Part shown: piece after piece, positions 1 to 64,000 of the stretch
Position numbering within the stretch: position 1 is the first letter of the stretch
How the letters are laid out: each line of letters begins with the position of its first letter
Assembly: GCA_965115995.1 (NCBI GenBank)
Contig: OZ220472.1
Location: forward strand, 3,384,419-3,448,418
Reading direction: 5' to 3'
Length of the DNA stretch: 64,000 nt
Source of the DNA: Acidimicrobiales bacterium
Lineage (GTDB): Bacteria > Actinomycetota > Acidimicrobiia > Acidimicrobiales > Poriferisodalaceae
The notes under the pieces: generated by a model
Databases searched by the model: none
What the model was told of the DNA's origin: nothing
The model's input: only the letters and a program-made list of their open reading frames with translations
Position numbers and translations under genes: made by a program

Positions 1-292
1 GAATGCCGTTGGTCTCCGAGAACTGCCGGTCCATCCGGGCGAAGCCTTGGTTCATGTCGCTGCTGAGCGTGTTGAAGCCCACCGCTGCGAACACGAACAC
101 GCCGCCGATCAACGCCACGATCACCGCGACCAGCGCGGGCACCAGCAGCGAACGCCTTTCCGCTCCTGCCTCGGCTAGCGGCGCTTTGGACACGCCGGGG
201 ACGCCCTGCTCAGACGGCGAGGCTCCCGGCCGGTTCGGACCGGTCTCGGTCTCGGTTTCGGCGCTGCCGGTCACAGATGCGATGGTACTCAT
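1..292 (-). CDS. Membrane protein, 5' portion only (ATG = complement of 290-292; gene runs off the left edge)
   Basis: Hand reverse-complement translation: MSTIASVTGSAETETETGPNRPGASPSEQGVPGVSKAPLAEAGAERRSLLVPALVAVIVALIGGVFVFAAVGFNTLSSDMNQGFARMDRQFSETNGI... It has one clear TM helix (LLVPALVAVIVALIGGVFVFAAVGF). GGGAG (complement of 298-302) lies 5 nt upstream of the ATG. It is not in the track because it has no stop inside the window. The listed + ORF 3..347 is its antisense (ANTNTPPINATITATSAG is the antisense reading of the TM helix). Confidence 0.6.
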   Translation of the reverse strand, partial: MSTIASVTGSAETETETGPNRPGASPSEQGVPGVSKAPLAEAGAERRSLLVPALVAVIVALIGGVFVFAAVGFNTLSSDMNQGFARMDRQFSETNGI

Positions 293-508
293 GGCCACTC
301 CCAAGCCCGGCACGCGCGCCCCAGCGGCCCGCGCCCAGACACCGTAGGGGCAGCGTCGAGCGGCGCCCAAACCATTTTCGGCGCCGGCTGGACCTTCCCT
401 CGACGGCGCGGTTCCGGCACCGCAGGGATCGTGCGGCGGCTGAGGCATCAACTGCCTCGGCCTCCACAGCGCGAGACATTACAGATATCGAAAAACACTG
501 AAATTGAT

Positions 509-537
509 TTGAATGTCAATGTCTGCCCGTTTACGGT
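509..537 (+). promoter_or_regulatory. Candidate sigma-70-type promoter for the 578..1129 gene
   Basis: TTGAAT (509-514), 17 nt spacer, TACGGT (532-537). It sits in the only AT-rich island of the 293-577 divergent intergenic region (acagatatcgaaaaacactgaaattgatttgaatgtcaatg), about 40 nt upstream of GTG 578. Motif match only. Confidence 0.3.
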
Positions 538-577
538 CAACGTTCGAGTTCGTACGCTGCGTCGTCGGGAGGCCAAC

Positions 578-1129
578 GTGTCCGAAGCTGTTCGAGTCCG
601 TGCTTACGATTGGATGCGTGAACAGGCCGATGCCCCGGTCGCGGAGTACGTCATGTCGCGGCTGAGTCCCGTGCCGGCGGCCGATCTCGCTACCAAGGCC
701 GATTTGGCGCGTGTCGAAGCCAAGCTCGACGCCTTCATCGTGCATGTGGACAAGAGGTTCGACCTGCTTGTCGGGCTGCGCGAGGCCGATCTCAGAGAAC
801 GTGCGGCCGAACGAGAAGCCGATCTCGCAAAACGTGCGGCCGAGCGCGAAGCCGACCGCAGAGAGCGTGCGGCTGACCGCGAGGCCGATCTTGCAGAGCG
901 TGCGGCTGACCGCGAGGCCGATCTTGCAGGACGTGCGGCTGAACGAGAAGCCGATCTCGCAAAACGTGCGGCCGAGCGCGAAGCCGACCGCAGAGAGCGT
1001 GCGGCTGAGCGCGAAGCCGACCGCAAGGAGTCCGGGCGCCGAGCCTGGAATATCGCCCTCGCGTTGCCCGTGGAGGTCGTCGTGCTGTTCGCGGGCGCCG
1101 CAGCGATCTTGGAGTGGCTCCGCGGTTGA
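578..1129 (+). CDS. Small tail-anchored coiled-coil protein built from 11-residue repeats (tentatively DUF1640-like N-terminal LATKADLARVEAKL motif)
   Basis: Track ORF 431..1129. I place the start at GTG 578 because GGGAGG (567-572) sits 5 nt upstream and 431-577 covers the AT-rich promoter-like stretch. 183 aa: VSEAVRVRAYDWMREQ..DLATKADLARVEAKLDAFIVHVDKRFDLLVGL-(READLxxRAAE x ~7.5)-SGRRAWNIALALPVEVVVLFAGAAAILEWLRG, ending in a C-terminal TM helix. Alternative starts are GTG 431 and ATG 614. Confidence 0.7.
   Translation: MSEAVRVRAYDWMREQADAPVAEYVMSRLSPVPAADLATKADLARVEAKLDAFIVHVDKRFDLLVGLREADLRERAAEREADLAKRAAEREADRRERAADREADLAERAADREADLAGRAAEREADLAKRAAEREADRRERAAEREADRKESGRRAWNIALALPVEVVVLFAGAAAILEWLRG
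779..1030 (+). repeat. In-frame 33-bp tandem repeat (~7.6 units) with a 132-bp (4-unit) higher-order repeat
   Basis: Units encode READLRERAAE / READLAKRAAE / READRRERAAD / READLAERAAD / READLAGRAAE / READLAKRAAE / READRRERAAE / READRKE. The 68-nt string gaacgagaagccgatctcgcaaaacgtgcggccgagcgcgaagccgaccgcagagagcgtgcggctga occurs identically at 809-876 and 941-1008 (offset 132 = 4 x 33). Confidence 0.9.
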
Positions 1130-1270
1130 GCTAACTGGCCGGTTCTGAGCAGTCCCGGTCGATGGTGTGGAAGCGGATCCAGCGGTCGGCTGCCCCTGGA
1201 GCGCTGGTTGAAGGTGGGCATCAGTACAGAGCGCCCACATGAACGTCCGTTGAGTCGCAAAATGAGTGTC

Positions 1271-1297
1271 TTGACACCTGTGCGCGGTCAGTAACCT
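1271..1297 (+). promoter_or_regulatory. Weak candidate promoter for the giant gene (perfect -35 hexamer only)
   Basis: TTGACA at 1271-1276. The nearest -10-like hexamers are TAACCT (1292-1297, 15-nt spacer) and TACGCT (1297-1302, 20-nt spacer), so neither has optimal spacing. Listed only as a place to look for a TSS. Confidence 0.2.
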
Positions 1298-1355
1298 ACG
1301 CTCTATATGCCAGCCCGCGAAAGCCGCCCGAGCCCCGGCCATGACCGCCTGAATC

Positions 1356-1369
1356 GGGGGGGGGGGGGG
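1356..1369 (+). repeat. G14 homopolymer tract in the 5' leader/promoter region of the giant gene
   Basis: gaatc-GGGGGGGGGGGGGG-ttcacagcc, counted directly (5 G at 1356-1360 plus 9 G at 1361-1369). It lies 215 nt upstream of ATG 1584. Confidence 0.95.
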
Positions 1370-1583
1370 TTCACAGCCTGCTCGTCTGGGTGCCTTCGGC
1401 GCCTGCGGCGTCGAGTGGCGAATGCGACGGCGGTTTGGCTGGTCGGTCGTGGTTGCGCCCCGGCGCTGGCCGGCTCTGCTGGGAATGGCTGAATCCCGCC
1501 CGCAGGGCTCGCGAGGCTGTCTGCTACCCGCGCGTCCGGGGGCCGTTCAGCCCCGCATGCGTCGCGGTTAGCGGTACTGCCGA

Positions 1584-1727
1584 ATGATGGTCGTGACCTC
1601 TGACGCAACACGAACGGGACGCCTGAGGCGGTTCGGCTCGGCGTCGCTGGCGGTGCTGCTGGTGGCGTCGGTGCTGACGGTGGTGCCGCTTGGGCCACTG
1701 GGCGGTCAGCTGCCGGAGGCGGGGGCG
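1584..1727 (+). other. Sec-type signal peptide of the giant protein (predicted cleavage after AGA, residue 48)
   Basis: MMVVTSDATRTGRLRRFGSASLAVLLVASVLTVVPLGPLGGQLPEAGA|QTAAG. It has a basic n-region (RTGRLRR), a hydrophobic h-region and a small-residue A-x-A-like site. The cleavage position is a guess. Confidence 0.55.
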
Positions 1728-4700
1728 CAGACGGCGGCGGGGGTGACCCTCTCCACTAACGCGATCAGTGTCGGCGAGTTCGGCGGCCATCGCGACGGCA
1801 GCGGTGAGACCTCATACACCATCGTGCTGGACACGAGGCCGACTCATGACGTGGTGATCGGCATCCAGTCCAGCGACACCAACGCCGTGTGGGTAAAGAC
1901 GGGGCCGGGAACAGGAGCGCAAACCGACAACGCGATCACCTTCACCCCGACGAACTGGAACGTTGCCCAGGAGGTCACCGCCCGCGGTCGCAACGACGGC
2001 ATCGACAACACGGACGACAAGCGCACGGCGACGTTCACCCACACCGCGAAGTCCGATGACGCCAGCTACGACGGCTTGGACATCGAGGATGTGACTGTGA
2101 CCGTCATCGACGACGACGACGTCAGGGTGGGCGTCACGCATGTCGACAGCACGAACGATCTGGACGAAGGCAGGTCCTTCGGTTACACGATCAGGCTCTG
2201 GTCGCAGCCGACGCACGATGTCGTTATCACCGCGAAATCCGCGGATTCCGACCGGGTGAAGGTCGGCCCCGCCGGCCAATCGCCGGCGCCTAGCGGCTCG
2301 TACACGGTCACGTTCACGCCATCGAACTGGGCTGCGACACAGATCGTCAGGGTCCGCGGAGTGGCCGACAAGGTTCACAACCTGGCCTTCCGGGAAAACA
2401 TCAACGTCACCCACACCGCCGCGTCCACCGACACCGACTACAACGGGATCGACATACCGACGGTGGTTGTCAGGTTGGAGGACAAGGACGGTGCCTCCGG
2501 GGTGACGGTCACCGAGTCGGGAACCCCGGCGGCCACGGAGGTGAACGAGAGCGGGAGCGGCACTACTGACACCTACACGGTGGTGCTGAAGTCCAAGCCG
2601 TTGAGCGACATCAAGATCTCGGCAACGTCGTCCGCCCCGGGCGCCGCCAAGCTCAAACTGGGCAGCGCAGCGGCCGCCGCCAACGTCACCCTCACGTTCA
2701 AGACGTCGGACTGGAACCAAGCGCAGACCGTCACCGTCGAGGGCGTCGACGACGCCGTCGACAACGCGGACGACATGCGCTCGGTGACGATCACCCACGC
2801 AGTGACCGCAGGCGACGGCGGCAGATACACGTCGGCTCGGCAAATCGACTCGGTGTCAGTGACAGTGAACGACGACAGCGACAAAATCGGAGTGTTGCTG
2901 AATCCTTCCAACCCCAATCTGGGAACAATAACTGAGGGCGCCGTCGGCACTCGGACCATCAGTCTGGCATCGAAACCGCTGGCGCCCGTGACGATCCGTG
3001 TCATGTCGGACAAGCCGGACGTGGCGACTGTGGACCTTCGAGGCGACAACACGCCGGGTGCCCATGAGGTTCTCACCTTCAAACCCGCCACCTGGAACAA
3101 TGGGCAGCTGATCGCTGTTGCCGGCGTCGACGACAACGTCGACAACTACGGGGATCGTTCGGCGACGGTCAGCTTGGCGGTGGTCTCCGGTGACGGCGGC
3201 AAGTACACCACCGACCTGAAGCTCCCGTCCTTACGCGTGACAGTCGGAGACGACGACGAGATCCACCGGTCGGTATTGACCGTTGCGGGGCCGCCGATCC
3301 AGGTGACTTCGCTGGTGGAGCAGAAGAGCAATGGCTCGCGCACCGGGAAATACGAGTTCGCCGCACCGGTGCGGATCACGCTGCCGCGCGAACTGCAATT
3401 CCGCGGTGCCGAACTGTGCGCCTTCGGCACCCCGAATAACAATGACGCCGAGGCGACCAAGCTCGCTCTGGCCGGCGGAACGTGCACTGATGAGTACGAC
3501 TCGGGTGGTGGGCTCGAGACGGTGGGGGCCATCGGCCCGGCGGTGAAGGTGGGCTGGCCCGACACCGGGGTCGAGGTTCTGGGGCTGAAGCGCATCGGCA
3601 CCGGCAGAACGTCGCGCATTATCGGCAGTCAACATGCGGAGGTGCGGCTGCGCTTCACCGGCGCCGCCCTCAAGCAGATCTTCGAACGCGATGTCTGGGC
3701 GGTGGTCCTCGATGTCGGCGGCGTGCTCGTGGAGAACTTCACCCGAACCACTCCAGGTTTCTGCGCGAAGAATCGGAACATCGAAGACGGAAACGACGAG
3801 GCGGGAATAGCCGATTGTCCGTCGCCCTCACGCGGGGTCATCAGCTTCGCCGCCGCCCCGCCGCGGGCCACCTGGGCACTCGACACCACGACGCCTACGG
3901 TTGCCGAAGGCGATGAGGTCACCTTGCGGGTGACGGTGCCCGCCAACAACCTTCCTCGCGACTGGGACCTCGACGTGCCGCTGAAGTTCAGCGGCACGAA
4001 CATCACTGCGGAGGACTATCCGGCTTCGGTGCCGTGCAAGGTTGAGGCACAGCCGACACCACCCGATCCGCCCAAGGCGCTCACCTACGACTGCAAGTTC
4101 ACCGTTCCCACCGACACCAGCAGCGAAGACACCGAGACCCTGGTGATCGAAGTCGACGCCGCCGAGATGGTGCCGCTGGCGAGATTCGTGCCCACCGCTT
4201 CACGGGTGGAGATCGCCATCGAGGACGCCACCCCTGCGTCGGTGACGCTGAGCGTGCCCGACACATATGCCACCGAGAACAGTTTCGTGGATCCGTCGCC
4301 GGCGGTGATCCGGCTCGACGTTTCGGGACCGCTGAGCACTGCGCAGCAGCTCACCGTGCCGCTCGTCATCAACCAGACGCCTTCGAGCGATCCGGCTCTG
4401 GTGGCCGGCACCGACTACCGGCTCGAGTTGGCGCCGACGGCGGGGGTGTCGCTGTCGGGCGCCACGGTGACGTTCGACGGCAGCGGCGGCGACGCACCGC
4501 AGACCGCCGAGATCCGGCTCTACGCACTCGACGACAACGACTACGCCACCGAGAAGCTCACGGTCACCATCCCCGCAGGCGAGTCCGACAACGACCCGAA
4601 CGCCCCGGTGCTCGCCAGCACCGGCTTCCTGCTCAAAGGCGCCAAGGAGGACGTGAAGGGCACCGGCAGCGGCACCATCACCTTCATAGAGGACGACCCG

Positions 4701-7700
4701 AAGTCGGCCGCTCAGGGCGCGCGTTGGGTAACCAGTACAGCGGGAATGAACCGAGGCTGGAAGAACGATTTCACTGAACTGGCCCGCGGGGGGCTCACCG
4801 AGCCGGGCCGTCAACGCTACGGCAAGTCGGGCTTCACCCGCGTCGGCCAGACCGACGTCTTTGAAGCGAGCCTAGGACTTCAGTTCAGATTGGGATATCC
4901 CTCCAGCGGTGCCGATTGGGCACTCTACAGTGGCACGGGCCTTCGACTTGCCGGTACCGGCGACTCCCGCGGCGGGTTCGTCAGCCAGTCCGGCAAGGTC
5001 CTTGCCAGCGACGTGGCGCTCAACGGCGGGGAGGTGACACGCGGCGGCAACACGGTGACCGTTGGCCCGTCCGTCGAACTGCACGACGCCCCCGCCGGCC
5101 TCAGCATCCACAGCATCGAGCGCAGGGCGGTTGATTGGGCGATCGTGACGTTCCGGATGACCGAAGCTGCCATGGACGACTTCCGCGCGCGGCAGGACTT
5201 CTCGGTGAAGGTCGGCGGGATGCTCGTCGTGAGGGAGGACGCATCCCGCCGGGGTGAGCACCCGCACGACGCCAATCTGGCTGCCAAGACCGTGTGCGAA
5301 GAGAATTACGATGTGTCCGAGGTCGGCAAGTGCCGCCCGGCTTACTTCAACTTCAAGCTGTTGCCCGGCGCCAACATCGGCATCGTCGAGTCGGACGATG
5401 CCACGGTGCTCGGCGACACCACCGGCGAGACCGACACCTACACCATCACCCTGGATCAGGCGCCTTCGGCCCAGGTGACGATCACGCCGTCGAGCAGCGA
5501 CAACAGTGTCGTCACCGTCTCGGGACCCCTGGTGTTCAGCCCCTCAGACAGCGGAGCAGCGCTCACCAAGACCGTCACCGTCACCGCGGCCTCCGGCGCC
5601 GACGACAGCACCGACAACCCGGGCGGCTCGCAGCAGGCCGATGTCACCATCAGCCACGCCGTCACCACCACCGCCACTCACTACAGCGGCCTCTCCGTCG
5701 AGGACGTGACCGTCGACATCGTCGACGACGAGCCGACCGTGGTGTCGTTGAAACCGAACTCTCCGAGCGTCGATGTCCCGATGCTGCTGGCAGAGGGCAC
5801 ATCTTCGGGCGGTCCGCGAAGAGTGGCTGCGGAAGTGGATTTGGGCCGTCTGCCGCATCCAGGCGAATCGGTGGATGTCGCGTTCGCTTTGAGCGCGCAG
5901 GGCACCGACGATGACGTGTTCTTCACCGGCTCGGACCGCCGGGTTCAATTGATCTACACCCAACGTCAGAATCGTTGCTGTGTGACGCCCGGCGGGTTCG
6001 AGGGCGGCAGCTCCGCTCCGACCTTGCGCATCGAGGCGAATAACTCCGACCCTCCTCCCAATCAAAAGCAGCTTGTCGTTGTCGCCGTCGTCACGGCGAC
6101 CGACGACGGCGACACCGTTGACGATCATTTCGAGGTGGCGCTGGCGGGCGGCGCCGGGGCGGTGTTCGAGTCGAACTTCGAGGGCGGCGTGGTGGTCCAT
6201 GCCAGCGACCACACGGTGCCGATGACGCTGCTCGACGACGACGCCCCGCAGGGCATCGTGGTGGACACCAAGGCGCTCGAGGTGACAGAGGGCGAGAACT
6301 CCATCGTCAACGTGCGTCTGGCCAACGCGCCTTCCGGCAACGTGAAGGTGGGAATCAACCTGAACGCCGCCTCCGGCAAGGTCACGCTCCCCGCAGACGC
6401 GGTGACGTTCACCGTCGCCGGGGGCGCAGCCCCGTGGTACCAGGCGCAGCCCGTGACCGTCACCGGGGTGGACGACGCCGACTTCTTCGACCACAAGGAC
6501 ATCGACCTGGAGTTCGTGATCAGCGGCGACTCGTCGTCCAAGGTCACCGTGCCCGTCACCGTCGTCGACGACGAGACGCCGACCGGCACCCTGACGCTCA
6601 GCGACGACACCATCTTGATCTCTGACTTCAAGAAGGTGGGCAACAACACCACCGGCTACTGGAGGCTGCTTGTCGACGTGACGCTCGGCGGAGACTACGT
6701 GTTCGCCCGCCAACTGAAGAGCTTCGGAGGTGGCACGGTGTATGGGTTCTTTGATTCGCGGGACTCGGAGATTCGGTTTACGACAGGGGCCGCGTTGGGG
6801 ATTCAGGGCAACTACAACCCTTCGATCGATCTGGTGGGCGCGCCCGACGGGCTGAGGGTTGGCAGCACGACTAGCCAGCAGCCGAACACGTTGGGCATGA
6901 CCGTGCCAGGCCGCGCCGTGACGGGCGGAAACCCCGGCCGGGTAGCGCTCGTGCTCACACCCGCGGCTCGCACGGCGATCACCGAGACAACTGAGGTGAC
7001 GCTGCGGATAGGGAGCTTCCTCATCGAGGGCGTCAAGGACCGCTACGGCAACGCGCCCCCGACCGTGGGTGCCCAAAACGGTCAGGTGCCCAGCCGCGGC
7101 TTGTGCGGGCAGAGCAGGAGCCTGACCGACACCACGGTGTGCCCGCCCGCGGAGGTCACCTTCACGCTGGTGCCGCTCGCCACCGACCCGGTGGACGCCG
7201 AGTGGCTGGCGCTTCCCGACGATCTGACCATCGAAGAGAACGCCGACGGCTCGACCACGGCCGTCAAGGTCGGCACGCCGCTGCGGGCCGTGGACCGCAA
7301 CGGCGACACCGTGACCTACTCGCTGAAGTCGCCGCCCGCCGGCTTCGCCATCGGCAGCAACAACGGCCAGATCAGCTACACCGGCACCGGGCTCGACCGC
7401 GAAGCCCTCACCGACTCGCAGATCACCATCACCGTCGTGGCCACCTCCACCGGCGCCGACGCCAGCGCCACCGGCGTCGAGCAGCAGGCAACGATCACGG
7501 TGACCGACGTGGACGAGGGCGACGCCACGGTGACGCTGCGCGACGACGCCATCGGGCGGGTCGGCTCGATGCTGCACGTCACCGACGTCAGCGGCGACCC
7601 CGACGGCGACCCGGCCGCAGGCGCAATCACCTACCAGTGGCAGACCAGCCGCGACGGCACCAACTGGGCAGCGGCCACCGGCGCCGGAGCGGCCACCGCG

Positions 7701-10700
7701 GCGTACACGGTGGTGAGCGGGGACGACGGCGCCAGCCTGCGGGTGCGGGCCACCTACACCGACGGCGGCGGCAACAGCGAGGAGGTCTTCTCCACCGCCA
7801 CCGTCACCGGCTTCAAATATCCCGGCGCCAAAGCGGCGTTCGCCGTCACCGACAACACCGCCAATGAGGAGTCGGCGGCCAGCACCAAAGCCGAGGCCGC
7901 ACAGTTCACGTTCACGCTCGCCGACAAAGCGAGCCCGGTGGCCGACGAGACGATCGGCTACCACATCGACTTCAGCGGCGGCGCCATCGACGAAGACTTC
8001 ACCCTGGAGCTCGTGCCCGCACAGGGCGTGAGCCTGACCACGCCCACCAAGCAGCAGGCCCGGGTGGTGTTCAGCGCACAGGGAGGCGTCAGGCCAGCGT
8101 CGACCGCCACCGTGTGGCTCAAGGCCCTGGCCGACGACGACAACGCAGCCAACGAGACGATCACCCTCACCCCCGACACGACACTCTTCACCGGCGACCT
8201 CGGGGCGGACGCGCAACTCACCGGTGCCGCGGCGAGCATCACCGTCACCGACGATGACGAGCCTGTCACCGTCACCATGGCCGGCAGCGACGGCGACAGT
8301 GACGGCAACGCGGTGGAGGGCGCCGGCAACGCCACCGGCTACCGCACGGTCACGCTCACGCTGAGCCGAGCGCTCACCGGTATGCAGGCCGTGACGGTGC
8401 CGCTGAGCGTGGCCGGCGCGACGGTCACCACCGACTACACGTTCGCGCTGGCGGGGACGAACACCGGCGTGTCGCTGACCACCACGGGCGGGACGCATAC
8501 GGCGCAGAACCCGGCGGTGGTGTTCGCGTCGGGTGCGCAGACGGCGACGCTGCGCCTCACGCCGGTGGACAACACAGCCCGCACCCAGCCGTACGTGGTG
8601 ATCAGCTACGGCACCGGGGATCGGGCGCCGAGCGGCACCGGCGGCGCCGCCGTGGCCAGCCAGAGCGGCGGCCCCATCGGCGTCGTGCTGGTGGACGACG
8701 AGACGGGCGACATCGAGCTGGCGTTGGACTGGGGGCTCGCTCCGGCCGGGCTGTCGTACGGCGACGACTTCCGGTTGCTGTTCCGCACCTCTGTGGGCCG
8801 CGACGCCACATCGTCGGACATAGCGGTCTACGACGCGTTCGTGCGCGGCGTGCTCGCGCAGGGCGGCCACAGCGACATCAAGCCATATGCCGGGTTCTTC
8901 AAGGTGTTCGGCGGGACTCGCAGCGCGTCGGGCTCGACGGGAACGTCGGTGCGGGTCCACAACGGGCTGGCGACGCGTCATACCGGCCATCTCTCCGGGG
9001 GATATGTATGGGCGGACGGCTCCACCCGGGCGACGGTGGGCAGCACGACGGGTGTTCCCACCTACTGGCTGAACGGCGCGATCCTGGCCAACAACTACGC
9101 CGACCTCTGCGACATCGCCTGGTCGACCGGCAACGGTGTCACCACCGGCTGGGACCGCGATGACCCGCGCAGCGAGGACGGCACGCGCAACGTCCCTGCA
9201 TCCGTGCCCGGCAACAATTTCGGGCCGTACTCGACGTGGACGGGCTCGGGCAACGCCTGTGAGGCGTGGAACAATCCGCTGGGATCCGACACCGTGTCGC
9301 GCTCGGCGGCAGGCAGCGGCGGCGGGCAGACGCTGCTGCATCAACGCGCTGCGGCGAACACGAGGACACACCCGTTCTACGGCTACTCGCCGGTGTTCAA
9401 GCTGTTGGCGAAGCCGCCGGAGCTGACCTTCGGCTCGGCGGCCTTCAGCGGCGCTGAGGGCGACGGAACCATCGACGTCACCGTACGCGCCGACGCTGCG
9501 CCGCGCAGCGCCCTGACGGTGGCGCTGGCGACGACCGCAGGCACGGCGACGGGCGGCGGGACCGACTACACCGCCCCGGCAGCAACATTCACCTTCCCCG
9601 CCGACGTCACCTCGCACACCTTCAGCGTGACCGTCAACGACGACTCGGTCGTGGAGCCCAACGAGCGCTTCGCGCTGACGCTGAGCGCCGGCACGGGCTA
9701 CACGGTCGGCACGCCGTCGTCGGCCACGGTGACCATCGTCGATGACGACGGCCTGTCTGTCGCCATGGTCGCCTCGCACGGCGACAGCGACGGCAACGCA
9801 GTCGAGGGTGCCGGCGACACCACCGGCTACCGCACGATCACGCTCACGCTGGGTCGGGCGCTCGCCGGCTCGGAGACCGTCACGGTGCCGCTGAGCGTGA
9901 CCGGTGCGACGGTCACCGCCGACTACACGTTCGTGCTGGCGGGGACGAACACCGGCGTGACGCTGACCACCACGGGCGGGACGCATACGGCGCAGAACCC
10001 GGCGGTGGTGTTCGCGGCGGGCGCGCAGACGGCGACGCTGCGCCTCACGCCGATGAACAACAACGCCCGCACGCAGCCGTATGTGATCGTCGACTACGGC
10101 ACGGACAGCAGGGCGCCGGCCGCGACGGGCGGCGTCACGTTGGGCACGCCGTCCGGCGGGCCGATCGGCGTCATTCTCGTCGATGACGAGACGGGCGACG
10201 TCGTGCTGCCTGCGGGGGCGAGCTTCCGGCCGACAGGAGTGTCCAAGGACGGCGAGGAGTACCGGATTCTGTTCATGACCTCTGAGGGCGGGCCGGCGAC
10301 GTCGACCGACATCGCGGACTACGACCATTTCGTGCGGGCCTCGGCAATCCGCAACGGCAACGCCGATCTGCTGCCCTACGTCGGGTTCTTCAAAGCGTTC
10401 GTGTCGACCCCGACCGTCGATGGCCGCACCCACGTCGGCATCTGGGACCCGAAAGCCAACAACGGCTCGGGTGCCTACGCCACCGGTCAGGCGATCTATT
10501 GGCTCAGCGGAGACTTGGTGCATGCGAGCTACCGGAGTTTCTGCCTCAGGGAGTGGTTCGGTCGGTGGAATTCGGCGGACGACACCCGCCTGCGCCACCC
10601 CGACGGCGCACAGGGCGACGGCGCGAAGGTGTGGACCGGGATGAACAACAACTGCACGACGAGCTCGGCCCCGCTGGGCTCGGCCGCACCGACCTACGGC

Positions 10701-13700
10701 CCCGGCGCGCAGGCCGGCAGCGGCACCGCATCGAAGGCGCTGTCGCTGGGCACTGAGGGGGCCGGCAACGAGAACCGGTTCTACGCGGTGTCGGAAGTGC
10801 TCAAGACGGTGGCGTCGCCCGCACAGCCGGTGGTGGCGTTCGCAACACGGGCTACTTCGAGCAACGAGGGCGACGATGCGACGTTCACGTTGAATGCCAG
10901 CCCTGCTCCGGCGCAGGACCTGACGCTCTCCTACACCTCGCAAGTCGGCACTGGCGACGAACCAGCGACCGCGGGCGAGGACTTCACCGCTGGCGTCGGC
11001 ACGGTGACGATCCCCGCCGGACAGGCTTCGGCGACGTTCAACATCGCGATCCCCGACGACGACATTTTCGAGACATCGGAGACGTTCAGGATTCTGCTGG
11101 TTCCCTCGCCCGACTATCTGCCCGGCAGCACCCGCAGCTCTGTCGTGACGATCCTCGACGACGACGAGCTCAAGGTGGGCTTCGAGCGGGCGGGGTACTG
11201 GGCGCTCGAGGACAGCGGCAGCATTGATGTCGACCTGACCGTGGATCGTGAATTGGAACGGTCGGCGGAGGTGACCCTGTCGGTGGGCGGCACCGCCACG
11301 CCCGGCAGCGACTACACGGCCCTGCCGTCGACGACTGTGACGATCCCCGCGGGGACCACGACGGGGACGCACACCCTCACCATTCCCATCATCGACGACG
11401 CCGCCGCCGAAACCGACGAGACGGTCATCTTGGAGATCGTCAGCACCAAGCCGGCTAGTCGTGTATCCACCGCGACCCGCGACATGACGACGGTGTTCAT
11501 CGCCGATCAAGACCACATCACGCCCGGCCTCGTCGTGCCGAGCACCGTCGAAGTGGGCGAGGGTGGGGCGGCGACGTATCTGCTGCGGCCTGTCACCGAG
11601 CCGACCGGCACGGTCACCGTCACGATCTCGGGCCAGTCCGACGCCGTGCTGACGCTCGACGCCGACGACAGCGCGAAGGGGGTGCAGGCCTCCGTCGAGT
11701 TCGACGCCTCCAATTGGCACATCGGACGCAGGATCACCGTGAACGGCGTCCACGACAACGACATCGACAACGACACGGTCACACTCACCCACACAGCAGC
11801 AGGCGGCGGATACGCCTCGGTCACCGGCACCGTGGCCGCAACCGTCGTCGACGACGACCTGGTGCAGTGGTGGAAGGCGGGCGGCGACCCTCTGGCAGCG
11901 CCTGAGGCGGTCGAGACGATTGCCGAGGGGGAGAGCCTGACGCTGACGGTGACGCGGCGGAACTCGGCCGGCGCGGTGTCGATCCCGATCGGGGTACAGG
12001 AGGTATCGGCCAAGGCCTCCGACGGCGACTATGAGGCGCCCGCCACCGTCAAGTTCGCCGGCAGGCAGAACGAGGCCACCTACACGTTCACAGCGTTGCG
12101 CGACAACGACACGGCCGAGGGCGACGAAGTGGTGACGATCACCCTCTGCCCCGCAGCAGACTGCCCCGCGCCCTACGGCTCGGGGGCCACGCCGCCGACC
12201 ATCGACGTGACCATCACCGATGGGCCGCGGCCCCACGGCATCTCGGTGAAACCCGCCGCGGCCACGATCGCCCTTGACGAAGGCGCCGGCGACGCAGCCG
12301 TCCGCACCCTGGAGGTGTCGCTGGAGTCGAACCCGACGGTGGCAGCCACCGTCACCGTCACCTCCACCGACCCGGCCGCGGTGACCGTCGACACCGACCC
12401 CAGCACCGCCGCCGCCGAGAGCACCATCACGTTCACACCCGGCACCACCGGCAAAGACGGCGACGGGAACTGGGCCGAAGCGGTCAGCGTCGAGATCGCC
12501 GCGGTGGACGACACCGACCTCGCAAACGAGTCGGTCACGGTGACCTTCTCGGTCGAAGCAGCCAGCGGCCCCTACCACTCGTCGACGTCGCCGCCGGTCA
12601 CCGACGAGACCCGCACCGTCAACGTGACCGACCCGGGCGTCGCGGTGATCGTGTCGGACACCGACCTCAACCTCCGCGAGGAGCGCGGCACCGCCACCTA
12701 CACCGTGCGCCTGGGCACCCCTCCGGCCCCGGGCCGCAGCGTGGAGGTCACCGCCAGCTCGACGGCTGTGGAGCGGGTGACTGTCGGCAGCGCCGTGCTG
12801 AGCTTCGACTCGACCAACTGGAACCAGCCCCAGACGGTCACGCTCACCGGTGTGGACCTGCCGACGCAGACCCCCGTCACCGTTGCCATCACCCACTCGA
12901 TCACCCAGAGCGACGACGTGAGCTACCCCACCACGCTCGCGGTCGACTCGCTGACAGCGAAGCTGTTCCATGCGCCCACCGTCATTTTTGGGTCTGGATC
13001 GGACGCCAATCTCACGGTTGTCGAAGGTTCGTCCATAGACGCCGAGTTGACCGCCTGGCCAGGACCGGACGGACTCGGTCTGCCGGTGACGGTGACGGTG
13101 CGCGAGTACGGCGGCGACCGGATCGCAGCCGAAGAAGAAGGCGAGCGCGTGGTGGTCTTTGAGCCGTGCCCCGTGCTACTGGGGTGCTTCAACGGGTCGG
13201 CCAGGTTCTCCATTCCCACCAACGCGGACAGCGCCGACACTGCCGACAGTCGCGTGTTCATCGCACTGCACGGCGACGCGGGCCCCGGCTACTTGATCGG
13301 AGGCCGTACGTTCTTGGATGCGGTGGTCACCGACGACGATCCGACCACGGTCACCTTGTCGGGATCGGACCGCGTGCCCGACGACGGCGGCGAAGCGACG
13401 ATCACCCTGACGCTGAACCGGGTCCTGAGCAACAATTTGAACGCGGCACCCGCCGAGAAGCTGACGGTTCCGCTCACCTTCGCCGGCGGCACCCTCGGTA
13501 CCGACTACTCGCTGGCGCTGGCCACGACGAACAATCTGGTGACGCTCAACACGTCGAGCCCGCACAGCGCGCAGCACCCGGCCGTGGTCTTCACCGGCGG
13601 GCCCAACAGCGTCGCGACAGCGGAGCTCACCCTCACTGCCATCGACACGGGAGCGACCGCGCCGCTCACGGTGAGCGTGGCGTTCGGCGCCGGCAACCGG

Positions 13701-16700
13701 GCGCCGAGCGGCGCGAACCTCAGTGGCGGCTTCAGCGCATCGGGCAGCGCGACGGCGACCATCGTGCCCGCGGGTGTGACGGTCACCGCGGCGGGCGGCA
13801 GCCTCGAGGTGACCGAGGCCGCCGGAGCGGGCCGCACCGACACCTTCACCGTTGTGCTGACGAGCCGGCCCACCCAGGAGGTGACCGTGGCTGTGGCGGT
13901 GGGCGACCCCGGCGTGGCCACGGTCGACAAGGCCAGCCTGGTCTTCACCACCGGCAACTGGAACCAAGCCCAGACGGTGGCGGTGACCGCGACCGACGAC
14001 AACGTCGACAACCCCGGCGGGAGGCGCACCACCGACGTCGCCCTCACCGTCACCTCGACTGACGCGAGCTACAACGGCCTGAAGGTGGATCCGCAGACCG
14101 TTGCGGTGAGCGATGACGAAGCCACCACAGTGACGTTCTCGGTCACCGACGCCACCGCCGACGAGGGCGCCCCCTCGAACGCCGCCGCTCTGCGCCTGGT
14201 GGTGTCGCGGCCGCTGGAGGCCGGCGAGCGCCTCCAGGTGCCGCTGCGCTTCAGCGGCGCCGACCCGCTGCCGTTCGCGCTCTCGCTGGCCGGCACCCCA
14301 GCCCCCGCCGGAGTGACACTGAACGCGGACGTGACCGATGCGTCGGTGAGGTTCACGGGTTCTTCGGGGGGCAGCGCCACGGTGGCCGACCTCATCGTGA
14401 CGCCGCGGCGAGACGCCGACACCACCGACACCGACATCACCGCTCAGGTCCCCTCGGCGAGCAGCGGCGGCGCCTTTGTGCTGATCACTGCGGTCAACAG
14501 CGTCGAGACGCTGCCCGGCGGGGCCACCGGGCTCGGAAGCTGCTCCGGCGGCGCCTGCTCGGCTCAGTTCACCGTGAACGACGACGGCGTGTCGCAGGAC
14601 GTGTCGCTGTCGGTGGACCGCGCCGCGGTCAACGAGGGCGCCACCGCCACGGTCACCGCCACGCTGCTGGCACCCGCCACGGCGGCCCTGTCGATTCCTG
14701 TGGCGGTGCGTTCCGGCGCCACCGCGTCGGCGGCCGACTACACGCTGTCGAACAGCGGCAGCATCGACATCGCGTCGGGACAGAAGACGGGCACGCTCAC
14801 CTTCACCGCCATCGACGACGCGGCCGACGAGCCCAGCGAGACGCTCACCTTGGAGCTTGGCACCCTGCCCGGCGGCGTCGACAAAGGCACGCCCGACCAT
14901 GTGGCATTGACCATTGTCGACACCGACACCGACCCGGTGATCACCGTCGCCGCCGCCAATCAGGTGCAGATCGACTTCGGCGACCCTCCGGAGTTCGTGG
15001 TGCGGCCGATCACCGAAGGCGCCCCGGCCCGGTTCACCGTGACGGCCACCCCGGCGGTGCAGTACGACCTGCCGGTGACCTTGCGAGTTAGGGAGTTGGG
15101 CTTCGACAGCGACCATGTGGCCGACGCCGATGAGGGCGACGTCTCGGTGGTGATCGCTTCAGGGCAGACGCAGGCGGCCTTCAGCGTGCCGACGGTCGCC
15201 GACGACGACGACGAGAGCGACGCCACGGTCACCGTAGAGGTGCAGGACGGCGCGGGGTACACGGTGGGCGCCTCGACGCTCAACTCGGTGATGGTTCAAG
15301 ACGACGACGCGACCCGCACCGTGTCGGTGACCGGCGGCGGGCTGCTCGTCGAAGGCGACTCCAAATCCAGCGTCGAGGTGATCGTGGAGCTGGCGACGCC
15401 GCTCGCAGCCGGCGAGCATGAGGAAATTCGACTTCACTTCTCCGGCGCCGGAGTGGAGTTCCAGGACTTCGGGATCGCTCTCAAGACGGGCACCGGCATC
15501 AACACCGGAGTCACGCTGCCCTTGAACAACTTCAGGGTGGTCGCCTTCAGCGGTGCCGGGGCGCAGACGGCGGTGTTGGTGCTGACCGCGCGCGACGACC
15601 TCGACACGATCCACGAACAGGTAAAGCTGACGGTGAGCGGCGCACCAGTCGATCCCGCTGCGTCGCAAGTGCTGCTGAGCGTGCTCGACGACGACGCCTC
15701 GGGTGCGGCGGTGCTGGCCTCGGCGACCGAGGTGACGGTGGGCGAAGGCGCCACCGCGTCCTACACGGTGCGCCTGTCGGCTGCGCCCGGCGCGGGCGAG
15801 ACCGTCACGATCACTCCCACCAGCGCGGCGGTCGGCGTCGCCACCGTGACGCCCGCATCGGTGCAGATCACCAGCGCCAACTGGCAGAGCGAGCACCGCT
15901 TCACGGTGAACGGGGTGGACGACAGCACCGACAATCCGGGCCGCGACCCCCGCAGCGCCGTCATCACCCACGCGGTGACCACCACCGGGTCGGTGTACGC
16001 CTCGGCCACCGCGCCCTCGGTGACGGCCAACGTGATCGACACGCAGCCCACCGTGGTGAAGATCGTCTACGAGGGCAAGAACCACAACGCCAGCCCGCCG
16101 GCAGTCACCGAGGGGCAGAACGTGGAGCGCTTCTCGGGCAACCGGACCCTCAAGACCGACGCGCGCGGGTTCGAGGTCGTGCTGAGCCGGCCGCTGGCCC
16201 GCGATGAACGAGTCGAGGTGCCGTTGCGGATCGAGGGCCTCAACATCACCCCCGCCGACATCGCCCTCGATGTGTCTTGGCAGGCGCCGCACACCGAACA
16301 GTCGGAGGGGATCACCGATGAGGTCCGCAACCCGGGGGTGACCCTGCTGCATGCGGGCGTGGTCTACAAGCCTTCGCGAGTCGAGACGCTCGACGAAGAC
16401 TGGCAAGACACCCAACAGATGCGTCCGCGCAGCGAGAAGGCAGTGGTCGCGGTCACCGCGCTCGACTTCGTGGTGGTCTTCGACGAAGCCTCGTTCGGCA
16501 CGCCGACCACCCCGTGGACCGACGCAACCGCGCCCGTGCCCCAGCGGGCCTCGCTGATGTTCAGATTCGTCGACGACAAGCTGGGCGAAGGCCCCGAGCA
16601 GTTCACCGTCACCATCGGCGACGACGCCGAGCTGGCCGCCCGGTCGGGCACCAACCTGGCAGGCGGCGCGGTGCGCGACAGCGCCAACCCGTCGGCCTCG

Positions 16701-19700
16701 GTGCGGGTGAACGACAACGACCCCCACCTGGCGCCGTCGAAGCTGACGGTGGACGTGGCCGAGGGCGGAACGCCGGGCAGCTACACCCTCAAGCTCAGCG
16801 CAGACCCCGGCAACGGCGAGACGGTCACGGTGGACGTGGTCTCCGGCGACAGCTCGGTGGCCACCGTCTCCCCGCAGCAGATCATCTTCACCGGCGGCAG
16901 CGGGGGCTCCTGGAAGACCGCCAAGACGGTGACCGTGACCGGCGTGGCCGACGCGACCTTCGGCGACGACTCCACCGTGATCTCCCACGACATCAGCGGC
17001 TGGCCCAGCGGGCCCAGCACCGGGCCGGGCGTGCTGGTGCAGGTGAGCGACGCCCCGCCGGGGTTCACCGTGACCCAGACCGGCGGCAGCACCAAGGTGA
17101 CCGAAGCAGCCGGCGCCACCAACACCGACACCTACCAGATCGTGCTCGACGCCACCCCGGCCCGTCCGGTGACCGTCACGCCCGTCGCCGGCTCGGCCAA
17201 GATCACCGTGTCGGCGCCGCTGGTGTTCACCACTGCCAATTGGCACAAGCCCCAGACCGTGACCGTGACCGCAGTCGACGACGACGCGGTCAACCCTGCC
17301 GCCGAGCTCTCCACCACGGTCACCCACCAGGTAGCCACCGCCGACAGCAACTACCGGGCCATCGCCATCGCCCCGGTTGCGGTGGACATCACCGACAACG
17401 ACACCGCCGCACTGAAGATCACCGAGTCCGGCGACGCCACCGAGGTCACCGACGACGGCAGCACCGACACCATCGCCGTGAGCCTCGCCTCGCGGCCCTC
17501 AGCCGAGGTCACGGTCACCGTGGCGGTCGTCGAAACCCCGATGACGCAGAATGCGCTGGCTCTCAGCAAGGTGGGCGGCGCGCAGGCCGAGACCCTCACG
17601 CTGAAGTTCGGTCGGTCGACCTGGGACAAGCCCCAGACCGTCACCGTCACCGGTGTGGCCGACAGCTTCGACAACAGCGGCGACCGGGCGGGATCGCTGA
17701 CCATCTCGGCCGCGTCCAGCGATACCGACTACGCCGCCCTCGGCGCCAGCTCGGTCGGCGTGACGATCCTCGACGACGACACTTCCGGGGTCACCATCAC
17801 CCAGACCGACGGCGCCACTGAGGTCACCGACGACGGCAGCACCGACACCTACACGGTGAGGCTGAACACCCAACCACTCGGCCCGGTGTTCATCACCGCC
17901 ACCTCCGACGACGACCGGGCAGCGAGGCTGCACAGCGGCAGCGACACGACGCCGGGGGAGACCGTCCGGCTGACGTTCACTCAGGGCAATTGGCGCGATC
18001 CCCAGACGGTCAGCGTCACCGGCGTCAGCGACGATCTCGACAACCCGGGCGCCGCCCGCAGCGTGACCGTCACCCACGCAGCCACTGTTCCCGATCCCAG
18101 CGACCCCGAGAACGCGCCCGCCAACCCCTACGACGGGATCAAGGTCGCCTCGGTGAAGGTCAGGGTGGTCGACGATGAGGCGCCCGTCGGCATCACCGTC
18201 ACCGAGACCGACGGCGGCACCGAGCTGGCCGAAGACGGCGGCACCGACACGTTCAGCGTCGCACTCGACTCCAAGCCGACGAACAACGTGGTGGTCACCG
18301 TCACGTCCGCGAAGCCCGGCGCTGCCACCGTGAACAGCCCTTCGTCCTCGGCGGGAGCAACGGCCAAGCTCACCTTCACCCCGGCCAACTACGCCAGCGA
18401 GCAGCAGGTGACGGTCACCGGCGTCGACGACGACAAGGACAACGGCGCCGGGCGAATGGTGGACATCACCGTTCAAGCGCTCAAGGCCGACAACACCGAC
18501 ACCCGCTACCAGGGCGTCTCGGGCGACAAGGTCACCGCCACGGTCACCGACGACAACGTCAAAGGCGTGGTGCTGAGCCGGCCCGACGGGCTCACCGTGC
18601 CCGACGGAGATGACGCCTCCTACACCGTGCGCCTCGGATCCCAGCCGCGCCAGACGGTCCAGGTAACGATTCGATCCAGCGACTACGCCCAAGTCACGGT
18701 GAATCCGACCCGCCGCACCGAACCGCTGATTCTGCAATTCACCTCTGGGAACTGGGATGACCCCCAGGACGTCACTGTCAGCACGCGCAATGCCTGCAAC
18801 GCCGCCTCCTGCGAGGTCACGCTCACGCACTCGACGAGGCAGTTCATCGGAACGCCGGTTACCGGCGCCGACGACTACTCAACCGGAACCGTCGCGCAGC
18901 CGTCGCTCACCGCCACGGTCGTCGGCAACGACGTGCGAGCAGTGGTCATCACCGAGACCGGCGACGGCACCGAGGTGGCCGAGGCGGGCACGCCAGACGA
19001 GACCACCGACACCTACACCATCTCATTGACCCGTGCCCCCGCCAGCGGGAACCAGCAAAACCAAGAGCGTGTGCAGGTCTTCGTGGCGGCCTCAGCCGGA
19101 GTGCGGCTGAGCTTCCCCGACAGCGCCCCGTGGGACACGGACCGGCTGACCTTCACCAGCGACAACTGGGCACCCGTCGTGGTGACCGTCACCGGCGTGG
19201 ATGACAGCCTCGACAACACCGGAGGCGCCCGCAGCGTCTCGATCACCCATCGGGTGGTCGTCGTGCCGGAGCGCACGTACGAGTCGGGCTCCGCGGACAC
19301 GATCACGGTCACCGTGACCGACGACGATCCGCCGCCCACCGGGATCGCCCTGAGCGCCTCGCCGGTGAGCATCGGCGAGCGCAACAACCCCGCAAATGCC
19401 CCGGTCACGGTCACCGCCACCGTGCAGGGCGACAGCCGCTTCGACGCCGACCAGGTGGTGCATCTCTCGGTCAGCGATTCGAGCAGCTCCGACGGGAGGG
19501 TGCCGTTCACGCTGAAGCCCGACAATCTGCTGCCCATCGCCCGGTTCGTCAGCCTCGCCGCGGGACGCGCCAGCGGCACGTTCACCGCCATGGGCATTCT
19601 GGTGACCGGCGACAGCGTCGATCAGGCCGACCGGGTGGTGACCATCAGCGGCACCCTCGGGGCCTACACAGTGACCCCGGCGACGGTCACGCTCATCGAC

Positions 19701-22700
19701 AACGACCCCAGCAGCTTCACGCTGGCCGCTGCCGACGCCGCGGTGGCCGAGGACCAGGGCAGCACCGAGGTGACCGTTGCCTACGGCGGCGCCGCCCTGC
19801 CCGCGGGAATGTCGGCGCTGATACCGCTGACAGTCAGCGGCGCTGTGGTCGGCGACCACTACACGTTGGCGCTCAAGAGGGGAAGCGACGGCACACTCGA
19901 CACCTCAGCGCCCTACAGCGCGCAGAACCCGGCGCTGCGCTTCGACGCCGGTGACGCCACAGCCACTCTGGTGCTGACCGCCGTGCCCAACGACGACCTC
20001 GACGACCGCACCGTGGCGGTCGCCTTCGGCACCGGCGCGCAGGCACCGGAGGTCACCGGCTCGGGCGGCGGCGTCTCGCTGTCCGGCAGCCCCGCAGAGG
20101 TGTCCATCACCAACGACGACGCCCACCCCGAGGTGTCGGTGACGGCAGGATCAGCGGTCACCGAGGGTGCCGCGGCGGCCTTCGAGGTGGCCATCGCCAC
20201 AGCGCCCAGCGCCGATGTCACGGTGAACCTCAAGGTGGCCCAGACCGGCAAGGTGGCAGCCGCCGGCGACCTGGGCGACAAGATCGTGGTGATCAAGAAG
20301 GGCGCGACCACCGCGGCGTTCACAGTGCCGACCGTGGGCGACTCCGCCGACGAGCCCGCAGGCTCGATCAGCGTGATCGTCGCCACCGGAAAGGGCTACA
20401 CCGTCGCCTCGTCGCCCGACGACGCCGCGGCAGTCGCGGTGAGCGACGACGACGCCACCAGGGTGACCTTGAAGGGCACCATCGAGGACAGGACCGGTCA
20501 GCGCCTTGTGTTCCTGGCCGAGGGCGTCACCCCCGACACCAGCAAGCTGACGGTCACCCTCGGTCGTGCCCTTCAAGCCGGCGACGTGCTCGAAGTGCCC
20601 CTGCAGGTGGACGGCGGCACGGTGGGCGAGGAGTTCTCGCTGGCGCTGGCGGGCTCGCCTGCGGGTGTGAAGCTCGCGGGCCGGTCGCTCACCTTCACCG
20701 GCTCGGCGGGCAACACCGTCAAAGCCGCCACGCTGGCGCTGACCATGGAGCACGACTCCGACACCACCGACGAGGCGATCACCGTGTCGCTGCCCGCCAC
20801 CTGGCCCAGCGATACGGTCACCTCGGCCGCGACCACCGTCGGCGGCGGGGCGACTGGCACGGGACGCCTCACCTTCCACATCACCGACGACGACGCCTCC
20901 GCGGCCCCCGGCGTGGAGCTGGTGGTGGCGCTCGGCCAGCGCCGCCCCGACGTGGACGTGCGCTGGATGCGCGTCGATGAGGGCGGCACCGGCGCCTACC
21001 GGGTGCGGCTGGCCACCGACCCTGGCGACGCCATCACCGTGGTGGTCACCCCGGCAGTGGGCGACAGTGCCGCAGCGACACTCTCGCCGACCAGCCTCAC
21101 CTTCACCGGAGGTTCGGCAGGCAACTGGGGAACCGCCCAGAAGGTGACGGTGGCCGCAACCCAAGACAACGACAGCGACCATGAGCGCACCGCCATCACC
21201 CACTCGGTGACCAACTACACCGGCGTCGCGGCTGGGCCGGCGCTGAGCATGGTGGTGGTGGACGACGAGGCGTCGGGCACCTCCCTGGAGGTATTCCCCG
21301 CCGAGGTGCCCGTCACCGCCCTCTCGGTGGGCGCCACCGTGCAGGTGGAGCTGGTGCCCTTCGGCGTCTCGTTCGCAGGCGCCGGCGGCAGGGGCGGCAC
21401 CGGGACTACCACCAATCGCAACGCCAACGACCGGCTGTGGAACCCGGCCACCGGCGAGCTGACCGCCGCCGCGCTGGGCCACATCGCGGTCTCGGGCCTG
21501 CCGACGGGGGTGACGGTGACCGCCGGTCGCCTGGTGCGAGCCCACGACCAGGATGATGGGGGAACCACCAAGTCCACCGGCGCTCACGTGGTGCTCGACC
21601 TCTCTGTCTCGGCCGCCGTCGCCAATGCCGACGCCACCGTCACCGTCACTGCCGGTTCCGAGCTGCTGGCGCGCGACGGCAGCAGCGGCGTGCCGTGCTC
21701 TGACCGCAGCAGCGGCAAGTGCGACCCCATCGCCGCAAGCTTCAAGGTGGCGAGGGTCACCCCTTCGGTGTTGGTGATGCCCAGCACCCTGGACCTCATC
21801 GAGGGCGGCGCCGCGGGCGAGTACAGCGTGGTGCTGGCCACCGACCCCGGCTCTTCGGCCACCGCGGTGGTCACCCCCACCTCGGGCGATGTCGGCGCGG
21901 CGACGGTGAGCGGCGCGCTCAGCTTCACCGGCGGCCCGAGCGGCAACTGGAGCGTCCCCCAGAAGGTGACGGTCACCCCCACCGACGACGCTGACGCCGC
22001 CGCCGAGTCGGTGCAGGTGGCTCACACCGTCACCGGCTACACGGGAGTGACCACCGCACCGTCGGTGACGGTGAATGTGGCCGACGACGAGACGCTCGCG
22101 GCCACCGCAACGGTCCCCCAAGCCGGGCTGACCCTCACCGAAGGCCGCGCCGGCAGCTCCTACACGGTGGCGCTGGGCGCAATCCCCACCACCACGGTCA
22201 CCCTCACCGTCACCGCAGGCACGGGCGGCGAGGTGAACAACACGAGCGGCTTCGGCGCCTCGGCCACCTTCAGCTACACCCCTTCGGACTGGGCGGCGCG
22301 CACCGTGAACGTGGCCGCCGCCGACGATGCGGTGGACAACCCGGGCATCGGGCGCACCGTTGCGTTCAGCCACAAGCTCACCGGCGGCGAGTACGCCGGT
22401 GTGGGGGTGGCGGCCGTGACCGCCGTGCTGGTCGACGACGAGCCCACCGTGGTGTCGATCACCGGCGGCGGCGAAGTCGAGGAGGGCGACACTGCCGCCT
22501 CGGCCGAGGTCACCGTCGCCCTCGCCCGAGCGCTCGTGGACGGCGAGGTGGCGGCGGTGCCGCTCGACCTCACCGACGGCTACTCAGGCACCGCGCTCAC
22601 CGTGGCGCTGAAGGGCAACCCCGCCGGCATTGCGCTGAGCGGCGCCGGCACCGACACCCCCGCGGTCACCTTCACCGGAACCTCGGGCCAGCAGGTGCGC

Positions 22701-25700
22701 TCCGCCGTGCTGGTGCTGACCCCGGTGGCCGACTACGACGACGGCGACTCCCGCAACGACCCGGTGACGGTGGCCTTCGGCGACCTGGCCGACTCGAACC
22801 TCGCCACCAACCTCGAAGGCGGCACACAAGCCCACGCCAGCGACACGAGCGCCACCGTCACCATCACCGAGGGCTCGGTGGTGACCTTCGGCGCCGCTGC
22901 CTACACCGCGGGAGAGGCCGCGGGCAGCCGCACCGCGACCGTGAAGGTGAACGCCTCGCCCGCGCCCGAGGCCGATCTCACCGTCGCCTACACCGACAGC
23001 GGGGGCACGGCGGTGTCGGGCACCGACTACACGGCGCTGAGCGGCAGCGTGACCATCGCCAAGGGCGCCACATCGGCCGACATCACCGTCACCGTCACCG
23101 ACGACAACGCCGTCGAAGGCCGCGAGACGATCGAGCTGGCGCTGAGCAGCACCGCCACCGACTACGCCGTCGGCTCGACGGCGTCCACCACCGTCACCAT
23201 CGAAGACGACGACCCCGGGCTGGTGCTCTCGTCTCCCACTCCGACCGTGGCTGAGGGCGGCACGTTCACCTACCAGGTCAGCCTCTCCACGGCGCCCACC
23301 AGCGACGTGGTCGTGACCGTCTCGGGCCAGGGCGGCAGCGACCTCTCCGTCGACACCGACGGCACGCAGGAGGGCGACCAGGACACGCTCACCTTCACCG
23401 CCGCCAACTGGCATGAGCCCCAGACCGTGACCCTGATGGCGGCCGACGACGACGACGCCGACGACGAAACCGTGACGTTGACCTACACGCCGGTGGGCGG
23501 CGGCTACGACTCGGCCGGCGCCCAGGCCCAGGTGAACATCGACGACGAGACCCCGGAGGTGACCTTCGGCGCGGCCACCTACTCCGCCGGCGAAGGGTCG
23601 GGCACCCTCAACGTGGTGGTGGTGGCGTCGCCCGCCCCCACAGCCGATCTCACCGTCGCGTACACCGACAGCGGGGGCTCGGCGGTGTCGGGCTCCGACT
23701 ACACGGCGCTGAGCGGCAGCGTGACCATCGGGGCCAACGCGGGCTCGGCCAACATCGTCGTGGCCCTGACCGAGGACAGCGACCTCGAAGGCTCAGAGAC
23801 CATCGTGCTGGAGCTGGCCGACGGCAACCGATACCAGGTGGGCAGCACTGCCGCCACCACGGTCACGGTCGCCGACAACGACTCCGGGCTGCTGTTCACG
23901 CCTGCGAACGCTGCGCTGTCGGTGACCGAGGGTGCCGGCGCCGAGTACACGGTGCGGCTCTCGACTCGACCGACCAGCGACGTGACCGTGACCGTCTCCG
24001 GGCACGCCAGCACCGACCTCTCCGTCGACACCGACGGCACGCAGGGGGGCGACCAGGACACGCTCACCTTCACCACGTCCAACTGGGACCAGCCCCAGAC
24101 GGTGATGGTTTCGGCCCGCACCGACGGCGACTCCGACAACGACAAGGTCACGCTGACCCACACGGCCGCAGGCGGCGGATACGCGTCGGTGACGGGGACG
24201 CTGGCGGTGACCATCGGCGACTTGTCGGTGGCGGTCGCCTTGTCCGGCTCAGACGGCGACGGCAACGACAACGCGGTGGAGGGCGCGTCGAACGCGACGG
24301 GATATCGCACGATCACGGTCTCGTTGAACCGGGCGCTCACCGGCTCGGAGACCGTGACGGTGCCGCTGTCGGTACACGGCGCAGTGGTGAGCACCGATTT
24401 CACGTTCGGGCTGGCGCCGTCCACCCAGTCGGGCGTGTCGCTGCTCACGGCTGCACCGCACTCGGCGCAGAACCCGGCGGTGCGGCTGGCCGCAGGGGCT
24501 TCGCAGGCGACGCTGCGGTTCACGCCGGTCGACAACGATGCGCGCACTCAGCCCTATGTGGTGGTCGACTACGGGACGGGCAACCGGGCGCCGAGCCACG
24601 CGAACCTGCCGGCGGGGCTGGCCGATCCGGCGGGCGGGCCGCTCGGGTTCGTCATCGTCGACGACGAGACCGGCGACATCGAGGTGCCGGTGAGCTGGCC
24701 GCTGCGGCCAGCGGCCCTGAACTCGGGCGACGTGTTCCGTGTGCTGTACATGACATCTGAGGGCGGCACAGCCGAGTCGTCTGACATCGCGGACTACGAC
24801 GCGTTTGTGCGCAGCGTGGGAGCGCGCAGCGGCATGCAGGCGATCCAGCCCTACGTCGGGTTCTTCAAGGTGTTCGCCAACACCCGCAGCTCTGGTGCGC
24901 CGACGGCCAACGTCGCGGGCCGCGCCCACGTCGGGATGTGGACTTCCAACGCGTGGGCCGACGGGTCGACCAAGGCCGACGATCCGGGCACGCCGATCTA
25001 CTGGATCAGCGGCCGTCAGATTGCCGACAACTACTTCGACTTCTGCGACGGCAACTGGGACAATCGCTGGAGCCAGACCACGAACTATCTCCGCCACGAG
25101 GATGGTGTGAACGCCGACGGTGACAAGGTGTGGACGGGGATGCGGGCGAACTGCACGCTGCACGCCAACCCCTTGGGCCATTCCGCCAACGTGTCGTTCG
25201 CCGCAGGCACTCAGGCGGCCACCCAGGGCCCGCTGCGCAATGGGCAGGAGGCCCCCACCAACACCAACCGGTTCTACGCCATGTCGCCGGTGTTCAAGCT
25301 CACCGGGCCCGCGATCCCGAACGTCTCGTTCAAGCAGCAGGCGATCTCTGCCAACGAGGGCGAGGGCACCGCCAAAGTCACGGTGGTGTTGTCGGACCCA
25401 TCGGCCACTGACCTGACGGTGAGGTACCAGGTTCCGTCGAACTCCGCAGCGAAGGAGGGCGTCGACGTCGAATCGCTGCCGGGCACGCTGACCGTGCCCA
25501 AAGGCACGACCGAGGCCGACATCGAGGTCGTCGTCGTGGACGACAACCTCATCGAAGACTCCGAGTTCTTGAGCATCACGTTGCTTCCGGGCGAGGGCTA
25601 CTTCTTGGGCGCCCGCCGCACGGGCCTCCTCACGATCCTCGACGACGACGAACATCCCGGCGCGGTCAAGTTGAGCGTCGACACAGACACGGTGTCCGAA

Positions 25701-28700
25701 GGCGGCGGGGCCCAGACGATCACGGTGACTGCTTCGCTGGCAGGCACGTCGGTCTACCAGGTGGACCGCAAGGTGAAGGTGAGCGTGGACGGCTCGGGCG
25801 CTCCCAACGTGGTCGGCTTCACCGCGGTGCCTGACTTCGAGATCACCATCGATGCGGAGTCCTCGAAGGGTTCGAACACGTTCACCCTCACACCCACCGT
25901 CGACGCCGTCTACACCGACGACGAGACGGTCACGGTCTCGGGCGAGTGGCTGCCGGTGAAGCCCGCGATCCCGCTCGAGCCGGCCACCACCACCGTCAAC
26001 TCGGCGACCGTCACAGTGGCCGACGACGACCCGGCCATCGAGTTCTCTGCTGCATCGGTGAACATGGACGAGGGCGACACGACGACGTACTCGGTGGTGC
26101 TCGCCGCTGCGCCGTCGGGCACCGTCACCGTGACCGTGTCGGGGCAGTTCGGAACGTCGCTGGCAGTCGACACCGATCTTGGGAACCCGGGCCTCGACGA
26201 CACGCTGACGTTCACCACCTCGAACTGGGACGAGCCCCAGCCGGTGACGCTGAGAGCAGCGGACGACGACGACGGCGACCACGAACAGATCACCTTGCGA
26301 CACACCGCGTCGGGCGGCGGCTACGGCTCGATCACCGCGGACCTGGAGGTCGCCATCACAGACGACGACTCGGTGGCGCCCCCGCCAACGTCGACCGATG
26401 AGCCCGGCGGTTTCTCGGTGTCGGCGAGCGGGGTGGTGCTGCACCGCACGGCGATCGCCGAGGGCCAGGCGCGGCAGTTCGAGCTGTCGAGGATTCCGCA
26501 GCGCCCGGCGTACTTCGTTTTCTTCAAGCCGCTGTCGGGGTACTCGGCCGAGGCGGGCGATGTCACCTTCGAGGTTCCCGACCAGCGCGGCGCTCTGGTG
26601 GAGATCGCGCCGGGTGGGGGGAGTCGGGCGTTCGAGGACTCGGTGAGCGGGCGTCTCCGTTTCGAGGTGACCGCCAACGCCGACGGCGACACCGACGACG
26701 AGACCTTCGGCGTGCAGCTGTGTACGACGGTGGACTGCACCGGAGGCACGGTCCTGGGCGACTGGACGATCACGGTCACCGAATCGTCGGACACGACGGT
26801 GACCGGCACGGGCACGACGATCACCGTCAGCGACGGCCACACCACGGTGATGGAGCGGGGGCACAACACCGACAGCCGCGACCGCCGCGACGACATCACG
26901 ATCACGCTCGACGCAGCGCCGACTGAAGACATCGTGATCTTGGGCAAGGTGGACACCCAGGTACGCACCGGCGGCACCGACGACGAGCCGATTCGCAAGG
27001 CGATCGCGCGGCCGAACGGGCAGCCGGCGTCGGGGAACTTGTCGAACAATCCCGGCGACTGGCATTTCGTGGCCCGGTTCGACAGCACTGTCGGTGGGCA
27101 GCCTGCGACGGGCGAGCACTTGACACGCAAGGTGGAGCTCGTCGCAGAGCACAACGTGGTGGACCATGCTGATCTGACGGGCACTTGGTCGTTCAAGGTG
27201 GTCGTGGCGACCCACGACGGCGACACAGGCGACTCGAGCGACTACCTCGGCCATCCCGACTACACGACGATTGCGTTGCCGTCGCTGCCGGTGACGCTGA
27301 CCGGCGACGACGAGCCCACCGAGATCACCGTGTACGCCGCCGCCACCGAAGACAACATCGCGACCGAAGCCGACACCACCGACACCGCCAAGTTCCGGGT
27401 GTCGTTGAGCCGGGCTCTGGGCGAGGGCGAGTGGATCAGCGTGCCGTTGGCGTTCAGCGGCGCCGAGCTGGGCACCCATTTCACGCTCGATTTGGACGGC
27501 ACCCCCCAAGGCGTGGCCTATTCGGACTCGCCCGGCGGCGCGTCGGGGCTGTTGCGGTTCATCGGCCCGTCAGCCGCCGAGGCGACGCTGGTGGTGACCG
27601 CGGCGTCCAACGACGGCAACACCGTGACCGAGAGCCTGCTGGTACACACCTATCGCGATTCGGCGCCGTGGCACGACACCCGCATCGCCACGAACCTCGA
27701 CGGCGGTGCGTGCTCAGGAGAGGGCTGCGGCGCGGGCCGTGAAGCCGAGCGCCAGCACCGCATCACTCTCCAGGAGACATCCGCGGGGCTGAGCGTCATC
27801 GACGACGGCGACAGGCGAGTGGTCGAGGGCAGCACCTACACCTACGAGGTTCGGCTGAACACCGCGCCTTCGGCCTCGGTCACCGTCGCGGTGTCCAGCG
27901 GCGACCCCAGCCTGGCGACGGTCACCGGCGGCGCCAGCCTGACGTTCAACCCGAGCGGCAACGGGATATGGAGCACCCCGCAGACGGTCACGGTGACAGC
28001 AGCGGACAACGCGGCCGATGCCGCCGACGCCTCGGTCACGATCACCCACGCCTTGTCCGGTGACACGGCCTACGCCGCGCTTGCCGACGTGGCTCACACC
28101 CTGACCGTCGCGGACGACGACGCCACCACCGTGACGATGACCGGCGCCGGGGTGCGCACGTCGTCGTCGGGGACGGAGATCTCCCAGGTGATGGTGGAGG
28201 GCGACGCCACCCGGGTGGACCGGTCGCTCACGATCAGCCTCAGCCGGGCTCTGGAGGCGGGCGAGTACGTGCGGGTGCCGCTGTACCTGGAGGCAGTCGG
28301 GCACAGCCTCAGTCCCGAGGATCAGCCGTGCGAATTGACCGACACCATCGATTTCCCAGATAACGAAGACAAGTTGCCGAAGGAGCTAGTCGAGTTCTGT
28401 CACATGGTGGACTCAGTGCGCGGGCCGCGTTACAGCGCGGACGTGTCCTGGCCGATCCACTACAACGACTTCGAGATGTCCGCTACGGGCACCGGCGTGT
28501 CGGTGGAGGCGGAGAACCGCTACACCGCGCCCCATGCGGGTTTCCGCTGGCTGGAGTTCCGCGGTACCGGCGCGCAGACCGCGGTGCTCGAACTCAACGC
28601 TCGGGACGGCTTCGACGACGGCGAGTCGTTCGACGAGCAGTTCTCCGTCGAGTTCCCCAACGACCTGGCGGTGCTGCCCATCGACGCGTGGGCCAACCGA

Positions 28701-31700
28701 CACCTGAATCCCGATACCAACCTCAGCGGCGGCATCACGCCCGCACAGACGGGTGTGCAGGCCTGGTACGGCATCGCCGACACCGAGAGCGCCAGTGTTG
28801 GCAACTTCGTGCCGGCCAACTGGCCGCTTCTGCCCGACGGACTGCAAGCGGGCGACACCTTCCGGCTGCTGTACGTCACCAACGCAACCATCAGAGGCGT
28901 AGTCGCGAGACACGATCCGTCTGTGAGCCTTGTGCGCGCTGAGATCACCGGCAAGGGCCTCAAGGACGAGGGCGTGGAGGATTTGGCGCCGTTCGCCGAG
29001 GCGTTCTTGCCGATTGTCACGGTGGCCTCGGACAGCGGTAGTAGTGCCGGACGGAATCCGGGCACGAACGCTGACGTGTATGCCAGGTTCGATCCGGACG
29101 ACGACGATCATCCCGACGATGCGATCTATTGGGTGGCCGGCAGCAAAGTCGCCGACGACAAAGCCGATTTCACCGACGGGGACTGGGACGACGAAGCCAA
29201 CCCCAGGTTTGCTGACGGCACCGCGGCGACCATCAACGCCGGCGGCTATTGGACCGGGTCGCTGTCGACCGGCAAAGAACAGCCCAGAAAGTGTCAAACG
29301 GGCTCAAATCACTGGCGTATGTCGCTAGGCACCCCCCAAACAACCCATGCCGGGTACCTCGACGACGCTGGCACGAACCGCACGCCGCTCGGCCCAGACA
29401 GCGAAAGTTGCGACGGTCAAGGTGCTGGCGACTCGAAGCCATTGTTCGCCCTGTCCGACACCTTTACTGTGGCGGGCGGGGTCTCTGTCGAATCAGCATC
29501 GGCTGCCGAGGGCAGCCCGATCACCTTCACTGTCACGATCCCCGACGCCGCCCCTGTCGGCGGAATCACCGTGCCCTACACGCTCTCCGACGGGCGCGGC
29601 ATCGCCGGCGAACCGGCGTACACAGAAGCGACCGGCGCGTCGGGCGGCACCAACGCCGACTACGACAACGACGCGGGCACCGTCGTCGTCGCGCAGGGCC
29701 AAACCTCCAACACCTTCACCGTCGCCACCACCCAGGACAGCACCTACGAGGGCGACCACTTCTTCACCGTCGCCCTCGGCACCCCTACCGGCACGGACGC
29801 GCCGGCTCTGAACCCCAACAAGAGCACCGCCACCGGCACCATCACCGACGCAGACGACCTGCCCACCCTGGCGTTCAGCGCCGCTGCCGTCAGCGCCGCT
29901 GAGGACGCTGGCGCGGTCAATGTCTCCGTCGCCCGCACCGGCGACACCGAGGTGCCGCTGTCGGTGTACTGGACCACCGCCGACGGCACCGGTGGCAGCG
30001 GCGCCACCCACCCCGGCGATTACACCGCCGATGCGGGCCGGCTTGAGATCGCTGCCGGCGACACCTCCAAGACCATCACCGTGGACTTGGTCGACGACGA
30101 CGCCACCGAGAGCGACGAGACGTTCACTGTCCGGCTCTCCAGCCCGCGCGGAGCCCAGCTCACCGGCGCCGCCACGACCCTCGAAGCCACCGTCACCATC
30201 ACCGACGACGACAGCTCGGGGCCGGTGGTGGTCATCTCGGCGGATGCGGCGAGCGTCACCGAGGGAACTGCAGCGGCGTTCACGGTGGAGATCAGCGAGG
30301 CGCCGACCACCGATCTGGACGTGAGCCTGTCGGTGGCCGACACGTCGGCTGCGGCCGATTTCGTGGCCCCGGCCGGGGAAGGCGCCCAGACGGTCACCAT
30401 CAAGGCGAACCAGACGTCGGCGGCGTTCACCGTGGCGACCACCGCCGACACCACCGACGAGCCCGACGGCGACGTGACGGTGACCGTGGTGGACGGCACC
30501 GGATACAAGGTCGGCAAGATCGACGACGCTGCTTTGACCGTCAACGACGACGATCCCACCGTGGTCTCGCTGGCCCGCGTCGACAGCGGCAACATCGCCG
30601 AGGCCGGCTCCGGCACGGCGGCCGACGCCGAGTTCACCGTCACGCTCAGCCGGCGGCTGTACGCGGGCGAGACCGTGGTAGTGCCGTTGGTGCTGTCGGG
30701 CACCGGCGTCACCGCCCGCGACACGACCGTCGCCAAGAAGGCAGGCGCGACGATCAACCGCGGGGTGAGCATCGCCGCCCGCGGCTCACTGGCACCGACG
30801 GTCACCTTCGTCGGCCATGACACCAACACGGTGCAGGCTGCGACGCTGACCGTGGCGGCCCTCGAGGACTATGTGGCCGAGACCGCTGAGACGGTGACGG
30901 TGGCACTCGGCCCCGACGGCACGGGCGCCAACGGTTTCGACCGCACCAGCCTGGCCACCGACGTGAGCGGCGGCGCTAACCCGCACGCCTCCGACAACAC
31001 CTTCGACGTGGACGTGAACGCCAGCACCGGCGCCAGCATCGACTCGACGACCATCACCGAGGGCGAGTTCAAGACGTTCACCGTGTCAGCCATACCGGCA
31101 TCGTGGACGGGCACGCCGCGAATCTCGTTGAGCCGCGGCGAGGCGAATGCGAAGTTCTTCACGGCTTCCTCTGCATGCGAGCCGTCTCATCTATCGGGGC
31201 TCAGCACCGGGACAGATATCTGCCATGTACACCAACAGATCACTTGGGACGGCATCCAAAGGGAGGCTTCGTTCACGTTCTTGGCGGCGCCCGACAACCG
31301 GGCAGAGTCCGGAGAGTTCTTCGTCGTGGTTCTCCAGGACTCCGCGGACAGCACGCGTGTAGCCGCGTTCCGGGTCGACATCAACGAGTCTTCGGGGCCC
31401 GTGGCGTTCTTCGGCGACCTCGACAATGAGCACCCCGAAGACCACGGCACCGTGAACATCCCGATCAGGCTGTTGCCGACTTCGAGCTCACAGGTCGAGG
31501 TGGCCTACACGCTGGGGGGCACCGCCGTCGCGGGCACCGACTACAGCATCAGTGGCCTCACCGGCACCTCAGGCACGTTGACCTTCCCAGCCAACACCGC
31601 CCAGCAGAACCTGGTGGTCACCCTCACCGACGATGCGGCGCCCGAGACCGTCGAGAACATCGTGGTGACCATCGATACCGGCACCGGCTACACGGTGGGC

Positions 31701-34700
31701 CCGTTCGCCGTCCACGAGACCACCGTGACCGACGACGACCAGGGGCTCGTGTTCATACCGACGCCGGTGACAGTGACCGAGGGAAGCAACGCCGAGTACA
31801 CGGTTCAGTTGTCCGCCGCGCCGAGCGCAGACGTCACCGTCACTGTCTCCGGGCAGGCCAGTACCGACCTATCGGTCGATACCGACGGCACCACGGGGGG
31901 CGACCAGGCCACCCTCACCTTCACCACCGGCAACTGGAACAAGCCCCAGACGGTGACCCTCACCGCCGCAGCCGACGGCGACGCCGACAACGACAAGGTC
32001 ACCTTGCGCCACACCGCCGCAGGCGGCGGCTACGTGTCGGTCACCGGCGACCTTGCCGTCACCATCGAAGACACCGACACACCGCCGCCGGCAGTCGACC
32101 TCTCCTTGGCCATTGCCGGCGGCGACAGCGACGGCAACATCGTCGAGGGAGCGACCGACGGGACGCAGTACGTCGACGTCACCGTCGCGCTGAGCCGCGC
32201 GCTGCGCGGAACCGAGACGATCACCGCTCCGCTCGAGGTGCTCGGCGCGACGGTGAGCGACGACTACACGCTCGTGCTCGAGCCGTCCTCTCAGACCGGC
32301 GTGTCGCTGACAACCACGGGCGGGACCCATACGGCGCAGAACCCGGCGGTGGAGTTTGCCGCAGGCGCGTCGTCAGCGACGCTGCGGCTGACGGCGGTGG
32401 ACAACGACGACCGCACGCAGCCGTATGTGGTCATCGGCTTCGGCAGCGGCTCGAAGGCGCCGAGCGGGAGCGGCGGCGCGACCGTGGGCAACAGCAGCGG
32501 CAGCGTCGGGTCGGTGATCGTCGACGACGAGACGGGCGACATCGAGGTGGCGTCGGACTGGGCGCTGGTGCCGTCGGGAACCTCGGGCGGCGACGAGTTC
32601 AGGTTGATGTTCATGACGTCGCAGGGCAGGGCTGCGGACTCCACAGACATTTCCGACTACGACGAATTCGTCCGCGCGGTGGGCGCGCGCCACGGCCACG
32701 AAGATGTCGTGCCCTACCTCGGTTTCTTCAAGACGCTCGGCGGCACTCAGGGGGTGCACGGCACTCCGCCGGGAGTGGCCGGGCGACACCACGTCGAGCT
32801 GTTCACCGGCACCAACCTCAGCGACTTCAGGGGCAACACCGTGGACGGTTCGACGTCTGCCGGCAGCGCGGGCACCCCCGTCCACTGGCTGAACGGCGAC
32901 AAGATCGCGGACAACTACTTCGACTTCTGCGACCAGTCGTGGGACAACCGCTGGACCAGCAGTGACAACGACCTCCGCCACGAGGACGGCACCGAGGGTG
33001 ACGGGAGCCGGGTGTGGACCGGGATGAGCAGCGATTGCGGCGAGAACAACAGGGCGCTCGGACAGTCCTACGTGATGTACGCACCCGGCACGGCGGCCAC
33101 GAACGGGTCCACGAGCTGGCCGCTCGCGGGCGGGGAAGCGGCCAACACCAACGCCTACCGCCTCTACGCCCTGTCGCCGGTGTTCACGGTGGAGTCATCC
33201 GATGTGGTGGTGTCGTGGGCGCCGGCTGACGGCGGTGATTTCCCTGGTCTGCGCGTGTTGAGGGAGGGGGGCCCGGGGTACGTCGTGGAGGTGTCTTTGG
33301 CCGGCGGCGCGACAGGTCCGGTGACTGTTCCTTTGGACGCCACGCTTCTTGGTGCGGACGAGAAGGATTTCGAGGTTCCCGACGAGGTGACCATTGCGGC
33401 CGGTGAGTCGTCGGCGACGTTCACCATTGAGGCGTTGGTTGACACAGAGTTGGAGGTCAACAACGAGCTGTTCTTGGTGACGCTGTGCCCGGCGGAGTCG
33501 TGTCCGGAGGGCTACACATCGGGCGACACGCCGCCGTCTATCTCTGTTTCGGTTGCGGATCCGGGCGTGGTGGCGGACTTCTCCAACCTTGTCGTTGTGG
33601 TAACGGACAAGGACGGGCTAAAGAGCGATGAGTATCAAGATGTCCGGGAGGGAGAGAGCACAACCGTCAGCGTGAAGCTGGAGGTCGATCCGGTGGTCGA
33701 TGTGACCATCACCCCCAAGGTGGTCGCGGGAAACCATCATGGCCCGAAGTTCGAGGACGAGTTCGTCAATGGAACCGCCACGGAATACGTCTTGGTGGAC
33801 ACGGACCCTGACAAGGCCGGCTTGCAGTCGACGTTGACGTTCACCGGCGGCGGCTCGGGCAATTGGAACACCGACCAGACGTTCACGCTGTATTTCGGTT
33901 ACGACGACGATGCTGTCACGGTCGATGAGCGCGCCACGCCGAATGTCGACGAGAGCCGAGATCATTACACGCTTGGTTTCCTCAACAGCGCGGCGAGCGG
34001 CCCCTACCAGGCTCAGACCATGCACGGCTTCGTCGGTGTCGGGATCAGAGACTTCTTGGTGCTCGACGCTGGACATGGCGTGGTGGTGTCGCAGGCGGCG
34101 GTGTCGGTGCGTGAGGACGCAACGGCCGTCTATGAGGTGCAGCTCGCCAGCGATCCCGGCGGCACGGTGGTGGTGACGCCCATGTCGGGGGCGACGACAA
34201 CCGCCACGTTCAGCCCCGCGACGCTGAGCTTCGACTCGTCGAACTGGAACGAGCCGCAGCAGGTGACCGTCACTGGCGTCGCTGAGGGCACTGCGACGAT
34301 CACCCACGAGGTGACGACTGCGACGACGGATTATCCGTCTTCGTTGATGGTGGGCTCGGTGGATGTGACGGTGCTTTCTTCTGACGTGCCGGTGGTGTCG
34401 TTCGGGTCGTCGGGTGGCGTGCCGGTGTTGGAGGGCGATGGGGTGGTGGCGCGTTTGGGTGTGGTGGTGTCGGGGACGCCGGTGGCGGGGGAGTTGGTGT
34501 TCCCCGAGAGGGTGTCGGTGCGTTATTCGGTGTCGGGCTCTGCGAGGCCGGGCACGAAGGCGAATTCGGCGGGCGCGGATGCGGTGGTGTCGTCGGTTGG
34601 TCTGACGGCGGACCGTGTCGGGCTGCCTTCCGGCCATACGGGTGCTGTGCCGCTCGGCCATGTCGAGGTCGCGTTGGCGGACGATGCGTGGGTGGAGGGC

Positions 34701-37700
34701 GCCGAGACGGTGGTGGTGACGCTGTTGCCGGGTTCGGGTTACACGCTGGGCGACCACACGGTACGGACGGTGCAGATCATCGACGACGACGCGGCGCCGG
34801 AGGTGCTGTTGAGCGTCGACACCAATGAGGTGTCCGAGGGCGACGGGGCGACGGCGGTGAGGGTGCGGGCGGAGCTGTCGAACGGTTCGCGGTTCGAGTC
34901 CGATGTGGTGGTGTCGGTCTCGGTGGACGGCTCGGGCGTTGAGGGCGCGGTCGGGTTCGCTGCGGTGGACGATTTCGATGTGACGATCCCTGCGGGCGGG
35001 TCGTCGGGGTCGGCATCGTTCACGTTGACGCCGACCGACGACGCGATTGACGGTCCCGATGAGGTGCTGTCGTTGTCGGCGTCTGAGGTGGCGCCTGCTG
35101 GTCTGACGGTGAAGCCGGCGTCGTTGTCGATCTTGTTGGTTGATGACGATGCGACGGCGGTGCGGTTCGGTGCTGGCGGGTTCGCGGCGGAGGGCGATGC
35201 GTCGTCGTCGGCGACCTTGAGTGTGTGGCTGGGCCGTGTGCTGGGCGCGGGCGAGTCGGTGGAGGTGACGCTGGCGGTCACGGGTGTGGAGGCGGGTGAT
35301 GTGGTGGTGTCGCAGCCTTCTGATGGGCGTGCTGGTGTGTCGATGCGCAATGGCGGCACGTTGTCGCCGGTGGTGGTGTTCACCGGCTCGGACGCGCAGG
35401 GTGTTTCGGTGGGGTTGGCGGAGCTGTCGGTGACCGCCGGCGATGATGCCGACAAGGTCCATGAGGTCGCGGTATTCGGTTTGGCGGCTGGGGCGGAGAC
35501 CCAGCCCGGCGGTGGTGTGGCGGTCGGGCCGGTGGGCGGTGGCGTGTCAGGGTCGGCTTCGGTGCAGGTGGTTGATGACGACGCCACGGCGGCGGCAGTG
35601 CTCGTGTGGCCCGGTTCGGTGAGTCTGGTGGAGGGCGACGCGGACGCCGGGTCGGCGCGGGTGCAGGTCCGGTTGAGCGAGCAGCCGGCCGGCGATGTGT
35701 CGGTGTCGGCGGTGTCGTTGGATGTGTTGGCGGTGCGGGTGTCGCCGGCGTCGCTGGCGTTCACCGGGTCTGATTGGGACGTGCCGCAGCCGGTGACGGT
35801 CACCGCTGCGGACGATGTGGACACCGACGCCGAGTCGGTGCTCGTGGCGTTCACTGCGGCGGGCCATGTTGCGGGTTTGGCGGGCGTGTCCGTCGCCGAC
35901 GGGGTGTCGAAGGCGCCGACCTTGGCGGACGCCGTGTTCAACGCTGTGCCTGATGACCTGGCGTTGGCTGAGAACGACCGGGGCCCGACCGATGTGGGCT
36001 CTGCGGTGACGGCGACCGACGCCGACGGCGACACGGTCACATACACGTTGGAGGGTCCGTCGCGCACGGCGCCGCCGGTCGGGTTCAAGATCGATTCTGC
36101 GACCGGCCAGATCTCCTACGGGCCGATACCCCATCGCCTCAGCGGGACGACGCCGGCGCCGGGCGTGGACCGCGAGGCCACGGCGCAGGTCGCGTTGGTG
36201 GTGGTGGCCACCTCCATCGGCTCCGACGGCACTAGGACCGAGGTGCGCCAGCCGGTGTCGGTGACGGTCACCGACGTGGACGAGGGCGACGGCAAGGTTG
36301 TGGTTGCGGGTGCGCCGGTGGCGGGCCGTTCCACGCTGGCAGCGACAGTGTCGGGCGACCCCGACGGCGACCCCGCAGCGGGCTCGTCGTATGCGTGGCA
36401 GACATCCGCGGACGGCAGCACCGGGTGGACGGCGGCGACCGGCGACGGTCACGGCACCGCGGAGTATTCGGTGGCGACCGCCGACGTGGGCCGGCATGTG
36501 CGTGTGACGGTGGGCTACACCGACGGCGGCGGCAACAGCGAGTCGGTCACCTCCGAAGCCGTGGGACCGGTGGGGACGCTGGGCTTGCTGAACGCCGCAG
36601 TAGAGGTGACGTCCGCGCTGGGCTCGGACGCGGATCACACCAGCGAGACCGCGCGGATCGCAGTGTCGTTGGACGCGGCGGTGCTGGCCGGCGAGTCGGT
36701 GACGGTGCCGTTGGCGTTCACCGGCGGCACGCTGGACACCGATTTCACTTTGGCGACCTCGGGCACCGGCGTGTCGTTGAGCGGCTCGTCGGTGAAGTTC
36801 ACCGGCCCCGCAGCTTCCACCGCCACAGTGGAAGTCACCGCGGCGTCGGCTGCGGCGCTGGCGGACGTGATGACGGTCGCGCCGGGCACAGTCGCGGCAA
36901 CGGGCGACTCGCTGGGCGGGACGACACTCAAGACGGCGCTTGTGGGCGACGGCGAAGTGTTCACCGGCGCCGTATCCGAACCAGACCCCGATCCCGATCC
37001 GGTGACGGTGACGCTGGCGCGCACGGACAGCGGCACGATCAGCGAGGCCGCGGGCGCGGCTGACCGCACTGCGATCTTCACGGTGACGCTGAGCCGGGCG
37101 CTGGTGTCCGGTGAGCAGTTGTTGCTGCCGGTGGTGTTCTCAGGCACGGACATCACCGCGGGCGACTTCACGCTGGCGTTGACGACGGGTGAGGCGAACA
37201 CCGGCGTGACGCTTTCCTCGACGTCGTCGTTGACGCGAACCGTCAGTTTCTCCACTGGCGGCCAGGTGGCGTCGCTGACGGTGACCGCGGTCGACGACGT
37301 TCTCAACGAGGGCACGAGCGAGACGCTGCGGGTCGCTCTGGGCGATCTCAGCGAGGTTCTCGACGAGTACCTCGCAGTGCCCGAGGGGGTGGCGGCGTAC
37401 GACGACGGCGATCCCAGCACCGACGACAACGAGTTTGAGGTGGAGATCATCGACGCCCCCGTCGTGGCACGGGTGCTGGTCGACCCCGTGGCGCTGACGG
37501 TGAGCGAGGGCGGCGTGACCGCCTCCTACACGGTGCGGCTCAACAGCGATCCCGGTGCTGCGGTGGTGATCGCCCCTGCTTCGGACGACACCGCGACCGC
37601 CACGGTCAGCGGTCCGCTCACGTTCGGTTCGGGCGACTGGGCCGTTCCCCAGACGGTGATCGTGACCGGCGTCAAGGCGGGTAGCGCGACGATCAGCCAC

Positions 37701-40700
37701 ACTGTCACCACTGCTGCGACCGACTACCCGGCGAACATGTCGATCCCGCCGGTCGCGGTGACGGTGAGCGCACTGGCGTCGCTCACGCTGACTGAGGGAA
37801 CACCCGCGTCGCTGAGGCCTTTCGATCTCAGTTCGCAGCCGACGCGCGACGTGCATATCACGTTCAGGTCGCTGTCGCCCGAACTGGTGATGGTGAACAC
37901 CCCCGGCGGCACCGCAGCAGCAGCTCAGACGGTGACGTTCACGCCCGAACTGTGGAATGTTCTCCAGACCGTCGTCTTCGAACCCGCCGACGACAACGTA
38001 GACACGCCCGGCGGCATAAAGGCCACCGCGATCATCACTCGGTCGCTTTCGTCTGAAGACCCCCAATACGCCTCCATAACGCTCAGCGCTATTGGGGCGA
38101 CCATCCTCGACAACGACCCGACGGTGGCGAGCCTGGGCCGCAGCGACTCGGGCGCCATCGCCGAAGGCGGCAGCGGCACCGCGGCCGGTGCAGAGTTCAC
38201 GGTCACGCTGAGCCGTCCGCTGGTCGCGGGTGAGACGATCGAGGTGCCGCTGGTGGTCTCCGGTCCGGGAGTCGTCGCGGGCGATGTGGCCTTCGCCCTG
38301 TCGGGGAGCTCGAACCACGGCGTCACTGCGTCGGGCCTCACGAACTCGCTGGCGCCCACGGTGACGTTCGCCGGCGACGGGGTCAACACGGTGCAGACCG
38401 CCACTGTCACCATGACCGCGGTCGACGACTCCAGCGCCGAGGCGACCGAGTCGGTGACCGTCGCCCTCGGCCCCGACGGCGGCGCAGCGAACGGCTTCGA
38501 CTTGGCGGCACGGGCCACCAATGTGGCCGGCGGCGCCGACCCGCACTCCTCCAACAGCAGCTTCACGGTGAGCGTGACCGACAACGAGCCTGCCGCTGCT
38601 GCCGCCGACGCGGTATTCGACGCCGTGCCTGCCGATCTGGTGATCGCCGAGAACGCAGACGGTTCGACTACCGCGGTGAAGGTGGGCTCGCCGGTGACCG
38701 CTACCGACGTCAACGGCGACGCCGTCAGCTACACGCTCGAGGGCCGTTCCGGCGGGGCGGCCCCGACAGGGTTCGTGATCAACTCGGCCACCGGCCAGAT
38801 CTCCTATGAGGGCGCCGGACTCGACCGTGAGATCGCCGCCTCGGTTGCGATGACGGTGGTCGCCACCTCGGTGGGCGCCGACGGCTCGGCCACCGATGTG
38901 CGTCAGGACATCACGGTGACCGTGGCCGACGTCAACGAAGGCGCCGCCACCGTCACGGTGTCGGGCACCCCCATAGCCGGCCGCTCAACGGTGACCGGGT
39001 CGGTGTCGGGCGACCCCGAAGGCGACCCGGCCGCAGTGACGACCTACCAGTGGCAGATCGCTCGCCAACTCGGGGCCACTTGGCGGCTGGCGCCCGGCGA
39101 GGGTAAGTCCACCGCTTCCTATGAGGTGGCCGCCTCTGACGCTGGCCAGGTGCTGCGCATGGTGGCCATATACAACGACGGCGCCGGCAACCGCGAAGTC
39201 GTGGCCTCGACGCCGGTGCAGGTCGGGGTGCTGGCCGCGCTGAAGGCGACGGTCACCGTCACCGAGGCGCTTGCCAGCGACGCCGACCACACCAGCGACA
39301 AAGCCCTCGTCACCGTCACCTTGAGCGAGCCGCTGGTCGACGGCGAGAGCGTGCAGGTGCAGATCGACGTCGACGGCGGCGAGCCCCCCACCGATTACAC
39401 CGCGAAAAAGGGGCCGGGCATGCCTGCGACCGTGAACGCCTACGCGTTCGCGGAACGAGACGGGGACGGCACGGGCGGGATATCGGTCATCTTCCGCACT
39501 GACGGGGAGGTCCCCCCGACCACAGCCACAGTGGAAGTGTCCGCCACCACCGCCGCGGCGCTCAACAAGAAACTCGCCATCACCTCGCCGAGGCTGTTGA
39601 ACACCCACCGAAGCGCGTCGCTGGAGGGCACCGAGCTCACCGCGTCGCTGTCCGGCAGCCGTGTGCTGTTCACTGGCGAGCCCGCCCCTGTCCCGGTGAC
39701 CGTGACGTTGGCCCGCACCGACAGCGGCCCGATCACCGAGAACCCCAAAGCGAATGCCCCAGCGCGTGAGGCGACCTTCACGGTGACTCTGGGGCGGGCT
39801 TTGACCGCGAGCGAGCTGGTGGACGTGCCGCTGGTGCTGTCGGGCACCGACATCACCGCATCCGATGTGTCGCTGGCGTTGACGTCTGGTGAGGCCAACA
39901 CGGGCGTTTCGCTGTTGGAGGTTTCGTCGTTGGGGCCGGTGGTTCGCCTGTCGGGTGCGGGCGCTCGGGTGGCGGCTGTGTCGCTGTTCGCCTCGAACGA
40001 CGCGGTCGATGAGGACGCCGAGATGCTGACGGTCGGGTTGGGTGACCTGTCGGCGGAGAGCCTGGGCACACAAGTGGCCGCCGGTGCAGAGGCAGGGGCG
40101 GGCGCGAACTCGTTCGATGTGACCTTCAACGACGACGACACGGCGGGTTTGTCGCTGAACAACGTCGTGGTCGGCGCGCCGTTCAGCGTGGACGAGCCCT
40201 CCGGCACTGTGTCGGTGTCGGTCGCCTTGGAGTCGCAGCCGACCCATGATGTGACCGTCACGATCGCTAGCGGCGCGGCGTCGGCGCTGCTGGTGAGCAC
40301 CGGGGGCGGTCAACCGGCCGCATCGGTGCAGTTGACGTTCACTCCGACGAATGTGTCGAACGCGCAGACCGTCAAGTTGCACGCAGTCGACGACAGCGTG
40401 GTGAACGGGGGCGGGTCTCGTGCGGTGTCGGTGGGCTTCGCGGCGGCCAGCACCGACCCGAAGTATCAGGGCCTGTCGGAGTCGCTGTCGGTGAGAGTGC
40501 TCGACGACGATCAAGACGAGGAGCTGCCCCAGGTGCAGTTCACCAGCGACGCCTTCACCGCTTCGGAGGCTGCGGGCAGCCGGACCGCGACGGTGAGAGT
40601 GTTGCTGTCGCCGGCGCCGCAGGTCGACACGACGCTGCGGTACGCGACGTCCAGGTCCGCAACCGAAGGAGTCGACTACACGAAGCTGTCGCACAGGGTG

Positions 40701-43700
40701 TCGGTCCCGGCCGGGGCGACCACGGCGACGATCCCGGTCGTGGTGCTCGACGACGCAGTCGATGAGCCGCCCGAGACGATTGAGCTGGAGCTCAGCGCCA
40801 ACGACGACGACGGCTATCGGTTGGGCTCGACAGTGGTAACCACGGTCACGATCGTCGACGACGACGCCACCACCGTGAGCTTGGCGCGGTCCGGGGGCAG
40901 CGGCCCGATCCCCGAGGGCGGCACGGTGGATGTGACTGTGTCGCTGAGTCGTGATCTGGCCGTGGGCGAGACCGCGGCGGTGCGGATGCTGCTGGGCGGC
41001 GGCAGCGGTTTGGCCGCGTCAGATGTGACTGTGTCGTCTAAGGGGACGTACTGCTGTTTCTCGGTGGGGGCGGTGTCGGGCAGCGCCGGGAACCTGTACG
41101 CGGTCGTCACCTTCCACGAAGGGGCCCAAATCGTGGAGCTGACGCTGACCGCAGTCGACGACAACACCGATGAGACCGCGGCAGCCGATTCGGACTCGAT
41201 GACGGTGTCGTTGAGCCTCGCGAGCGCGGTGGCTGACGGCACGAACCTGGGCGGCGGGGTCGTAGCGGCCGACGACGGCGACCCTGCCACGGTCGACAAC
41301 AGCTTCGATGTGGAAGTCATCGACGATGATGGCACCGCGGGTGTGGTGGTGGCCGAGTCCGGCGGCGGCACCGCGGTGAGCGAGAACAACGCTGCGGCGA
41401 AGGGCGCGTCGGACACCTACACGGTGCGGCTGGCGACCGACCCGTCCGCGTCGGTGACGGTCACCGCGACGGCTTCGGGCGATGCGCAGGTGAGCGTCGG
41501 CGGCGGCGCGGCTGCTGCGTCGGCGCAGTTGACGTTCACGTCGTCGGACTGGTGGATGCCCCAGACGGTGACAGTGACCGCGGCGGCGTCCGCGAACGAC
41601 AGCACCGACAATGCGGGCTTCCGTTCGGGCAGCGTCGCGCACGCCGTGTCTGGCTACAGCACCGTGACGGCGGGACCTCAGGTGTCGGTGGACATCGTCG
41701 ATGACGAATCCACCACGGTGACTATCTCGGGCGACGGCGGGATGGTCGAGGGCTCGGGCGAGACGGTGGCGGTGACGGTGAGCTTGGGCCGGGCTTTGGC
41801 GGCTGACGAGGTGGTGGAGGTGCCGTTGTCGGTGTCGAGCAACACCGGCGCGGTTCTGGGCGGCCCGGCGAGGCTGTTGGAGCGCAGGCGCGCGCTGAAA
41901 TGGGCGGCGTCGGGCGACGGTGTGTCGCTGAAGGCAGATCGGTTGGCGAGTTCGGGGCCGTACAGGGCGCCGCTGGTGGTGCGCTTCGAAGGCGCAGGCG
42001 CGCAGAACGCGGTGATCACGTTCACCGCGGTGAACGGAGACGCCGACGACAAACGCGAGACGGTTCTCGTGCAGCTGCCTGCGACCGGGGCGGGGCTCAA
42101 CGCCGCTGCCCGCGGCACCAATGTGGGCGGCGGCCTGCGAACCGACGCCAGCGCGCACAGGCGGCGAGCCTCGATCACCTTGTTCGAACCGGACCAGCAG
42201 CGTGAGGCGTCGCTGTCCGTCTCGGGCGGCGGCACGGTCGCGGAGGGCGACTCGTTGACGGTGACGGTGACCCTCGACGACAATGCTCCGGCGAACCTGG
42301 AGATCCCGGTTCGGATGCGCACTTTGGGATTGCCGACCGCATCCAAAGCCGACTTCACGCTGTCCAACAACGGCATCGTGACGATCAGCAAGGATTCCAG
42401 GACAGGCACCATCACCCTCACCGCCAATACGGACAACATCACAGAGGGCGACGAGTTCCTGATCCTGGAGTTCGGGATCCTGCCCTCACCGGTCGTCGCA
42501 GCCGAACGCGGCGTCACCGCCAGGGTCACGATCACCGACGCCGCGGCGCCGGCCGATGTGGTGGTGTCGTGGTCGCAGACCGATGGCAGCGCGTTGCCGT
42601 CGGCGCCGAGGCTGGTGGAGGGCGACACCTACACGGTGAAGGTGTCGTTGGGCAGTGCTGCGCCTGCGGGCGGGGTGGTGATCCCGCTGGGGGTCGATCT
42701 CCTTACCGCAGAGGCGGCGGACTTGTCGATCCCAGCCGGCGTGGCCATCGCGGCGGGGCAGACGTCGGCGACGTTCGACGTGGAGTTCCTCGCCGACGAT
42801 CTGGTGGAGGACAACGAGCTGTTCAACGTGACGCTGTGCCCGGCGGCTTCGTGCCCGGCGGGCTACACCTCGGGTGATACGCCGCCGTTTATCGGCTTCA
42901 TCATCAAGGATCCGGGCATTGTGCTGGACGCCTCGGGGATCGCGTTCCTCCCCGACTCAACGGTCACGAAGTTGCTCGACGAGGGCGCCAGCGGCACATT
43001 GACCGTCGCCTTGGAGAGGGATCCGGTCGTCGACGCCACGGTCACTGTCCGGGTGATCGACGGCGACCAGAAGTCCAATTTCCAACAGTGGCTTGCTGCG
43101 ACCGAGACGGACTACATCGGGGTGGACACCGACCCCGACACTGCCGGCTTGCAGGACGAGTTGACGTTCACCGGCGGAGGTTCGGGCAACTGGAGTGTGC
43201 CGCAGACGGTTCGGGTGTATGCGCTGTATGACGATGACGCCGACACCGGTGTCCAGGATTACGACGAGTACACGGTCGGTTTGTTGAACCGCGCGGCGAG
43301 CGGCCCCTACAAGGCACAGGTCAATACCGTCGATGAGCACTTCTTGCTGCGGGTCGTCGACGCGGGCCACGAGGTGGTCGTGACGCCAACGGCGGTGTCG
43401 GTGGGCGAGGACGGCACGGTCGCCTATGAGGTGCAGCTCGCCAGCGATCCCGGCGGCACGGTGGTGGTGACGCCCACGTCGGGAGCGACGACCACCGCCA
43501 CGGTCAACCCCGTCACGTTGAGTTTCGACTCGTCGAACTGGAACGAGCCGCAGCAGGTGACCGTCACCGGAGTCGCTGGGGGGTCGGTGTCGGTCGCCCA
43601 CACGGTGACCACCGCGACCAGCGACTATCCGGCTGCTTTGTCGGCGCCTTCGGTGGACGTGACGGTGGAGGCTGCGTTTGCGCCGGTGGTGTCGTTCGGG

Positions 43701-46700
43701 TCTCCGTCGGGTGTGACGGTGAATGTGGTCGAGGGCGGTGTGGTGCGTTTGGGTGTGGTGTTGTCGGAGGCGGTGCCTGCGTTTGGTTCGTTGCCGGTGA
43801 GGTTCGAGGTGTCGGGGTCGGCGGCTGCGGGGACTGATTATGCGGCGTTGAGCGGCACGCTGGTGGTGGGGCCTGGGGAGTCGGGCGGCGAGATCGCGGT
43901 GCGGTCGATCAGCGACGTGTGGGTGGAGGGCGCCGAGACGGTGGTGGTGGCGCTGCTGGCGGGCGACGGGTACACGCTGGGCGCGGACAAGACCGCGACG
44001 GTGCGGATCGTCGATGACGACGCCCCGCCGGAGGTGTTGTTGAGCGCCGATGCCGCTGAGGTGTCCGAGGGCGGCGGCGCGGTTGATGTGACGGTGCGGG
44101 CGGAGCTGTCGGGCGTCTCGCGGTTCGAGTCCGATGTGGTGGTGACGGTGAGCGTTGCGGGTTCGGGTGTCGCCGGGGCGGTGGGGTTCGCGGAGGTGGC
44201 TGATTTCGATGTGACGATCCAGGGGGGCTGGTCGTTCGGCACCGAGACGTTCACGCTCACCCCCGAAGCCGACCAGGTCGACGAGCCGTCCGAGACGGTG
44301 ACCCTGTCGGCGTCGGGGGTGGCGCCTGCTGGTCTGGCGGTGTCGCCGGCGTCGTTGTCGATTTTGTTGGCCGATGACGATGCGACGGCGGTGCGGTTCG
44401 GTGGCGGCGGGTTCGTGTCGGAGGGCGATGCGTCGTCGTCGGCGGTGTTGAGTGTGTGGCTGGGCCGTGTGCTGGGCGCGGGCGAGTCGGTGGAGGTGCC
44501 GCTGGCGGTCACGGGTGTTGAGGCTGGCGATGTGGTGGTCGCGCAGCCTGCCGACGGGCGTGCGGGTGTGTCGGTGCGCGGCGGGGCGACGTTGGCGCCG
44601 GTGGTGGTGTTCACCGGTTCGGACGCGCAGGGTGTTTCGGTGGGGTTGGCGGAGCTGAACGTGACCGCCGGCGATGATGTCGACAAGGTCCATGAGGTCG
44701 CGGTGTTCGGTTTGGCGGATTCTGCGTCGACCGAGCCCGGCGGCGGTGTGGTGGTCGGGCCGGTGGGCGGCGGCGTTTCTGGGTCGGCGTCGGTGCAGTT
44801 GGTCGACGACGACGCAGACGCGGCGGCGGTTTTGGTGTGGCCGGGCTCGGTGGGTCTGGTCGAGGGCGACGCGGACGCCGGCTCGGCGGCCGTGCAGGTC
44901 CGGTTGAGCGAGCGGCCGGCCGGGAGTGTGTCGGTGTCGGCGGTGTCGTGGGATGTGTTGGCGGTGCGGGTGTCGCCCGCGTCGTTGGCGTTCAGCAGGT
45001 CTGATTGGGATGTGCCGCAGCCGGTGACGGTGACCGCGGTCGACGACTTGGACAGGACCGCCGAGTCGGTGACGGTGGCGTTCACCGCGGCGGGCCATGC
45101 GGCGGGGTCTGCGGGCGTGTCCGTGGACGATGATGTATCGAAGGCGCCGGTGTTGGCGGACGCTGTGTTCGCTGCGGTGCCTGATGATTTGGCGTTGGTG
45201 GAGAACGACCGGGGCCCGACCGATGTGGGCTCTGCGGTGACGGCGTCTGATTCCGACGGCGACACGGTCACGTATTCGTTGGAGGGCCCGTCGCGGGCGG
45301 CGCCGCCGGTCGGGTTCAAGATCGATTCTGCGACCGGCCAGATCTCTTATGGGCCGATACCCCATCGCCTCGGCGGGGCGACGCCGGCGCCGGGCGTGGA
45401 CCGCGAGGCCACGGCGCGGGTCGCGTTGGTGGTGGTGGCGACGTCGGTCGGCGCGGACGGCGCGGCGACGGCGGTGCGTCAGTCGGTGTCGGTGACGGTC
45501 ACCGACGTGGACGAGGGCGACGGCGAGGTCGTGGTCGCGGGTGTGCCGGTGGCGGGCCGCTCGGCGCTGACGGCTTCGGTGTCGGGCGATCCCGACGGCG
45601 ACCCGCAAGCAGCGTCGTCGTATGCGTGGGAGACGTCCGCGGACGGCAGCACCGGGTGGACGGCGGCGACCGGCGACGGTCACAGCACTGCTTCATATTC
45701 GGTGGCGGCCGCCGATGTGGGCCGGTATGTGCGTGTGACGGTGGGCTACACCGACGGCGGCGGCAACAGCGAGTCGGTCACCTCCGATGCGACGGCCCAG
45801 GTGGGGACGCTCAGTCTGTTGAACGCCGCAGTCCAGGTCACGTCTGCGCTGGGTTCTGGCGCGGACCACACCAGCGAGACCGCACAGATCGAGGTGTCGT
45901 TGGACGCGGCGGTGCTGGCCGGCGAGTCGGTGACGGTGCCGCTGAGCTTCACCGACGGCACGCAGGGCACCGATTACACGTTGACGCTGTCGGGTTCGCC
46001 GTCGGGAGTGGCACTGAGCGGCGCGTCGGTGGTGTTCACCGGCCCCGCCGCGTCCACCGCCACTGTGAAGGTGACTCCGGCGTCGGCTGTGGTGCTCGGC
46101 TCAAGGCTGACCGTCGCGCCGGGCACGGTGACGCTGACGGGCGCGTCGCTGGCCGGCACGACAGCCAAAGCCTCGCTGGTGGGCAACCCCAGGGTGTTCA
46201 CCGGCACCGGGCCGGTGACTGTGACGTTGGCCCGCACTGACAGCCGCAGCATCACCGAAGACCCCGAAGCGGCCGACGCGGCGCGTTCGGCGACGTTGAC
46301 GTTGACGTTGGGGCGGGTGCTGAAAGCGGGCGAGACGGTGGACGTGCCGCTGGCGCTGTCAGGCACCGACATTGCTGCGGCCGATGTGTCGCTGACGCTC
46401 ACGGCCGGTGAGGCGAACACTGGTGTGTCGTTGCGTGGTTTGTCGTCGCTTTCGCCGGTGGTGCGCCTCAACGGTGCGGGGGCGCAGGTGGCGGCGGTGT
46501 CGCTGTGGGCGTCGAACGACCCGATAGACGAGGACGCCGAGACGCTGACGGTCGCGTTGGGCGATCTGTCGGCGAACATTCTCGCTACGAACGTGGCCCA
46601 CGGCGCAGCAGCCGCCGCGGGCGCGAACTCGTTCGATGTGGTGATCGACGACGACGACACCGCTGCGCTGGAGACCGCTGTCGCGGGCGGTGTGCTGCGG

Positions 46701-49700
46701 GTGGCCGAGCCGTCGGGGACCGGCACGCTGCTGGTGGCGTTGGCGACCCAGCCCACCAGCAACGTGACGGTCACGGTGACCAGCGGCACCAGCTCGGCGC
46801 TGCTGGTCAGCACCGCGGGCGGCGCGAAGGCCGCTTCGGCGCAGTTGACGTTCACACCGGCGAATGCGCTGGTGTCCCAGCCGGTGACCGTGCACGCCGT
46901 CAACGACAACATCGACAACACCGGCGATGTGCGTGATGTGGCGGTGACAGTGTCGTCGTCGAGCAGCGACACCAAATATCAGGGCCCGACCGAGACGGTG
47001 AACGCGAAGGTGGCCGACGACGACCTGCCCGCGTCGACGCGGCCGCAGGTGCAGTTCACCAGCGCGACGCACACCGCCAGCGAGGCTGCGGGGGACCGGG
47101 CGGTGTCGCTGGCGTTGAGCGTGTCGCCGGCGCCGACTACGGCTGTGACCGTCCGCTACACGGTGACCGGCACCGCGTCATCAGGTAATGATTTCACGGC
47201 CTCGTCGGGCACCGTGGCCGTCGCGGCGGGCGCAACGACGGTGTCGATCCCGATACAGGTGCTCGACGACGCCGTCGATGAACCGTCTGAGACGGTCGTG
47301 TTCACCCTCGACGACAGCAGCGCCTACAGCTTGGGCTCGACCGCGGCGGCGACGGTGACGGTGGCCGACGACGACGCCACGGTGGTGCGTCTGGCGCGGG
47401 TCGACGGCGGCCCGATCGCCGAGGGCGAGACGACAGGCGACAAGGCCGACGCGGAGTTCACGGTGAAGCTGGGCCGGGCGCTGGCTGCGGGCGAGGTCGT
47501 CGAGGTGCCTTTGGTGCTGTCTGCGTTGAAGGGCTCGGGCAGCGATGTCACCGCCGCTGACGTGAACGTGGCGGCCAAGGCGGGCGGCACGCTCAACAAG
47601 GGTGTGGCGGTCGCGGCTGGCGCGTCGTTGGCGCCGACGGTGACGTTCACCGGTCACGCCACCGATGCGGTGCAGACCGCGACGCTGCTGCTGTCGTCGC
47701 CTGATGACAGTGTCAGCGAGTTCCAGGAGAAGGTCTCGGTCGCCCTCGGCCCCAACGACGCTACGGCGACCGGGTTCGGCCATTCCGGGAGGGCGACGAA
47801 CGCGGGCGGCGGCGCCGTTCCGCACCGCTCGGCCGGCTCGTTCAATGTGGCGGTGCTCGACGGCGCTGCGGTAACGGTGACGCTGTCGGGCGGCGGCGTG
47901 AACCTCGTGGAGGGTTCGGGCCAGACGGCGACGGTGACGGTCACGCTGGGCCGGGTCCTGGTGGCCGGCGAGGTGGTGGAGGTGCCGTTGACGGTGACGA
48001 GCTTCACTCAGGCGATCCTGTCGGGACCGGCCCGGTTGTTGGAGCGGATGCGGGCGCTGAAGTGGACAGCTTCGGGCACCGGGGTGACGCTCAAGGCGGA
48101 CCCGCTGGGCGGCGCGGGCCCCTACAAGGCGCCGCTGGTGGTGCGCTTCGACGGAGCCGGCGCCGGGACCGCGACGATCACGTTCACCGCGGTGAACGGC
48201 GACCGCGACAACAAAGACGAGACGGTGAAGGTGCTGGTGCCCCAGGGCGGGCTCAACGCGGCTGCCCGCAAGACCAATGTGGGCGGCGGCCTGGTGCGCA
48301 GCAGCCAGCAGCACGAGCAGCTGCGCAACATCTATCTGATCGAGCCAGGCAACGAGCTCGAAGCTTCGCTCGCCGTCTCCGGCGGCGGCACGGTCGCCGA
48401 GGGCGGCTCGTTGACGGTGACGGTCACGCTCGACAAGAACGCGTCGGACGATCTGAGCATTCCGGTTCGGATGCGCACCCTCGGCCTGCCCACCGCATCC
48501 AAAGACGACTTCACGCTGTCCAACAACGGCGTGGTCGCGATCAGCAGCGGCGCCAAGACAGGCACCATCACGTTCACCGCCAACGCTGACAGCATCGCAG
48601 AGCCAGACGAGTTCCTGATTCTCGAGTTCGGGATCCTGCCCTCGCCGGTCATCGCAGCCGAACGCGGCGTCACCACCAGGGTCACGATCACCGACGCCGA
48701 CGCGACCGACGGCGTGACCCTGTCTGAGGAGGCTCTCACCCTCACCGAGCTCGGCAGTGCCGGCACGGTCGAGAAGACCTACACGGTGGCGCTCGACACC
48801 GACCCGGGCGCGGACGTGACCGTCACCGTCGCCTCCGCCGACATGACGGCGGTAAAAGTGGACACCGACAGCGCCACGGCGGGCGACCAGTCCATGCTCA
48901 CCTTCACCCACGGCAACACCGGGAACTGGAACACGGCGCAGACGGTGACGCTGCGCGCTGTCAACGACGGCGACGCCGCAGCCGAGACCGTCACCGTCTC
49001 GCATGCCGCGGCGGCGGCCGATACCGACAGCCCTTACCACCAGATCGATATCGCAAACGTGTCTGTGACCACTGTCGACGCCGGCCACGGCGTGGTGGTG
49101 TCCAAGGTCGCCGTGTCGGTGTATGAGGACTCCACGGCCGTCTATGAGGTGCAGTTGGCGAGCGATCCGGGCGGGACGGTGGTGGTGACTCCCACGTCGT
49201 CGGCGACGACAACCGCGGCGGTGAGCCCCGTCACGTTGAGTTTCGACTCGTCGAACTGGAACGAGCCGCAGCCGGTGACGGTGTCTGGTGTGGCTGCGGG
49301 CACTGCGACGGTCACCCACGAGGTGACGACTGCGACGGCGGATTATCCGACCAGCATGTCGATCGCGTCGGTGGGTGTGAAGGTCGCCGCGGTGGTTGTG
49401 CCGGTGGTGTCGTTTGTGAACTCGAAGGACGTGTCGGTTGCGGTGGCGGAGCGTCTGGCTGGTGATGCGGCACGGCTGCGTGTCCGTTTGTCGGAGCCGG
49501 TGCCGAGGGACTCTTCGTTGTCGGTGGCTTATTCGGTGTCGGGCACCGCCGGCGCCGGAACCGACTACGCCGCGCTCAGCGGTGATTTGGTGCTGGGCCC
49601 GGGCACTTCGAGCGGCGAGATCGTGGTGCGCCCGATCGATGACGTGTGGGTGGAGGACGCCGAGTCGGTGGTGGTGACGCTGATGGCGGGCACCGGTTAC

Positions 49701-52700
49701 ACGCTGGGCGAGAACACTGTGGGGAAGGTGCAGATCAACGACGACGACGCGGCGCCGCAGGTGTCGTTGAGCACCGATGTCGTTGAGGTGCCTGAGGGCG
49801 GCGGCGCGGTTGATGTGACGGTGCGCGCGGAGCTGTCGAACCGGTCGCGCTATGAGTCCGATGTGGTGGTGACGGTGAGCGTTGCGGGTTCGGGTGTCGC
49901 CGGGGCGGTCGGCTTCGCGGAGGTCGACGATTTCGATGTGACGGTCCGGGCGGGCTGGTCGTTCGGGACGGCGACGTTCACGCTCACCCCCGAAGCCGAC
50001 CAAGTCGACGAGCCTTCCGAGACAGTGTCGCTGTCGCCGGTGGTGGTGTCGCCTGCGGGGTTGGCGGTGGCTCCGGCGTGGATTTTGTTGTCGGACGACG
50101 ATCCGACTGCGGCGCGGTTCAGCGGCGGCGGGTTCGCAGCCGAGGGCGATGCGTCGTCGTCGGCGACGGTGTTCGTGTGGCTGGGCCGCGCGCTGGGCGC
50201 GGGCGAGTCGTTGAGGGTGCCGCTGGCGGTCACCGGAACCGGTGTCGAGGCCGGCGATGTGGTGGTCGCGCAGCCTGCGGATGGGCGTGCGGGCGTATCG
50301 GTGGAGGGCGGCAACACGCTGGCGCCGGTGGTGGTGTTCACCGGCTCGGGCCAGCAGGGCGTGCAGGTGGACGCGGCGGAGCTGAAGGTGACCGCCGGCG
50401 ATGATGCCGACGAGGTCCATGAGGTCGCGGTGTTCGGTTTGGCGGATTCTGCGTCGACCGAGCCCGGCGGCGGTGTGGTGGTCGGGCCGGTGGGCGGCGG
50501 CGTTTCTGGGTCGGCGTCGGTGCAGTTGGCCGACGACGACGCAGACGCGGCGGCGGTTTTGGTGTGGCCGGGCTCGGTGGGTTTGGTGGAGGGCGACGCG
50601 GACGCCGGCTCGGCGGCCGTGCAGGTGCGCCTCGGCTCGCAGCCGAGCGGGAATGTGTCGGTGTCGGTGGTGTCGTGGGATGTGTTGGCGGTGCGGGTGT
50701 CGCCCGCGTCGTTGACGTTCACTAGGTCTGATTGGGATGTTCCGCAGCCGGTGACGGTGACCGCGGTCGACGATTTGGACCTCGACGACGAGTCGGTGAC
50801 GGTGGCGTTCACTGCGGCGGGCCATGCGGCGGGTTCGGCGGGTGTGTCCGTGGACGACGGGGTGTCGAGGGCGCCGGCGTTGGCGGACGCTGTGTTCGCC
50901 GCGGTGCCAGGTGATCTGGCGTTGGTGGAGAACGCGGATGGCTCGACTACGCCGATAGCGGTCGGCTCTCCGGTGACCGCGTCGGACGCCGACGGCGACA
51001 CGGTCACGTACTCGTTGGAGGGCCCGTCGCAGGCGGCTGCGCCGGCGGGCTTCGCCGTTGCCGAGGCGACCGGCCAGATCTCCTATTCGGGTACAGGGGT
51101 GGACCGCGAGGCCACGCCGCGGGTCGTGTTGGTGGTGGTGGCGACGTCGGTCGGCGCGGACGGCGCGGCGACGGCGGTGCGTCAGGCGGTGTCGGTGACG
51201 GTGAGCGATGTGGACGAGGGCGACGGCGAGGTCGTGGTTGCGGGTGTGCCGGTGGCGGGTCGTTCGGCGTTGACGGTGTCGGTGTCGGGCGATCCCGACG
51301 GCGACCCGCAAGCAGCGTCGTCGTATGCGTGGGAGACGTCCGCGAATGCGGGCGGGCCTTGGTCGGCGGCGACCGGCACAGGCGCCGGCACCGCTTCGTA
51401 TTCGGTGGCGGCCGCGGATGTGGGCCGGTATGTGCGTGTGACGGTGGGCTATGTCGACGGCGGCGGCAACGGCGAGTCGGTCATCTCCGAAGCGGTGGGT
51501 CCGGTGAGGACGCTCAGTCTGTTGAACGCCGCAGTCCAGGTCACGTCTGCGTTGGGTTCTGGCGCGGACCACACCAGCGAGACCGCACGGATCGAGGTGT
51601 CGTTGGACGCGGCGGTGCTGGCCGGCGAGTCGGTGACGGTGCCGCTGAGCTTCACCGGCGGCACGCTGGGCACTGATTTCACCCTGGCGCTGTCGGGTTC
51701 GCCGTCGGGAGTGGCGTTGTCGGGTGCGTCGGTGGTGTTCACCGGCCCCGCGGTGTCTAGAGCGACCGTTGAGGTGGCCCCGGCGTCGGCGGTGGCGCTC
51801 GGCGCCGAGTTGACCGTCGCGCCGGGCGTGGCCGCGGCGGCGGGAGCGTCTTTGGGCGGCACGACGGTGAAGGCGGCGCTGGTGGGTAACAGCAGAGTGT
51901 TCACCGGCGCCGGTCCGGTGACTGTGACGTTGGCCCGCGCTGACAGCCGCAGCATCACCGAAGACCCCGAAGCGGCCGACGCGGCGCGTTCGGCGACGTT
52001 GACGTTGACGTTGGGGCGGGTGCTGAAAGCGGGCGAGACGGTGGACGTGCCGCTTGTGCTGTCAGGCACCGACATTGCTGCGGCCGATGTGTCGCTGACG
52101 CTCACGACAGGGCAGCCGAACACTGGTGTGTCGTTGCGTGGTTTGTCGTCGCTGTCGCCGGTGGTGCGCCTGTCGGGTGCGGGGGCGCAGGTGGCGGCGG
52201 TGTCGCTGGGGGCGTCGAACGACCCGATAGACGAGGACGCCGAGACGGTGACCGTCGCGTTGGGTGATTTGTCGGCGAGCATTCTCGCAACGAACGTGGC
52301 CGGTGGCGCGTCCGCGGCGGCGGGCAGGAACTCGTTCGACGTGGTGATTACCGACGACGACACGGCTGGGCTGGCGACCGTTGTCGTGGGTGGTGTGCTG
52401 CGGGTGTCGGAGCCGTCGGGGACCGACACGCTGCTGGTGGCGTTGGCGACCCAGCCCACCAGGAATGTGACGGTGACGGTGACCAGCGGCGACTCGTCGG
52501 CGCTGCTGGTCAGCACCGCGGGCGGCGCGAAGGCCGCTTCGGCGCAGTTGACGTTCACACCGGCGAATGCGCTGGTGTCCCAGCCGGTGACCGTGCACGC
52601 CGTCAACGACAACATCGACAACACCGGCGATGTGCGTAATGTGACGGTGACGGTGTCGTCGTCGAGCAGCGACACCAAATATCAGGGTCTGTCCGAGTCG

Positions 52701-55700
52701 GTGGCCGCGAGGGTGGCCGACGACGACGGGCCTGCGTTGCCGCAGGTCCAGTTCGCCCAGGCGGCTTACACCGCCGGTGAGCCAGCCGGTGATCGGACAG
52801 TGTCGCTGGGGATGGGCGTGTCGCCGGCGCCGACCGGGTCGTTCACCGTCGCCTACACGGTGACCGGCACCGCTGCGACGGGCGACGATTTCGCGGTGCT
52901 GTCGGGCAGCGTGGCCGTCGCGGCCGGGGCGACGACCGTCACGATCCCGGTGACGGTGCTCGACGACACGGTCGACGAGCCGCCTGAGACGATCGTGGTG
53001 ACCCTCGACGACAGCAGCGCCTACCGGGTCGGCTCGACCGCGGCGGCGACGGTGACGGTCGCCGACGACGACGCCACGGTGGTGCGTCTGGCGCGGGTCG
53101 ACGGCGGCCCGATCTCCGAGGGCGAGACGACAGGCGACAAGGCCGACGCCGAGTTCACGGTGAAGCTGGGCCGGGCGCTGGCTGCGGGCGAGGTCGTCGA
53201 GGTGCCTTTGGTGCTGTCTGCGTTGAAGGGCTCGGGCAGCGACGTCACCGCCGCTGACGTGAACGTCGCGGCCAAGACGGGCGCGTCGATCAACGCCGGT
53301 GTGGCGGTCGGCGCTGGCGGGTCGTTGGCGCCGACGGTGACGTTCACCGGTCACGCCACCGATGCGGTGCAGACCGCGACGCTGCTGCTGTCGTCGCCCG
53401 ATGACAGCGACACGTCGGAGTTCCAGGAGAAGGTGACGGTCGCCCTCGGCCCCGACGACGCGACGGCGACCGGGTTCGGCCATTCCGGGAGGGCGACGAA
53501 CGCGGGCGGCGGCGCCGTTCCGCATCGTTCGGCCGGCTCGTTCGATGTGGCGGTGCTCGACGGAGCGCCGGTGGTGGTGACGTTGTCGGGCGGGGGCCGT
53601 TTGTTGGAGGGCTCCAAGAACAGCGTGACGGTGACCGTAGAGCTGGACCGGGCGTTGGCGGCCGGTGAGGTGGCGGAGGTGCCCGTCACGGTGCAGAGCC
53701 TGACCCAGTCGATCCTGTCGGGCCCGGCGCGGCTGTTGGAGCGGATGCGGGCGCTGAAGTGGACAGCGACGGGCACCGGGGTGACCATCGGGGCCGACCC
53801 GTTGACGAACTCGGGGCCGTACAAAGCGGCGCTGCTGGTGGTCTTCGACGGCGCCGGCGCGCAGACCGCTCAGATCGAGTTCACCGCCGTGAACGGCGAC
53901 GCGGACCGTTCCAACGAGCGGATAACGGTGCGGATCCCCTCCACTGGGAACGCGCTCAACGCGCCGGCCCGCAACACCAACCTCGCAGGCGGCCTGGCGG
54001 CGGGGAGCCCGTCTTTGGCCGCGGTCAACCTGTTCGAGCCCGGTAGCGAGCTCGAAGCCACCCTCGCAGTCGACAACAACGGACAAGTCGCAGAAGGCGG
54101 CTCGCTGACGGTCACCGTCACCCTCGACGCCAACACCGACACCGAGGTGGACATCCCGGTGCGGATGCGCACCTTGGGTTTGCCGACCGCGTCGGCAGCC
54201 GATTTCACGCTGTCGAACAGCGGCGTGGTCACCATCAGCAGCGGCACCAACCAGGGCACCGTCACCCTCACCGCCAACACCGACAGCGTCACCGAGGCCG
54301 ACGAATTCTTGATCCTCGAGTTCGGGAACCTGCCCGTCGGCATCGTCGCAGCCGACAGCGGCGTCACAGCCAAAGTCACCATCACCGACGTGCAAGAGGC
54401 GGCGAACAGTGCGCCGACGGTGGCGAATGAGATTCTTGACCAGAAGGCGACGCCGGGTGCGGCGTTCAGCTACGTCTTTGCGGCGAACACGTTCAGCGAC
54501 GCGGACGGCGACGCGTTGACTTACACCGCCGCTGAGTCCGACGACACCGCCCTGCCGACGTGGCTGACGTTCGACCCCGCCAACCGCGCGTTCTCGGGCA
54601 CGCCGCAGTCAGCCGATGTCGGGACGCTGTCGGTGAAGGTGACCGCGGACGACGGCAACGACGGCACGGTCTCGGACACGTTCGACGTTGTGGTGCAAGC
54701 CTCGGTGGTGGTGGTGTCGGCGCCGGTGCTGAACCTGGTCGAGGGCGGGAACTCGGTGGTGTACAACGTGGTGTTGCGGACGCCGCCGCCGGGCAGTGAT
54801 CCGGTTGTGGTCACGCCGCGCATCGACGATGCGGGGGTGGCGGATTTCGACGGTGCTGGGGCGGCGACGGGTCCGACGTTGAGGTTCGACGCGGCCAACT
54901 GGGACAATCCTCAGTTGGTGGTTGTGTACCCGACATCCGATGCTGGCGCCACCGCGAATGGCAGGGCGACGATCACGCACACTGTCACCGGTTACGGCGC
55001 GGTCACGTCAGCGCCTCTTGTCGTCGTGCACCTCGTGGAGAGGTCCGACTCTGCGGGGTTGGTCTTGTCTGAGGACTGGGTGATCGTGGAAGAGGGCGGC
55101 AGCGCGTCGGTGGCCGTACGGCTGGCGTCGGCCCCGGCCGGCGAGGTCACGGTTTCGGTGACCGGCGCGTCGGGCGGCCTGTCGGTGGACTCGGGCGGCG
55201 CGCTGGTCTTCGGCCCCGACGACTGGCATCTCTCCCAGGTTGTGACGGTCAGCGCCGCGGACGAGTCCGACGCCTCTGACACCGACGACGAGACGTTCAC
55301 GCTGGTGTTCACGGCGTCGGGCGGCGGTTACGGGCCGGTGAGCGAGTCGCTCGCCGTGTTCGTGTACGACGACGAGTTCGCCGGCCCGACGTTCACGGTG
55401 ACGGGCGCGGACGCGGTTGAGGGCACCACACCGGCGGTGTTCACGGTGACCGCAGACCAGACGTTGAGCACGGCGGTGGATGTGGCGTTGAATGTCTCTG
55501 AGTCGGGGCATTTCGTGGCGTCGTCCGACGAGGGCGAACAGACGGTGTCGTTCTCGGCCGCGCAGCTCACCCGCACTCACAGCGTGCCGATCGTCGACGA
55601 TGTGAACGCGGAGCCTTCGGGTGAGGTCACAGCGGAGTTGGCACCGGGCACCGGGTATCACATCGGCGTTCCGTCGGTGGCGACGTCGACGGTGACCGAT

Positions 55701-58700
55701 GATGATGCGGGCAGCACGCAGATGACGGTGTCGGTGGAGCGCACCGGTGCGGCCCACGTGAATGAGGGCACCGGCAATGTGGCGGGCGAGCCGATCGCGT
55801 TCGAGGTCACGTTGGGCAGGGCTTTGACGGCGGGCGAACGGGTCGATGTCGGGCTGGTCATCTCCGGGGCGGGGGTGACGGCGTCGGATTTCGCGGCGCT
55901 GGCGAAGACGGCGGGCAGGGATCTGAACACGGGTGTGAGCGTGGAGGCGGCGGGGTCGCTGGCGCCGACGGTGGTCTTCGCCGGCGAGGGCGCGCAGTCA
56001 GCGACGCTGGTGCTCGAGCCGATCGACGCGGTGCTCGAGACGCCGCGCAATGAGGTGGTGGCTGTGGCTCTGGCCAGCGCAGCGAGGCTGGGGGCGGACA
56101 GCGACACGAACGTGCCCGAGACGCTGGTCGTGGACTCGAGTGCCGATGAGTTCACCGCGACGGTGGTCGACGACGAGTACGAGCTGACGTTCACGCAGAA
56201 CTCGTTCACGGCGGCGGAGGGCGACGGGCCGGTGTCGGTCACGCTCGAGCTCTCGCGGGTGTTGACCCGGGACGTGCTGGTGGCGTTGACGCTCGACGAT
56301 GTGACCACAACAATCGACGATTGGGAGCTTGCGAACGACTCCACCGATCCGGTGACGATCCCCGCGGGCGAGCGGCGCGCCACTTTGGAGTTCTCGGTCG
56401 TCGATGACGATGTCATCGAGCCGACCGAGACGCTGCGGGTTCTGACGGATCCTCAGCATCGGCCTGCGGGCACGGTGTTGGATGTCGCCACGGTGCAGAT
56501 CGCTGACAACGACCCGACCGTGACGGTCACCGCAGCCTCGGAGGTGTTCGAGGGCGACGCGATCGACTTCACGGTGACACGCAACGCGGTGTATGCCGGG
56601 ACCGGTGACAGCAGGACGTCGAGTGCGTTGACGGTGAACGTGGCCGTGGCCGAGTCGGGTTCGACAGATTATGTGGCTGCCGGCGATGAGGGTCCCCGGC
56701 AGGTGACGATCCCGGCGAATGAGGCGTCGGTGACGTTCACGGTTGCCACGACGGGCAACAGCAGCGCTGACAGCGGTGCGAACACGGCGACGGCGACGGT
56801 TCAGGCGCCGACGACTGCGGCTGCCTACTTCGTGGCGGCGGGGTCGAAGGGGTCCGCCGTGGTGAGCGTTCTTGATGACGACGCTCCCGGCGTGACGGTC
56901 AGGCCGGTGTCGTTGCGTGTCTGGGAGCTCGACAACGGGTTGACGGACGACCATCGTGAGGACCAGGCGACCTATCAGGTGCGGTTGAGTTCGGCGCCCG
57001 GCGCGGGTGAGACGGTGACGGTCACCCCGACGAGCGGCGACACTGCTGCGGCGACGGTGGACCCGACAAGCCTCGATTTCACAGCGGCGAACTGGAAGGT
57101 CCCGCAAGTGTTCACGGTGACCGGCGTTGCCGACGCGACCGAGAGCGCGGGTCACCAGCGCACGGTGACCGTTACCCATGCGGTGAGCGCGTCGGGGTCG
57201 GGGAATTACGGGTCGGTGACGACAGGGCCTTCGGTGAGCGTGGATGTGATCGACGTGCCGGTGCTGTCGATCGCCAGCCCGAGCGTTACCGAGGGTGACA
57301 GCGGCACGACGGATTTGGTGTTCACGGTGACGTTGACGCCAGCGAGTCGGCGGACGGTGACGGTGGATTACCTGCGTTGGGATGCGCTCAGCACCACGGC
57401 ACCCGGTGTCGATCATGAGGCTGTGACGCCGGGGACGTTGACGTTCGCGCCTGGTGAGACGTCGAAGACGGTCACGGTGAAGGTGCTCGGCGATGTCGTC
57501 GTTGAGCCTGATGAGAATTTGGTGCTGTATCTGCGGGATCCGACGGTGGCGGTGTTGGACCCGGATGCGGTGGCGAGTATCGGCGATATCCGCAACGACG
57601 ACACTTCGGCGCCGCCGGTGCTGTCGATCGCCGGTAGCAGCACCGCAGAGGGTGACAGCGGTACCGCTGATTTGGTGTTCACGGTGACGTTGACGCCCGC
57701 GGCCAGCCGGACTGTGACAGTCGGTTACAGCCGCGGGGCTGTGAAGCTCACCCCCGCACAGGTCGCGGCCGGCCGGCGCGGCGCTACCGGTTCGGTGGAT
57801 TATGAGGCTTTCGTGGGGGGGACGCTGAGCTTCGCGGCGGGTGAGACGTCCAAGACGGTGACGGTGAAGGTGAAAGGAGATGTCGACGTCGAGCCTGATG
57901 AGTTGGTCGTGGTGGAACTGTCGGATCCGGTGCATGCGGTGATCGACCCGGCCGGCCAGAAAGCCGTCGGTGTGATCGCCAACGACGACGGCTTGCTGAG
58001 ACTGTCTGCGACGACGGCGACGATCGACGAGGTCGACGACTCTGCTACGCCGTCGGTGCGAGAGGACCAGGTCACGTTCACGGTGCAGTTGAGCGAGGCG
58101 CCCCAGGGCGGGGACGTGAAGGTGGCGGTCACCAGCGAGAGGCCTGTGGTGACGGTGAGCCCGAGGGAGCTGACGTTCGCCGCCGGCGACTGGAACGACC
58201 CGCAGACGGTCACGGTGAGCGCGGTCAACGACATCGTCGACAACTCCGGCGACGAGCGGACCGGGACCGTCAAGCTTGTGGCGTCGGGGGCGGGCACCGG
58301 CTTCGACGGCGCTGCGGCCAAGGTGCTCGTCGCGGTGACCGACGACGATGGCCCTCCGGTGCTGTCGGTTGATACCCCGACCGTGGAGGAGGGCGACAGC
58401 GGCACGACGGATCTGGAGTTCACGGTGACGTTGGACAGTCTCAGCGGCAACACCGTGACTGTGGACTACGCCGATTCCGGCAGCGGCACCGCCACCTCGG
58501 GCGCCAACGCCGACTACAAGCCGGTCACGGCGGGCACGGTGACGTTCAAGCCGAATGAGACATCGGTGACCGTCACAGTGACCGTCAACGGCGACACCAC
58601 CGCGGAACCCGACGAAGCCGTCGTGTTGAGCTTGTCGAACCCATCGAATGCCACGCTTGCAGGAGGCGGCGTCTCGCTGGTGGCGACCGGCACGATCCTC

Positions 58701-61700
58701 GACGACGACACCACGGTGGAGGTGTCGGCGGTGCGCACAGGCGCAGCGACCGTCAACGAGGGCACGTCCGGCGACGCCTATGAGAACGACGAGGGCGTTT
58801 GGGTCGACCCGGCGCACGGCGCGATCACTTTCGAGGTCAGGCTCAGCCGCGCTCTGGGATCGGGCGGACGGATCGAGGTGCCGCTGGCAGTTTCGGGTAC
58901 TGGTGTCACCGCCGACGATTTCAAGGACCTGGTCCTCGCCGACGGCGACTCGCTCAACACGGGAGTGAGCATCACCGACGCCAGCACGTTGACCCCTGTG
59001 GTGGTGTTCGACGGCGCCGGCGCGCAGATCGCGACGCTGATACTCGAAGCGTTCGACGACGACTTGGAAGACCCCCGCAACGAGACCGTCACCATCGCCG
59101 TCGCGACCGACGCGGTGCTCGCCGCGCGGACCGGCACCACCGTCGCCGACGTCGCCCGCTCCGCCACCGTGTACAGTTTCGACACGACGGTGGTCGACGA
59201 CGAGTATCTCTTGGAGTTCACCGGGTCGGATCGGGTGAGGGTGCCTGAAGGGGCCGGCACGGTCAGCCTCGATTTGGGTCTGTCGCGGGCTGTGCACCGT
59301 GACGTGCTGGTGCGGTTCCGTTACGTCGATAACCCCGCCCTGCTTCCAGGCCCCAAGGACCTGTTCGGTTCGCCGGCGCGTGCCACCTCGGGCACCGATT
59401 ACACCCCCGCACACATCTTCGGCACCGAAGCCATCATCGAGGCGGGCGACACCGCGATGACGTTGACGTTCGACATCGCCGACGACAGCGACGACGAGTC
59501 CACGGAACGGCTACGGATCGCGGCCATACCCGAGAACCGGCCCGTCGGCTACCCCAACGACGTCGCCGACGTGTACATCGTCGACAACGACCCCGCCGGC
59601 GACAACGTGGTGGTGTCGGCGTCGAGCGTCGATGTGATCGAGGGTGCCGCCGCGGGCACCTACACCCTGAAGCTGGCGTCGGACCCGGTGCAGGACGTGA
59701 CCGTCACCGTCACTGTTCCCCAGGCGCACCGCGACGCGGTCACGGTGACAGCGCCGGGCGGCACCGCGGGGGCCACCGCCGAGCTCACCTTCACCACCGC
59801 CGGCACCGGCATCTGGTCGACCGCGCAGACCGTCACCGTCAGCGCCATTGCCGACGGCGACACCGTTGATGAGACCGTGCAGCTCGCCCACAGCGCCGCG
59901 GTGACCGTCACCGACAACCCTTACCACCAGATCGCCATCGACCCGGTAACCGTGAATGTCACCGACGACGCCAACGCGCCCGTGTCGGTGGCCATGTCCG
60001 CCTCCGACGGCGACAGCGACGGCAACGCGGTGGAGGGCGCGAGCGGTGCCACCGGCTACCGCACGGTCACTGTCACGCTGGGCCGTGCGTTGACCGGTTT
60101 GGAGACGGTGACGGTGCCGTTGACCGTCGTCGGCGCAACAGTCACCAGCGACTACACGTTCGGGTTGCAGCCCACGTCGCAGACGGGCGTGTCGCTTTCC
60201 ACGTCGGGTTCGCACAGCTTGCAGGACCCGGCGGTCGAGTTCGCCGCGGGCGCGCGGACTGCGACTCTGCGGCTGACGCCGGTGGACAACGAGGTCCCCA
60301 CGCAGCCGTATGTGATCGTCGACTACGGCACGGGCGGCCGCGCGCCCAGCGCCGGCGGCGGTGTCCCGCTGGCTGCGCCCACCGGCGGCCCGGTCGGCGT
60401 TGTCCTCGTCGATGACGACGGCGGCGACATCGAGGTGCCGTCGAATTGGGCGCTGGCGCCGTCGGGCCTGTCGGGCGGCGACGAGTTCCGGCTGATGTTC
60501 GTGACCTCCGAGACGCGCACCGCCGAGTCGGCTGATATCGATGTGTACAACGAGTGGGCGCGGGGCGTGGTCGCCGCGGGCGGGCACGCGAGCCTGAAGC
60601 CGTATGGCGGGCTGGTCACGGTGGTGGCCAGCACCGTGACCCGCCCGGCGCGCAACAACACCGGCATGTGGGCCTCGGGGGCTCACACCGACGGTTCCGC
60701 CAACGCCTCCGATCCCGGTGTGGCCGTGTACTGGCTGGCCGCGCCTCCAGGCGACAAGGTGGCCGACAACTACGCCGATTTCCACGACAATTCCTGGGAC
60801 GGCGGCGCCGACCAGTCGGCCCGAGACACTGTCGAGTCCGGGGCGGACCGCGCGGCCGCCGCAGCGTTCTGGACCGGCAGCCGCCCCAGCGGCCAAGCAG
60901 CCGCCAACAGAGCGAACCGGCTCGGCTCAAGCATGCCGGCCACAGCGGTCGTCGACTCCGGCGGCACTCTCTCAGGGCCCGGCGCGAGCCCGACCAGCGC
61001 GCTGGCGATGCTGGTCATGTCACCAGTGTTCAAACTGGCCACAACCGCAGCCGCACCGGTGCTGGCGTTCAGCAAGGCCACCTACGACATCGCCGAGGAC
61101 GGCGGCACCGTCAGCGTGATCGTTAACGCAAACAACGCGCCGCCCATGGATCTGACGGTGAGCCTGAGCACGAACGACGGCACCGCCACCGGCGGAACCG
61201 ACTTCACGAATCCGGCGACGACGTTCAGTTTCCCCGCCGGCATGACCTCGCACACGATCCGCGTCGACATCACCGACGATATGGCCCTGGAGAACGACGA
61301 GGACTTCACGCTGACGCTGGCGGCGGGCACCGACTACACCGTCGGCACGCCCGCGACGACGACGGTGACCATCACCGACAACGAGCCCGACCCGGTGATC
61401 TCCATAGCGCCCGTGGCGGCCACGGTCACCGAGGGCACCGACGCCGTGTTCACGGTGACGGCGACCCCAGCACCGACAGCGCCGTTGACGGTGAACCTCA
61501 CGGTGGTCGAGACCGGCAGCTTCGGTGCGTCGCCCACCGGTTCGCAGACCGTCACGATCCCCACCACCGGCTCGACCCTGTTCACTGTGAACACTACCGG
61601 CGACTCCCTTGATGAAGCCGACGGGTCGGTGAAGGTGGCGGTGGACACGGGGTCGGGCTACACGGTGTCGTCGACGAGTGGCTCCGCGACGGTGGCGGTC

Positions 61701-64000: not shown

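Follow-up and report, generated by a model that had tools for sequence, protein, structure and literature searches.

Organization of the giant-gene locus

The window analyzed here is a stretch of 64,000 nt (C1:3384419-3448418) from a single-contig genome of 3.77 Mb with a G+C content of 66.6% and an estimated completeness of 94%. The nearest named relatives are MAGs labelled Acidimicrobiia bacterium, Candidatus Poriferisodalis sp. and Candidatus Spongiisociaceae bacterium, and the host is an uncultivated actinobacterial lineage of sponge symbionts. The following features were located, all on the forward strand and numbered from the first position of the window:

578-1129 (+): upstream gene, encoding a 183-aa repeat protein with a hydrophobic C-terminal tail
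1130-1583 (+): leader of 454 nt between the upstream gene and the giant ORF
1271-1276 (TTGACA), 1292-1297 (TAACCT) and 1297-1302 (TACGCT) (+): possible promoter just 5' of the ATG at 1307, read by eye
1307-1492 (+): candidate upstream ORF, whose ATG 1307 lies 49 nt before the tract and whose frame is open through the tract
1341-1352 (+): mini-ORF ATG ACC GCC TGA, ending 3 nt before the tract
1346-1379 (+): tract with its flanks, conserved in the closest species as CGCCTGAA ... G14 ... TCRCAGCCT
1356-1369, genome C1:3385774-3385787 (+, sense strand of the giant gene): G14 homopolymer, with G15 and G17 alleles in other data
1390-1587 (+): frame +2 after the tract, with GTG 1390 as first in-frame start and a TGA that overlaps the main start
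1482-1524 (+): leader blocks GGAATGGCTGA and GGGCTCGCGARGCTGTCTGC, conserved in the closest species
1569-1571 (+): TAG in the frame of the giant ORF (+1), which has no other stop codon between the tract and ATG 1584
1584-64000 (+): giant ORF with start codon ATG 1584, running past the window end

The window holds 20,805 aa of the giant ORF, which in the genome extends to 23,856 aa (71.6 kb) without an internal stop codon and is among the largest bacterial genes. Its product begins with a signal-peptide-like N-terminus (MMVVTSDATRTGRLRRFGSASLAVLLVASVLTVVPLG...EAGAQTA) that ends at EAGA/QTA. A Pfam search of the first 2000 aa returned no match; the later parts contain Calx-beta repeats together with weak cadherin and fn3 matches. 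The giant-gene product is predicted to be a secreted, adhesin-like surface protein. In a near-identical second strain (L060/L061 on a 3.58-Mb contig of the ENA assembly ERZ24894576) the gene is called with 20,775 aa in comparison to 23,856 aa, and its length, like that of the leader tract, is thus polymorphic between strains.

The upstream gene ends at position 1129, 226 nt before the tract, and neither this gene nor its minus-strand neighbour has a Pfam match. Its product is a tail-anchored protein with a 33-nt repeat array (779-1030) that spans about 250 nt in the window and at least 470 nt in the closest species (genome G021, locus L002), a difference that is ordinary tandem-repeat length variation. 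The minus-strand ORF at 479-1342, which starts 13 nt from the tract, was rejected as a gene; it shadows the repeat gene on the opposite strand, encodes no signal peptide and lacks conservation.

Direct reading of the window bore out the 14 consecutive G reported by the first-pass annotation at 1356-1369, as well as its leader of 454 nt and a spacing of about 215 nt between the tract and the giant gene; with the upstream gene ending at 1129 and ATG 1584 as the start codon, the gap amounts to 214 nt. The distance of 59 nt that had been given between the TTGACA hexamer (1271-1276) and the tract had to be corrected to 79 nt. An Rfam scan of positions 1-2500 with E-values up to 1 revealed no family match in the leader, and its predicted RNA fold was no more stable than that of shuffled sequence (z +0.38). 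A GC3 test for coding potential found none of the three leader frames to be coding-like (0.69-0.77 vs 0.88 in the giant gene). The scan of positions 1-2000 for sigma-70 consensus elements and terminators found no promoter pair, and a single terminator-like site located far from the tract. The spacers of 15 or 20 nt between TTGACA and the two TANNNT hexamers are non-optimal, the promoter scan made no call for them, and TTGACA is not conserved in the closest species.

Length alleles of the tract

Logan contigs from the runs of three studies cover the tract locus. Two samples (runs X2 and X3) contain G14 at a word depth exceeding 1000, and run X1 contains G15 at a depth of 69 and is otherwise identical over 801 nt; the contigs of run X6 (depth 2), which break exactly at the tract, are uninformative. 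An exact-protein look-up with the upstream gene retrieved the same locus on the 3.58-Mb contig of the independent ENA assembly ERZ24894576. A comparison of this locus (L060) with positions 1-2396 of the window revealed zero substitutions, and the sole difference is G17 instead of G14. For a third assembly, a leader length that fits G14 can be deduced only from the spacing of the called genes. Exact-protein look-ups with two upstream genes returned only the same two contigs, and the search of JGI metagenome contigs for both flanks separated by a gap of 9-22 nt yielded four chance matches, in which the tract locus is absent. Length variation was also observed within the genome, where C12 vs C13 is the only difference between two paralogous 5' regions over 1013 nt.

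The tract is real, and it occurs with lengths of 14, 15 and 17 in otherwise identical DNA. The first-pass annotation had named an invariant length and an assembly error as outcomes that would speak against a slipped-strand switch; instead, three length alleles were found, and the tract is present in independent assemblies, in independent runs and in the MAGs of related organisms. Its caution about the exact length was justified, given that the data are long-read metagenome assemblies and k-mer contigs in which homopolymer length may err by one. The difference between 14 and 17 is harder to dismiss, because 3 nt exceed the usual consensus error. The occurrence of length alleles with zero substitutions in 0.8-2.4 kb, together with the C12/C13 paralogues, indicates that the tracts mutate far faster than base substitutions accrue.

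Conservation of the tract in related genomes

Homologues of the giant gene are present in four other MAGs of sponge Acidimicrobiia, with a protein identity of 67-86% in the best-matching segment. All four carry an uninterrupted tract ahead of the gene on its sense strand (G14, G14, G14 and G13), at distances of about 190, 303, 31 and 18 nt from the start codon. The genes upstream of the giant gene differ among the related genomes. Synteny of the upstream gene is confined to the closest species among the related loci, which shows that the tract accompanies the giant gene rather than its upstream neighbour. When the five leaders were aligned, matches were confined to short blocks shared with the closest species. 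Two of them, GGAATGGCTGA and GGGCTCGCGARGCTGTCTGC, are located about 110 nt 3' of the tract both here and in the closest species. That a stretch of 14 identical bases has stayed uninterrupted in leaders diverged beyond alignment is indicative of selection on the tract; judging from this comparison of leaders, the tract is kept by selection. For three other tract-linked genes, the search for orthologues in the closest species (G021) identified distant paralogues at most.

Homopolymeric tracts in the genome and the genus

A base-composition model predicts about 0.3 G14 runs in 3.77 Mb (our own arithmetic), by which a G14 is not very rare, and the run-length distribution of the genome itself is therefore the better test. 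The counts of G/C runs fall steeply from 4094 (length 5) via 676 (length 6) and 73 (length 7) to 5 (length 8), and a second mode of 19 runs follows at 9-14 nt, so that the distribution is bimodal. The longest G/C run inside the 71.6-kb coding sequence of the giant gene has a length of 7. A signal-peptide-like ORF of at least 350 aa begins within 420 nt downstream of 15 of the 19 runs of 9-14 nt; the same criterion applies to 6.6% of 4000 random positions and to 6 of 78 runs of 7-8 nt. The enrichment of tracts at the 5' ends of secreted-protein genes is accordingly pronounced (binomial P ~5e-15), and a sixteenth tract (C1:1966777) fits this linkage by eye. The products of the linked genes are large secreted proteins (about 370 to 23,856 aa) with SWM, RCC1, Calx-beta and fn3, or LRR and Ig-like domains, or with none known; one of them is an NMT1-type lipoprotein. 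On the sense strand of the linked genes, G tracts (5) are outnumbered by C tracts (11). Most of these sibling tracts occupy the first codons or an open N-terminal extension, where their length toggles the reading frame.

Three tracts are not located at a 5' end. Two of them (C1:1612730 and C1:3726431) have no obvious linked gene, and the other (C1:133258-133266, L039) is an in-frame G9 (GGG) in the middle of the gene for a 1414-aa Calx-beta/LysM-like protein.

Each of the 32 genomes of the genus contains G/C runs of 11 nt or more (maximum 18 nt), and in a second species they are again located at the 5' ends of secreted-protein genes. The distribution at the level of the order is patchy (a run of at least 12 nt in 32 of 81 genomes), and tracts of at least 12 nt are missing from the single genome sampled for the family's other genus. 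Exceptional G runs of about 50 nt in two other genomes of the order (G069:C6:42352-42401 and G070:C3:86107-86158) may be sequencing artefacts caused by poly-G reads that inflate the order-level counts.

Mismatch repair, selection and the reality of the tracts

Domain searches of the single-contig genome, whose estimated completeness is 94%, detected neither MutS domain V (MutS_V) nor the MutL domain DNA_mis_repair, and a genome search revealed the presence of NucS. Actinobacteria as a group rely on NucS instead of MutSL repair, and the NucS pathway leaves short indels uncorrected (PMC8228993). With MutS and MutL not found and NucS blind to indels, slippage on long runs would go unrepaired.

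Two explanations would deprive the tract of any function. If indels are not repaired, G/C runs could grow by mutation pressure and persist wherever they are harmless, as a neutral by-product without a role. The lack of detectable MutS/MutL and the patchy occurrence of tracts in 32 of the 81 genomes of the order agree with this explanation, but we regard it as very unlikely: mutation pressure does not account for the strong depletion of runs of 6-8 nt next to the enrichment of those of 9-14 nt, for the concentration of tracts at one gene class, or for the survival of an uninterrupted tract in leaders that have diverged beyond alignment, and the genome sampled from the family's other genus is devoid of tracts of at least 12 nt. 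Even harder to believe is that the run or its length differences merely reflect homopolymer errors or poly-G read artefacts. Long homopolymers are indeed error-prone, contig breaks in the shallow run X6 (depth 2) coincide with the tract, and the G runs of about 50 nt in some genomes of the order are possibly of this kind. However, the tract is internal with unique sequence on both sides, it was recovered in contigs of three studies, two further assemblies and four other MAGs, its G14 version was reproduced in two samples at a depth above 1000, and a difference of 3 nt between the 14- and 17-nt alleles is larger than the usual consensus error.

Possible mode of action

Stop codons occur between the tract and the start of the giant gene in all three frames (TGA 1490-1492, TAG 1569-1571 and TGA 1585-1587, the last one at ATG 1584 itself). 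The tract can therefore not cause a frameshift of the giant ORF and must act through the leader. A location inside the controlled ORF, the hallmark of intragenic frameshift switches, applies only to the hypothetical upstream ORF and to the sibling loci. Given the alleles, the conservation and the genome-wide set of tracts, the G14 run is most likely an expression switch: it probably represents a contingency tract whose slippage-driven length sets the amount of the giant protein via the leader. Replication slippage on the homopolymer would frequently add or remove G, a process favoured by the lack of MutS and MutL, and selection would keep the tract long and pure because its length sets the output of protein from the 71.6-kb gene. 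The slipped-strand switch proposed in the first-pass annotation thus holds with respect to a slippage-prone and selectively maintained tract, supported by the same three lines of evidence, whereas the promoter geometry that it offered was not supported. Three points are inferred: the tract belongs to the transcript, ribosomes translate the upstream ORF, and expression depends on the length of the tract.

The candidate upstream ORF provides a tentative route. Translation from ATG 1307 would proceed through the tract, and the tract length modulo 3 would set the position at which the ribosome stops. The ORF ends at TGA 1490-1492 if the tract is G14 or G17, which leaves 91 nt to the main ATG; G13 or G16 would move its end to TAG 1569-1571, at a distance of 12 nt, and G12 or G15 to TGA 1585-1587, which overlaps the main ATG (ATGATG). 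Both complete assemblies (G14 and G17) thus share the same phase of the upstream ORF. The stop position would alter termination-reinitiation at the main ATG, which is not preceded by a Shine-Dalgarno sequence (no GGAGG-like element was found in the 12 nt before ATG 1584), and it would also change the extent of untranslated leader that is exposed to premature termination. In the closest species, an ATG in a similar context (atATGc) precedes the tract and its frame reads through it. A TANNNT hexamer is located 9 nt before ATG 1307, and TAGATT is found 10 nt before the corresponding ATG of the closest species. The frame +2 that follows the tract holds a block (EWL....RAREAVC) common to the closest species. 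Against the upstream-ORF route stand the GC3 values of the leader frames, which are not coding-like, the absence of a Shine-Dalgarno sequence at ATG 1307, and the situation in the closest species, in which the upstream ORF stays at least 29 nt away from the main ATG in any phase of the tract. The ATGA overlap is weak evidence, because it arises whenever codon 2 begins with A. For the same reason, the ATGA and TGATG stop-start overlaps at the G-sense loci were given less weight as proof of coupling; they follow from any second codon that starts with A. On balance, the upstream-ORF route is possible and slightly preferred over an effect on the promoter or the 5'-UTR.

This alternative holds that tract length changes the geometry of the promoter or the 5'-UTR, as in the tpr genes of T. 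pallidum or in C. acnes, and for the giant gene it is only slightly less probable than the upstream-ORF route. Against it stand the absence of sigma-70-like hexamers on either side of the tract, the distance of 79 nt to a TTGACA that is not conserved, and the sibling tracts 4-18 nt before a start codon, which must be part of the transcript there. A different objection concerns the rate of change. If the tract rarely mutates, the fixed length of each strain would define a fixed expression level, as proposed for most tracts of C. acnes. The presence of 13-14 G at all five species-level loci resembles a constrained length more than free switching, a single consensus length was obtained per assembly or run, and C. 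acnes provides a precedent (PMC4746626). Such slow tuning is nevertheless unlikely in the light of the three alleles with zero substitutions in 0.8-2.4 kb and of the paralogues that are identical except for the tract, and one consensus length per sample says little, since contigs hide minority variants. It is less probable still that the G-rich sequence acts as such, be it as a G-quadruplex or R-loop on the non-template strand, as a ribosome standby or Shine-Dalgarno-like site, or as a protein-binding site, all of which are possible forms of an element with a fixed function whose length changes are tolerated noise. The location of G on the sense strand at five of five giant-gene loci with near-constant length, and the two sibling loci with a G10-11 run in Shine-Dalgarno position 4 nt before the ATG, are in line with a fixed element. 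A strand-specific role of the RNA is, however, at odds with the occurrence of both G (5) and C (11) on the sense strand of the linked genes; many sibling tracts are part of 5' codons and can matter there only through the reading frame, and the leader has neither a fold more stable than shuffled sequence nor an Rfam match.

The contingency tract thus remains our preferred reading, and its most elaborate form is speculative: a three-position translational gearbox, in which the upstream ORF would start at the 5' end of the mRNA or close to it and ribosomes would be released either 91 or 12 nt before the start codon of the giant gene or directly on it, resulting in low, medium or high output. The giant gene might then be one locus of a genus-wide phasome that randomly varies the eukaryote-like surface proteins of a mutualist.

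Comparison with known homopolymeric switches

The closest described actinobacterial case, and also the one studied best, is Cutibacterium (Propionibacterium) acnes. Its genome contains 54 G/C homopolymeric tracts, two thirds of which lie upstream of the 5' ends of genes; 96% of its HPTs are G/C runs, and HPTs were noted at genes for putative surface proteins (PMC4746626). The tract lengths of C. acnes follow its clades, and the authors read the variation as slow and clade-bound (PMC4746626), in contrast to the three alleles in substitution-free DNA reported here. Both organisms are Actinobacteria with G/C runs 5' of genes, MutS and MutL were not found in the present genome, and the 'intergenic (promoter/UTR)' and 'intragenic (frameshift)' categories both occur in it. 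In contrast to C. acnes, however, the present host is an uncultivated sponge symbiont of the Acidimicrobiia, its tracts are longer (9-14 nt, and up to 18 nt in the genus), and almost all of them occur at genes for large secreted repeat proteins.

In Treponema pallidum, poly-G runs are located in the mapped promoters of tprE/G/J, tprL and tp0126, and short lengths (8 or fewer) permit transcription (PMC7864442). The giant-gene locus shares with the tpr genes a variable G run upstream of a gene for a putative surface protein, outside the coding frame and with several such runs per genome, but its tract is not flanked by promoter hexamers, lies 214 nt from the start codon and has a length of 14-17. 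Homopolymer switches in promoters are also known from porA and opc of N. meningitidis and from the fim genes of Bordetella. Intragenic frameshift switches comprise opa and pgtA of Neisseria, the Campylobacter phasome and the pilin G-tract of Bifidobacterium breve. The present tracts resemble them in slipped-strand mispairing, in the large number of loci, in the focus on surface proteins and, at most sibling loci, in the location in leader-peptide codons. The tract of the giant gene differs in that it lies outside the controlled ORF, and the logic of frame would here need an upstream ORF.

Translational coupling, or the control of downstream genes by upstream ORFs, in Actinobacteria rich in leaderless transcripts is known from mycobacteria. 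The giant-gene locus is similar in having a possible near-leaderless short ORF ahead of a gene without a Shine-Dalgarno sequence and, in one frame, a stop codon that overlaps the main ATG. Our literature search, which was not aimed at coupling, retrieved no case in which coupling is set by a hypermutable tract inside an upstream ORF, and we put this forward as a hypothesis. A full-text search found no paper on homopolymer phase variation in sponge symbionts and none naming Poriferisodalis.

The probable switch described here belongs to a known kind, and the lineage that carries it is new. The giant-gene locus contributes a non-frameshifting tract located in the leader, the largest linked gene and three alleles in identical flanks. 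Phase variation is a textbook subject for pathogens that evade immunity; the same device is found here across a whole genus of uncultivated and presumably mutualistic sponge symbionts, attached to proteins with Calx-beta, cadherin, fn3, LRR and RCC1 repeats that have a presumed role in contact with the host. Should the tracts switch, every symbiont population would be a mixture of surface types, which would bear on the escape of symbionts from feeding by sponge cells and from killing by phages, and also on limiting the cost of a protein of 23,856 aa. For long-read MAGs it follows that gene calls and 'pseudogenes' adjoining such tracts are not to be trusted outright.

Variants of the tract architecture

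Several sibling loci exhibit arrangements of their own. Three paralogous secreted-protein genes (L025, L026 and L038; C1:442684-442695, C1:452544-452555 and C1:3027679-3027691) carry a C tract in codons 5-8 that is preceded by a strong GGAGGA Shine-Dalgarno sequence and an ATG. These genes would be in frame with C11 or C14, and the assembly contains C12, C12 and C13, so that all three read OFF; two of them are identical over 1013 nt apart from the tract. At two further loci, a G10 (C1:2514404-2514413) and a G11 (C1:1673803-1673813) are located 4 nt before the ATG of a gene for an NMT1-family lipoprotein and of a gene for a 4402-aa secreted protein, respectively, and in this Shine-Dalgarno position the poly-G itself may serve as a ribosome-binding site.

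Short ORFs immediately ahead of the tract are a recurrent element. Three homologous loci (C1:2615890-2615926, C1:510763-510800 and L042:610-645) contain a Cys-containing mini-ORF (MACGERCRLL* and variants) whose TGA directly precedes a C tract. Similar short ORFs (MSGRV*, MSARV* and MTA*) terminate immediately ahead of the G tracts at the giant gene and at two large paralogues, and the sibling loci read ATGTCGG.TCGCGTCTGA at the place that corresponds to the mini-ORF at 1341-1352 of the window.

Two long tandem C (or G) tracts about 40 nt apart are located upstream of a homologous secreted-protein gene in the genomes G019, G020 and G006 (L003:1369-1433, 13+12; L004:1359-1423, 12+14; L005:1656-1721, 17+12), and each of them is followed by a repeated unit, gggcgg.gctggtgtga. 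This arrangement suggests a two-dial version of the device. The flanks of the tracts have a motif in common, since CTGTGA-C(n) and C(n)-GATTCAG recur at several of them in either orientation relative to the genes.

Follow-up and report, generated by a model that had tools for sequence, protein, structure and literature searches.

A giant gene for a putative Ca2+-stiffened Calx-beta repeat protein in a sponge-symbiont lineage of Acidimicrobiia

A reading frame that stays open to the edge of a 64,000-nt stretch of DNA (hereafter the window) raises two questions: does it represent a single gene, and if so, what would its product do? The source of the gene is a member of the Acidimicrobiia close to Candidatus Poriferisodalis, a sponge-symbiont lineage. 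A first-pass annotation had read the window as one giant gene for an exported, modular repeat protein of the Ca-binding type, and this core reading is supported by the coding signature of the frame and by matches to the Calx-beta family. A helicase encoded in the neighbourhood clusters at 90% identity or more with WP_419553327.1 of Candidatus Poriferisodalis sp. Here, we report that nearly the whole window is taken up by a single genuine gene, at least 20,805 codons long, for a very acidic and probably exported protein of ~2.1 MDa or more. In size the gene is large without setting a record, and it belongs with the giant surface fibres and adhesins already known from bacteria.

A single gene across the window

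On the forward strand, an open frame begins at 1572, directly behind the stop codon at 1569-1571, and continues to 64000 (62,429 nt), where it is still open at the right edge of the window; its codons have starting coordinates divisible by 3. It is the longest open stretch on this strand, the second longest being 1,533 nt. From the ATG at 1584 the in-window translation runs through 20,805 codons without a stop, as had been claimed, and the ORF (1584-64000, forward strand) has a computed product of at least 2.10 MDa with a pI of 4.1. It is missing from the list of ORFs because the lister by design omits those that run off an end, which had been correctly surmised. The gene on the reverse strand at 1-292, also described in the first-pass annotation, is real as well: it is the 5' part of a gene for a small membrane protein of 118 aa, which runs off the left edge of the window and is called in the sister strain L061.

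In every 3-kb block of the giant ORF, the GC content at codon positions 1, 2 and 3 is ~0.62-0.71, 0.50-0.58 and 0.84-0.92, respectively, and the high third-position value (GC3) all along the frame indicates that it is coding throughout. Given the base composition, stops should occur once per 46 codons on average, and ln P for 20,805 stop-free codons is -455. The earlier argument that a non-coding frame closes every few dozen codons, so that 62.4 kb cannot be due to chance, holds in its conclusion but not in its premise, since antisense frames of the giant gene are open for up to 7.6 kb; these long antisense ORFs were rejected as genes, being a by-product of its high GC3. The 62.4-kb frame, which carries the GC3 signal, is still eight times as long as any other open frame.

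The sister strain L061 shares 99.3% DNA identity with the window over 11.1 kb, and the first 9.5 kb of the giant gene are free of indels. Its gene call, on a 3.58-Mb contig, starts at the same ATG (offset checked) and gives a closed product of 20,775 aa; the window frame, itself still open, exceeds this by 30 codons or more. A point nonsense change was rejected as the cause of this length because no single-base change gives a stop at the collinear codon; thus, the two alleles differ in length elsewhere. Over the first 3,180 codons, the comparison of the two strains yields a pN/pS of 0.71, a high value that was traced to one 170-codon patch at aa 590-760 (nt 3351-3863), with a pN of 0.081 and a pS of 0.054. 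Outside this patch the two strains differ too little for a judgement, the pS over aa 1100-3180 being 0.0012.

In chromosome-level Acidimicrobiia MAGs, the frames of homologues are open across whole 21-kb loci and align collinearly with the window protein over up to 5,900 aa. Residues 329-5998 of one homologue (L001) are collinear with aa 11435-16995 at 54% identity, and a second (L005) shows 59% over 3,100 aa. These two lie on one chromosome, 196 kb apart and on opposite strands, so that related genomes carry several such genes. The closed gene of the sister strain, starting from the same ATG, and the collinear homologues argue that the giant gene is not an artefact. The nearest loci in a scan of genome contigs belong to Ca. 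Poriferisocius, Aldehydirespiratoraceae and other Acidimicrobiia MAGs; an exact match to the window was absent from that scan, which yielded relatives of at most 80% identity only. A scan of JGI metagenomes gave nothing above 33%. Neither aa 1-1000 nor the final 330 aa had a self match in an index of 5.8 billion proteins; the matches listed were all to proteins of up to 1,750 aa, and giants are evidently not returned by this index. Among the matches listed from a representative protein library, none exceeded ~7,900 aa and the closest was a 1,026-aa fragment at 74% identity.

The locus is repetitive at the DNA level. A super-repeat unit of ~5.4 kb, with a period of ~1,900 aa, lies at 43356-48696 and recurs at 49074-54390 with 83.3% identity, and partial further copies were found by DNA self-comparison at 34063-37348 and 61714-64000 (all on the forward strand). 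Repeat collapse is unlikely, as identity between the internal repeats does not exceed 83% and no exact repeat in the window is longer than 141 bp.

Modular architecture of the giant protein

The first 48 residues (1584-1727) resemble a signal peptide, with an Arg-rich n-region, a hydrophobic stretch at aa 17-36 and then AGA/QT, where the cleavage site was placed by inspection. Residues 17-36 are the most hydrophobic stretch of the protein in a KD 19-mer scan, and 19-mers with KD >= 2.0 are confined to this N-terminal run bar two borderline windows at aa 15926-15927. From these features we infer a Sec signal peptide. The AXA site lies ~12 residues past the hydrophobic core, farther than is usual if a Sec signal is cleaved, and therefore an uncleaved N-terminal anchor is possible. 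A Tat signal ('RRF') was not adopted, because it matches the consensus poorly and folded export at such a size seems implausible. All 46 Cys residues fall into 23 local pairs with partners no more than 50 aa apart, an arrangement that none of 100,000 random placements reproduced, and acidic residues (D+E, 2,661) stand against 996 basic ones (K+R). An extracytoplasmic location is suggested by the Cys pairing, the N-terminal hydrophobic stretch and the pI.

A de novo module map covers 93% of the residues and leaves ~7% unassigned. It comprises 126 Calx-beta-like modules, six two-domain cadherin-like units (type B), one He_PIG domain, four inserts with Cys pairs and six copies of a further domain (type A). 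The window protein contains ~155-160 modules or domains in all, so that the initial estimate of ~170-190 was slightly high, and ~80% of its length consists of monotonous modules of the spacer type. Besides Calx-beta, He_PIG, weak cadherin and DUF4843, a Pfam search over the whole window protein gave nothing, and Pfam, NCBIfam and hydrophobicity revealed no enzymes, toxins, SecA_DEAD or multiple TM segments anywhere in the 20,805 aa.

The 126 Calx-beta-like modules are the non-overlapping set from an iterated self-profile search, supported by their alignment, by Pfam per module and by the NCX1 match. Modules 1-4 occupy 1749-3257, ~124 aa from start to start, and the remaining 122 tile most of 4242-63248, all on the forward strand. 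As the first-pass annotation had claimed, these are Calx-beta repeats: Pfam Calx-beta (PF03160) is found in each of five pieces of 4-4.8 kaa with 120-233 bits (cut-off 27) and E values down to 6e-70, and 18 stretches pass the Pfam cut-off by themselves. Taken singly, 24 of the 126 modules match Calx-beta at E <= 0.01 (best 1.3e-23), 13 weakly match LapA (PF20579) and 70% match no Pfam family. The profile of all 126 modules, compared with the CBD1/2 domains of the Na/Ca exchanger NCX1, by which the Calx-beta domain is structurally defined, matches CBD1 (3us9, 2fws, 2dpk) over positions 9-130 of 131 with E values of 1.7e-12 to 1.8e-9, and also matches Drosophila CALX1. Since it is the bulk profile, and not just a few modules, that matches a solved domain, sequence comparison places the modules in the Calx-beta superfamily.

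Several acidic columns are conserved across the modules, namely E (97%), D (67%), DD (52/83%), E (51%), E (61%) and a terminal DDD (85/60/67%). The conserved E, D, DD..E..E and terminal DDD align with LEN, SDY, DDDIFEEDE and DDD of CBD1, motifs which we take to be the Ca2+ ligands of that domain. Judging from these aligned residues, the modules may bind Ca2+. The acidic DDD/DDDE junctions described earlier are real and correspond to the terminal DDD of the Calx-beta fold, but their presence between 'nearly all' modules was overstated, as three consecutive acidic residues occur in 67 of the 126.

The type B units, each of ~240 aa with two cadherin-like beta-sandwich domains, were located by self-comparison on the forward strand at 7179-7889, 35913-36650, 38592-39302, 50871-51584 and, just before the window edge, 63231-63962; a further unit, the fourth in order (45144-45881), has weak cadherin sequence matches and was the copy modelled. 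Cadherin repeats had been proposed for this protein, and at the sequence level they fall short: scores of 18-22 bits (E 0.0036 for one unit) remain below the Pfam Cadherin (PF00028) gathering score of 28.8, and matches to PDB sequences, although all to cadherins, reach only E ~1e-3. The proposal stands at the level of the fold. The AF2 model has a pLDDT of 80, and the best 50 of 197 significant Foldseek matches in the PDB are all EC-EC pairs, from classical cadherins, protocadherins and cadherin-23 (E 7e-8 to 7e-6, probability 1.0). The TM scores are just 0.32-0.46, for which we hold responsible the angle between the two domains, which differs in the model. Type B is described here as a predicted tandem cadherin EC-pair fold. 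The residues invariant in eight copies include E20-N21, D36..D40, D86-x-E88 (G[VL]D[RH]E) and D121-V-x-E124 (DVDE/DVNE), which resemble the Ca2+-binding linker motifs of cadherins (LDRE-like, DxD and DxNDN-like). The He_PIG (putative Ig) domain, previously listed as a repeat, is real but occurs a single time in the window, at 54411-54695 on the forward strand (PF05345, E 1.5e-20, positions 1-95 of 96).

Type A is an uncharacterised domain of ~230-250 aa with the motifs FRLLF.TS and WTG and one Cys pair. Self-comparison placed its copies on the forward strand at 8703-9458, 10191-10868, 24669-25358, 28800-29516 (the most divergent), 32532-33230 and 60420-61097. No relatives were found in Pfam (E <= 1), in NCBIfam or, with profiles of eight and of 30 copies, among PDB sequences, and the structure predicted by AF2 for the third copy was poor (pLDDT 56.7), with no fold match in Foldseek. 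The domain is conserved in all homologous giants, with three to six copies in each homologous locus. This recurrent ~230-aa domain, with its six copies, had been missed in the first-pass annotation, as had the Cys pairing and the organism.

The four inserts are likewise on the forward strand. Insert 1 (aa 559-906; 3258-4301) has three Cys pairs, contains the strain-variable patch at aa 590-760 and shows no family match. Insert 2 (aa 1039-1283; 4698-5432) and insert 3 (aa 1665-1865; 6576-7178) are related to each other (blastp, 3e-6) and are referred to as type C; the former ends in Cys-x11-Cys and then a beta strand, and has no Pfam or NCBIfam match. Insert 4 (aa 6563-6744; 21270-21815) was added to type C by self-comparison with weak similarity only. 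The largest unassigned stretch is aa 8263-8581 (26370-27326), where the self-profile drifts into the general beta-sandwich module family, and others lie at 3954-4241 (within insert 1), 19329-19703, 28122-28799, 31023-31391 and 39303-39710.

Among the relatives, L002 has the sole clear C-terminus. Its last 2,000 aa hold only He_PIG, Big_9 and Calx-beta plus a small tail, and no LPXTG, TM segment or anchor domain was detected there using Pfam, NCBIfam, PDB and hydrophobicity. What looked like a C-terminus in L006 was dismissed as a local interruption: the frame reopens 244 nt later and P0142 reads through. GGxGxD motifs number zero both in the 20,805 aa of the window protein and in the last 6,697 aa of L002, which include its true C-terminus. 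An internal LPATG at window aa 13498 is a chance match.

A candidate Ca2+-stiffened surface fibre

Both the linkers of cadherin EC domains and the Ig-like repeats that build giant adhesins (MpIBP and SiiE, for example) are made rigid by Ca2+. The RTX/T1SS giant adhesins of Gram-negative bacteria (Marinomonas MpIBP, Pseudomonas LapA and Salmonella SiiE) are probably the best match for how the window protein works. Shared features are the long tandem extender of ~100-aa beta-sandwich domains and, as predicted for the window protein, the acidic Ca2+ sites near the junctions and the interspersed or terminal ligand-binding modules; 13 of the modules even match LapA weakly. Nevertheless, there are distinct differences. 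The window protein has no RTX nonapeptides in its 20,805 aa, its C-terminus lying beyond the window; its N-terminus resembles a signal peptide where the T1SS adhesins carry a retention or plug domain; its host is actinobacterial; and it is 4-14 times longer. The Calx-beta domain of NCX1 shares the full-length CBD1 alignment and the aligned acidic positions, but in many window modules an 'F..(G/S)NW...T.TV' variant is present and the 'DY' motif is missing. Moreover, the NCX1 domain belongs to an intracellular regulatory loop, whereas the array in the window protein is probably extracellular.

The best explanation, which we hold to be fairly probable, is a Sec-exported, Ca2+-stiffened fibre that displays binding modules on the surface of a sponge symbiont. 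The giant protein would be threaded out unfolded by way of its Sec signal peptide or signal anchor. Once outside the cell, it would fold, form its disulfides and bind Ca2+, which is abundant in seawater, at the module tips beside the inter-module junctions, and the chain would thereby be stiffened into a fibre of ~0.6-0.7 um (~150 domains of ~4-4.5 nm). Sec export and a fibre on the micrometre scale, both proposed in the first-pass annotation, agree with all of the evidence. The monotonous Calx-beta modules would act as the spacer. The non-spacer modules (type A, the cadherin-like pairs and the N-terminal inserts) would be the likely ligand-binding parts, attaching the cell to host matrix, host cells or other microbes; for type A, a binding role is a guess.

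In the sponge-symbiotic Acidimicrobiia (Poriferisodalaceae/TK06, UBA11606), proteins with Calx-beta, cadherin, fn3 and LRR domains are significantly enriched compared with free-living relatives (PMC11706023). The lineage and domain classes of these 'eukaryotic-like proteins' are those of the window gene, which is very probably one of the proteins behind the Calx-beta and cadherin enrichment signal. That study counted domains in mostly fragmented MAGs, and the passages searched describe no ~60-kb giant genes, whereas the window resolves the complete N-terminal 20.8 kaa together with its architecture. Because short-read MAGs shatter giant genes, such a resolved architecture shows what probably underlies the domain enrichment: megadalton fibres rather than many small proteins. 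The investment is heavy for a sponge-symbiont lineage known for these domains: a single gene accounts for ~1.7% of a genome of ~3.6-3.8 Mb, and there is more than one such gene in related genomes. For host attachment or hiding, the map offers as targets a new ~230-aa domain family, the cadherin-like pairs and the strain-variable N-terminal insert.

In other host- or partner-associated bacteria, too, giant proteins have been predicted from single ORFs tens of kb long, with adhesion as the usual proposal; they include a Chlorochromatium symbiont protein of 36,805 aa, Omnitrophota proteins of up to 85,804 and 147,155 aa and Endozoicomonas genes of 15-65 kb. The window protein fits the 'tandem-repeat scaffold' class of giant proteins, but it is dominated by one fold, and the current records are 2-7 times as long. 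Reports of predicted proteins now extend over 30-147 kaa, and 18 long-read metagenomes yielded 3,650 proteins of at least 10 kaa. The statement that this gene would be among the largest in prokaryotes is therefore outdated, and the locus is neither a size record nor a new type of system, long-read metagenomes yielding thousands of predicted proteins of this order (>=10 kaa).

Competing readings and neighbouring features

A protein of this composition might instead form an envelope or matrix scaffold, that is, a loose coat, a sheath or a Ca2+-buffering polyanionic layer (S-layer- or capsule-like) that protects against phagocytosis, phages or grazing and has no specific ligand. The extreme net negative charge with hundreds of putative Ca2+ sites, the monotony of most of the length, the absence of a recognisable lectin or adhesin tip domain in Pfam and NCBIfam, and the several such genes per related genome (L001 and L005 on one chromosome) would all suit such a layer. 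We consider it unlikely, since the interspersed non-spacer modules are conserved across species (type A with its several copies per locus, recurring cadherin-like pairs) and, together with a strain-variable N-terminal insert, are more typical of binding proteins; in addition, no self-assembly domain was identified.

The preferred reading of a fibre with binding modules can also be taken further, towards a symbiosis factor that plugs into the Ca2+-dependent adhesion system of the sponge itself. Sponge aggregation factors (MAFp4, AqAFs) are secreted extracellular arrays of divergent Calx-beta domains in which the residues that bind Ca2+ are retained, and they need Ca2+ in order to adhere. The ~126 Calx-beta modules might imitate this aggregation factor or the extracellular matrix, or assemble together with it, so that the symbiont is retained in the mesohyl and recognised as 'self' rather than phagocytosed; type A would then be a new glycan- or protein-binding module and the insert at aa 590-760 a host-specificity determinant. 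This proposal is compatible with the evidence in three respects: the lineage lives with sponges and is enriched in the domains, the aggregation factors depend on Ca2+ and are themselves Calx-beta arrays, and type A, for which no relative is known, is conserved. We nevertheless judge it decidedly improbable. Such arrays do occur in the habitat of this bacterial lineage, but aggregation factors are products of eukaryotic genes that contain introns and combine 2-15 Calx-beta domains with Wreath and VWA/VWD, and the likeness is one of domain class.

Returning to the fibre as such, its cargo could be enzymes or toxins rather than adhesive modules, as in a contact-dependent weapon or predation device of the kind proposed for the giants of Omnitrophota and other episymbionts, in which the fibre delivers or positions effectors. 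Giants elsewhere have been linked to attachment and to the degradation of prey cell walls, and an effector could reside in the ~7% of unassigned residues or in the C-terminus beyond the window. Omnitrophota-type giants, however, are reported to have numerous TM regions, divergent SecA_DEAD and enzyme domains (West-Roberts et al., 2023). None of these was found in the window protein, nor was toxin content, and the C-terminal 2,000 aa of L002 consist of beta-sandwich families and a small tail only, which makes a weapon very improbable. Finally, an assembly artefact in which repeats have fused shorter paralogues in frame, or a dead gene that is no longer expressed, is scarcely credible: the 5.4-kb super-repeat, the inexact agreement in length with the L061 product, the interrupted L006 frame and the pN/pS of the first 3,180 codons might hint at it, but the repeats are too divergent, an independent assembly of the sister strain gives a closed gene of near-equal size, homologues from other species stay collinear for thousands of residues, a uniformly high GC3 with zero stops is not what a relic would retain, and the raised pN/pS comes from the single patch.

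Little else is encoded in the window. Rfam families and tRNA genes were not found within it; a promoter scan gave none upstream of the giant gene, and a terminator scan gave one chance-level match only. A neighbouring gene upstream of the giant gene (578-1129, forward strand) encodes a protein of 183 aa that is present as an exact match in a public collection and has no Pfam match. It has 11-aa repeats of the AEREADL type and a hydrophobic C-terminal tail, and its gene contains a 33-nt tandem array at 778-1020.

The open frame and its integrity

The frame scan found no stop from 1572 to 64000 on the + strand (62,429 nt, with codons starting at coordinates divisible by 3), immediately after a stop at 1569-1571; from the ATG at 1584 to the window edge this frame holds 20,805 sense codons. 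Elsewhere on the + strand, no open stretch is longer than 1.5 kb. By base composition one stop is expected per 46 codons, and ln P(no stop) for the giant frame is -455. Codon-position GC was preferred over this stop-count test because frames antisense to the gene are also open, up to 7.6 kb. In 3-kb blocks, GC is 0.84-0.92 at position 3, 0.62-0.71 at position 1 and 0.50-0.58 at position 2; since GC3 is high in every block, the whole length of the ORF is coding in its frame. The giant open frame claimed in the first-pass annotation is thereby confirmed, and it was missing from the ORF track because the ORF lister leaves out ORFs that run off a window end. The antisense frames (2.4-7.6 kb, for example 5544-13175 and 47181-52061, both on the - strand) would show as large ORFs in a naive track; as genes they were rejected, being a by-product of the high GC3 of the giant gene.

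The possibility that the locus is a mis-join or another assembly artefact was also rejected, on the basis of diverged repeats, open related loci and collinear relatives. The largest internal DNA repeat is a 5.4 kb super-repeat whose two copies (43356-48696 and 49074-54390) share 83% identity; parts of it recur at 34063-37348 and 61714-64000, and the longest stretch repeated exactly within the window measures 141 bp. A single open frame spans the entire ~15-21 kb of each of four related loci in other genomes (L001, L003, L004 and L005), while L004 and L002 combined give a continuous frame of at least 33 kb that closes at a true stop. Residues 329-5998 of L001 are collinear with residues 11435-16995 of the window protein at 54% identity, L005 is collinear with it over ~3,100 aa at 59%, and the OZ219922.1 genome carries two such giant loci on opposite strands, separated by 196 kb. 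Judged by these comparisons, the giant genes are a conserved family. In L006, a Ca. Poriferisocius homologue, the giant frame is broken for 244 nt (11440-11684) and the same frame then reopens to the locus end; the database protein fragment P0142 reads through this break and further on ends in frameshift-like sequence. These breaks reflect either errors of local assembly or decay of that relative's gene into a pseudogene.

Two small genes precede the giant gene, each encoding a protein with a single hydrophobic segment and without a family match. One lies at 1-292 (-). The other, from a GTG at 578 to 1129 (+), encodes 183 aa with about seven 11-aa AEREADL-type repeats, contains the sole tandem DNA array of the window (33-nt units, 778-1020) and has a verbatim copy in a public protein collection. 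No RNA genes were found in the 64-kb window.

Module architecture and putative calcium sites

Pfam detects Calx-beta in all five pieces into which the protein was divided (120-233 bits per piece), together with one full-length He_PIG domain, the only one in the window protein, and sub-threshold cadherin. Because only 18 Calx-beta stretches pass Pfam on their own, the module map was built from the protein's own sequence. The self-profile converged on 129 matches, 126 of them non-overlapping, with a ~99-aa core and a median start-to-start spacing of 124 aa. Scanned singly, 24 of the 126 modules match Calx-beta, 13 match the LapA domain and the remainder match nothing in Pfam. Their joint profile aligns at full length with the solved Calx-beta domains of the Na/Ca exchanger (E = 1.7e-12), which makes the profile-based assignment of the modules to the Calx-beta class sound, even if Pfam misses most of them because of their divergence.

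Three other classes interrupt this array. Type A is a domain of ~230 aa present in six copies (8703-9458, 10191-10868, 24669-25358, 28800-29516, 32532-33230 and 60420-61097), with FRLLF.TS and WTG motifs, one Cys pair and two invariant Trp residues; a third Trp does not vary within the window set. Searches of Pfam (E<=1), NCBIfam and the PDB sequences found no relatives, even when a profile of 30 copies was used; AF2 models the domain poorly (pLDDT 57), and a structure search gave no fold match. Type A recurs at 3-6 copies per 21-kb locus in each homologous Acidimicrobiia giant gene and in three copies in one Dehalococcoidia MAG (occurrences beyond the window: L001, L002, L003, L005, L006 and L013). 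Type B comprises six units of ~240 aa and one partial unit; its AF2 model has a pLDDT of 80, and each of its 50 best structural matches is a tandem cadherin EC-EC pair. Type C comprises four non-repeat inserts of ~200 aa in the N-terminal third, only weakly related to one another, each ending in Cys-x(7-17)-Cys followed by a strand. Together with the N-terminal 48 residues, the modules assign 93% of the window protein. The ~150 assigned domains and ~1,000 unassigned residues thus imply roughly 155-160 domains in total, so that the initial estimate of 170-190 was too high.

The window protein (2.10 MDa, pI 4.1) contains 2,661 Asp and Glu versus 996 Lys and Arg residues. The mostly acidic columns of the 126 modules are an A-strand Glu (97%), a loop Asp (67%), a DD pair (52/83%), two Glu (51% and 61%) and a terminal D-D-D (85/60/67%). 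In the profile alignment they lie opposite LEN, SDY, DDDIFEEDE and DDD of CBD1, a Calx-beta domain of NCX1; these are the Ca2+ ligands of CBD1, clustered at the sandwich tip beside the C-terminal exit. The acidic junctions are therefore identified, putatively, as the canonical Calx-beta Ca2+ site. The first-pass annotation had placed DDD/DDDE junctions between nearly all modules. Acidic junctions are indeed real, but their extent was overstated, as three consecutive acidic residues occur at the terminal site in 67 of the 126 modules; DDD occurs 67 times in the protein versus 12.6 expected.

All 46 cysteines fall into 23 local pairs, 1-50 residues apart, an arrangement matched by none of 100,000 random placements; by its sequence pattern, this is a signature of disulfide bonding in an extracytoplasmic protein. 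Hydrophobicity peaks at aa 17-36, with four Arg ahead of this segment and AGA|QT behind it; elsewhere only two borderline windows (aa 15926-15927, Val-rich) reach the same hydrophobicity cut-off. Neither RTX repeats nor a meaningful LPXTG motif occurs in the window protein. A true C-terminus was seen in one family member alone, L002 (OZ243951.1), where He_PIG and Calx-beta modules are followed by an Asp/Thr-rich acidic linker and a ~75-aa tail bounded by Cys (linker and tail at 19763-20092). This tail has no TM segment, LPXTG, family or PDB match, and perhaps represents a type of anchoring or docking module not yet recognised.

The sister strain and the lineage

A 3.58-Mb ENA contig (L061) is 99.3% identical to window positions 1-11126, and hence represents a sister strain rather than the same sequence. 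Its giant gene call starts at the same ATG (offset verified) and gives a closed product of 20,775 aa, which the window frame exceeds by at least 30 codons. Over the first 9.5 kb of the gene the strains show no indels, and a stop could not arise by any single-base change at the collinear codon of the window frame; the shorter product therefore means that the alleles differ in length elsewhere, past the compared region. The stop in the window strain probably lies not far past the window edge.

Strain differences cluster in the first insert at aa 590-760 (window 3351-3863), a 170-codon patch with pN 0.081 and pS 0.054, corresponding to the small numbers of ~31 non-synonymous versus 7 synonymous changes. 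Residues 1100-3180 are 99.9% identical (~0.1% of sites differ). The patch would stem either from diversifying selection or from a tract imported by recombination, and its variability hints at the pattern expected for an exposed recognition surface.

Upstream of the window, L061 (1-9081) encodes an HNH protein, an IS3-type transposase pair (HTH_Tnp_1 and rve) and a 1,736-aa DEAD/UvrD-type helicase, annotated in Ca. Poriferisodalis as RecQ family. A RefSeq protein from Candidatus Poriferisodalis sp. falls into the same >=90% identity cluster as this helicase. Among species-representative genomes, the closest loci are in Acidimicrobiia MAGs (Ca. Poriferisocius, Aldehydirespiratoraceae and other Acidimicrobiia), which belong to the sponge-symbiont lineages that PMC11706023 describes.

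Proposed mechanism, known systems and size

The gene is one continuous coding frame; its product combines an array of beta-sandwiches in which Ca-site residues are conserved with pairs of cadherin-fold domains, paired cysteines and a single hydrophobic segment at the N-terminus. We propose that this N-terminal signal would direct Sec export, or tethering instead if it is uncleaved, and that the chain would fold outside the cell with disulfides. Loading with Ca2+ in seawater would then stiffen it into a rod, which by analogy with cadherins and MpIBP/SiiE-type adhesins may reach ~0.6-0.7 um (~150 domains x 4-4.5 nm). The Calx-beta modules would act as a spacer, with type A, type B and the N-terminal inserts as candidate binding modules. 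The earlier reading, an exported, Ca-stiffened repeat fibre, was right in substance.

The closest functional analogues are LapA, MpIBP and SiiE, giant Ca2+-dependent repeat adhesins. Unlike these, the giant protein lacks RTX repeats, has a signal-peptide-like N-terminus and comes from an actinobacterial host; it is not a member of their family, but a Calx-beta-class array with cadherin-fold inserts. It also differs from the Omnitrophota giants, which have many TM helices, SecA_DEAD and enzyme domains, and fits the 'tandem-repeat scaffold' class of giant proteins (10.64898/2026.06.07.730766). Its domain classes match the Calx-beta and cadherin classes that were shown to be enriched in sponge-symbiotic Acidimicrobiia (PMC11706023). 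Sponge aggregation factors are likewise Ca2+-dependent Calx-beta arrays, a suggestive parallel of habitat.

At ~20.8 kaa or more, the gene is very large for a ~3.6-3.8 Mb genome (~1.7% of it). It is not near the size record, and its initial ranking among the largest prokaryotic genes is dated. Predicted proteins >30 kaa have already been reported in Actinobacteria, one of 36,805 aa in a Chlorobi symbiont and others reaching 85,804 aa in Omnitrophota; 92 genes >15 kb were counted in Endozoicomonas genomes, and 18 long-read metagenomes yielded 3,650 proteins >=10 kaa, 348 of them >=30 kaa, with a maximum of 147,155 aa (10.64898/2026.06.07.730766, preprint 2026). The giant gene is already in public assemblies, unnamed; our literature search found no paper describing it, and it is uncharacterised. 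What this analysis adds is the architecture at module level, the type A family of domains, the pairing of the cysteines and the N-terminal patch that varies between strains.

Loci open over 15-21 kb were also retrieved via the cadherin-like unit from distant sponge-type MAGs, namely L050 (Spongiisociaceae), L058 (Arenicellales), L015 (Poriferihabitaceae) and L042 (Litorimonas); giant repeat genes with this module class seem common across sponge-associated lineages.

Follow-up and report, generated by a model that had tools for sequence, protein, structure and literature searches.

The window analyzed here, a stretch of 64,000 nucleotides from an Acidimicrobiales bacterium of the Poriferisodalaceae, was filled from position 1572 to 63998 by a single stop-free frame on the plus strand, which encoded more than 20,809 amino acids and extended past position 63998. 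Its N-terminus resembled a signal peptide (MMVVTSDATRTGRLRRFGSASLAVLLVASVLTVVPLG...AGAQT). The Pfam matches along this giant ORF were to Calx-beta, weakly to Cadherin and to He_PIG, and to nothing else; local HMMs showed that the fibre was built mainly of β-sandwich domains, 28 of a U type and 37 of a Calx type. The protein was acidic, and it is probably secreted and anchored. Six copies of a globular module, L1 to L6, were distributed along it, five of them deep in the interior of the fibre and not at its tip. The features are the following, U* being the subtype of the U-type domain found directly upstream of modules:

1584..63998, plus strand: giant ORF, ATG start at 1584, more than 20,800 amino acids, still open at the window end
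8256..8696, plus strand: U*1, module-associated subtype of a divergent Calx-beta-like domain, with the motifs GDSDGNAVEG, TGYRT, THTAQNPAV and RTQPYV
8700..9407, plus strand: module copy L1, HMM E 6e-85, predicted endostatin fold, remote DUF1554 homologue
9408..9773, plus strand: Calx-beta after L1, Pfam PF03160 E 1e-21
9744..10184, plus strand: U*2, upstream of L2, U* subtype by local HMM and identity
10188..10811, plus strand: module copy L2, HMM E 1.5e-90
10812..11192, plus strand: Calx-beta after L2, Pfam E 4e-12
24219..24662, plus strand: U*3, upstream of L3, U* subtype by local HMM and identity
24666..25304, plus strand: module copy L3, HMM E 3.5e-99, the copy used for the AlphaFold2 model
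25305..25688, plus strand: Calx-beta after L3, Pfam E 9e-12
28791..29474, plus strand: module copy L4, HMM E 2.9e-61, divergent subtype with its own insertions and without U* upstream
29466..29864, plus strand: Calx-beta after L4, Pfam E 5e-12
32085..32525, plus strand: U*5, upstream of L5, U* subtype by local HMM and identity
32529..33194, plus strand: module copy L5, HMM E 4e-98
33264..33575, plus strand: weak Calx-beta-like domain behind L5, matched by the local Calx HMM and scoring below the Pfam threshold (E 0.08-0.14)
59973..60413, plus strand: U*6, upstream of L6, U* subtype by local HMM and identity
60417..61040, plus strand: module copy L6, HMM E 1.6e-80, no Cys
61047..61418, plus strand: Calx-beta after L6, Pfam E 6e-21

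The module copies and their flanking domains

An HMM was built from the six proposed copies and run against the giant ORF. Exactly six modules of about 210 amino acids each were recovered, with E-values from 2.9e-61 to 3.5e-99, and no seventh was found, the next match being at E=1. The original prediction of a module of about 220 amino acids recurring six times was upheld, and the coordinates it gave for the copies agreed with the HMM envelopes to a few codons. The sister copies were only 23-49% identical to each other, and the orthologues of each copy in other metagenome-assembled genomes (MAGs) shared 74-95% identity with it. The orthologue of L1 (93%) was found in a Ca. Poriferisodalis locus (L014) that also contained that of L2 (87%), at the same spacing of 1.49 kb; L5 had a 95% orthologue at another locus (L019), and relatives of the L4 subtype were found in proteins P0012 and P0017. 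This combination of conserved orthologues and diverged sister copies is compatible with distinct specificities that may have been retained.

Upstream of every copy except L4, we found the shared domain that had been described as about 140 amino acids long and that measured about 147. The U-type domain occurred 28 times in the giant protein; five copies directly preceded modules and 23 were located elsewhere. The five U* copies showed a mean identity of 63% among themselves, compared with 30% to the other 23, and because they form a subtype of their own, the pairing of U* with the module is specific. When searched against Pfam, U* gave no match to Calx-beta (PF03160), and only weak ones to SWM_repeat and Big_5 (E>=0.016). 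Despite this, the HHalign comparison of the 28 U copies with the protein's own 37 Calx copies reached 96.7% (E 4.2e-10, 75 columns), which bears out the proposed Calx-like nature of the domain; judged by profile comparison, U* is a divergent Calx-beta relative. The model of the three-domain cassette was poor (pLDDT 47.6), and the secondary structure of U* was all-β at that low confidence. Downstream of the modules, a canonical Calx-beta domain had been expected after five of the six copies, and Pfam scores above the gathering threshold were obtained behind L1, L2, L3, L4, and L6. L1 and L2 had been thought to be separated by a Calx-beta domain only; this domain is indeed present, and the U*2 domain belonging to L2 also lies between them.

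Predicted fold of the module

The AlphaFold2 model of L3, generated from an alignment of 21 sequences, had a pLDDT of 91.9 and a pTM of 0.89, and showed an α/β fold with no β sandwich. When this model was compared with the PDB by Foldseek, the top five matches were five endostatin entries from collagens XVIII and XV (PDB 1koe, 1bnl, 1dy0-2), with E-values from 1.5e-4 to 1.3e-3, a probability of 1.00, and TM scores of 0.50-0.59 by query and 0.61-0.69 by target. No structure matched the predicted module better than endostatin, the C-terminal domain of the NC1 region of these collagens (PF06482). C-type-lectin-like domains ranked after the endostatins and were weak matches (E>=0.5, about 70 aligned columns). 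According to this model, the module has the endostatin-type, C-type-lectin-like α/β fold that had been proposed for it; the Ig-like or Calx-beta sandwich named as the alternative was not found.

Remote homology to DUF1554

The module gave no match to Pfam or NCBIfam models even at E<=10, whether the six copies, the 21 alignment members, or 18 further family proteins were searched. The proposed kinship was thus invisible to hmmscan: DUF1554 (PF07588) was not matched at E<=10, its gathering threshold not being reached, and neither Endostatin (PF06482) nor Lectin_C (PF00059) was matched; the long-loop EPN/QPD and WND motifs by which canonical C-type lectins bind sugar and Ca2+ were absent from the alignment. 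By profile-profile comparison with HHalign, the module family matched 119 DUF1554 proteins annotated with PF07588 at 97.4% (E 1.5e-11, 149 columns), in an alignment that spanned positions 1-157 of the 158 of DUF1554, and the six window copies alone gave 95.4%. Negative controls with reversed, column-shuffled, or unrelated domains stayed at <=3.7%, and the positive control, DUF1554 against endostatin, reached 98.6%. No direct match was found between the module family and 117 vertebrate endostatins (2.5%; 2.5-5% over the direct endostatin comparisons), and the sequence link to endostatin runs through DUF1554. In the module and DUF1554 profiles, FRLLFxTS was aligned with VFVTS, FFKxxxST with FKAWLS, IYWLxGxxVAD with YVRxDGxxVA, and VWTG with VWTGT; these are the motifs on which the suggested DUF1554 kinship had drawn.

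The original prediction also included a conserved cysteine pair. Aligned cysteines (in DFCD and NCT) were shared by L1, L2, L3, and L5; L4 had two at other positions and L6 none, and 305 of the 504 family modules contained no cysteine at all. The pair is a trait of a sub-branch. The two-disulfide set of DUF1554 and endostatin (four conserved cysteines, C1-C4 and C2-C3) was not found: its four cysteines are replaced in the module, the DFCD/NCT pair of the window lies elsewhere, and across the 504 modules the endostatin-type disulfide signature, which had also been suggested, was not a family feature. The modules were acidic, with a pI of 4.3-6.0 and a family median of 4.56. Endostatin, by contrast, is a basic heparin binder (pI 9.1), and therefore its heparin-binding mechanism is not simply transferable to the module. 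The motifs most conserved across the family were VDARDNT and ADDYxDFYDGxWD, with partial decay in L1 and L2. Collectively, the homology of the module to DUF1554 is remote at the level of sequence profiles, and we consider it highly probable that the modules are a divergent, mostly cysteine-free, enlarged branch (about 200 versus about 155 amino acids) of the DUF1554/endostatin superfamily.

Distribution of the module family

The family comprised 6,372 clusters, counted as representatives at 50% identity with E<=1e-3. Its proteins carried 1-14 module copies in many arrangements, together with fn3, cadherin, and Calx-beta domains, partners of the adhesion type. In five proteins (P0004, P0005, P0007, P0009, and P0011) the module began 2-5 residues past the signal-peptide cleavage motif, and large cadherin/fn3/Calx-beta proteins were found downstream in the same reading direction. 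The closest relatives came from MAGs assigned to sponge-associated Acidimicrobiia, to Dehalococcoidia, and to other phyla; the nearest carried the names Ca. Poriferisodalis, Poriferisocius, Spongiisociaceae, and Aldehydirespiratoraceae. It is from these names, and not from metadata, that the window is taken to be of sponge origin. Enrichment of Calx-beta, fn3, and cadherin domains has been reported in the sponge-symbiont lineages Poriferisodalaceae (TK06) and genus UBA11606 of the Aldehydirespiratoraceae (PMC11706023). DUF1554 itself had a wide distribution among free-living bacteria, including Myxococcota and Thermodesulfobacteriota.

Discussion

Giant Ca2+-dependent adhesins of marine bacteria are fibres rich in Calx-beta, cadherin, or Ig-like domains that bear ligand-binding inserts. 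The giant ORF is similar in that it would form a very long acidic β-sandwich chain interrupted by non-repeat globular domains. It differs in that its host is probably a monoderm actinobacterium, in that its C-terminal anchor, like any signals for a secretion system, falls outside the window, and in that the inserted heads are endostatin-fold domains, an arrangement for which no paper on giant repeat adhesins was found in the literature searched. Because of the secretion signal and the Calx-beta domains, the fibre may be rigidified by Ca2+.

Laminin, fibronectin, and factor H are ligands of the Len/DUF1554 proteins of Leptospira (PMC2063517; PMC2387172), and the DUF1554 papers in the open-access literature searched deal almost exclusively with this genus. 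The DUF1554 proteins, Len included, share with the module the motif order VFVTS, FKAWLS, YxxxDGxxVA, DLxDG, VWTGT, LYxxE, an acidic character, and a secreted or surface location, probable in the case of the module. They differ in being single-domain lipoproteins of about 200 amino acids, without Calx-beta, fn3, or cadherin spacers, whereas the module is some 50 residues longer, through an N-terminal strand and an internal insertion, and occurs in 1-14 copies in proteins of thousands of residues. Endostatin likewise occurs singly, at the C-terminus of a metazoan collagen.

On these analogies, the modules most likely serve as the ligand-binding heads of an adhesin fibre stiffened by Ca2+. Each module sits between a dedicated Calx-beta-like U* and a canonical Calx-beta domain in an acidic, probably secreted fibre of more than 20,800 amino acids, which would serve an acidimicrobial symbiont of sponges as a surface adhesin. 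The six long-diverged modules would parallel the laminin- and fibronectin-binding Len proteins, and each would probably be specific for a different host matrix or cell-surface component. Taken on its own, we regard the adhesion role of modules and fibre as evenly balanced; domain identity and adhesion role taken together are, in our judgment, somewhat favoured.

A structural or self-association role, in which the module would mediate fibre-fibre or cell-cell cohesion in a microcolony or biofilm matrix and recognize no host ligand, is unlikely. The direct tandem arrays of the family (MMM, MMMMMM) and its regular series of as many as 14 C-M-spacer units do resemble scaffold blocks, the conserved positions are mostly Gly, Pro, aromatic, and buried hydrophobic residues, and five of the six window copies are internal to the fibre. 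However, in all studied cases (endostatin, Len proteins, C-type-lectin-like domains) this fold class recognizes ligands, in several proteins the module stands at the extreme N-terminus with the signal peptide directly before it, and old, diverged paralogues individually conserved across genomes are unexpected for interchangeable spacers.

Metazoan endostatins as the best structural matches, relatives in sponge-symbiont lineages enriched in eukaryote-like domains (PMC11706023), and close copies in MAGs of different phyla, showing mobility, would agree with a collagen XV/XVIII endostatin captured from the animal host and used as a mimic to manipulate host signalling, such as integrin-dependent phagocytosis. 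We consider this very improbable. The profile kin of the module is bacterial DUF1554 (97.4%), with vertebrate endostatin undetectable (2.5%); the four cysteines and the basic charge of endostatin are missing; and DUF1554 is widespread among free-living bacteria, so that the ancestry of the module is bacterial and old. Recent capture from the host is therefore unlikely, although the module may still act as a functional mimic. Finally, an enzyme or cofactor-binding domain acting on matrix polymers, similar to formylglycine-generating enzymes, is conceivable, since C-type-lectin-like folds include enzymes and the family has a conserved acidic cluster (ADDYxDFYDGxWDxE) that could bind metal, but it is extremely unlikely, as the fold matches of the L3 model included no such enzyme or other enzyme structures, no Pfam or NCBIfam enzyme was matched, the family has no invariant Cys, His, or Ser, and the cluster is lost in L1 and L2.

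With ligand-binding heads on an adhesin fibre as the preferred reading, a broader and tentative proposal, which we think rather less likely to be right than wrong, is that this cysteine-free branch of the endostatin superfamily is a major adhesion or host-recognition module of the symbionts of sponges and other marine invertebrates. It would have been exchanged between phyla (Acidimicrobiia, Dehalococcoidia, possibly Acidobacteriota, Gammaproteobacteria, and Rhodothermales), and diversified sets on giant fibres would bind specific constituents of the mesohyl matrix of sponges and thereby determine the retention and tolerance of the symbiont. The module cannot be detected by Pfam-based surveys that look for eukaryote-like and adhesion domains in sponge symbionts (e.g., PMC11706023), and its clusters, which number more than 6,000 at 50% identity, adjoin the very domains that such surveys report as enriched, i.e., Calx-beta, fn3, and cadherin. 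What is new here is a large domain family with no database model, tied to the known DUF1554/endostatin superfamily. It extends a barely studied superfamily, and the link offers a testable hypothesis on how extracellular symbionts attach to, or are recognized in, the animal matrix. The family also provides material for a new family model, which would annotate thousands of dark regions in giant bacterial proteins.

A Giant Open Reading Frame with Six Module Copies

The ORF scan detected one stop-free frame on the plus strand, running from position 1572 to the last base of the window (20,809 codons, first ATG at 1584) and still open there; an ORF of more than 20,809 codons places the product among the very large bacterial proteins. 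Its N-terminus is Sec signal peptide-like (MMVVTSDATRTGRLRRFGSASLAVLLVASVLTVVPLG...AGAQT). Many long minus-strand ORFs lie wholly within this frame, and we attribute them to the high G+C content (64-72% in the window), which commonly produces such frames. Pfam signals along the 20.8 kaa were confined to Calx-beta, a single He_PIG (near aa 3214-3308 of chunk 44772-59771) and weak cadherin, and most of the length had no Pfam match.

The original prediction was that a module of about 220 aa occurs six times in the window. An HMM built from these six stretches and searched against the giant protein gave exactly six matches, with E-values from 2.9e-61 to 3.5e-99 and a next best of E=1. The predicted coordinates agreed with the HMM envelopes to a few codons.

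Module copies in the giant protein (HMM envelopes) and identity of their best match in other MAGs
8700-9407, plus strand, module L1, 93%
10188-10811, plus strand, module L2, 87%
24666-25304, plus strand, module L3, 92%
28791-29474, plus strand, module L4
32529-33194, plus strand, module L5, 95%
60417-61040, plus strand, module L6, 74%

Pairwise identity among the six copies is 23-49%. An assembly or frameshift artefact was ruled out because the frame stays open for 62 kb and the modules have orthologues with 74-95% identity in independent MAGs.

Kilobase-scale super-repeats were also observed inside the gene, at window positions ~34000-37000, 43300-46500, 49000-52200 and 61900-63900 (nucleotide identity 76-98%; spaced 9231, 5727 and 12360 nt apart). 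The encoded domains are V/A/G-rich and belong to the Calx type and to the divergent Calx-beta-like type here named U; the repeats also give blocks with a GC skew of +0.23 to +0.27 and an AT skew of about -0.3. Such repeats point to internal duplication or gene conversion in the recent past, and are an assembly hazard. Upstream of the giant gene, an ORF at 431-1129 (plus strand, 232 aa) encodes tandem charged repeats of ~14 residues (ERAAEREADLAKRA...) with a hydrophobic helix at the end, and its product may be a coiled-coil, membrane-anchored protein.

Predicted Fold and Remote Homology of the Module

The six copies matched no Pfam family at E<=1 in hmmscan, 21 family members matched none at E<=10, and no module family was detected in 18 further proteins, some of which are almost wholly composed of modules. 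NCBIfam contained no model for the module, and its profile had no sequence match to PDB chains at E<=10. The AlphaFold2 model of L3, generated from a 21-sequence alignment, was an alpha/beta structure with a pLDDT of 91.9 and a pTM of 0.89. When it was compared with the PDB by Foldseek, the five best matches were the endostatin entries 1dy1, 1dy2, 1bnl, 1koe and 1dy0 (E 1.5e-4 to 1.3e-3, probability 1.00, target-normalised TM 0.61-0.69), followed by a long tail of C-type-lectin-like domains with E>=0.5. Among viral predicted structures, no match fell below E 0.1. A DGR-type hypervariable C-type-lectin target was rejected because no Mtd- or TvpA-like structures were found among the fold matches and the window is taken up by the giant ORF.

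For profile comparisons with HHalign, we collected 117 vertebrate endostatin domains, with three sequences verified against the PDB, and used a consensus-like DUF1554 sequence, serving purely as bait, which gave 1,969 matches; nearly all of the 120 listed were annotated PF07588, often plus PF06482. Profiles of 510 modules and 119 DUF1554 domains aligned at 97.4% (E 1.5e-11) over 149 columns, covering DUF1554 positions 1-157 of 158 and module residues 21-206.

HHalign probabilities of the profile comparisons
Module (510 sequences) vs DUF1554, 97.4%
Module (21-sequence alignment) vs DUF1554, 96.3%
Module (six window copies) vs DUF1554, 95.4%
DUF1554 vs endostatin (positive control), 98.6%
Module vs vertebrate endostatin, 2.5%
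Module vs Calx domains, 0.2%
Module vs U domains, 0.1%
Module vs reversed DUF1554, 0.2%
Module vs ten column-shuffled DUF1554 alignments, <=3.7%

Neither the shallow nor the deep profile gave a significant match to vertebrate endostatin (2.5-5%), so direct membership of the endostatin family was ruled out. The high value with DUF1554, the low controls and the link between DUF1554 and endostatin argue that the module is a remote homologue of DUF1554 and, via DUF1554, of endostatin, in agreement with the predicted fold. Collectively, we regard this domain identity as highly probable. The endostatin/DUF1554-like call, originally made from sequence alone, was correct, and its motif register is the one found in the module-DUF1554 alignment; the relationship was recovered by structure prediction and by profile comparison with DUF1554, and not by hmmscan or against vertebrate endostatin.

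The module is ~50 residues longer than known members, with an N-terminal strand and an insertion following the FFKxxxST strand, and it lacks the four cysteines of DUF1554 and endostatin. Of 504 full-length modules drawn from the 150 best-ranking representatives, 305 lack cysteine altogether; another 178 contain two, which in most cases are placed differently from those in the window. The cysteine pair predicted to be conserved was present in L1, L2, L3 and L5 and absent from the remaining copies in the six-copy alignment. This DFCD...NCT pair stands where the family consensus is DFYD...DGT, and would form a disulfide specific to a sub-branch. With pI values of 4.3-6.0 (family median 4.56), the modules share the acidic character of DUF1554 (median 4.31) and differ from endostatin, which has a pI of 9.1; therefore, the arginine-based heparin binding of endostatin should not be assumed for them.

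Domains Flanking the Module

As predicted, a domain with the GDSDGNAVEG motif lies immediately upstream of five copies, L4 being the exception, and a Calx-beta domain above the Pfam gathering score lies downstream of five, the domain after L5 being sub-threshold. Local HMMs detected 28 U-type and 37 Calx-type domains in the giant protein, most commonly as a U then Calx unit, and the module is therefore an insertion between U and Calx. The five pre-module U copies (U*) share 63% identity among themselves and 30% with the other 23, thus forming their own subtype and bearing out a specific U*-module pairing. The U family aligned with the Calx-beta copies of the same protein at 96.7% (HHalign, E 4.2e-10), pointing to homology between them; the U domain had no match to the Pfam Calx-beta model. 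The AlphaFold2 model of the three-domain cassette (U*, module and Calx; seven sequences) had a pLDDT of 47.6, too poor to assess domain packing or the U* fold.

The segment upstream of L4 (window 28320-28790, aa ~8916-9073) is not U*; it contains cysteine (…CELTDTIDFPDNEDKLPKELVEFCHMVDS…), has no Pfam match and is apparently unlike the remaining fibre. L4 represents a subtype with its own relatives, P0012 and P0017.

Distribution of the Cassette and History of the Copies

When the 600-aa L3 cassette was searched against GTDB genomes, one per species, 39 loci were obtained. The two best (87% and 86% identity) belong to MAGs labelled Candidatus Poriferisodalis sp. and Ca. Aldehydirespiratoraceae, and others were found in Ca. 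Poriferisocius, Ca. Spongiisociaceae and other Acidimicrobiia. Beyond this class, the cassette was detected on megabase-scale Dehalococcoidia contigs, on a 110-kb Rhodothermales contig, and on short contigs binned as Gammaproteobacteria and Ca. Multivorans (Acidobacteriota), where mis-binning is possible. Sponge symbionts of the Acidimicrobiia include Poriferisodalaceae (formerly TK06) and the Aldehydirespiratoraceae genus UBA11606; for these lineages, an enrichment of Calx-beta, fn3 and cadherin domains over free-living relatives has been reported (PMC11706023). We infer a sponge origin for the window.

Sister copies within the giant protein share <=49% identity, far below their counterparts across MAGs, suggesting that they are old, individually conserved paralogues. 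An L1-type copy (compared with window 8700-9407) with 71.5% identity was found in a 1.87-Mb Dehalococcoidia chromosome (locus L026, OZ243973.1), and the 1.49-kb L1-Calx-U*-L2 spacing is kept in a Ca. Poriferisodalis locus (L014). Transfer of the gene or its parts between symbiont phyla is likely, judging from these sequences.

The Wider Family

A word-indexed protein search returned only 18 relatives, suggesting a rare family; this was overturned by an exhaustive HMMER search, in which 6,372 cluster representatives passed E<=1e-3 and 1,720 of them passed E<=1e-30. Many of these proteins are 1,000-7,600 aa long and carry up to 14 module copies, arranged as direct tandem arrays, as a Calx-module-100-aa unit repeated 14 times, or ~200 aa apart, with fn3, cadherin, cadherin-like and Calx-beta as partner domains. 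In at least five proteins, the module starts 2-5 residues past a signal-peptide cleavage motif, which puts it at the N-terminus of the mature chain. Two of these apparently small proteins are only the N-terminal part of a far larger gene tract; one tract encodes cadherin, fn3 and Calx-beta, and the other has a weak cadherin match only.

On related long-read MAG contigs (L001, an ERZ25070917 contig, and L041-L043), homologous giant genes were called as strings of short same-strand ORFs (e.g., 395, 366, 218, 311 and 581 aa), and several homologues that look like small secreted proteins are in fact just N-terminal fragments. These broken genes could reflect either frameshift errors or true pseudogenisation.

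Discussion

In the giant protein, an N-terminus of the secretion type is joined to a fibre of Calx-type sandwiches with six diverged inserts of predicted endostatin fold; a dedicated U* partner accompanies all of them except L4. Calx-beta domains bind Ca2+ and the protein is acidic (pI 4.1), so the fibre would be a Ca2+-stiffened surface adhesin. The modules would be its binding heads, because the superfamily serves binding wherever studied, the module is at the tip in other proteins, and the paralogues have diverged yet are conserved. The ligands of endostatin are found in the matrix and on the cell surface. Laminin, fibronectin and factor H are bound by the Len proteins (PMC2063517; PMC2387172). 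By analogy, a ligand-binding reading of the modules seems reasonable, and the chances of a role in host-matrix adhesion appear about even. A structural or self-association role is the less probable alternative, and recent capture from a host collagen is very unlikely because the module is related in sequence to bacterial DUF1554 rather than to metazoan endostatin. That the module is an enzyme is the least credible proposal.

Bacterial endostatin-like domains were already known from the Leptospira Len proteins (PMC2063517; PMC2387172). In the literature searched, DUF1554 was scarcely covered, no link of endostatin or DUF1554 to sponge symbionts was found, and for giant Calx-beta adhesins of sponge symbionts nothing comparable to the present protein turned up. 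The new findings are that the superfamily has a large, mostly cysteine-free branch for which no family model exists (305 of 504 modules without cysteine), that this branch is displayed in multiple copies in giant fibres and has a dedicated Calx-like domain as partner, and that it is concentrated in MAGs from sponge-associated lineages belonging to several phyla.

Follow-up and report, generated by a model that had tools for sequence, protein, structure and literature searches.

Within a single giant open reading frame (ORF) of an Acidimicrobiales bacterium, the gene switches near 33 kb from a genome-normal synonymous choice to a G/T-ending, C/A-poor choice, and the ORF is built as a recombinational mosaic in which Calx-beta modules occur in two compositional states. 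Modules of the C-class display a strand-symmetric, genome-normal synonymous composition. In modules of the G/T-class, the coding (non-template) strand is poor in C and A and rich in G and T, the shift being strongest at third codon positions and also present in first positions and in the amino-acid content. The window is the whole stretch of 64,000 nucleotides that was analysed, G3f denotes the ratio G3/(G3+C3) at four-fold sites, and SR-A to SR-D are the copies of a super-repeat; the features are organized as follows.

1584-64000, + strand: giant ORF for a putatively secreted Calx-beta/cadherin repeat surface protein (stop-free frame, Pfam, HMM)
1752-33170, + strand: C-class, genome-typical 5' part (segmentation; G3f 0.45, T3 = A3; four-fold G 2732, C 3308, T 356, A 353)
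33171-37895, + strand: G/T-class segment, left part of SR-A (segmentation; core 34311-35798 with G3f 0.79)
33387-42543, + strand: super-repeat copy SR-A, split by a 2.7-kb insertion (collinear matches to SR-B and SR-C)
37899-39758, + strand: C-class island inside the insertion found in SR-A only (segmentation; G3f 0.43-0.47)
39762-58175, + strand: G/T-class zone with a mean G3f of 0.65 (right part of SR-A, SR-B, SR-C and the non-repeated 54.4-58.2 kb)
42741-48699, + strand: super-repeat copy SR-B (self-blastn; G3f 0.644)
49074-54390, + strand: super-repeat copy SR-C (self-blastn; G3f 0.653)
58179-61619, + strand: C-class island (segmentation; G3f 0.46; no difference from the 5' half, p = 0.75)
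61714-64000, + strand: super-repeat copy SR-D, truncated where the window stops (G3f 0.71)

The + strand frame of the 64-kb window is free of stop codons from 1572 to 64000, and the ORF, which starts with an ATG at 1584, runs past the window end at 64000 and is therefore partial, at more than 20,800 amino acids. Pfam recognizes Calx-beta (PF03160; E = 3e-39 and 1e-46, with 134 and 158 bits for a cut-off of 27) and Cadherin (PF00028; E = 4.5e-12, with 46.6 bits for a cut-off of 28.8), and an HMM iterated on the ORF's own protein distinguishes ~127 Calx-beta-like and 8 cadherin-like modules. The N-terminus (...RLRRFGSASLAVLLVASVLTVVPLGPL..AGAQ) resembles a signal peptide, and the protein contains ~12.5% D+E vs ~5% K+R, 11-13% Thr and 0.1-0.4% Cys. 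With its tandem modules, its putative export signal and its acidic, Thr-rich and Cys-poor composition, the predicted protein fits a giant Calx-beta/cadherin repeat adhesin. The host of this giant surface-protein gene is a sponge-associated actinobacterium.

Along the ORF, G3f amounts to 0.45 in 1752-33170 and to 0.60-0.79 over most of 33171-64000, where T3 goes up and A3 goes down. The four-fold G:C:T:A counts, 2770:3315:359:358 for 1584-33189 vs 2678:1564:449:157 for 33190-54050, differ with a chi-square p = 8e-87 (p = 2e-69 for G vs C alone), in agreement with the earlier note on this DNA, which had claimed a change in strand composition and codon preference between the 5' half and the super-repeats and whose hand counts for five 60-nt lines are without error. 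The "flip" of strand composition that it described is a real shift, but the 5' half is background-like (T3 = A3, G3f 0.45) rather than oppositely skewed, and likelihood segmentation places the main change point at 33171 instead of 33190. GC skew at third positions lies between -0.05 and -0.39 across the 5' 32 kb and reaches up to +0.42 in the super-repeats, while that of positions 1 and 2 is nearly unchanged between the same regions; the overall GC skew attains +0.2 to +0.3 across 34-36, 43-46, 49-52 and 62-63 kb, and its cumulative minimum is located at ~32-33 kb. The codon preferences listed in the earlier note have the right directions of shift but are wrong as absolute preferences: GTG and CTG lead among the Val and Leu codons of the 5' half as well, and the repeats still use GGC most often for Gly. 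In the skewed zone the Leu codon TTG passes from 12% to 36%, GAT, TAT, GGT and CGT rise as well, and Val, Ala, Ser and Leu are more abundant at the expense of Thr, Asn and Ile. The antisense ORFs, whose contrasting amino-acid contents had also been pointed out, occupy the mirror frame, i.e., the reverse complement of the sense codons, and their composition is a by-product of the sense third positions.

The departure from the 5' half is found again in each part of the skewed zone taken by itself: the left part of SR-A (33387-37348, G3f 0.674, p = 2e-31), SR-B (p = 2e-34) and the non-repeated stretch 54400-58175 (p = 3e-35). Every single unit, like the non-repeated stretch, is shifted with p < 1e-13, and the non-independence of paralogues is therefore not the source of the signal. 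The synonymous shift occurs in every class of next base and of previous base, and for V, A, T, P, S, L and R. An artefact of amino-acid composition, of dinucleotide context or of a founder unit whose composition arose by chance and was copied would agree with the altered amino-acid content and with the paralogous nature of much of the skewed zone; it is hardly tenable, since the shift persists at four-fold sites when each amino acid and each context of neighbouring bases is taken separately. The within-amino-acid, within-context and single-unit tests refute it.

The 5' half matches the ordinary flanking and related genes (~0.475, T3≈A3), and only the 3' zone is skewed. The flanking genes have a G3f of 0.478 and a related 20-kb locus 0.47-0.48 on both strands, the background sample consisting of ~1.1 kb upstream within the window and of relatives. 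In this related locus the per-gene variance of z is 1.09, vs 2.4 in the first half of the giant ORF and 4.1 in the second. With this small background sample, partly made of relatives, the skewed zone (G3f 0.62-0.71) is opposed to 0.475 in flanking and related genes.

The boundaries between the two compositions coincide with repeat or insertion junctions. The change point at 33171 corresponds to the end of a copy, 31721-33186, of 23864-25296. The super-repeat comprises four copies at 75-83% identity: 43356-48696 matches 49074-54390 at 83% identity and 33387-34473 matches 42741-43767 by self-blastn, while the offset from SR-A to SR-B is 9231 ahead of the 2.7-kb insertion (~37349-39692) and 6519 past it, this insertion being absent from SR-B and SR-C. 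The C-class island that it contains is indistinguishable from the 5' half (p = 0.47), and the island at 58179-61619 is collinear with 5' modules, 8244-8906 and 9409-9748 matching 59958-60623 and 61046-61384, respectively. Both large islands had been reported in the earlier note and are recovered by segmentation (G3f 0.43 and 0.46); its small islands at ~48.4-49.1 and 54.1-54.4 kb likewise appear as C-rich domains, and others occur at 33.6, 42.2 and 43.0 kb. Within 39762-58175, the small C-rich modules extend over ~42234-42540, 42975-43280, 48390-49073 and 54084-54390, and modules of one subfamily are found in both compositional classes. The pattern follows no simple rule of position: C-class modules just 300 bp long survive inside the skewed zone, and the orthologous genes are extremely rich in C and A towards their 3' ends, so that distance from the promoter fails as an explanation.

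The same patchiness occurs in 5-6 orthologous loci from MAGs of sponge Acidimicrobiia (labelled Ca. Poriferisocius, Spongiisociaceae and Aldehydirespiratoraceae). Close homologues of this unit, at 72-87% identity, were found in such MAGs only, and the protein database yields one 75% hit, to an orthologous gene, the remaining hits being at most 50% identical. The divergence between two of these loci, L001 and L002, is itself mosaic (80-99.7% identity per 300 nt) and therefore indicates an active exchange of segments. The mosaic is older than the super-repeat duplication and than the split of several sponge-symbiont lineages, and the amplification of the super-repeat carried the skew across more than 20 kb. 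The amplification proposed in the earlier note is accordingly retained for the repeats, but does not by itself account for the skew, since the non-repeated 54.4-58.2 kb is equally skewed and the mosaic predates the duplication.

The skew is a property of the nucleic-acid strand of whole modules and not of a translational choice at the codon level. In five giant ORFs (that of the window and those of L001, L002, L003 and L005) the keto content of position 3 correlates with that of positions 1+2 (rho 0.58-0.77, vs 0.20 in ordinary genes), and the shift therefore reaches beyond synonymous sites. Between homologous modules of different classes, the changes at position 3 are C->G 353 vs 91 and C->T 89 vs 19, and those at position 1 are A->G 121 vs 75 and A->T 48 vs 21. 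Codon-level selection, by which G- and T-ending codons would tune the elongation speed, the tRNA load or the co-translational folding, would account for a composition that is module-specific, conserved and near-stationary. It fits poorly because positions 1+2, and the amino-acid content with them, move in the same keto direction; moreover, CTG>TTG, a synonymous first-position change, rises alongside the T-ending codons, and the shift is uniform over amino acids and contexts. Little credence is given to it.

Substitutions were inferred by triplet parsimony at four-fold sites, an imperfect method whose known bias should oppose the asymmetry found. In G-class modules the odds ratios are 2.3 for C>G vs G>C (p = 3e-6), 5.1 for C>T vs G>A (p = 1e-16) and 2.7 for the loss of C vs that of G on the coding strand (p = 1e-15), with an inferred equilibrium G/(G+C) of 0.67 vs 0.75 at present, whereas the gene's own C-class modules have odds ratios of ~1.0 throughout and an equilibrium of 0.46. 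The very close pair L004/L008 follows the same trend. G-class modules also have reduced rates in the reverse direction (G>C, T>C and G>A), in line with what a fixation bias predicts. Judging from these inferred rates, the skew seems to be still maintained in the G/T-class modules. The idea of the earlier note that the mutational or evolutionary history is not the same all along the ORF is supported by the boundaries at junctions and by an inferred substitution regime that differs according to the module class.

Non-template-strand damage, nucleic-acid-level selection and gene conversion are the candidate, unproven causes. A mosaic of two-state modules with a strand-level, maintained skew produced by module-specific damage to the non-template strand is tentatively favoured, with a confidence slightly short of even. 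Transcription would displace the non-template strand of particular modules, whose cytosine and adenine would deaminate, and R-loops over the G-rich RNA might stabilize the displaced strand; damage combined with R-loops would render the G/T state self-reinforcing and patchy, and gene conversion between repeat copies would help to keep it. The region possesses the G-rich non-template strand, repetitive at the kb scale, that R-loop-prone switch-like repeats require. Runs of G do not exceed the null from synonymous shuffles (229 vs 239 for at least 3 G; 47 vs 58 for at least 4 G, z = -2.9), and only one G4 motif occurs in the whole ORF/30.8 kb, with no R-loop design feature. Like this lack and that of a simple rule of position, further points go against the favoured explanation: mutation bias and fixation bias are inseparable in parsimony rates, and conversion among G-class paralogues could imitate "restoring" C>G changes.

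Selection at the level of the transcript or of the DNA, understood as any bias that favours the fixation of keto bases in certain modules, e.g., for a structured G/U-rich, C-poor RNA resisting Rho loading on an uncoupled very long mRNA, would explain forward rates that go up as the reverse ones go reciprocally down, the involvement of all codon positions, and the tighter folding of G-skewed 150-nt windows at equal GC (-68 vs -59 kcal/mol). It is considered quite improbable, as G skew is lacking from the initial 31.6 kb, from the islands and from the orthologue 3' ends, no enriched motif was found, and off-frame stops fall below the null derived from the region's own codon usage. A foreign relic, i.e., a G/T-skewed cassette from another genome or replicon that was amplified and is slowly ameliorating under no present force, is unlikely. 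The atypical composition of the skewed zone relative to the background, the boundaries meeting repeat or insertion junctions and the segment exchange seen between L001 and L002 speak for it, and a rough decay estimate suggests that the trace of a relic would not yet have faded at the observed divergences. Against it stand the restriction of close homologues to sponge Acidimicrobiia MAGs, the presence of same-subfamily modules in both classes, the lack of mobility features (searches for tRNAs and Rfam features gave no hit), and G<->C fluxes that are near balance overall (G>C 89, C>G 63) vs the ~114:38 (~3:1) of a symmetric decay (p ~1e-6, by hand calculation). In addition, only G-class modules, those of the non-repeated stretch among them (9/51 vs 6/174), have C>T far above G>A. 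In the amelioration test the overall rates are asymmetric, with an equilibrium of 0.67 and not 0.47, whereas the G<->C fluxes of the non-repeated stretch (G>C 18 vs C>G 8) are consistent with symmetric decay, gene conversion being a confounder. On the grounds of the homologues and of the balanced fluxes, the cassette from elsewhere envisaged in the earlier note is not upheld, nor is its other proposal, a paralogue from the opposite replication strand. A replication-linked switch, either an origin at 33 kb or a skewed part derived from such a paralogue, would be in keeping with the minimum of cumulative GC skew and with the excess of G over C and of T over A, a classic leading-strand signature. 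It is extremely improbable, given that the switch sits within an ORF and not in a non-coding region, that DnaA-box matches (at most 1 mismatch) number 12 vs 11.7 expected with no cluster at 33 kb, that the same ORF comprises 31.6 kb of genome-typical 5' sequence and islands inside the skewed zone, and that G3f in the related locus L006 is 0.483 for + strand genes vs 0.471 for - strand genes, a difference of 0.012 vs 0.2-0.35 within the gene.

Giant repetitive bacterial surface-protein genes with an atypical oligonucleotide usage have been described (Reva & Tummler 2008, "Think big", cited by the SeqWord browser paper, PMC2528017). The present ORF resembles them by its more than 20,000 amino acids, its acidic, Thr-rich and Cys-poor protein and its tandem adhesion modules, but differs in that the asymmetry is resolved within one ORF, whose two halves, one genome-typical and one skewed, meet at sharp junctions, and is seen at four-fold synonymous sites with an asymmetric inferred substitution regime. 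A limited literature search found no published description of a comparable intragenic mosaic.

Strongly skewed genomes such as that of Borrelia reportedly display a leading-strand G/T skew together with codon and amino-acid shifts, as is said to have been noticed by McInerney in 1998 and by Rocha et al. in 1999. As in that type of skew, G exceeds C and T exceeds A synonymously, third-position skew and amino acids covary, and Val and other residues with G/T codons are more frequent, at the expense of Thr, Ile and Asn; unlike it, the skew concerns modules of one gene only, the rest of the ORF and its neighbours being unskewed and the related genome showing no strand difference. Transcription-associated deamination of the non-template strand is reportedly documented by Francino and Ochman, and immunoglobulin switch regions are R-loop-prone G-rich repeats. 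The G/T-class modules share with them a G-rich non-template strand, repetitive at the kb scale, and an excess of C>T and C>G. They depart from switch regions by G clusters that do not exceed composition and by the single G4 motif of the ORF, and from non-template deamination in that ordinary genes of related genomes have no coding-strand skew; here the sign of a deaminase or of R-loops would be indirect, through C>T at five times G>A and C>G at 2.3 times G>C.

"Eukaryotic-like" proteins with Calx-beta and cadherin domains, of which the domains were counted, are enriched in sponge-symbiotic Acidimicrobiia (PMC11706023). The passages of that paper that were searched contain no mention of giant genes or of their composition; the proteins have their domain classes and their host-associated clade in common with the present ORF.

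The window opens with about 1.5 kb of upstream sequence, followed by a giant reading frame which encodes more than 20,800 amino acids, begins with what looks like a signal peptide and contains Calx-beta and Cadherin domains (Pfam). About 127 Calx-beta-like modules and 8 cadherin-like ones, spread over its whole length, are recognized by an HMM that was iterated on this same protein. Self-comparison delineates a super-repeat (SR) of about 5.7 kb in four copies of 75-83% identity, which upholds the amplification proposed in an earlier note on this DNA. These features are distributed as follows:

Window start, about 1.5 kb: upstream sequence
Open from 1572, ATG at 1584, past the window end, + strand: giant ORF
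33387-42543: SR-A, interrupted by a 2.7-kb insertion at ~37.35-39.69 kb
42741-48699: SR-B
49074-54390: SR-C
61714 to the window end: SR-D

A protein-database search with the N-terminal 900 amino acids returned no giant orthologue, all matches being at most 40% identical and shorter than 1,600 amino acids. Proteins with Calx-beta and cadherin domains are enriched in sponge-symbiotic Acidimicrobiia, according to one report (PMC11706023). The upstream sequence harbours an ORF (431-1129, +) with a 33-nt tandem repeat (x7.4 at 778-1020, 11-residue unit resembling AAEREADLxxR) and a hydrophobic C-terminus; L003, one of the related loci (L001-L008) from sponge Acidimicrobiia MAGs, has a similar small coiled-coil/transmembrane ORF (21205-21546) directly after its giant gene.

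The hand counts on which the earlier note had based a strand-composition flip at ~33190 were exact on recount, and the shift between the 5' half and the repeats is confirmed. The fraction G3/(G3+C3) at four-fold sites (G3f) amounts to 0.455 in 1584-33189 versus 0.63 in 33190-54050 (p = 2e-69), third-position T rises, third-position A falls, and the share of TTG among Leu codons goes from 12% to 36%. Within the 5' 32 kb the GC skew at codon position 3 lies between -0.05 and -0.39, and it climbs as high as +0.42 in the repeats, those of positions 1 and 2 being nearly constant across both. Taken singly, all units reach p < 1e-13 for the shift, the non-repeated stretch 54400-58175 among them, so that the shift is real and no product of multiply counted paralogues. 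Likelihood segmentation of the four-fold sites yields the following borders.

Segments of the giant ORF and their G3f
1752-33170: 0.45
33171-34304: 0.60
34311-35798: 0.79
35799-37895: 0.61
37899-39758: 0.43
39762-58175: 0.65
58179-61619: 0.46
61623-63998: 0.71

The C-rich islands reported within the skewed zone are genuine, the two large ones being statistically indistinguishable from the 5' half. The signal-peptide codons (1590-1751) form a separate G3-rich segment ahead of the 5' half, with a G3f of 0.82 (n = 40).

As a background sample, the short flanks of the window and its close relatives were combined with a transaldolase-anchored locus of a related genome. The flanking genes have a G3f of 0.478, and the + strand genes of the 20-kb related locus reach 0.483 and its - strand genes 0.471 (T3≈A3); this strand effect is too small to sustain the suggestion that the skewed part derives from a paralogue on the opposite replication strand. 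Owing to its agreement with the background G3f and to its nearly equal T3 and A3 (356 and 353), the 5' half is genome-typical and strand-symmetric. The change of composition claimed as a flip is thus real but does not oppose two skews, since only the 3' part is skewed. Genes of the related locus are not over-dispersed (variance of z = 1.09), against variances of 2.4 and 4.1 in the 5' and 3' halves of the giant ORF. In L003 the transaldolase gene (21577-21987, -) converges on the giant gene; it is also found in L007 (1084-1788, +) and shows its own intragenic G3/C3 shift, with G3f of 0.33 in the N-terminal and 0.64-0.75 in the C-terminal part, in small samples. At the 3' end of L003, a regional skew of the DNA strand that extends over adjacent genes found no support, this pattern being unchanged in the different genomic context of L007.

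The shift is seen within each amino acid and in every previous-base and next-base context, which dismisses dinucleotide context as its cause. Since position-1 A (0.254 to 0.176) and position-1 G (0.457 to 0.540) also move from the 5' part to the skewed zone, it is not limited to synonymous sites. Modules were assigned to a C-class, which is genome-typical and strand-symmetric, or to a G-class, with a C/A-poor, G/T-rich coding strand. In 13 homologous module pairs with one member per class, position 3 shows C->G 353 vs 91 and C->T 89 vs 19, position 1 loses A (A->G 121 vs 75; A->T 48 vs 21), and position 2 shows no significant change. The keto (G+T) content of position 3 correlates with that of positions 1+2 in the window (rho 0.58, 110-codon windows) and in four orthologous ORFs (rho 0.64-0.77), compared to 0.20 in ordinary genes. 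The shift points to a mutational or selective pressure that acts on whole modules through their nucleic-acid strand; it does not have the appearance of codon choice at the tRNA level, and translation speed is an unlikely cause.

The antisense ORFs, said to mirror this composition, do occupy the mirror frame of the sense ORF, but they are only its by-products: genuine antisense genes were rejected in view of that frame and of an Arg/His-rich junk composition. The five longest off-frame stop-free stretches of the + strand (1.0-1.5 kb) all lie within the C-class 5' half. G/T-class codon usage doubles the stops in the +2 frame (19.8 vs 8.8 per 1,000 codons). Selection for hidden stops (ambush) was nevertheless rejected, because off-frame stops in both classes stay below each class's own shuffled null.

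Composition goes with the segment and not with the module family: subfamilies c66 and c72 are each represented in both classes, by C-class modules in the 5' half and by G-class modules in the repeats (54-56% amino-acid identity). In every SR copy, small C-rich modules (c55, c5 and c7) occupy the same location, so the mosaic predates the SR duplication, and the orthologous loci are equally patchy (G3f 0.19 to 0.84). At the boundary 33171 a copy (31721-33186) of 23864-25296 comes to its end; the insertion specific to SR-A encloses the first island, and the second has collinear counterparts among 5' modules at 8.2-9.7 kb. The differing histories attributed earlier to the parts of this ORF are therefore borne out, compositional boundaries being repeat or insertion junctions. 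The giant genes of two species-level MAGs, compared over L001 1-6607 and L002 6628-13255, range between 0.80 and 0.997 in identity from one 300-nt stretch to another, and some SR blocks of the window are nearer to same-genome paralogues than to orthologues, which indicates active recombination and gene conversion.

A non-Calx module with the motifs SDWALVPSG...FRL(M/L)F.TS...HWLNG.K.ADNY.DF.D.SWD...RLY.LSPVF recurs in the window (32481-33173 and 23864-25296), L003 and L005, and its end coincides exactly with the change point 33171. The giant-gene 3' ends of L003 (19600-20800) and L005 (19200-20800) are extremely C/A-rich, the opposite extreme to the G/T class (GC skew as low as -0.41, AT skew +0.5, G3f ~0.2), and encode Thr/Pro/Asp/Glu/Gln-rich sequence. 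In L004 the giant frame is broken at 12454-12697, where a stop and a gap of 243 nt intervene while homology runs on across the gap, and L008, 95-97% identical to L004, has its whole locus in at least five ORFs; these broken frames reflect either pseudogenisation or assembly frameshifts.

Four-fold-site changes were polarised by sister-plus-outgroup triplets among window paralogues and five loci. This triplet parsimony, which replaced a singleton parsimony yielding too few events, gave 648 changes at 4,576 sites.

Substitution asymmetry at four-fold sites
C>G vs G>C, per-site odds ratio: G-class 2.3 (p = 3e-6); C-class about 1.0
C>T vs G>A: G-class 5.1 (p = 1e-16); C-class about 1.0
Total C loss vs G loss: G-class 2.7 (p = 1e-15); C-class about 1.0
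Inferred equilibrium G/(G+C): G-class 0.67; C-class 0.46
Present G/(G+C): G-class 0.75; C-class 0.40

The C-class equilibrium equals the genomic background. Parsimony over-counts changes from common to rare states, a bias which runs counter to the asymmetry found, and G>C and C>G stand at 89:63 in G-class modules, where symmetric decay would give about 3:1. Two further checks carry less weight: the very close pair L004/L008 repeats this trend over few events (61 polarised), and in the non-repeated G-class stretch transitions stay asymmetric (C>T 9/51 vs G>A 6/174). The skew thus appears to be maintained at present, through a mutation or fixation bias for which gene conversion among G-class paralogues is a confounder.

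Several causes were rejected on testing: CpG methylation or CpG-driven deamination (CpG shows a slight over-representation, and G>A is rare in NCG codons), G-quadruplexes or G clusters, a selected sequence motif (no k-mer dominates against synonymous shuffles), selection for weaker mRNA structure (skewed windows are more stable, -68 vs -59 kcal/mol per 150 nt), and a replication origin at the switch. Three options are left. A foreign relic could be kept by gene conversion; in the non-repeated G-class stretch the G<->C fluxes (18 vs 8), unlike the transitions, are compatible with symmetric decay. The foreign cassette envisaged earlier finds no support, since the repeat unit was matched at 72-87% amino-acid identity only in sponge-associated Acidimicrobiia MAGs, always within similar giant ORFs. 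Alternatively, selection at the nucleic-acid level could favour a G/U-rich, C-poor RNA, e.g. for resistance to Rho.

We favour the third option, in which local damage to the non-template strand would produce the skew, with gene conversion acting alongside. Coding-strand C>T, C>G and A>G match single-strand deamination, and R-loops over G-rich RNA could lead to a self-reinforcing, patchy state. It is a long shot that such a state, linked to transcription or to R-loops, persists in particular modules, whose displaced coding strand would still be shedding C and A and thereby preserving a G/T-rich non-template strand over tens of kb.

Atypical composition is usually taken as a sign of horizontal transfer, and a switch of GC skew as a replication origin. 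The giant ORF matches neither reading: one ORF combines a stretch typical of the genome with a strongly strand-skewed one, and the skew is conserved across lineages and apparently upheld by an asymmetric substitution regime peculiar to certain modules. Island finders, origin predictors and codon-adaptation measures can be led astray by mosaics of this kind. A mutational asymmetry would turn giant repeat genes into natural reporters of R-loops or of local damage to single-strand DNA in bacteria, and a selective one would reveal constraints on the transcription or translation of mRNAs above 60 kb. A self-reinforcing R-loop state, if true, might favour recombination among the adhesin repeats of sponge symbionts and speed their turnover.

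Giant repeat genes are described as having atypical word usage and a raised strand "pattern skew" (PMC2528017, citing Reva & Tummler 2008). Three points appear to be new: a single ORF combines genome-typical with skewed segments in a sharp mosaic, four-fold synonymous sites demonstrate this, and there is evidence of a class-specific substitution asymmetry; a limited literature search found no earlier description of such an intragenic mosaic. Self-reinforcing R-loop-linked modules, if they exist here, would be a bacterial analogue of the immunoglobulin switch regions. Leading-strand genes of strongly skewed genomes carry a G/T signature and matching amino-acid shifts, and the skewed zone of the window resembles them in both respects.

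Follow-up and report, generated by a model that had tools for sequence, protein, structure and literature searches.

A repeated multi-domain cassette with mosaic sequence relationships in a giant Calx-beta gene of an Acidimicrobiales bacterium

The analysed stretch of 64,000 nucleotides, which we refer to as the window, is dominated by a single giant open reading frame (ORF) on the forward strand, whose frame contains no stop codon between 1572 and 64000 (Table 1). The length of this open frame (62.4 kb), a GC content of 87.6% at the third codon position (GC3) compared to 53.8% at the second and a dN/dS ratio of about 0.5 between its repeated segments identify the gene as coding. Its product starts with a signal-peptide-like segment at the N-terminus and contains at least 129 Calx-beta-like domains in addition to cadherin-like and He_PIG domains, as delineated in a map obtained with iterated hidden Markov models (HMMs). 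In comparisons with Pfam, each of four chunks of 5,000 residues scored 112–297 bits against Calx-beta (PF03160, E-values of 3e-39 to 1e-89 per chunk), which has a gathering cut-off of 27 bits, and further matches were obtained to Cadherin (3.8e-12) and He_PIG (1.5e-20). Two of the 12 Calx-like domains of the SR2 cassette described below pass the PF03160 cut-off individually (with 37.8 and 52.2 bits), the other ten being tied to the family by the iterated in-gene HMM only. Weak sequence matches in the PDB are to Calx-beta domains of Na/Ca exchangers. The protein carries a net charge of about –1663, with Asp accounting for 8.5% of its residues and an acidic triplet located at the end of 75 of the 129 Calx-like domains. 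Judged from this domain content alone, the strongly acidic product would be a secreted, probably Ca2+-binding fibre or adhesin-like protein. A match to the Pfam family LapA, at 21–22 bits, stays below the cut-off of 27 bits. The C-terminus of the protein lies beyond the window; in two related genes that include their 3' ends (L002 and L006), the LPXTG motif is absent and inspection of the C-termini did not reveal RTX-like Gly/Asp nonapeptides.

Embedded in the giant gene are at least four copies of a cassette of 5.0–5.7 kb encompassing about 14 domains, which we term SR1 to SR4. The unit is composed of 12 Calx-beta-like domains and a cadherin-like insert of 225 residues, corresponding in size to two domains, which follow each other in equal order in SR2 and SR3; the original prediction had spoken of ten modules. 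A core common to all four copies begins at 34387 in SR1, 43681 in SR2, about 49386 in SR3 and 61714 in SR4. Counterparts of the cadherin-like insert of SR2 are located at 35925–36584 (SR1), 50868–51515 (SR3) and 63228–63902 (SR4), with 78–85% amino acid identity among the four copies and a Pfam Cadherin E-value of 3.8e-12 for the one in SR1; the structure predicted for the insert is poor (pLDDT 50). In a comparison of the window with itself by blastn, SR1 and SR2 are related in several segments (34682–37348 with 43913–46567 at 81%, 39693–40920 with 46212–47427 at 71%, 41715–42543 with 47874–48699 at 78% and 33387–34473 with 42741–43767 at 71%), which includes a stretch of about 0.6 kb that both have in common on the 5' side of the cassette (33387–34062 and 42741–43355). 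The extra block of SR1 is missing in the related locus L003. The spacer between SR2 and SR3 has no counterpart on the 3' side of SR3, where 54390–54767 encodes a He_PIG domain instead. The block separating SR3 and SR4 does not find its best match in the collinear part of L003 but in L006, a second giant gene on the same metagenome-assembled chromosome as L003.

Table 1. Coordinates of features within the window. Equal signs connect identical tracts.
Feature	Position	Strand	Remarks
Giant ORF	1584–64000	+	>20,800 codons, runs past window end
SR1 cassette	34063–42543	+	longer copy, ~2.4 kb extra at 37211–39687
SR2 cassette	43356–48695	+	1,780 codons, 12 Calx-like domains and cadherin-like insert
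SR2 segment grouping with L003_b, not SR3	43356–44658	+	98–100% identical up to ~44440
Exact SR2 = SR3 tract, 117 nt	44686–44802 = 50413–50529		
SR2 cadherin-like insert, 225 aa	45141–45815	+	Pfam Cadherin E = 0.0025
Exact SR2 = SR3 tract, 115 nt	46237–46351 = 51940–52054		
Longest exact SR2 = SR3 tract, 141 nt	46794–46934 (= 52497–52637)	+	
Exact SR2 = SR3 tract, 92 nt	47454–47545 = 53151–53242		
Exact SR2 = SR3 tract, 78 nt	47624–47701 = 53321–53398		
SR2–SR3 spacer	48696–49073	+	126 codons, one Calx-like domain (aa 15716–15837)
SR3 cassette	49074–54389	+	1,772 codons, collinear with SR2
Exact SR3 = SR4 tract, 110 nt	50531–50640 = 62891–63000		
Exact SR3 = SR4 tract, 130 nt	50985–51114 (= 63345–63474)	+	
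He_PIG/Big_9 Ig domain	54411–54695	+	directly 3' of SR3, marks cassette 3' end
Non-cassette block between SR3 and SR4	55370–61384	+	best match L006
SR4 cassette, 5' part	61714–64000	+	window end cuts remainder

The original prediction had described SR2 and SR3 as a tandem, in-frame super-repeat with near-identical tracts, and this description holds in detail. The pair constitutes the top off-diagonal match of the self-comparison (43356–48696 with 49074–54390, 83.3% identity over 5,385 columns), and a codon alignment yields 79.8% amino acid and 84.1% nucleotide identity. Both copies begin in the frame of the giant ORF and are distinguished by 10 indels of 1–11 codons, all of them in frame, with the offset between the copies adopting values of 5718, 5727, 5721, 5736, 5703, 5697 and 5700, among them the four that had been proposed. 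There are exactly 8 mismatches in the 229 nucleotides of 46212–46440 and 51915–52143, the predicted perfect runs of 115, 92 and 78 nucleotides are exact, and two longer ones of 141 and 117 nucleotides were detected in addition. After permutation of the mismatch positions, the longest run averaged 42 nucleotides (95th percentile 56, maximum 81), and the observed runs are thus not a product of chance, those of 141, 117 and 115 nucleotides surpassing even the maximum. Conversely, the module near 43680 is more diverged, as had been anticipated, with an identity of only 64% in 43656–43805. The similarity of the two cassettes also far exceeds that between unrelated repeats of the same fold, since positional partners are 60–91% identical at the amino acid level, compared to a median of 22.5% (99th percentile 48%) for pairs among the 129 Calx-like domains, a median of 23% for adjacent domains and at most 39% for domains within one cassette. 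SR2 and SR3 do not form a special pair, however, as SR4 also contains near-identical tracts with each of them (Table 1), including 94–97% identity to SR2 over 44442–45160.

The divergence of SR2 and SR3 at synonymous sites varies 25-fold along the unit, with dS ranging from 0.04 to 1.05 in windows of 60 codons. This heterogeneity bears on the possibility that the near-identical tracts would reflect strong purifying selection on certain domains, such as those containing Ca2+ or ligand sites, without any exchange of DNA. Although the peaks of identity do return in some of the same domains across several copies, the synonymous sites within the tracts are equally identical (dS of 0.04–0.08 compared to 0.4–1.05 elsewhere), exact runs of 115–141 nucleotides each span about 40–47 third codon positions and the dN/dS in the tracts is no lower than the 0.26–0.5 found in the diverged parts. 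We thus regard selection on the protein as an extremely improbable cause of the pattern.

In their relationship to other genomes, the cassettes reveal a mosaic organization. The closest relatives of the giant gene are found in metagenome-assembled genomes (MAGs) of Acidimicrobiia. Between 43356 and 44440, SR2 is 98–100% identical to L003_b, its orthologous cassette in one of these relatives, but only 65–89% identical to SR3, and informative sites in the bins from 43356 to 44615 group SR2 with L003_b in 252 cases and with SR3 in 12. Further along the unit, the identity to L003_b drops to 59–82% while that to SR3 climbs from 65–81% to 83–98%. The patterns of informative sites in the triplet (535/477/285) switch sharply near 44658, an inferred recombination breakpoint inside a domain, with a maximum chi-square of 356 compared to a null maximum of 17. 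At the other end of the unit, the tail of SR3 is 89.6% identical to the contig L002 but 82.6% to SR2. When painted in tiles of 150 nucleotides, the unit has as its nearest neighbour at times a paralog and at times one of four different relatives. L003_b, too, is a patchwork, and a GENECONV-like permutation test of runs of matching polymorphic sites is significant for many pairs (P<0.001). The direction of gene conversion is resolvable for a single tract. The window and the loci of the relatives have no housekeeping gene in common, and the patches of 97–100% identity would reflect either the genomic background or recent lateral exchange.

These relationships separate the two origins that had been proposed for the repeat, a recent segmental duplication or ongoing homogenisation. 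The latter is supported by the heterogeneous dS, by exact tracts beyond all permutations, by the runs of matching sites and by the switch in site patterns. A simple and recent tandem duplication of 5.7 kb, after which the two copies diverged independently, would account for the adjacent, collinear and in-frame arrangement of SR2 and SR3 and for their status as the most similar pair of cassettes (84% compared to 72–80% for other pairs). It is nevertheless very unlikely in light of the 25-fold range of dS, the abrupt breakpoint and the tracts linking SR4 to both copies, and since the head of SR2 and the tail of SR3 are each closer to a sequence of another genome than to their counterpart in the other copy, the split between them has to predate the separation of these genomes.

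The number of cassettes differs between related genomes, with one located upstream of the SR4 position in L004, two in L003, where the region 17170–24120 does not contain any, and three in the window. The expected variability in copy number is thus found between related genomes and may extend to strains. The cassette L004_a consists of an SR1-like head fused to an SR2-like tail, and as an independent example of exchange the two cassettes of L004 share an exact tract of 1,617 nucleotides between flanks of 76–96% identity. SR4 is 96% identical to L003_c. A further diverged cassette is located in L015, and another relative, L005, is titled as Ca. Aldehydirespiratoraceae (Acidimicrobiia).

In principle, an assembly artefact could underlie the mosaic and perhaps also the number of copies, if paths had been switched at shared identical tracts between strains or paralogous cassettes to produce a chimeric consensus. 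According to their titles, the window and all of its relatives are derived from metagenomes, patches of 150–1000 nucleotides are on the scale of path switches in graph assemblers and the frame breaks in L001 and L003 point to imperfect assemblies. In contrast, the frame of the window is unbroken across 62.4 kb, a similar mosaic is present in five independent assemblies, three of which are titled as chromosomes, and the switching between trees involves copies from different samples. Moreover, the difference between SR2 and SR3 at 16% of sites, with exact repeats of at most 141 nucleotides, rules out a falsely duplicated collapse, and for the same reason the locus would be less prone to mis-assembly from short reads than had been supposed. 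Together, these observations make an artefact improbable.

We thus consider it likely that the repeat belongs to an old family of cassettes that is subject to patchy gene conversion and unequal recombination inside one adhesin-like gene. Collinear in-frame units on the same strand, heterogeneity of dS, identical tracts beyond chance length, phylogenetic incongruence of segments once orthologs of other genomes are included and a difference in copy number between related genomes, as found here, are the features by which intragenic duplication of cassettes with gene conversion is recognized. In such a process, homologous recombination between direct repeats, presumably by a RecA-type mechanism, would move short patches from cassette to cassette by non-allelic gene conversion, with tracts that measure tens to hundreds of nucleotides in the window and 1.6 kb in a relative, while unequal crossing-over would now and then add, delete or fuse whole cassettes. 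Selection would retain only in-frame products. Such a process would account for the mosaic, in which near-identical stretches lie next to strongly diverged ones, and for cassette numbers and orders that differ among related genomes. Single copies are indeed closer to cassettes of other genomes than to those within the same gene. We have also considered the target of a diversity-generating retroelement, which was rejected since the mismatch spectrum is symmetric, with A present at 19% of mismatches in SR2 and at 18% in SR3. The giant ORF takes up the window from 1584 onwards, and no reverse transcriptase was found in the two upstream stretches viewed (the small ORF at 578–1129 and the minus strand at the 5' end), which cover part of the first 1.5 kb.

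Within the protein, the cassettes would serve as extender modules that are stiffened by Ca2+ and determine the length of a surface adhesin. It is conceivable, but in our judgement unlikely, that the cassettes of this gene and those of a second giant paralog elsewhere in the genome form a recombining pool, which continuously generates variants in mosaic and length in a symbiont population, akin to antigenic variation, with mosaicism being selected for and not merely arising from the presence of repeats. If so, a host-associated and possibly sponge-associated actinobacterium might in this way evade host recognition, phagocytosis or the adsorption of phages.

The swapping of short patches between copies is ordinary for repetitive surface-protein genes, whereas its scale is unusually large in the present case. 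Gram-positive surface proteins such as Alp/Rib, SasG and Esp contain in-frame direct repeats encoding Ig-like extender domains, which are homogenised and varied in number by homologous recombination. The giant gene shares these properties, but in the Gram-positive proteins the repeats are single domains of about 80–130 residues that are nearly 100% identical, whereas here the unit is a cassette of about 14 domains and 5.3 kb, with copies that are 72–84% identical and contain identical patches. The giant RTX adhesins LapA, MpIBP and SiiE, which are type-1-secreted proteins of Gram-negative bacteria with a C-terminal RTX signal, similarly consist of long chains of Ig-like beta-sandwich extenders with acidic Ca2+-binding linkers. 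The present protein resembles them in its very long Ig-like chain and in a probable role in projecting an adhesive tip off the cell, but differs by its N-terminal signal-peptide-like segment and its actinobacterial lineage, with its C-terminus located outside the window. In titin and nebulin, which are eukaryotic, exon-based and intracellular, blocks of several mutually diverged domains constitute the repeating unit, and a comparable higher-order periodicity of Ig-like blocks, in which neighbouring domains are thus dissimilar, is found here without implying homology. A close parallel in process is provided by Giant1–5 of the host-associated bacterium Apilactobacillus kunkeei, five genes for surface proteins of 3,000–8,000 residues with recombination mosaics (PMC12863079). 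In both systems, short intragenic recombination tracts dominate the diversity of very large genes, dS is highly heterogeneous and the trees of segments are incongruent; however, Giant1–5 contain alpha-solenoid folds, and no recent gene conversion between these paralogs was reported (PMC12863079), whereas the Calx-beta fold prevails here and exchange proceeds among cassettes of one protein of more than 20,800 residues and, as it appears, also with the second giant gene.

The locus does not define a new principle but offers a clean and quantified illustration of the way in which a bacterial gene exceeding 20,000 codons is constructed and retains its variability, with a block of about 14 dissimilar Ig-like domains as duplication unit that is probably reshuffled within and between genomes by conversion patches and unequal crossing-over. 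For such giant genes, the number and order of cassettes in short-read MAGs should not be trusted, and trees based on orthology or values of average nucleotide identity are meaningless. In the sections of PMC11706023 considered here, symbiotic Acidimicrobiia are described as enriched in Calx-beta and cadherin proteins, and the 'eukaryote-like proteins' of its sponge symbionts are of the same taxon and the same domain classes as the present protein. These sections tally domain families per genome and do not mention giant genes, cassettes or recombination (PMC11706023). Such domain counts may thus mostly reflect a few giant, fast-rearranging genes.

The window has a G+C content of 68.7% and contains a single open frame on the plus strand, which spans from position 1572 to the last base and likely starts with the ATG at 1584/1587. 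Its G+C by codon position of 65/54/88% identifies this giant frame as coding. The encoded protein begins with a basic stretch followed by the hydrophobic MMVVTSDATRTGRLRRFGSASLAVLLVASVLTVVPLG..., an N-terminal segment that looks like a signal peptide, and no Pfam family was found in its first 189 residues. Pfam searches assign Calx-beta to every 5,000-residue chunk of the protein (112-297 bits), together with Cadherin and He_PIG domains. By iterating an HMM inside the protein, we delimited 129 Calx-beta-like domains, with about 20 intervening gaps of 200-450 residues that contain other Ig-like domains. The protein is very acidic, with Asp constituting 8.5% of its residues and a net charge of about -1663, and an acidic triplet is located at the end of 75 of the 129 domains. 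In the linkers of Calx-beta and cadherin proteins, triplets of this type are known to form Ca2+ sites.

Embedded in this frame are at least four cassette copies, SR1-SR4, in which each unit combines 12 Calx-like domains with an insert of 225 residues, whose match to Cadherin ranges from weak (E = 0.0025 in SR2) to good (3.8e-12 in the SR1 copy). A structure of this insert predicted by AlphaFold2, with an alignment consisting only of the four window copies, is all-beta and, at a pLDDT of 50.2, unreliable, and a PDB sequence search with SR2 retrieved only weak matches to Na/Ca-exchanger Calx-beta domains (E ~2e-4). The core present in all four copies begins near 34387, 43681, 49386 and 61714; the first domain is common to SR1-3, and SR1 and SR2 also match over another 0.6 kb upstream. 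Within one unit, the best partner of a domain is no more than 29-39% identical to it, and the median identity of adjacent domains in the whole protein is 23%. Within the extra segment of SR1, the stretch 38604-39400 is a diverged copy (65-69%) of the cassette's cadherin-like part, with counterparts at 35925-36748 and 50883-51479. Further internal repeats of the giant gene include a module of about 660 nt found five times at 71-79% (8246-8910, 9734-10401, 24234-24890, 32117-32748 and 59958-60623), a tandem pair (22868-23546 vs 23546-24221, 74%) and a 1.4-kb pair (23864-25296 vs 31721-33186, 69%).

Off the diagonal, the best match of the window to itself aligns SR2 (43356-48696) with SR3 (49074-54390) at 83.3% identity over 5,385 columns, which establishes the predicted tandem pair as real. 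Both copies begin in frame and encompass 1,780 and 1,772 codons. In a protein-guided codon alignment, they are 79.8% identical at the amino-acid and 84.1% at the nucleotide level and are separated by ten indels, all of which are in frame since they measure 1-11 codons each; the resulting offsets of 5718, 5727, 5721, 5736, 5703, 5697 and 5700 include all four of the original prediction. Its hand count of 8 mismatches in 229 nt (46212-46440 vs 51915-52143) was exact and its perfect runs of 115, 92 and 78 nt were recovered at their positions, together with two longer ones of 141 and 117 nt that had been overlooked. Upon permutation of the mismatch positions, the longest run had a mean of 42 and never exceeded 81, and the exact runs are thus not the product of chance. 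The similarity of the pair is also far above that of unrelated Calx-beta repeats, with positional partner domains being 60-91% identical compared to a median of 22.5% and a 99th percentile of 48% among all pairs of the 129 domains.

We found no near-identical match to the unit in the protein database. The best matches, P0001 (64% over half the unit) and P0019, are encoded on the contigs of loci L001 and L002, the former extended by L015, and a scan of genomes contributed L003 to L006, each from an Acidimicrobiia MAG. In JGI metagenomes, neither a protein-pattern scan nor an exact 22-mer scan detected a relative, the six loci retrieved by the latter being otherwise dissimilar to the window. In a published comparison, Calx-beta and cadherin proteins are described as enriched in sponge-symbiotic Acidimicrobiia (PMC11706023).

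Cassette copies of the window and of its relatives, 14 in all, were aligned and compared in 180-nt windows. Between 43356 and about 44440, SR2 matches L003_b, its positional ortholog in OZ219922.1, at 98-100% identity and SR3 at only 65-89%, whereas 3' of this position its identity to L003_b drops to 59-82% and that to SR3 climbs to 83-98%. Of the informative sites in the triplet SR2/SR3/L003_b, 535 group SR2 with SR3, 477 SR2 with L003_b and 285 SR3 with L003_b. A single-breakpoint test yielded a maximum chi-square of 356, whereas no value above 17 arose among 500 permutations, and placed the breakpoint at about 44658, within a domain and not at a domain boundary. At 45156-45335, the grouping of SR3 with L003_b is backed by 30 sites against 2 and 6, and SR3 is there 97.8% identical to SR4. 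Elsewhere, the tail of SR3 is 89.6% identical to L002, compared to 82.6% for SR2, and its stretch 49430-49790 is 94-97% identical to the L004 cassette L004_b. L003_b is itself a patchwork, with seven changes of its nearest neighbour along the unit. Synonymous divergence between SR2 and SR3 varies along the unit: in windows of 60 codons, dS lies between 0.04 and 1.05 (0.28 overall, with a dN of 0.14). Conservation driven by constraint, which could in principle account for near-identical tracts, is contradicted by this variation at synonymous sites, and the tracts thus do not originate from constraint at the protein level. The cassette comparison, the breakpoint test and the variation in dS together contradict a simple recent duplication, one of the two origins that had been proposed. 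Conversely, the other, homogenisation, was supported by a GENECONV-like permutation test, in which many pairs, SR2-SR3 among them, reached P<0.001 over 2,828 polymorphic columns, and since SR3 and SR4 share exact tracts of 130 and 110 nt, it is not limited to the tandem pair. DGR-type mutagenesis was excluded by the symmetric mismatch spectrum of SR2 and SR3.

Painting of the 32-64 kb part of the window in tiles of 150 nt by identity to other copies extends these observations (table), and to judge from such comparisons the mosaic is one that runs across the whole gene and across genomes. Chimeric assembly could have generated both a tandem pair and shared patches. It is an unlikely explanation for the pair, since 16% of sites distinguish SR2 from SR3, their longest exact match is 141 nt and both reside in an intact 62-kb frame, and it is likewise unlikely to account for the recurrence of this pattern in five independent assemblies. 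The two cassettes of L004 have in common an exact tract of 1,617 nt (14713-16329 = 23233-24849, verified by direct string extension) between flanks of 76-96% identity, which is apparently an independent and very recent conversion or else a polishing or assembly artefact of that record.

Coordinates of cassettes, exact runs and painted tiles in the window, and records of related loci
Feature	Position or record	Description
SR1	about 34063-42543	~2.4 kb extra at 37211-39687
One-domain spacer	48696-49073	between SR2 and SR3
He_PIG/Big_9 domain	54411-54695	directly after SR3
SR4	starts 61714	cut by window end
Exact SR2/SR3 run	46794-46934 = 52497-52637	141 nt
Exact SR2/SR3 run	44686-44802 = 50413-50529	117 nt
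Painted tiles	41151-44450	97-100% identical to L003
Painted tiles	45801-47800	patches 93-99% identical to SR3
Painted tiles	49401-49700	96-99% identical to L004
Painted tiles	52701-54300	90-96% identical to L002
Painted tiles	57801-60900	94-98% identical to L006
Painted tiles	61401-64000	93-100% identical to L003
L003 and L006	OZ219922.1	two separate loci
L004	OZ219763.1	
L005	OZ243951.1	titled Ca. Aldehydirespiratoraceae

The predicted variability in copy number is manifested between related genomes, as the window, L003 and L004 differ in the number and order of their cassettes. Collinearity of L003 with the window holds through SR1 and SR2; then come 7 kb (17170-24120) that contain no cassette and share no nucleotide similarity with the window, after which L003 picks up again at the position of SR4 with 96% identity. 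The extra segment of SR1 is missing from this otherwise collinear locus. L004 contains one cassette before the SR4 position, with an SR1-like head (86%) and an SR2-like tail (78%), as would be expected from unequal exchange. In L005 and L001/L015, the same building blocks are found, yet in other arrangements. Between SR3 and SR4, the block 55370-61384 is not matched at the nucleotide level by the collinear part of L003 and instead resembles 2110-8121 of L006 (84% overall, with patches of 94-98%), a second giant gene encoded on the other strand of the same chromosome at a distance of 190 kb. This resemblance suggests an exchange between paralogous giant genes, in which the block would have been replaced by sequence from the paralog.

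The repeats, their mosaic structure, the incongruence, the pattern at synonymous sites and the differing cassette numbers are direct observations. As the mechanism behind them, we infer homologous (RecA-type) recombination between direct repeats harbouring identical stretches of 78-141 nt, and of 1.6 kb in L004, which would yield both gene conversion and unequal crossing-over, with out-of-frame products being removed by selection. In light of its domain content and its likeness to Ca2+-dependent giant adhesins, the protein may form a long, Ca2+-stiffened extracellular fibre, to which cassettes would mainly add length and surface diversity. It is tempting to speculate that, when some 14 dissimilar domains are duplicated as one block, similar domains remain well separated along the chain, which would fit the low identity between neighbours.

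Variation in repeat number is well established for Gram-positive surface proteins. Giant genes have been noted in Actinobacteriota (bioRxiv 10.1101/2023.11.21.568195), and recombination mosaics are known from giant surface-protein genes such as Giant1-5 of A. kunkeei (PMC12863079). Less usual is the scale of the window gene, with more than 20,800 codons and a unit of about 14 domains in at least four copies, and the probable exchange with a second giant gene.

Unlike the intact frame of the window, the giant genes of relatives are frame-shifted, with that of L001 divided into pieces of 11,623, 2,732, 376, 1,026 and 3,781 residues and that of L003 changing frame near L003:1007, which may reflect sequencing errors or pseudogenisation. 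In L002 (7900-8437 and 8595-9572), the related gene terminates in a long low-complexity stretch rich in Asp, Thr and Gln and a distinct, roughly 90-residue C-terminal domain with a Cys at both ends, and is followed by a gene encoding an AAA_21 domain. While the C-terminus of the giant protein itself falls beyond the window, no LPXTG motif was found at the ends of the related genes in L002 and L006. Upstream of the giant frame, a run of 14 G at 1356-1369 is located in the intergenic region about 215 nt ahead of the ATG and could either serve phase variation by slipped-strand mispairing or reflect a sequencing problem at the homopolymer; a promoter scan of positions 1-1800 returned nothing, including any sigma-70-like promoter near this run. 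The preceding small ORF on the plus strand (578-1129, 183 residues, no Pfam match) has a GTG start with GGGAGG 5 nt upstream. It encodes about ten imperfect 11-residue repeats of the type EREADLAxRAA followed by a hydrophobic C-terminal segment, and contains a direct DNA repeat (774-888 / 904-1020) of 92% identity.
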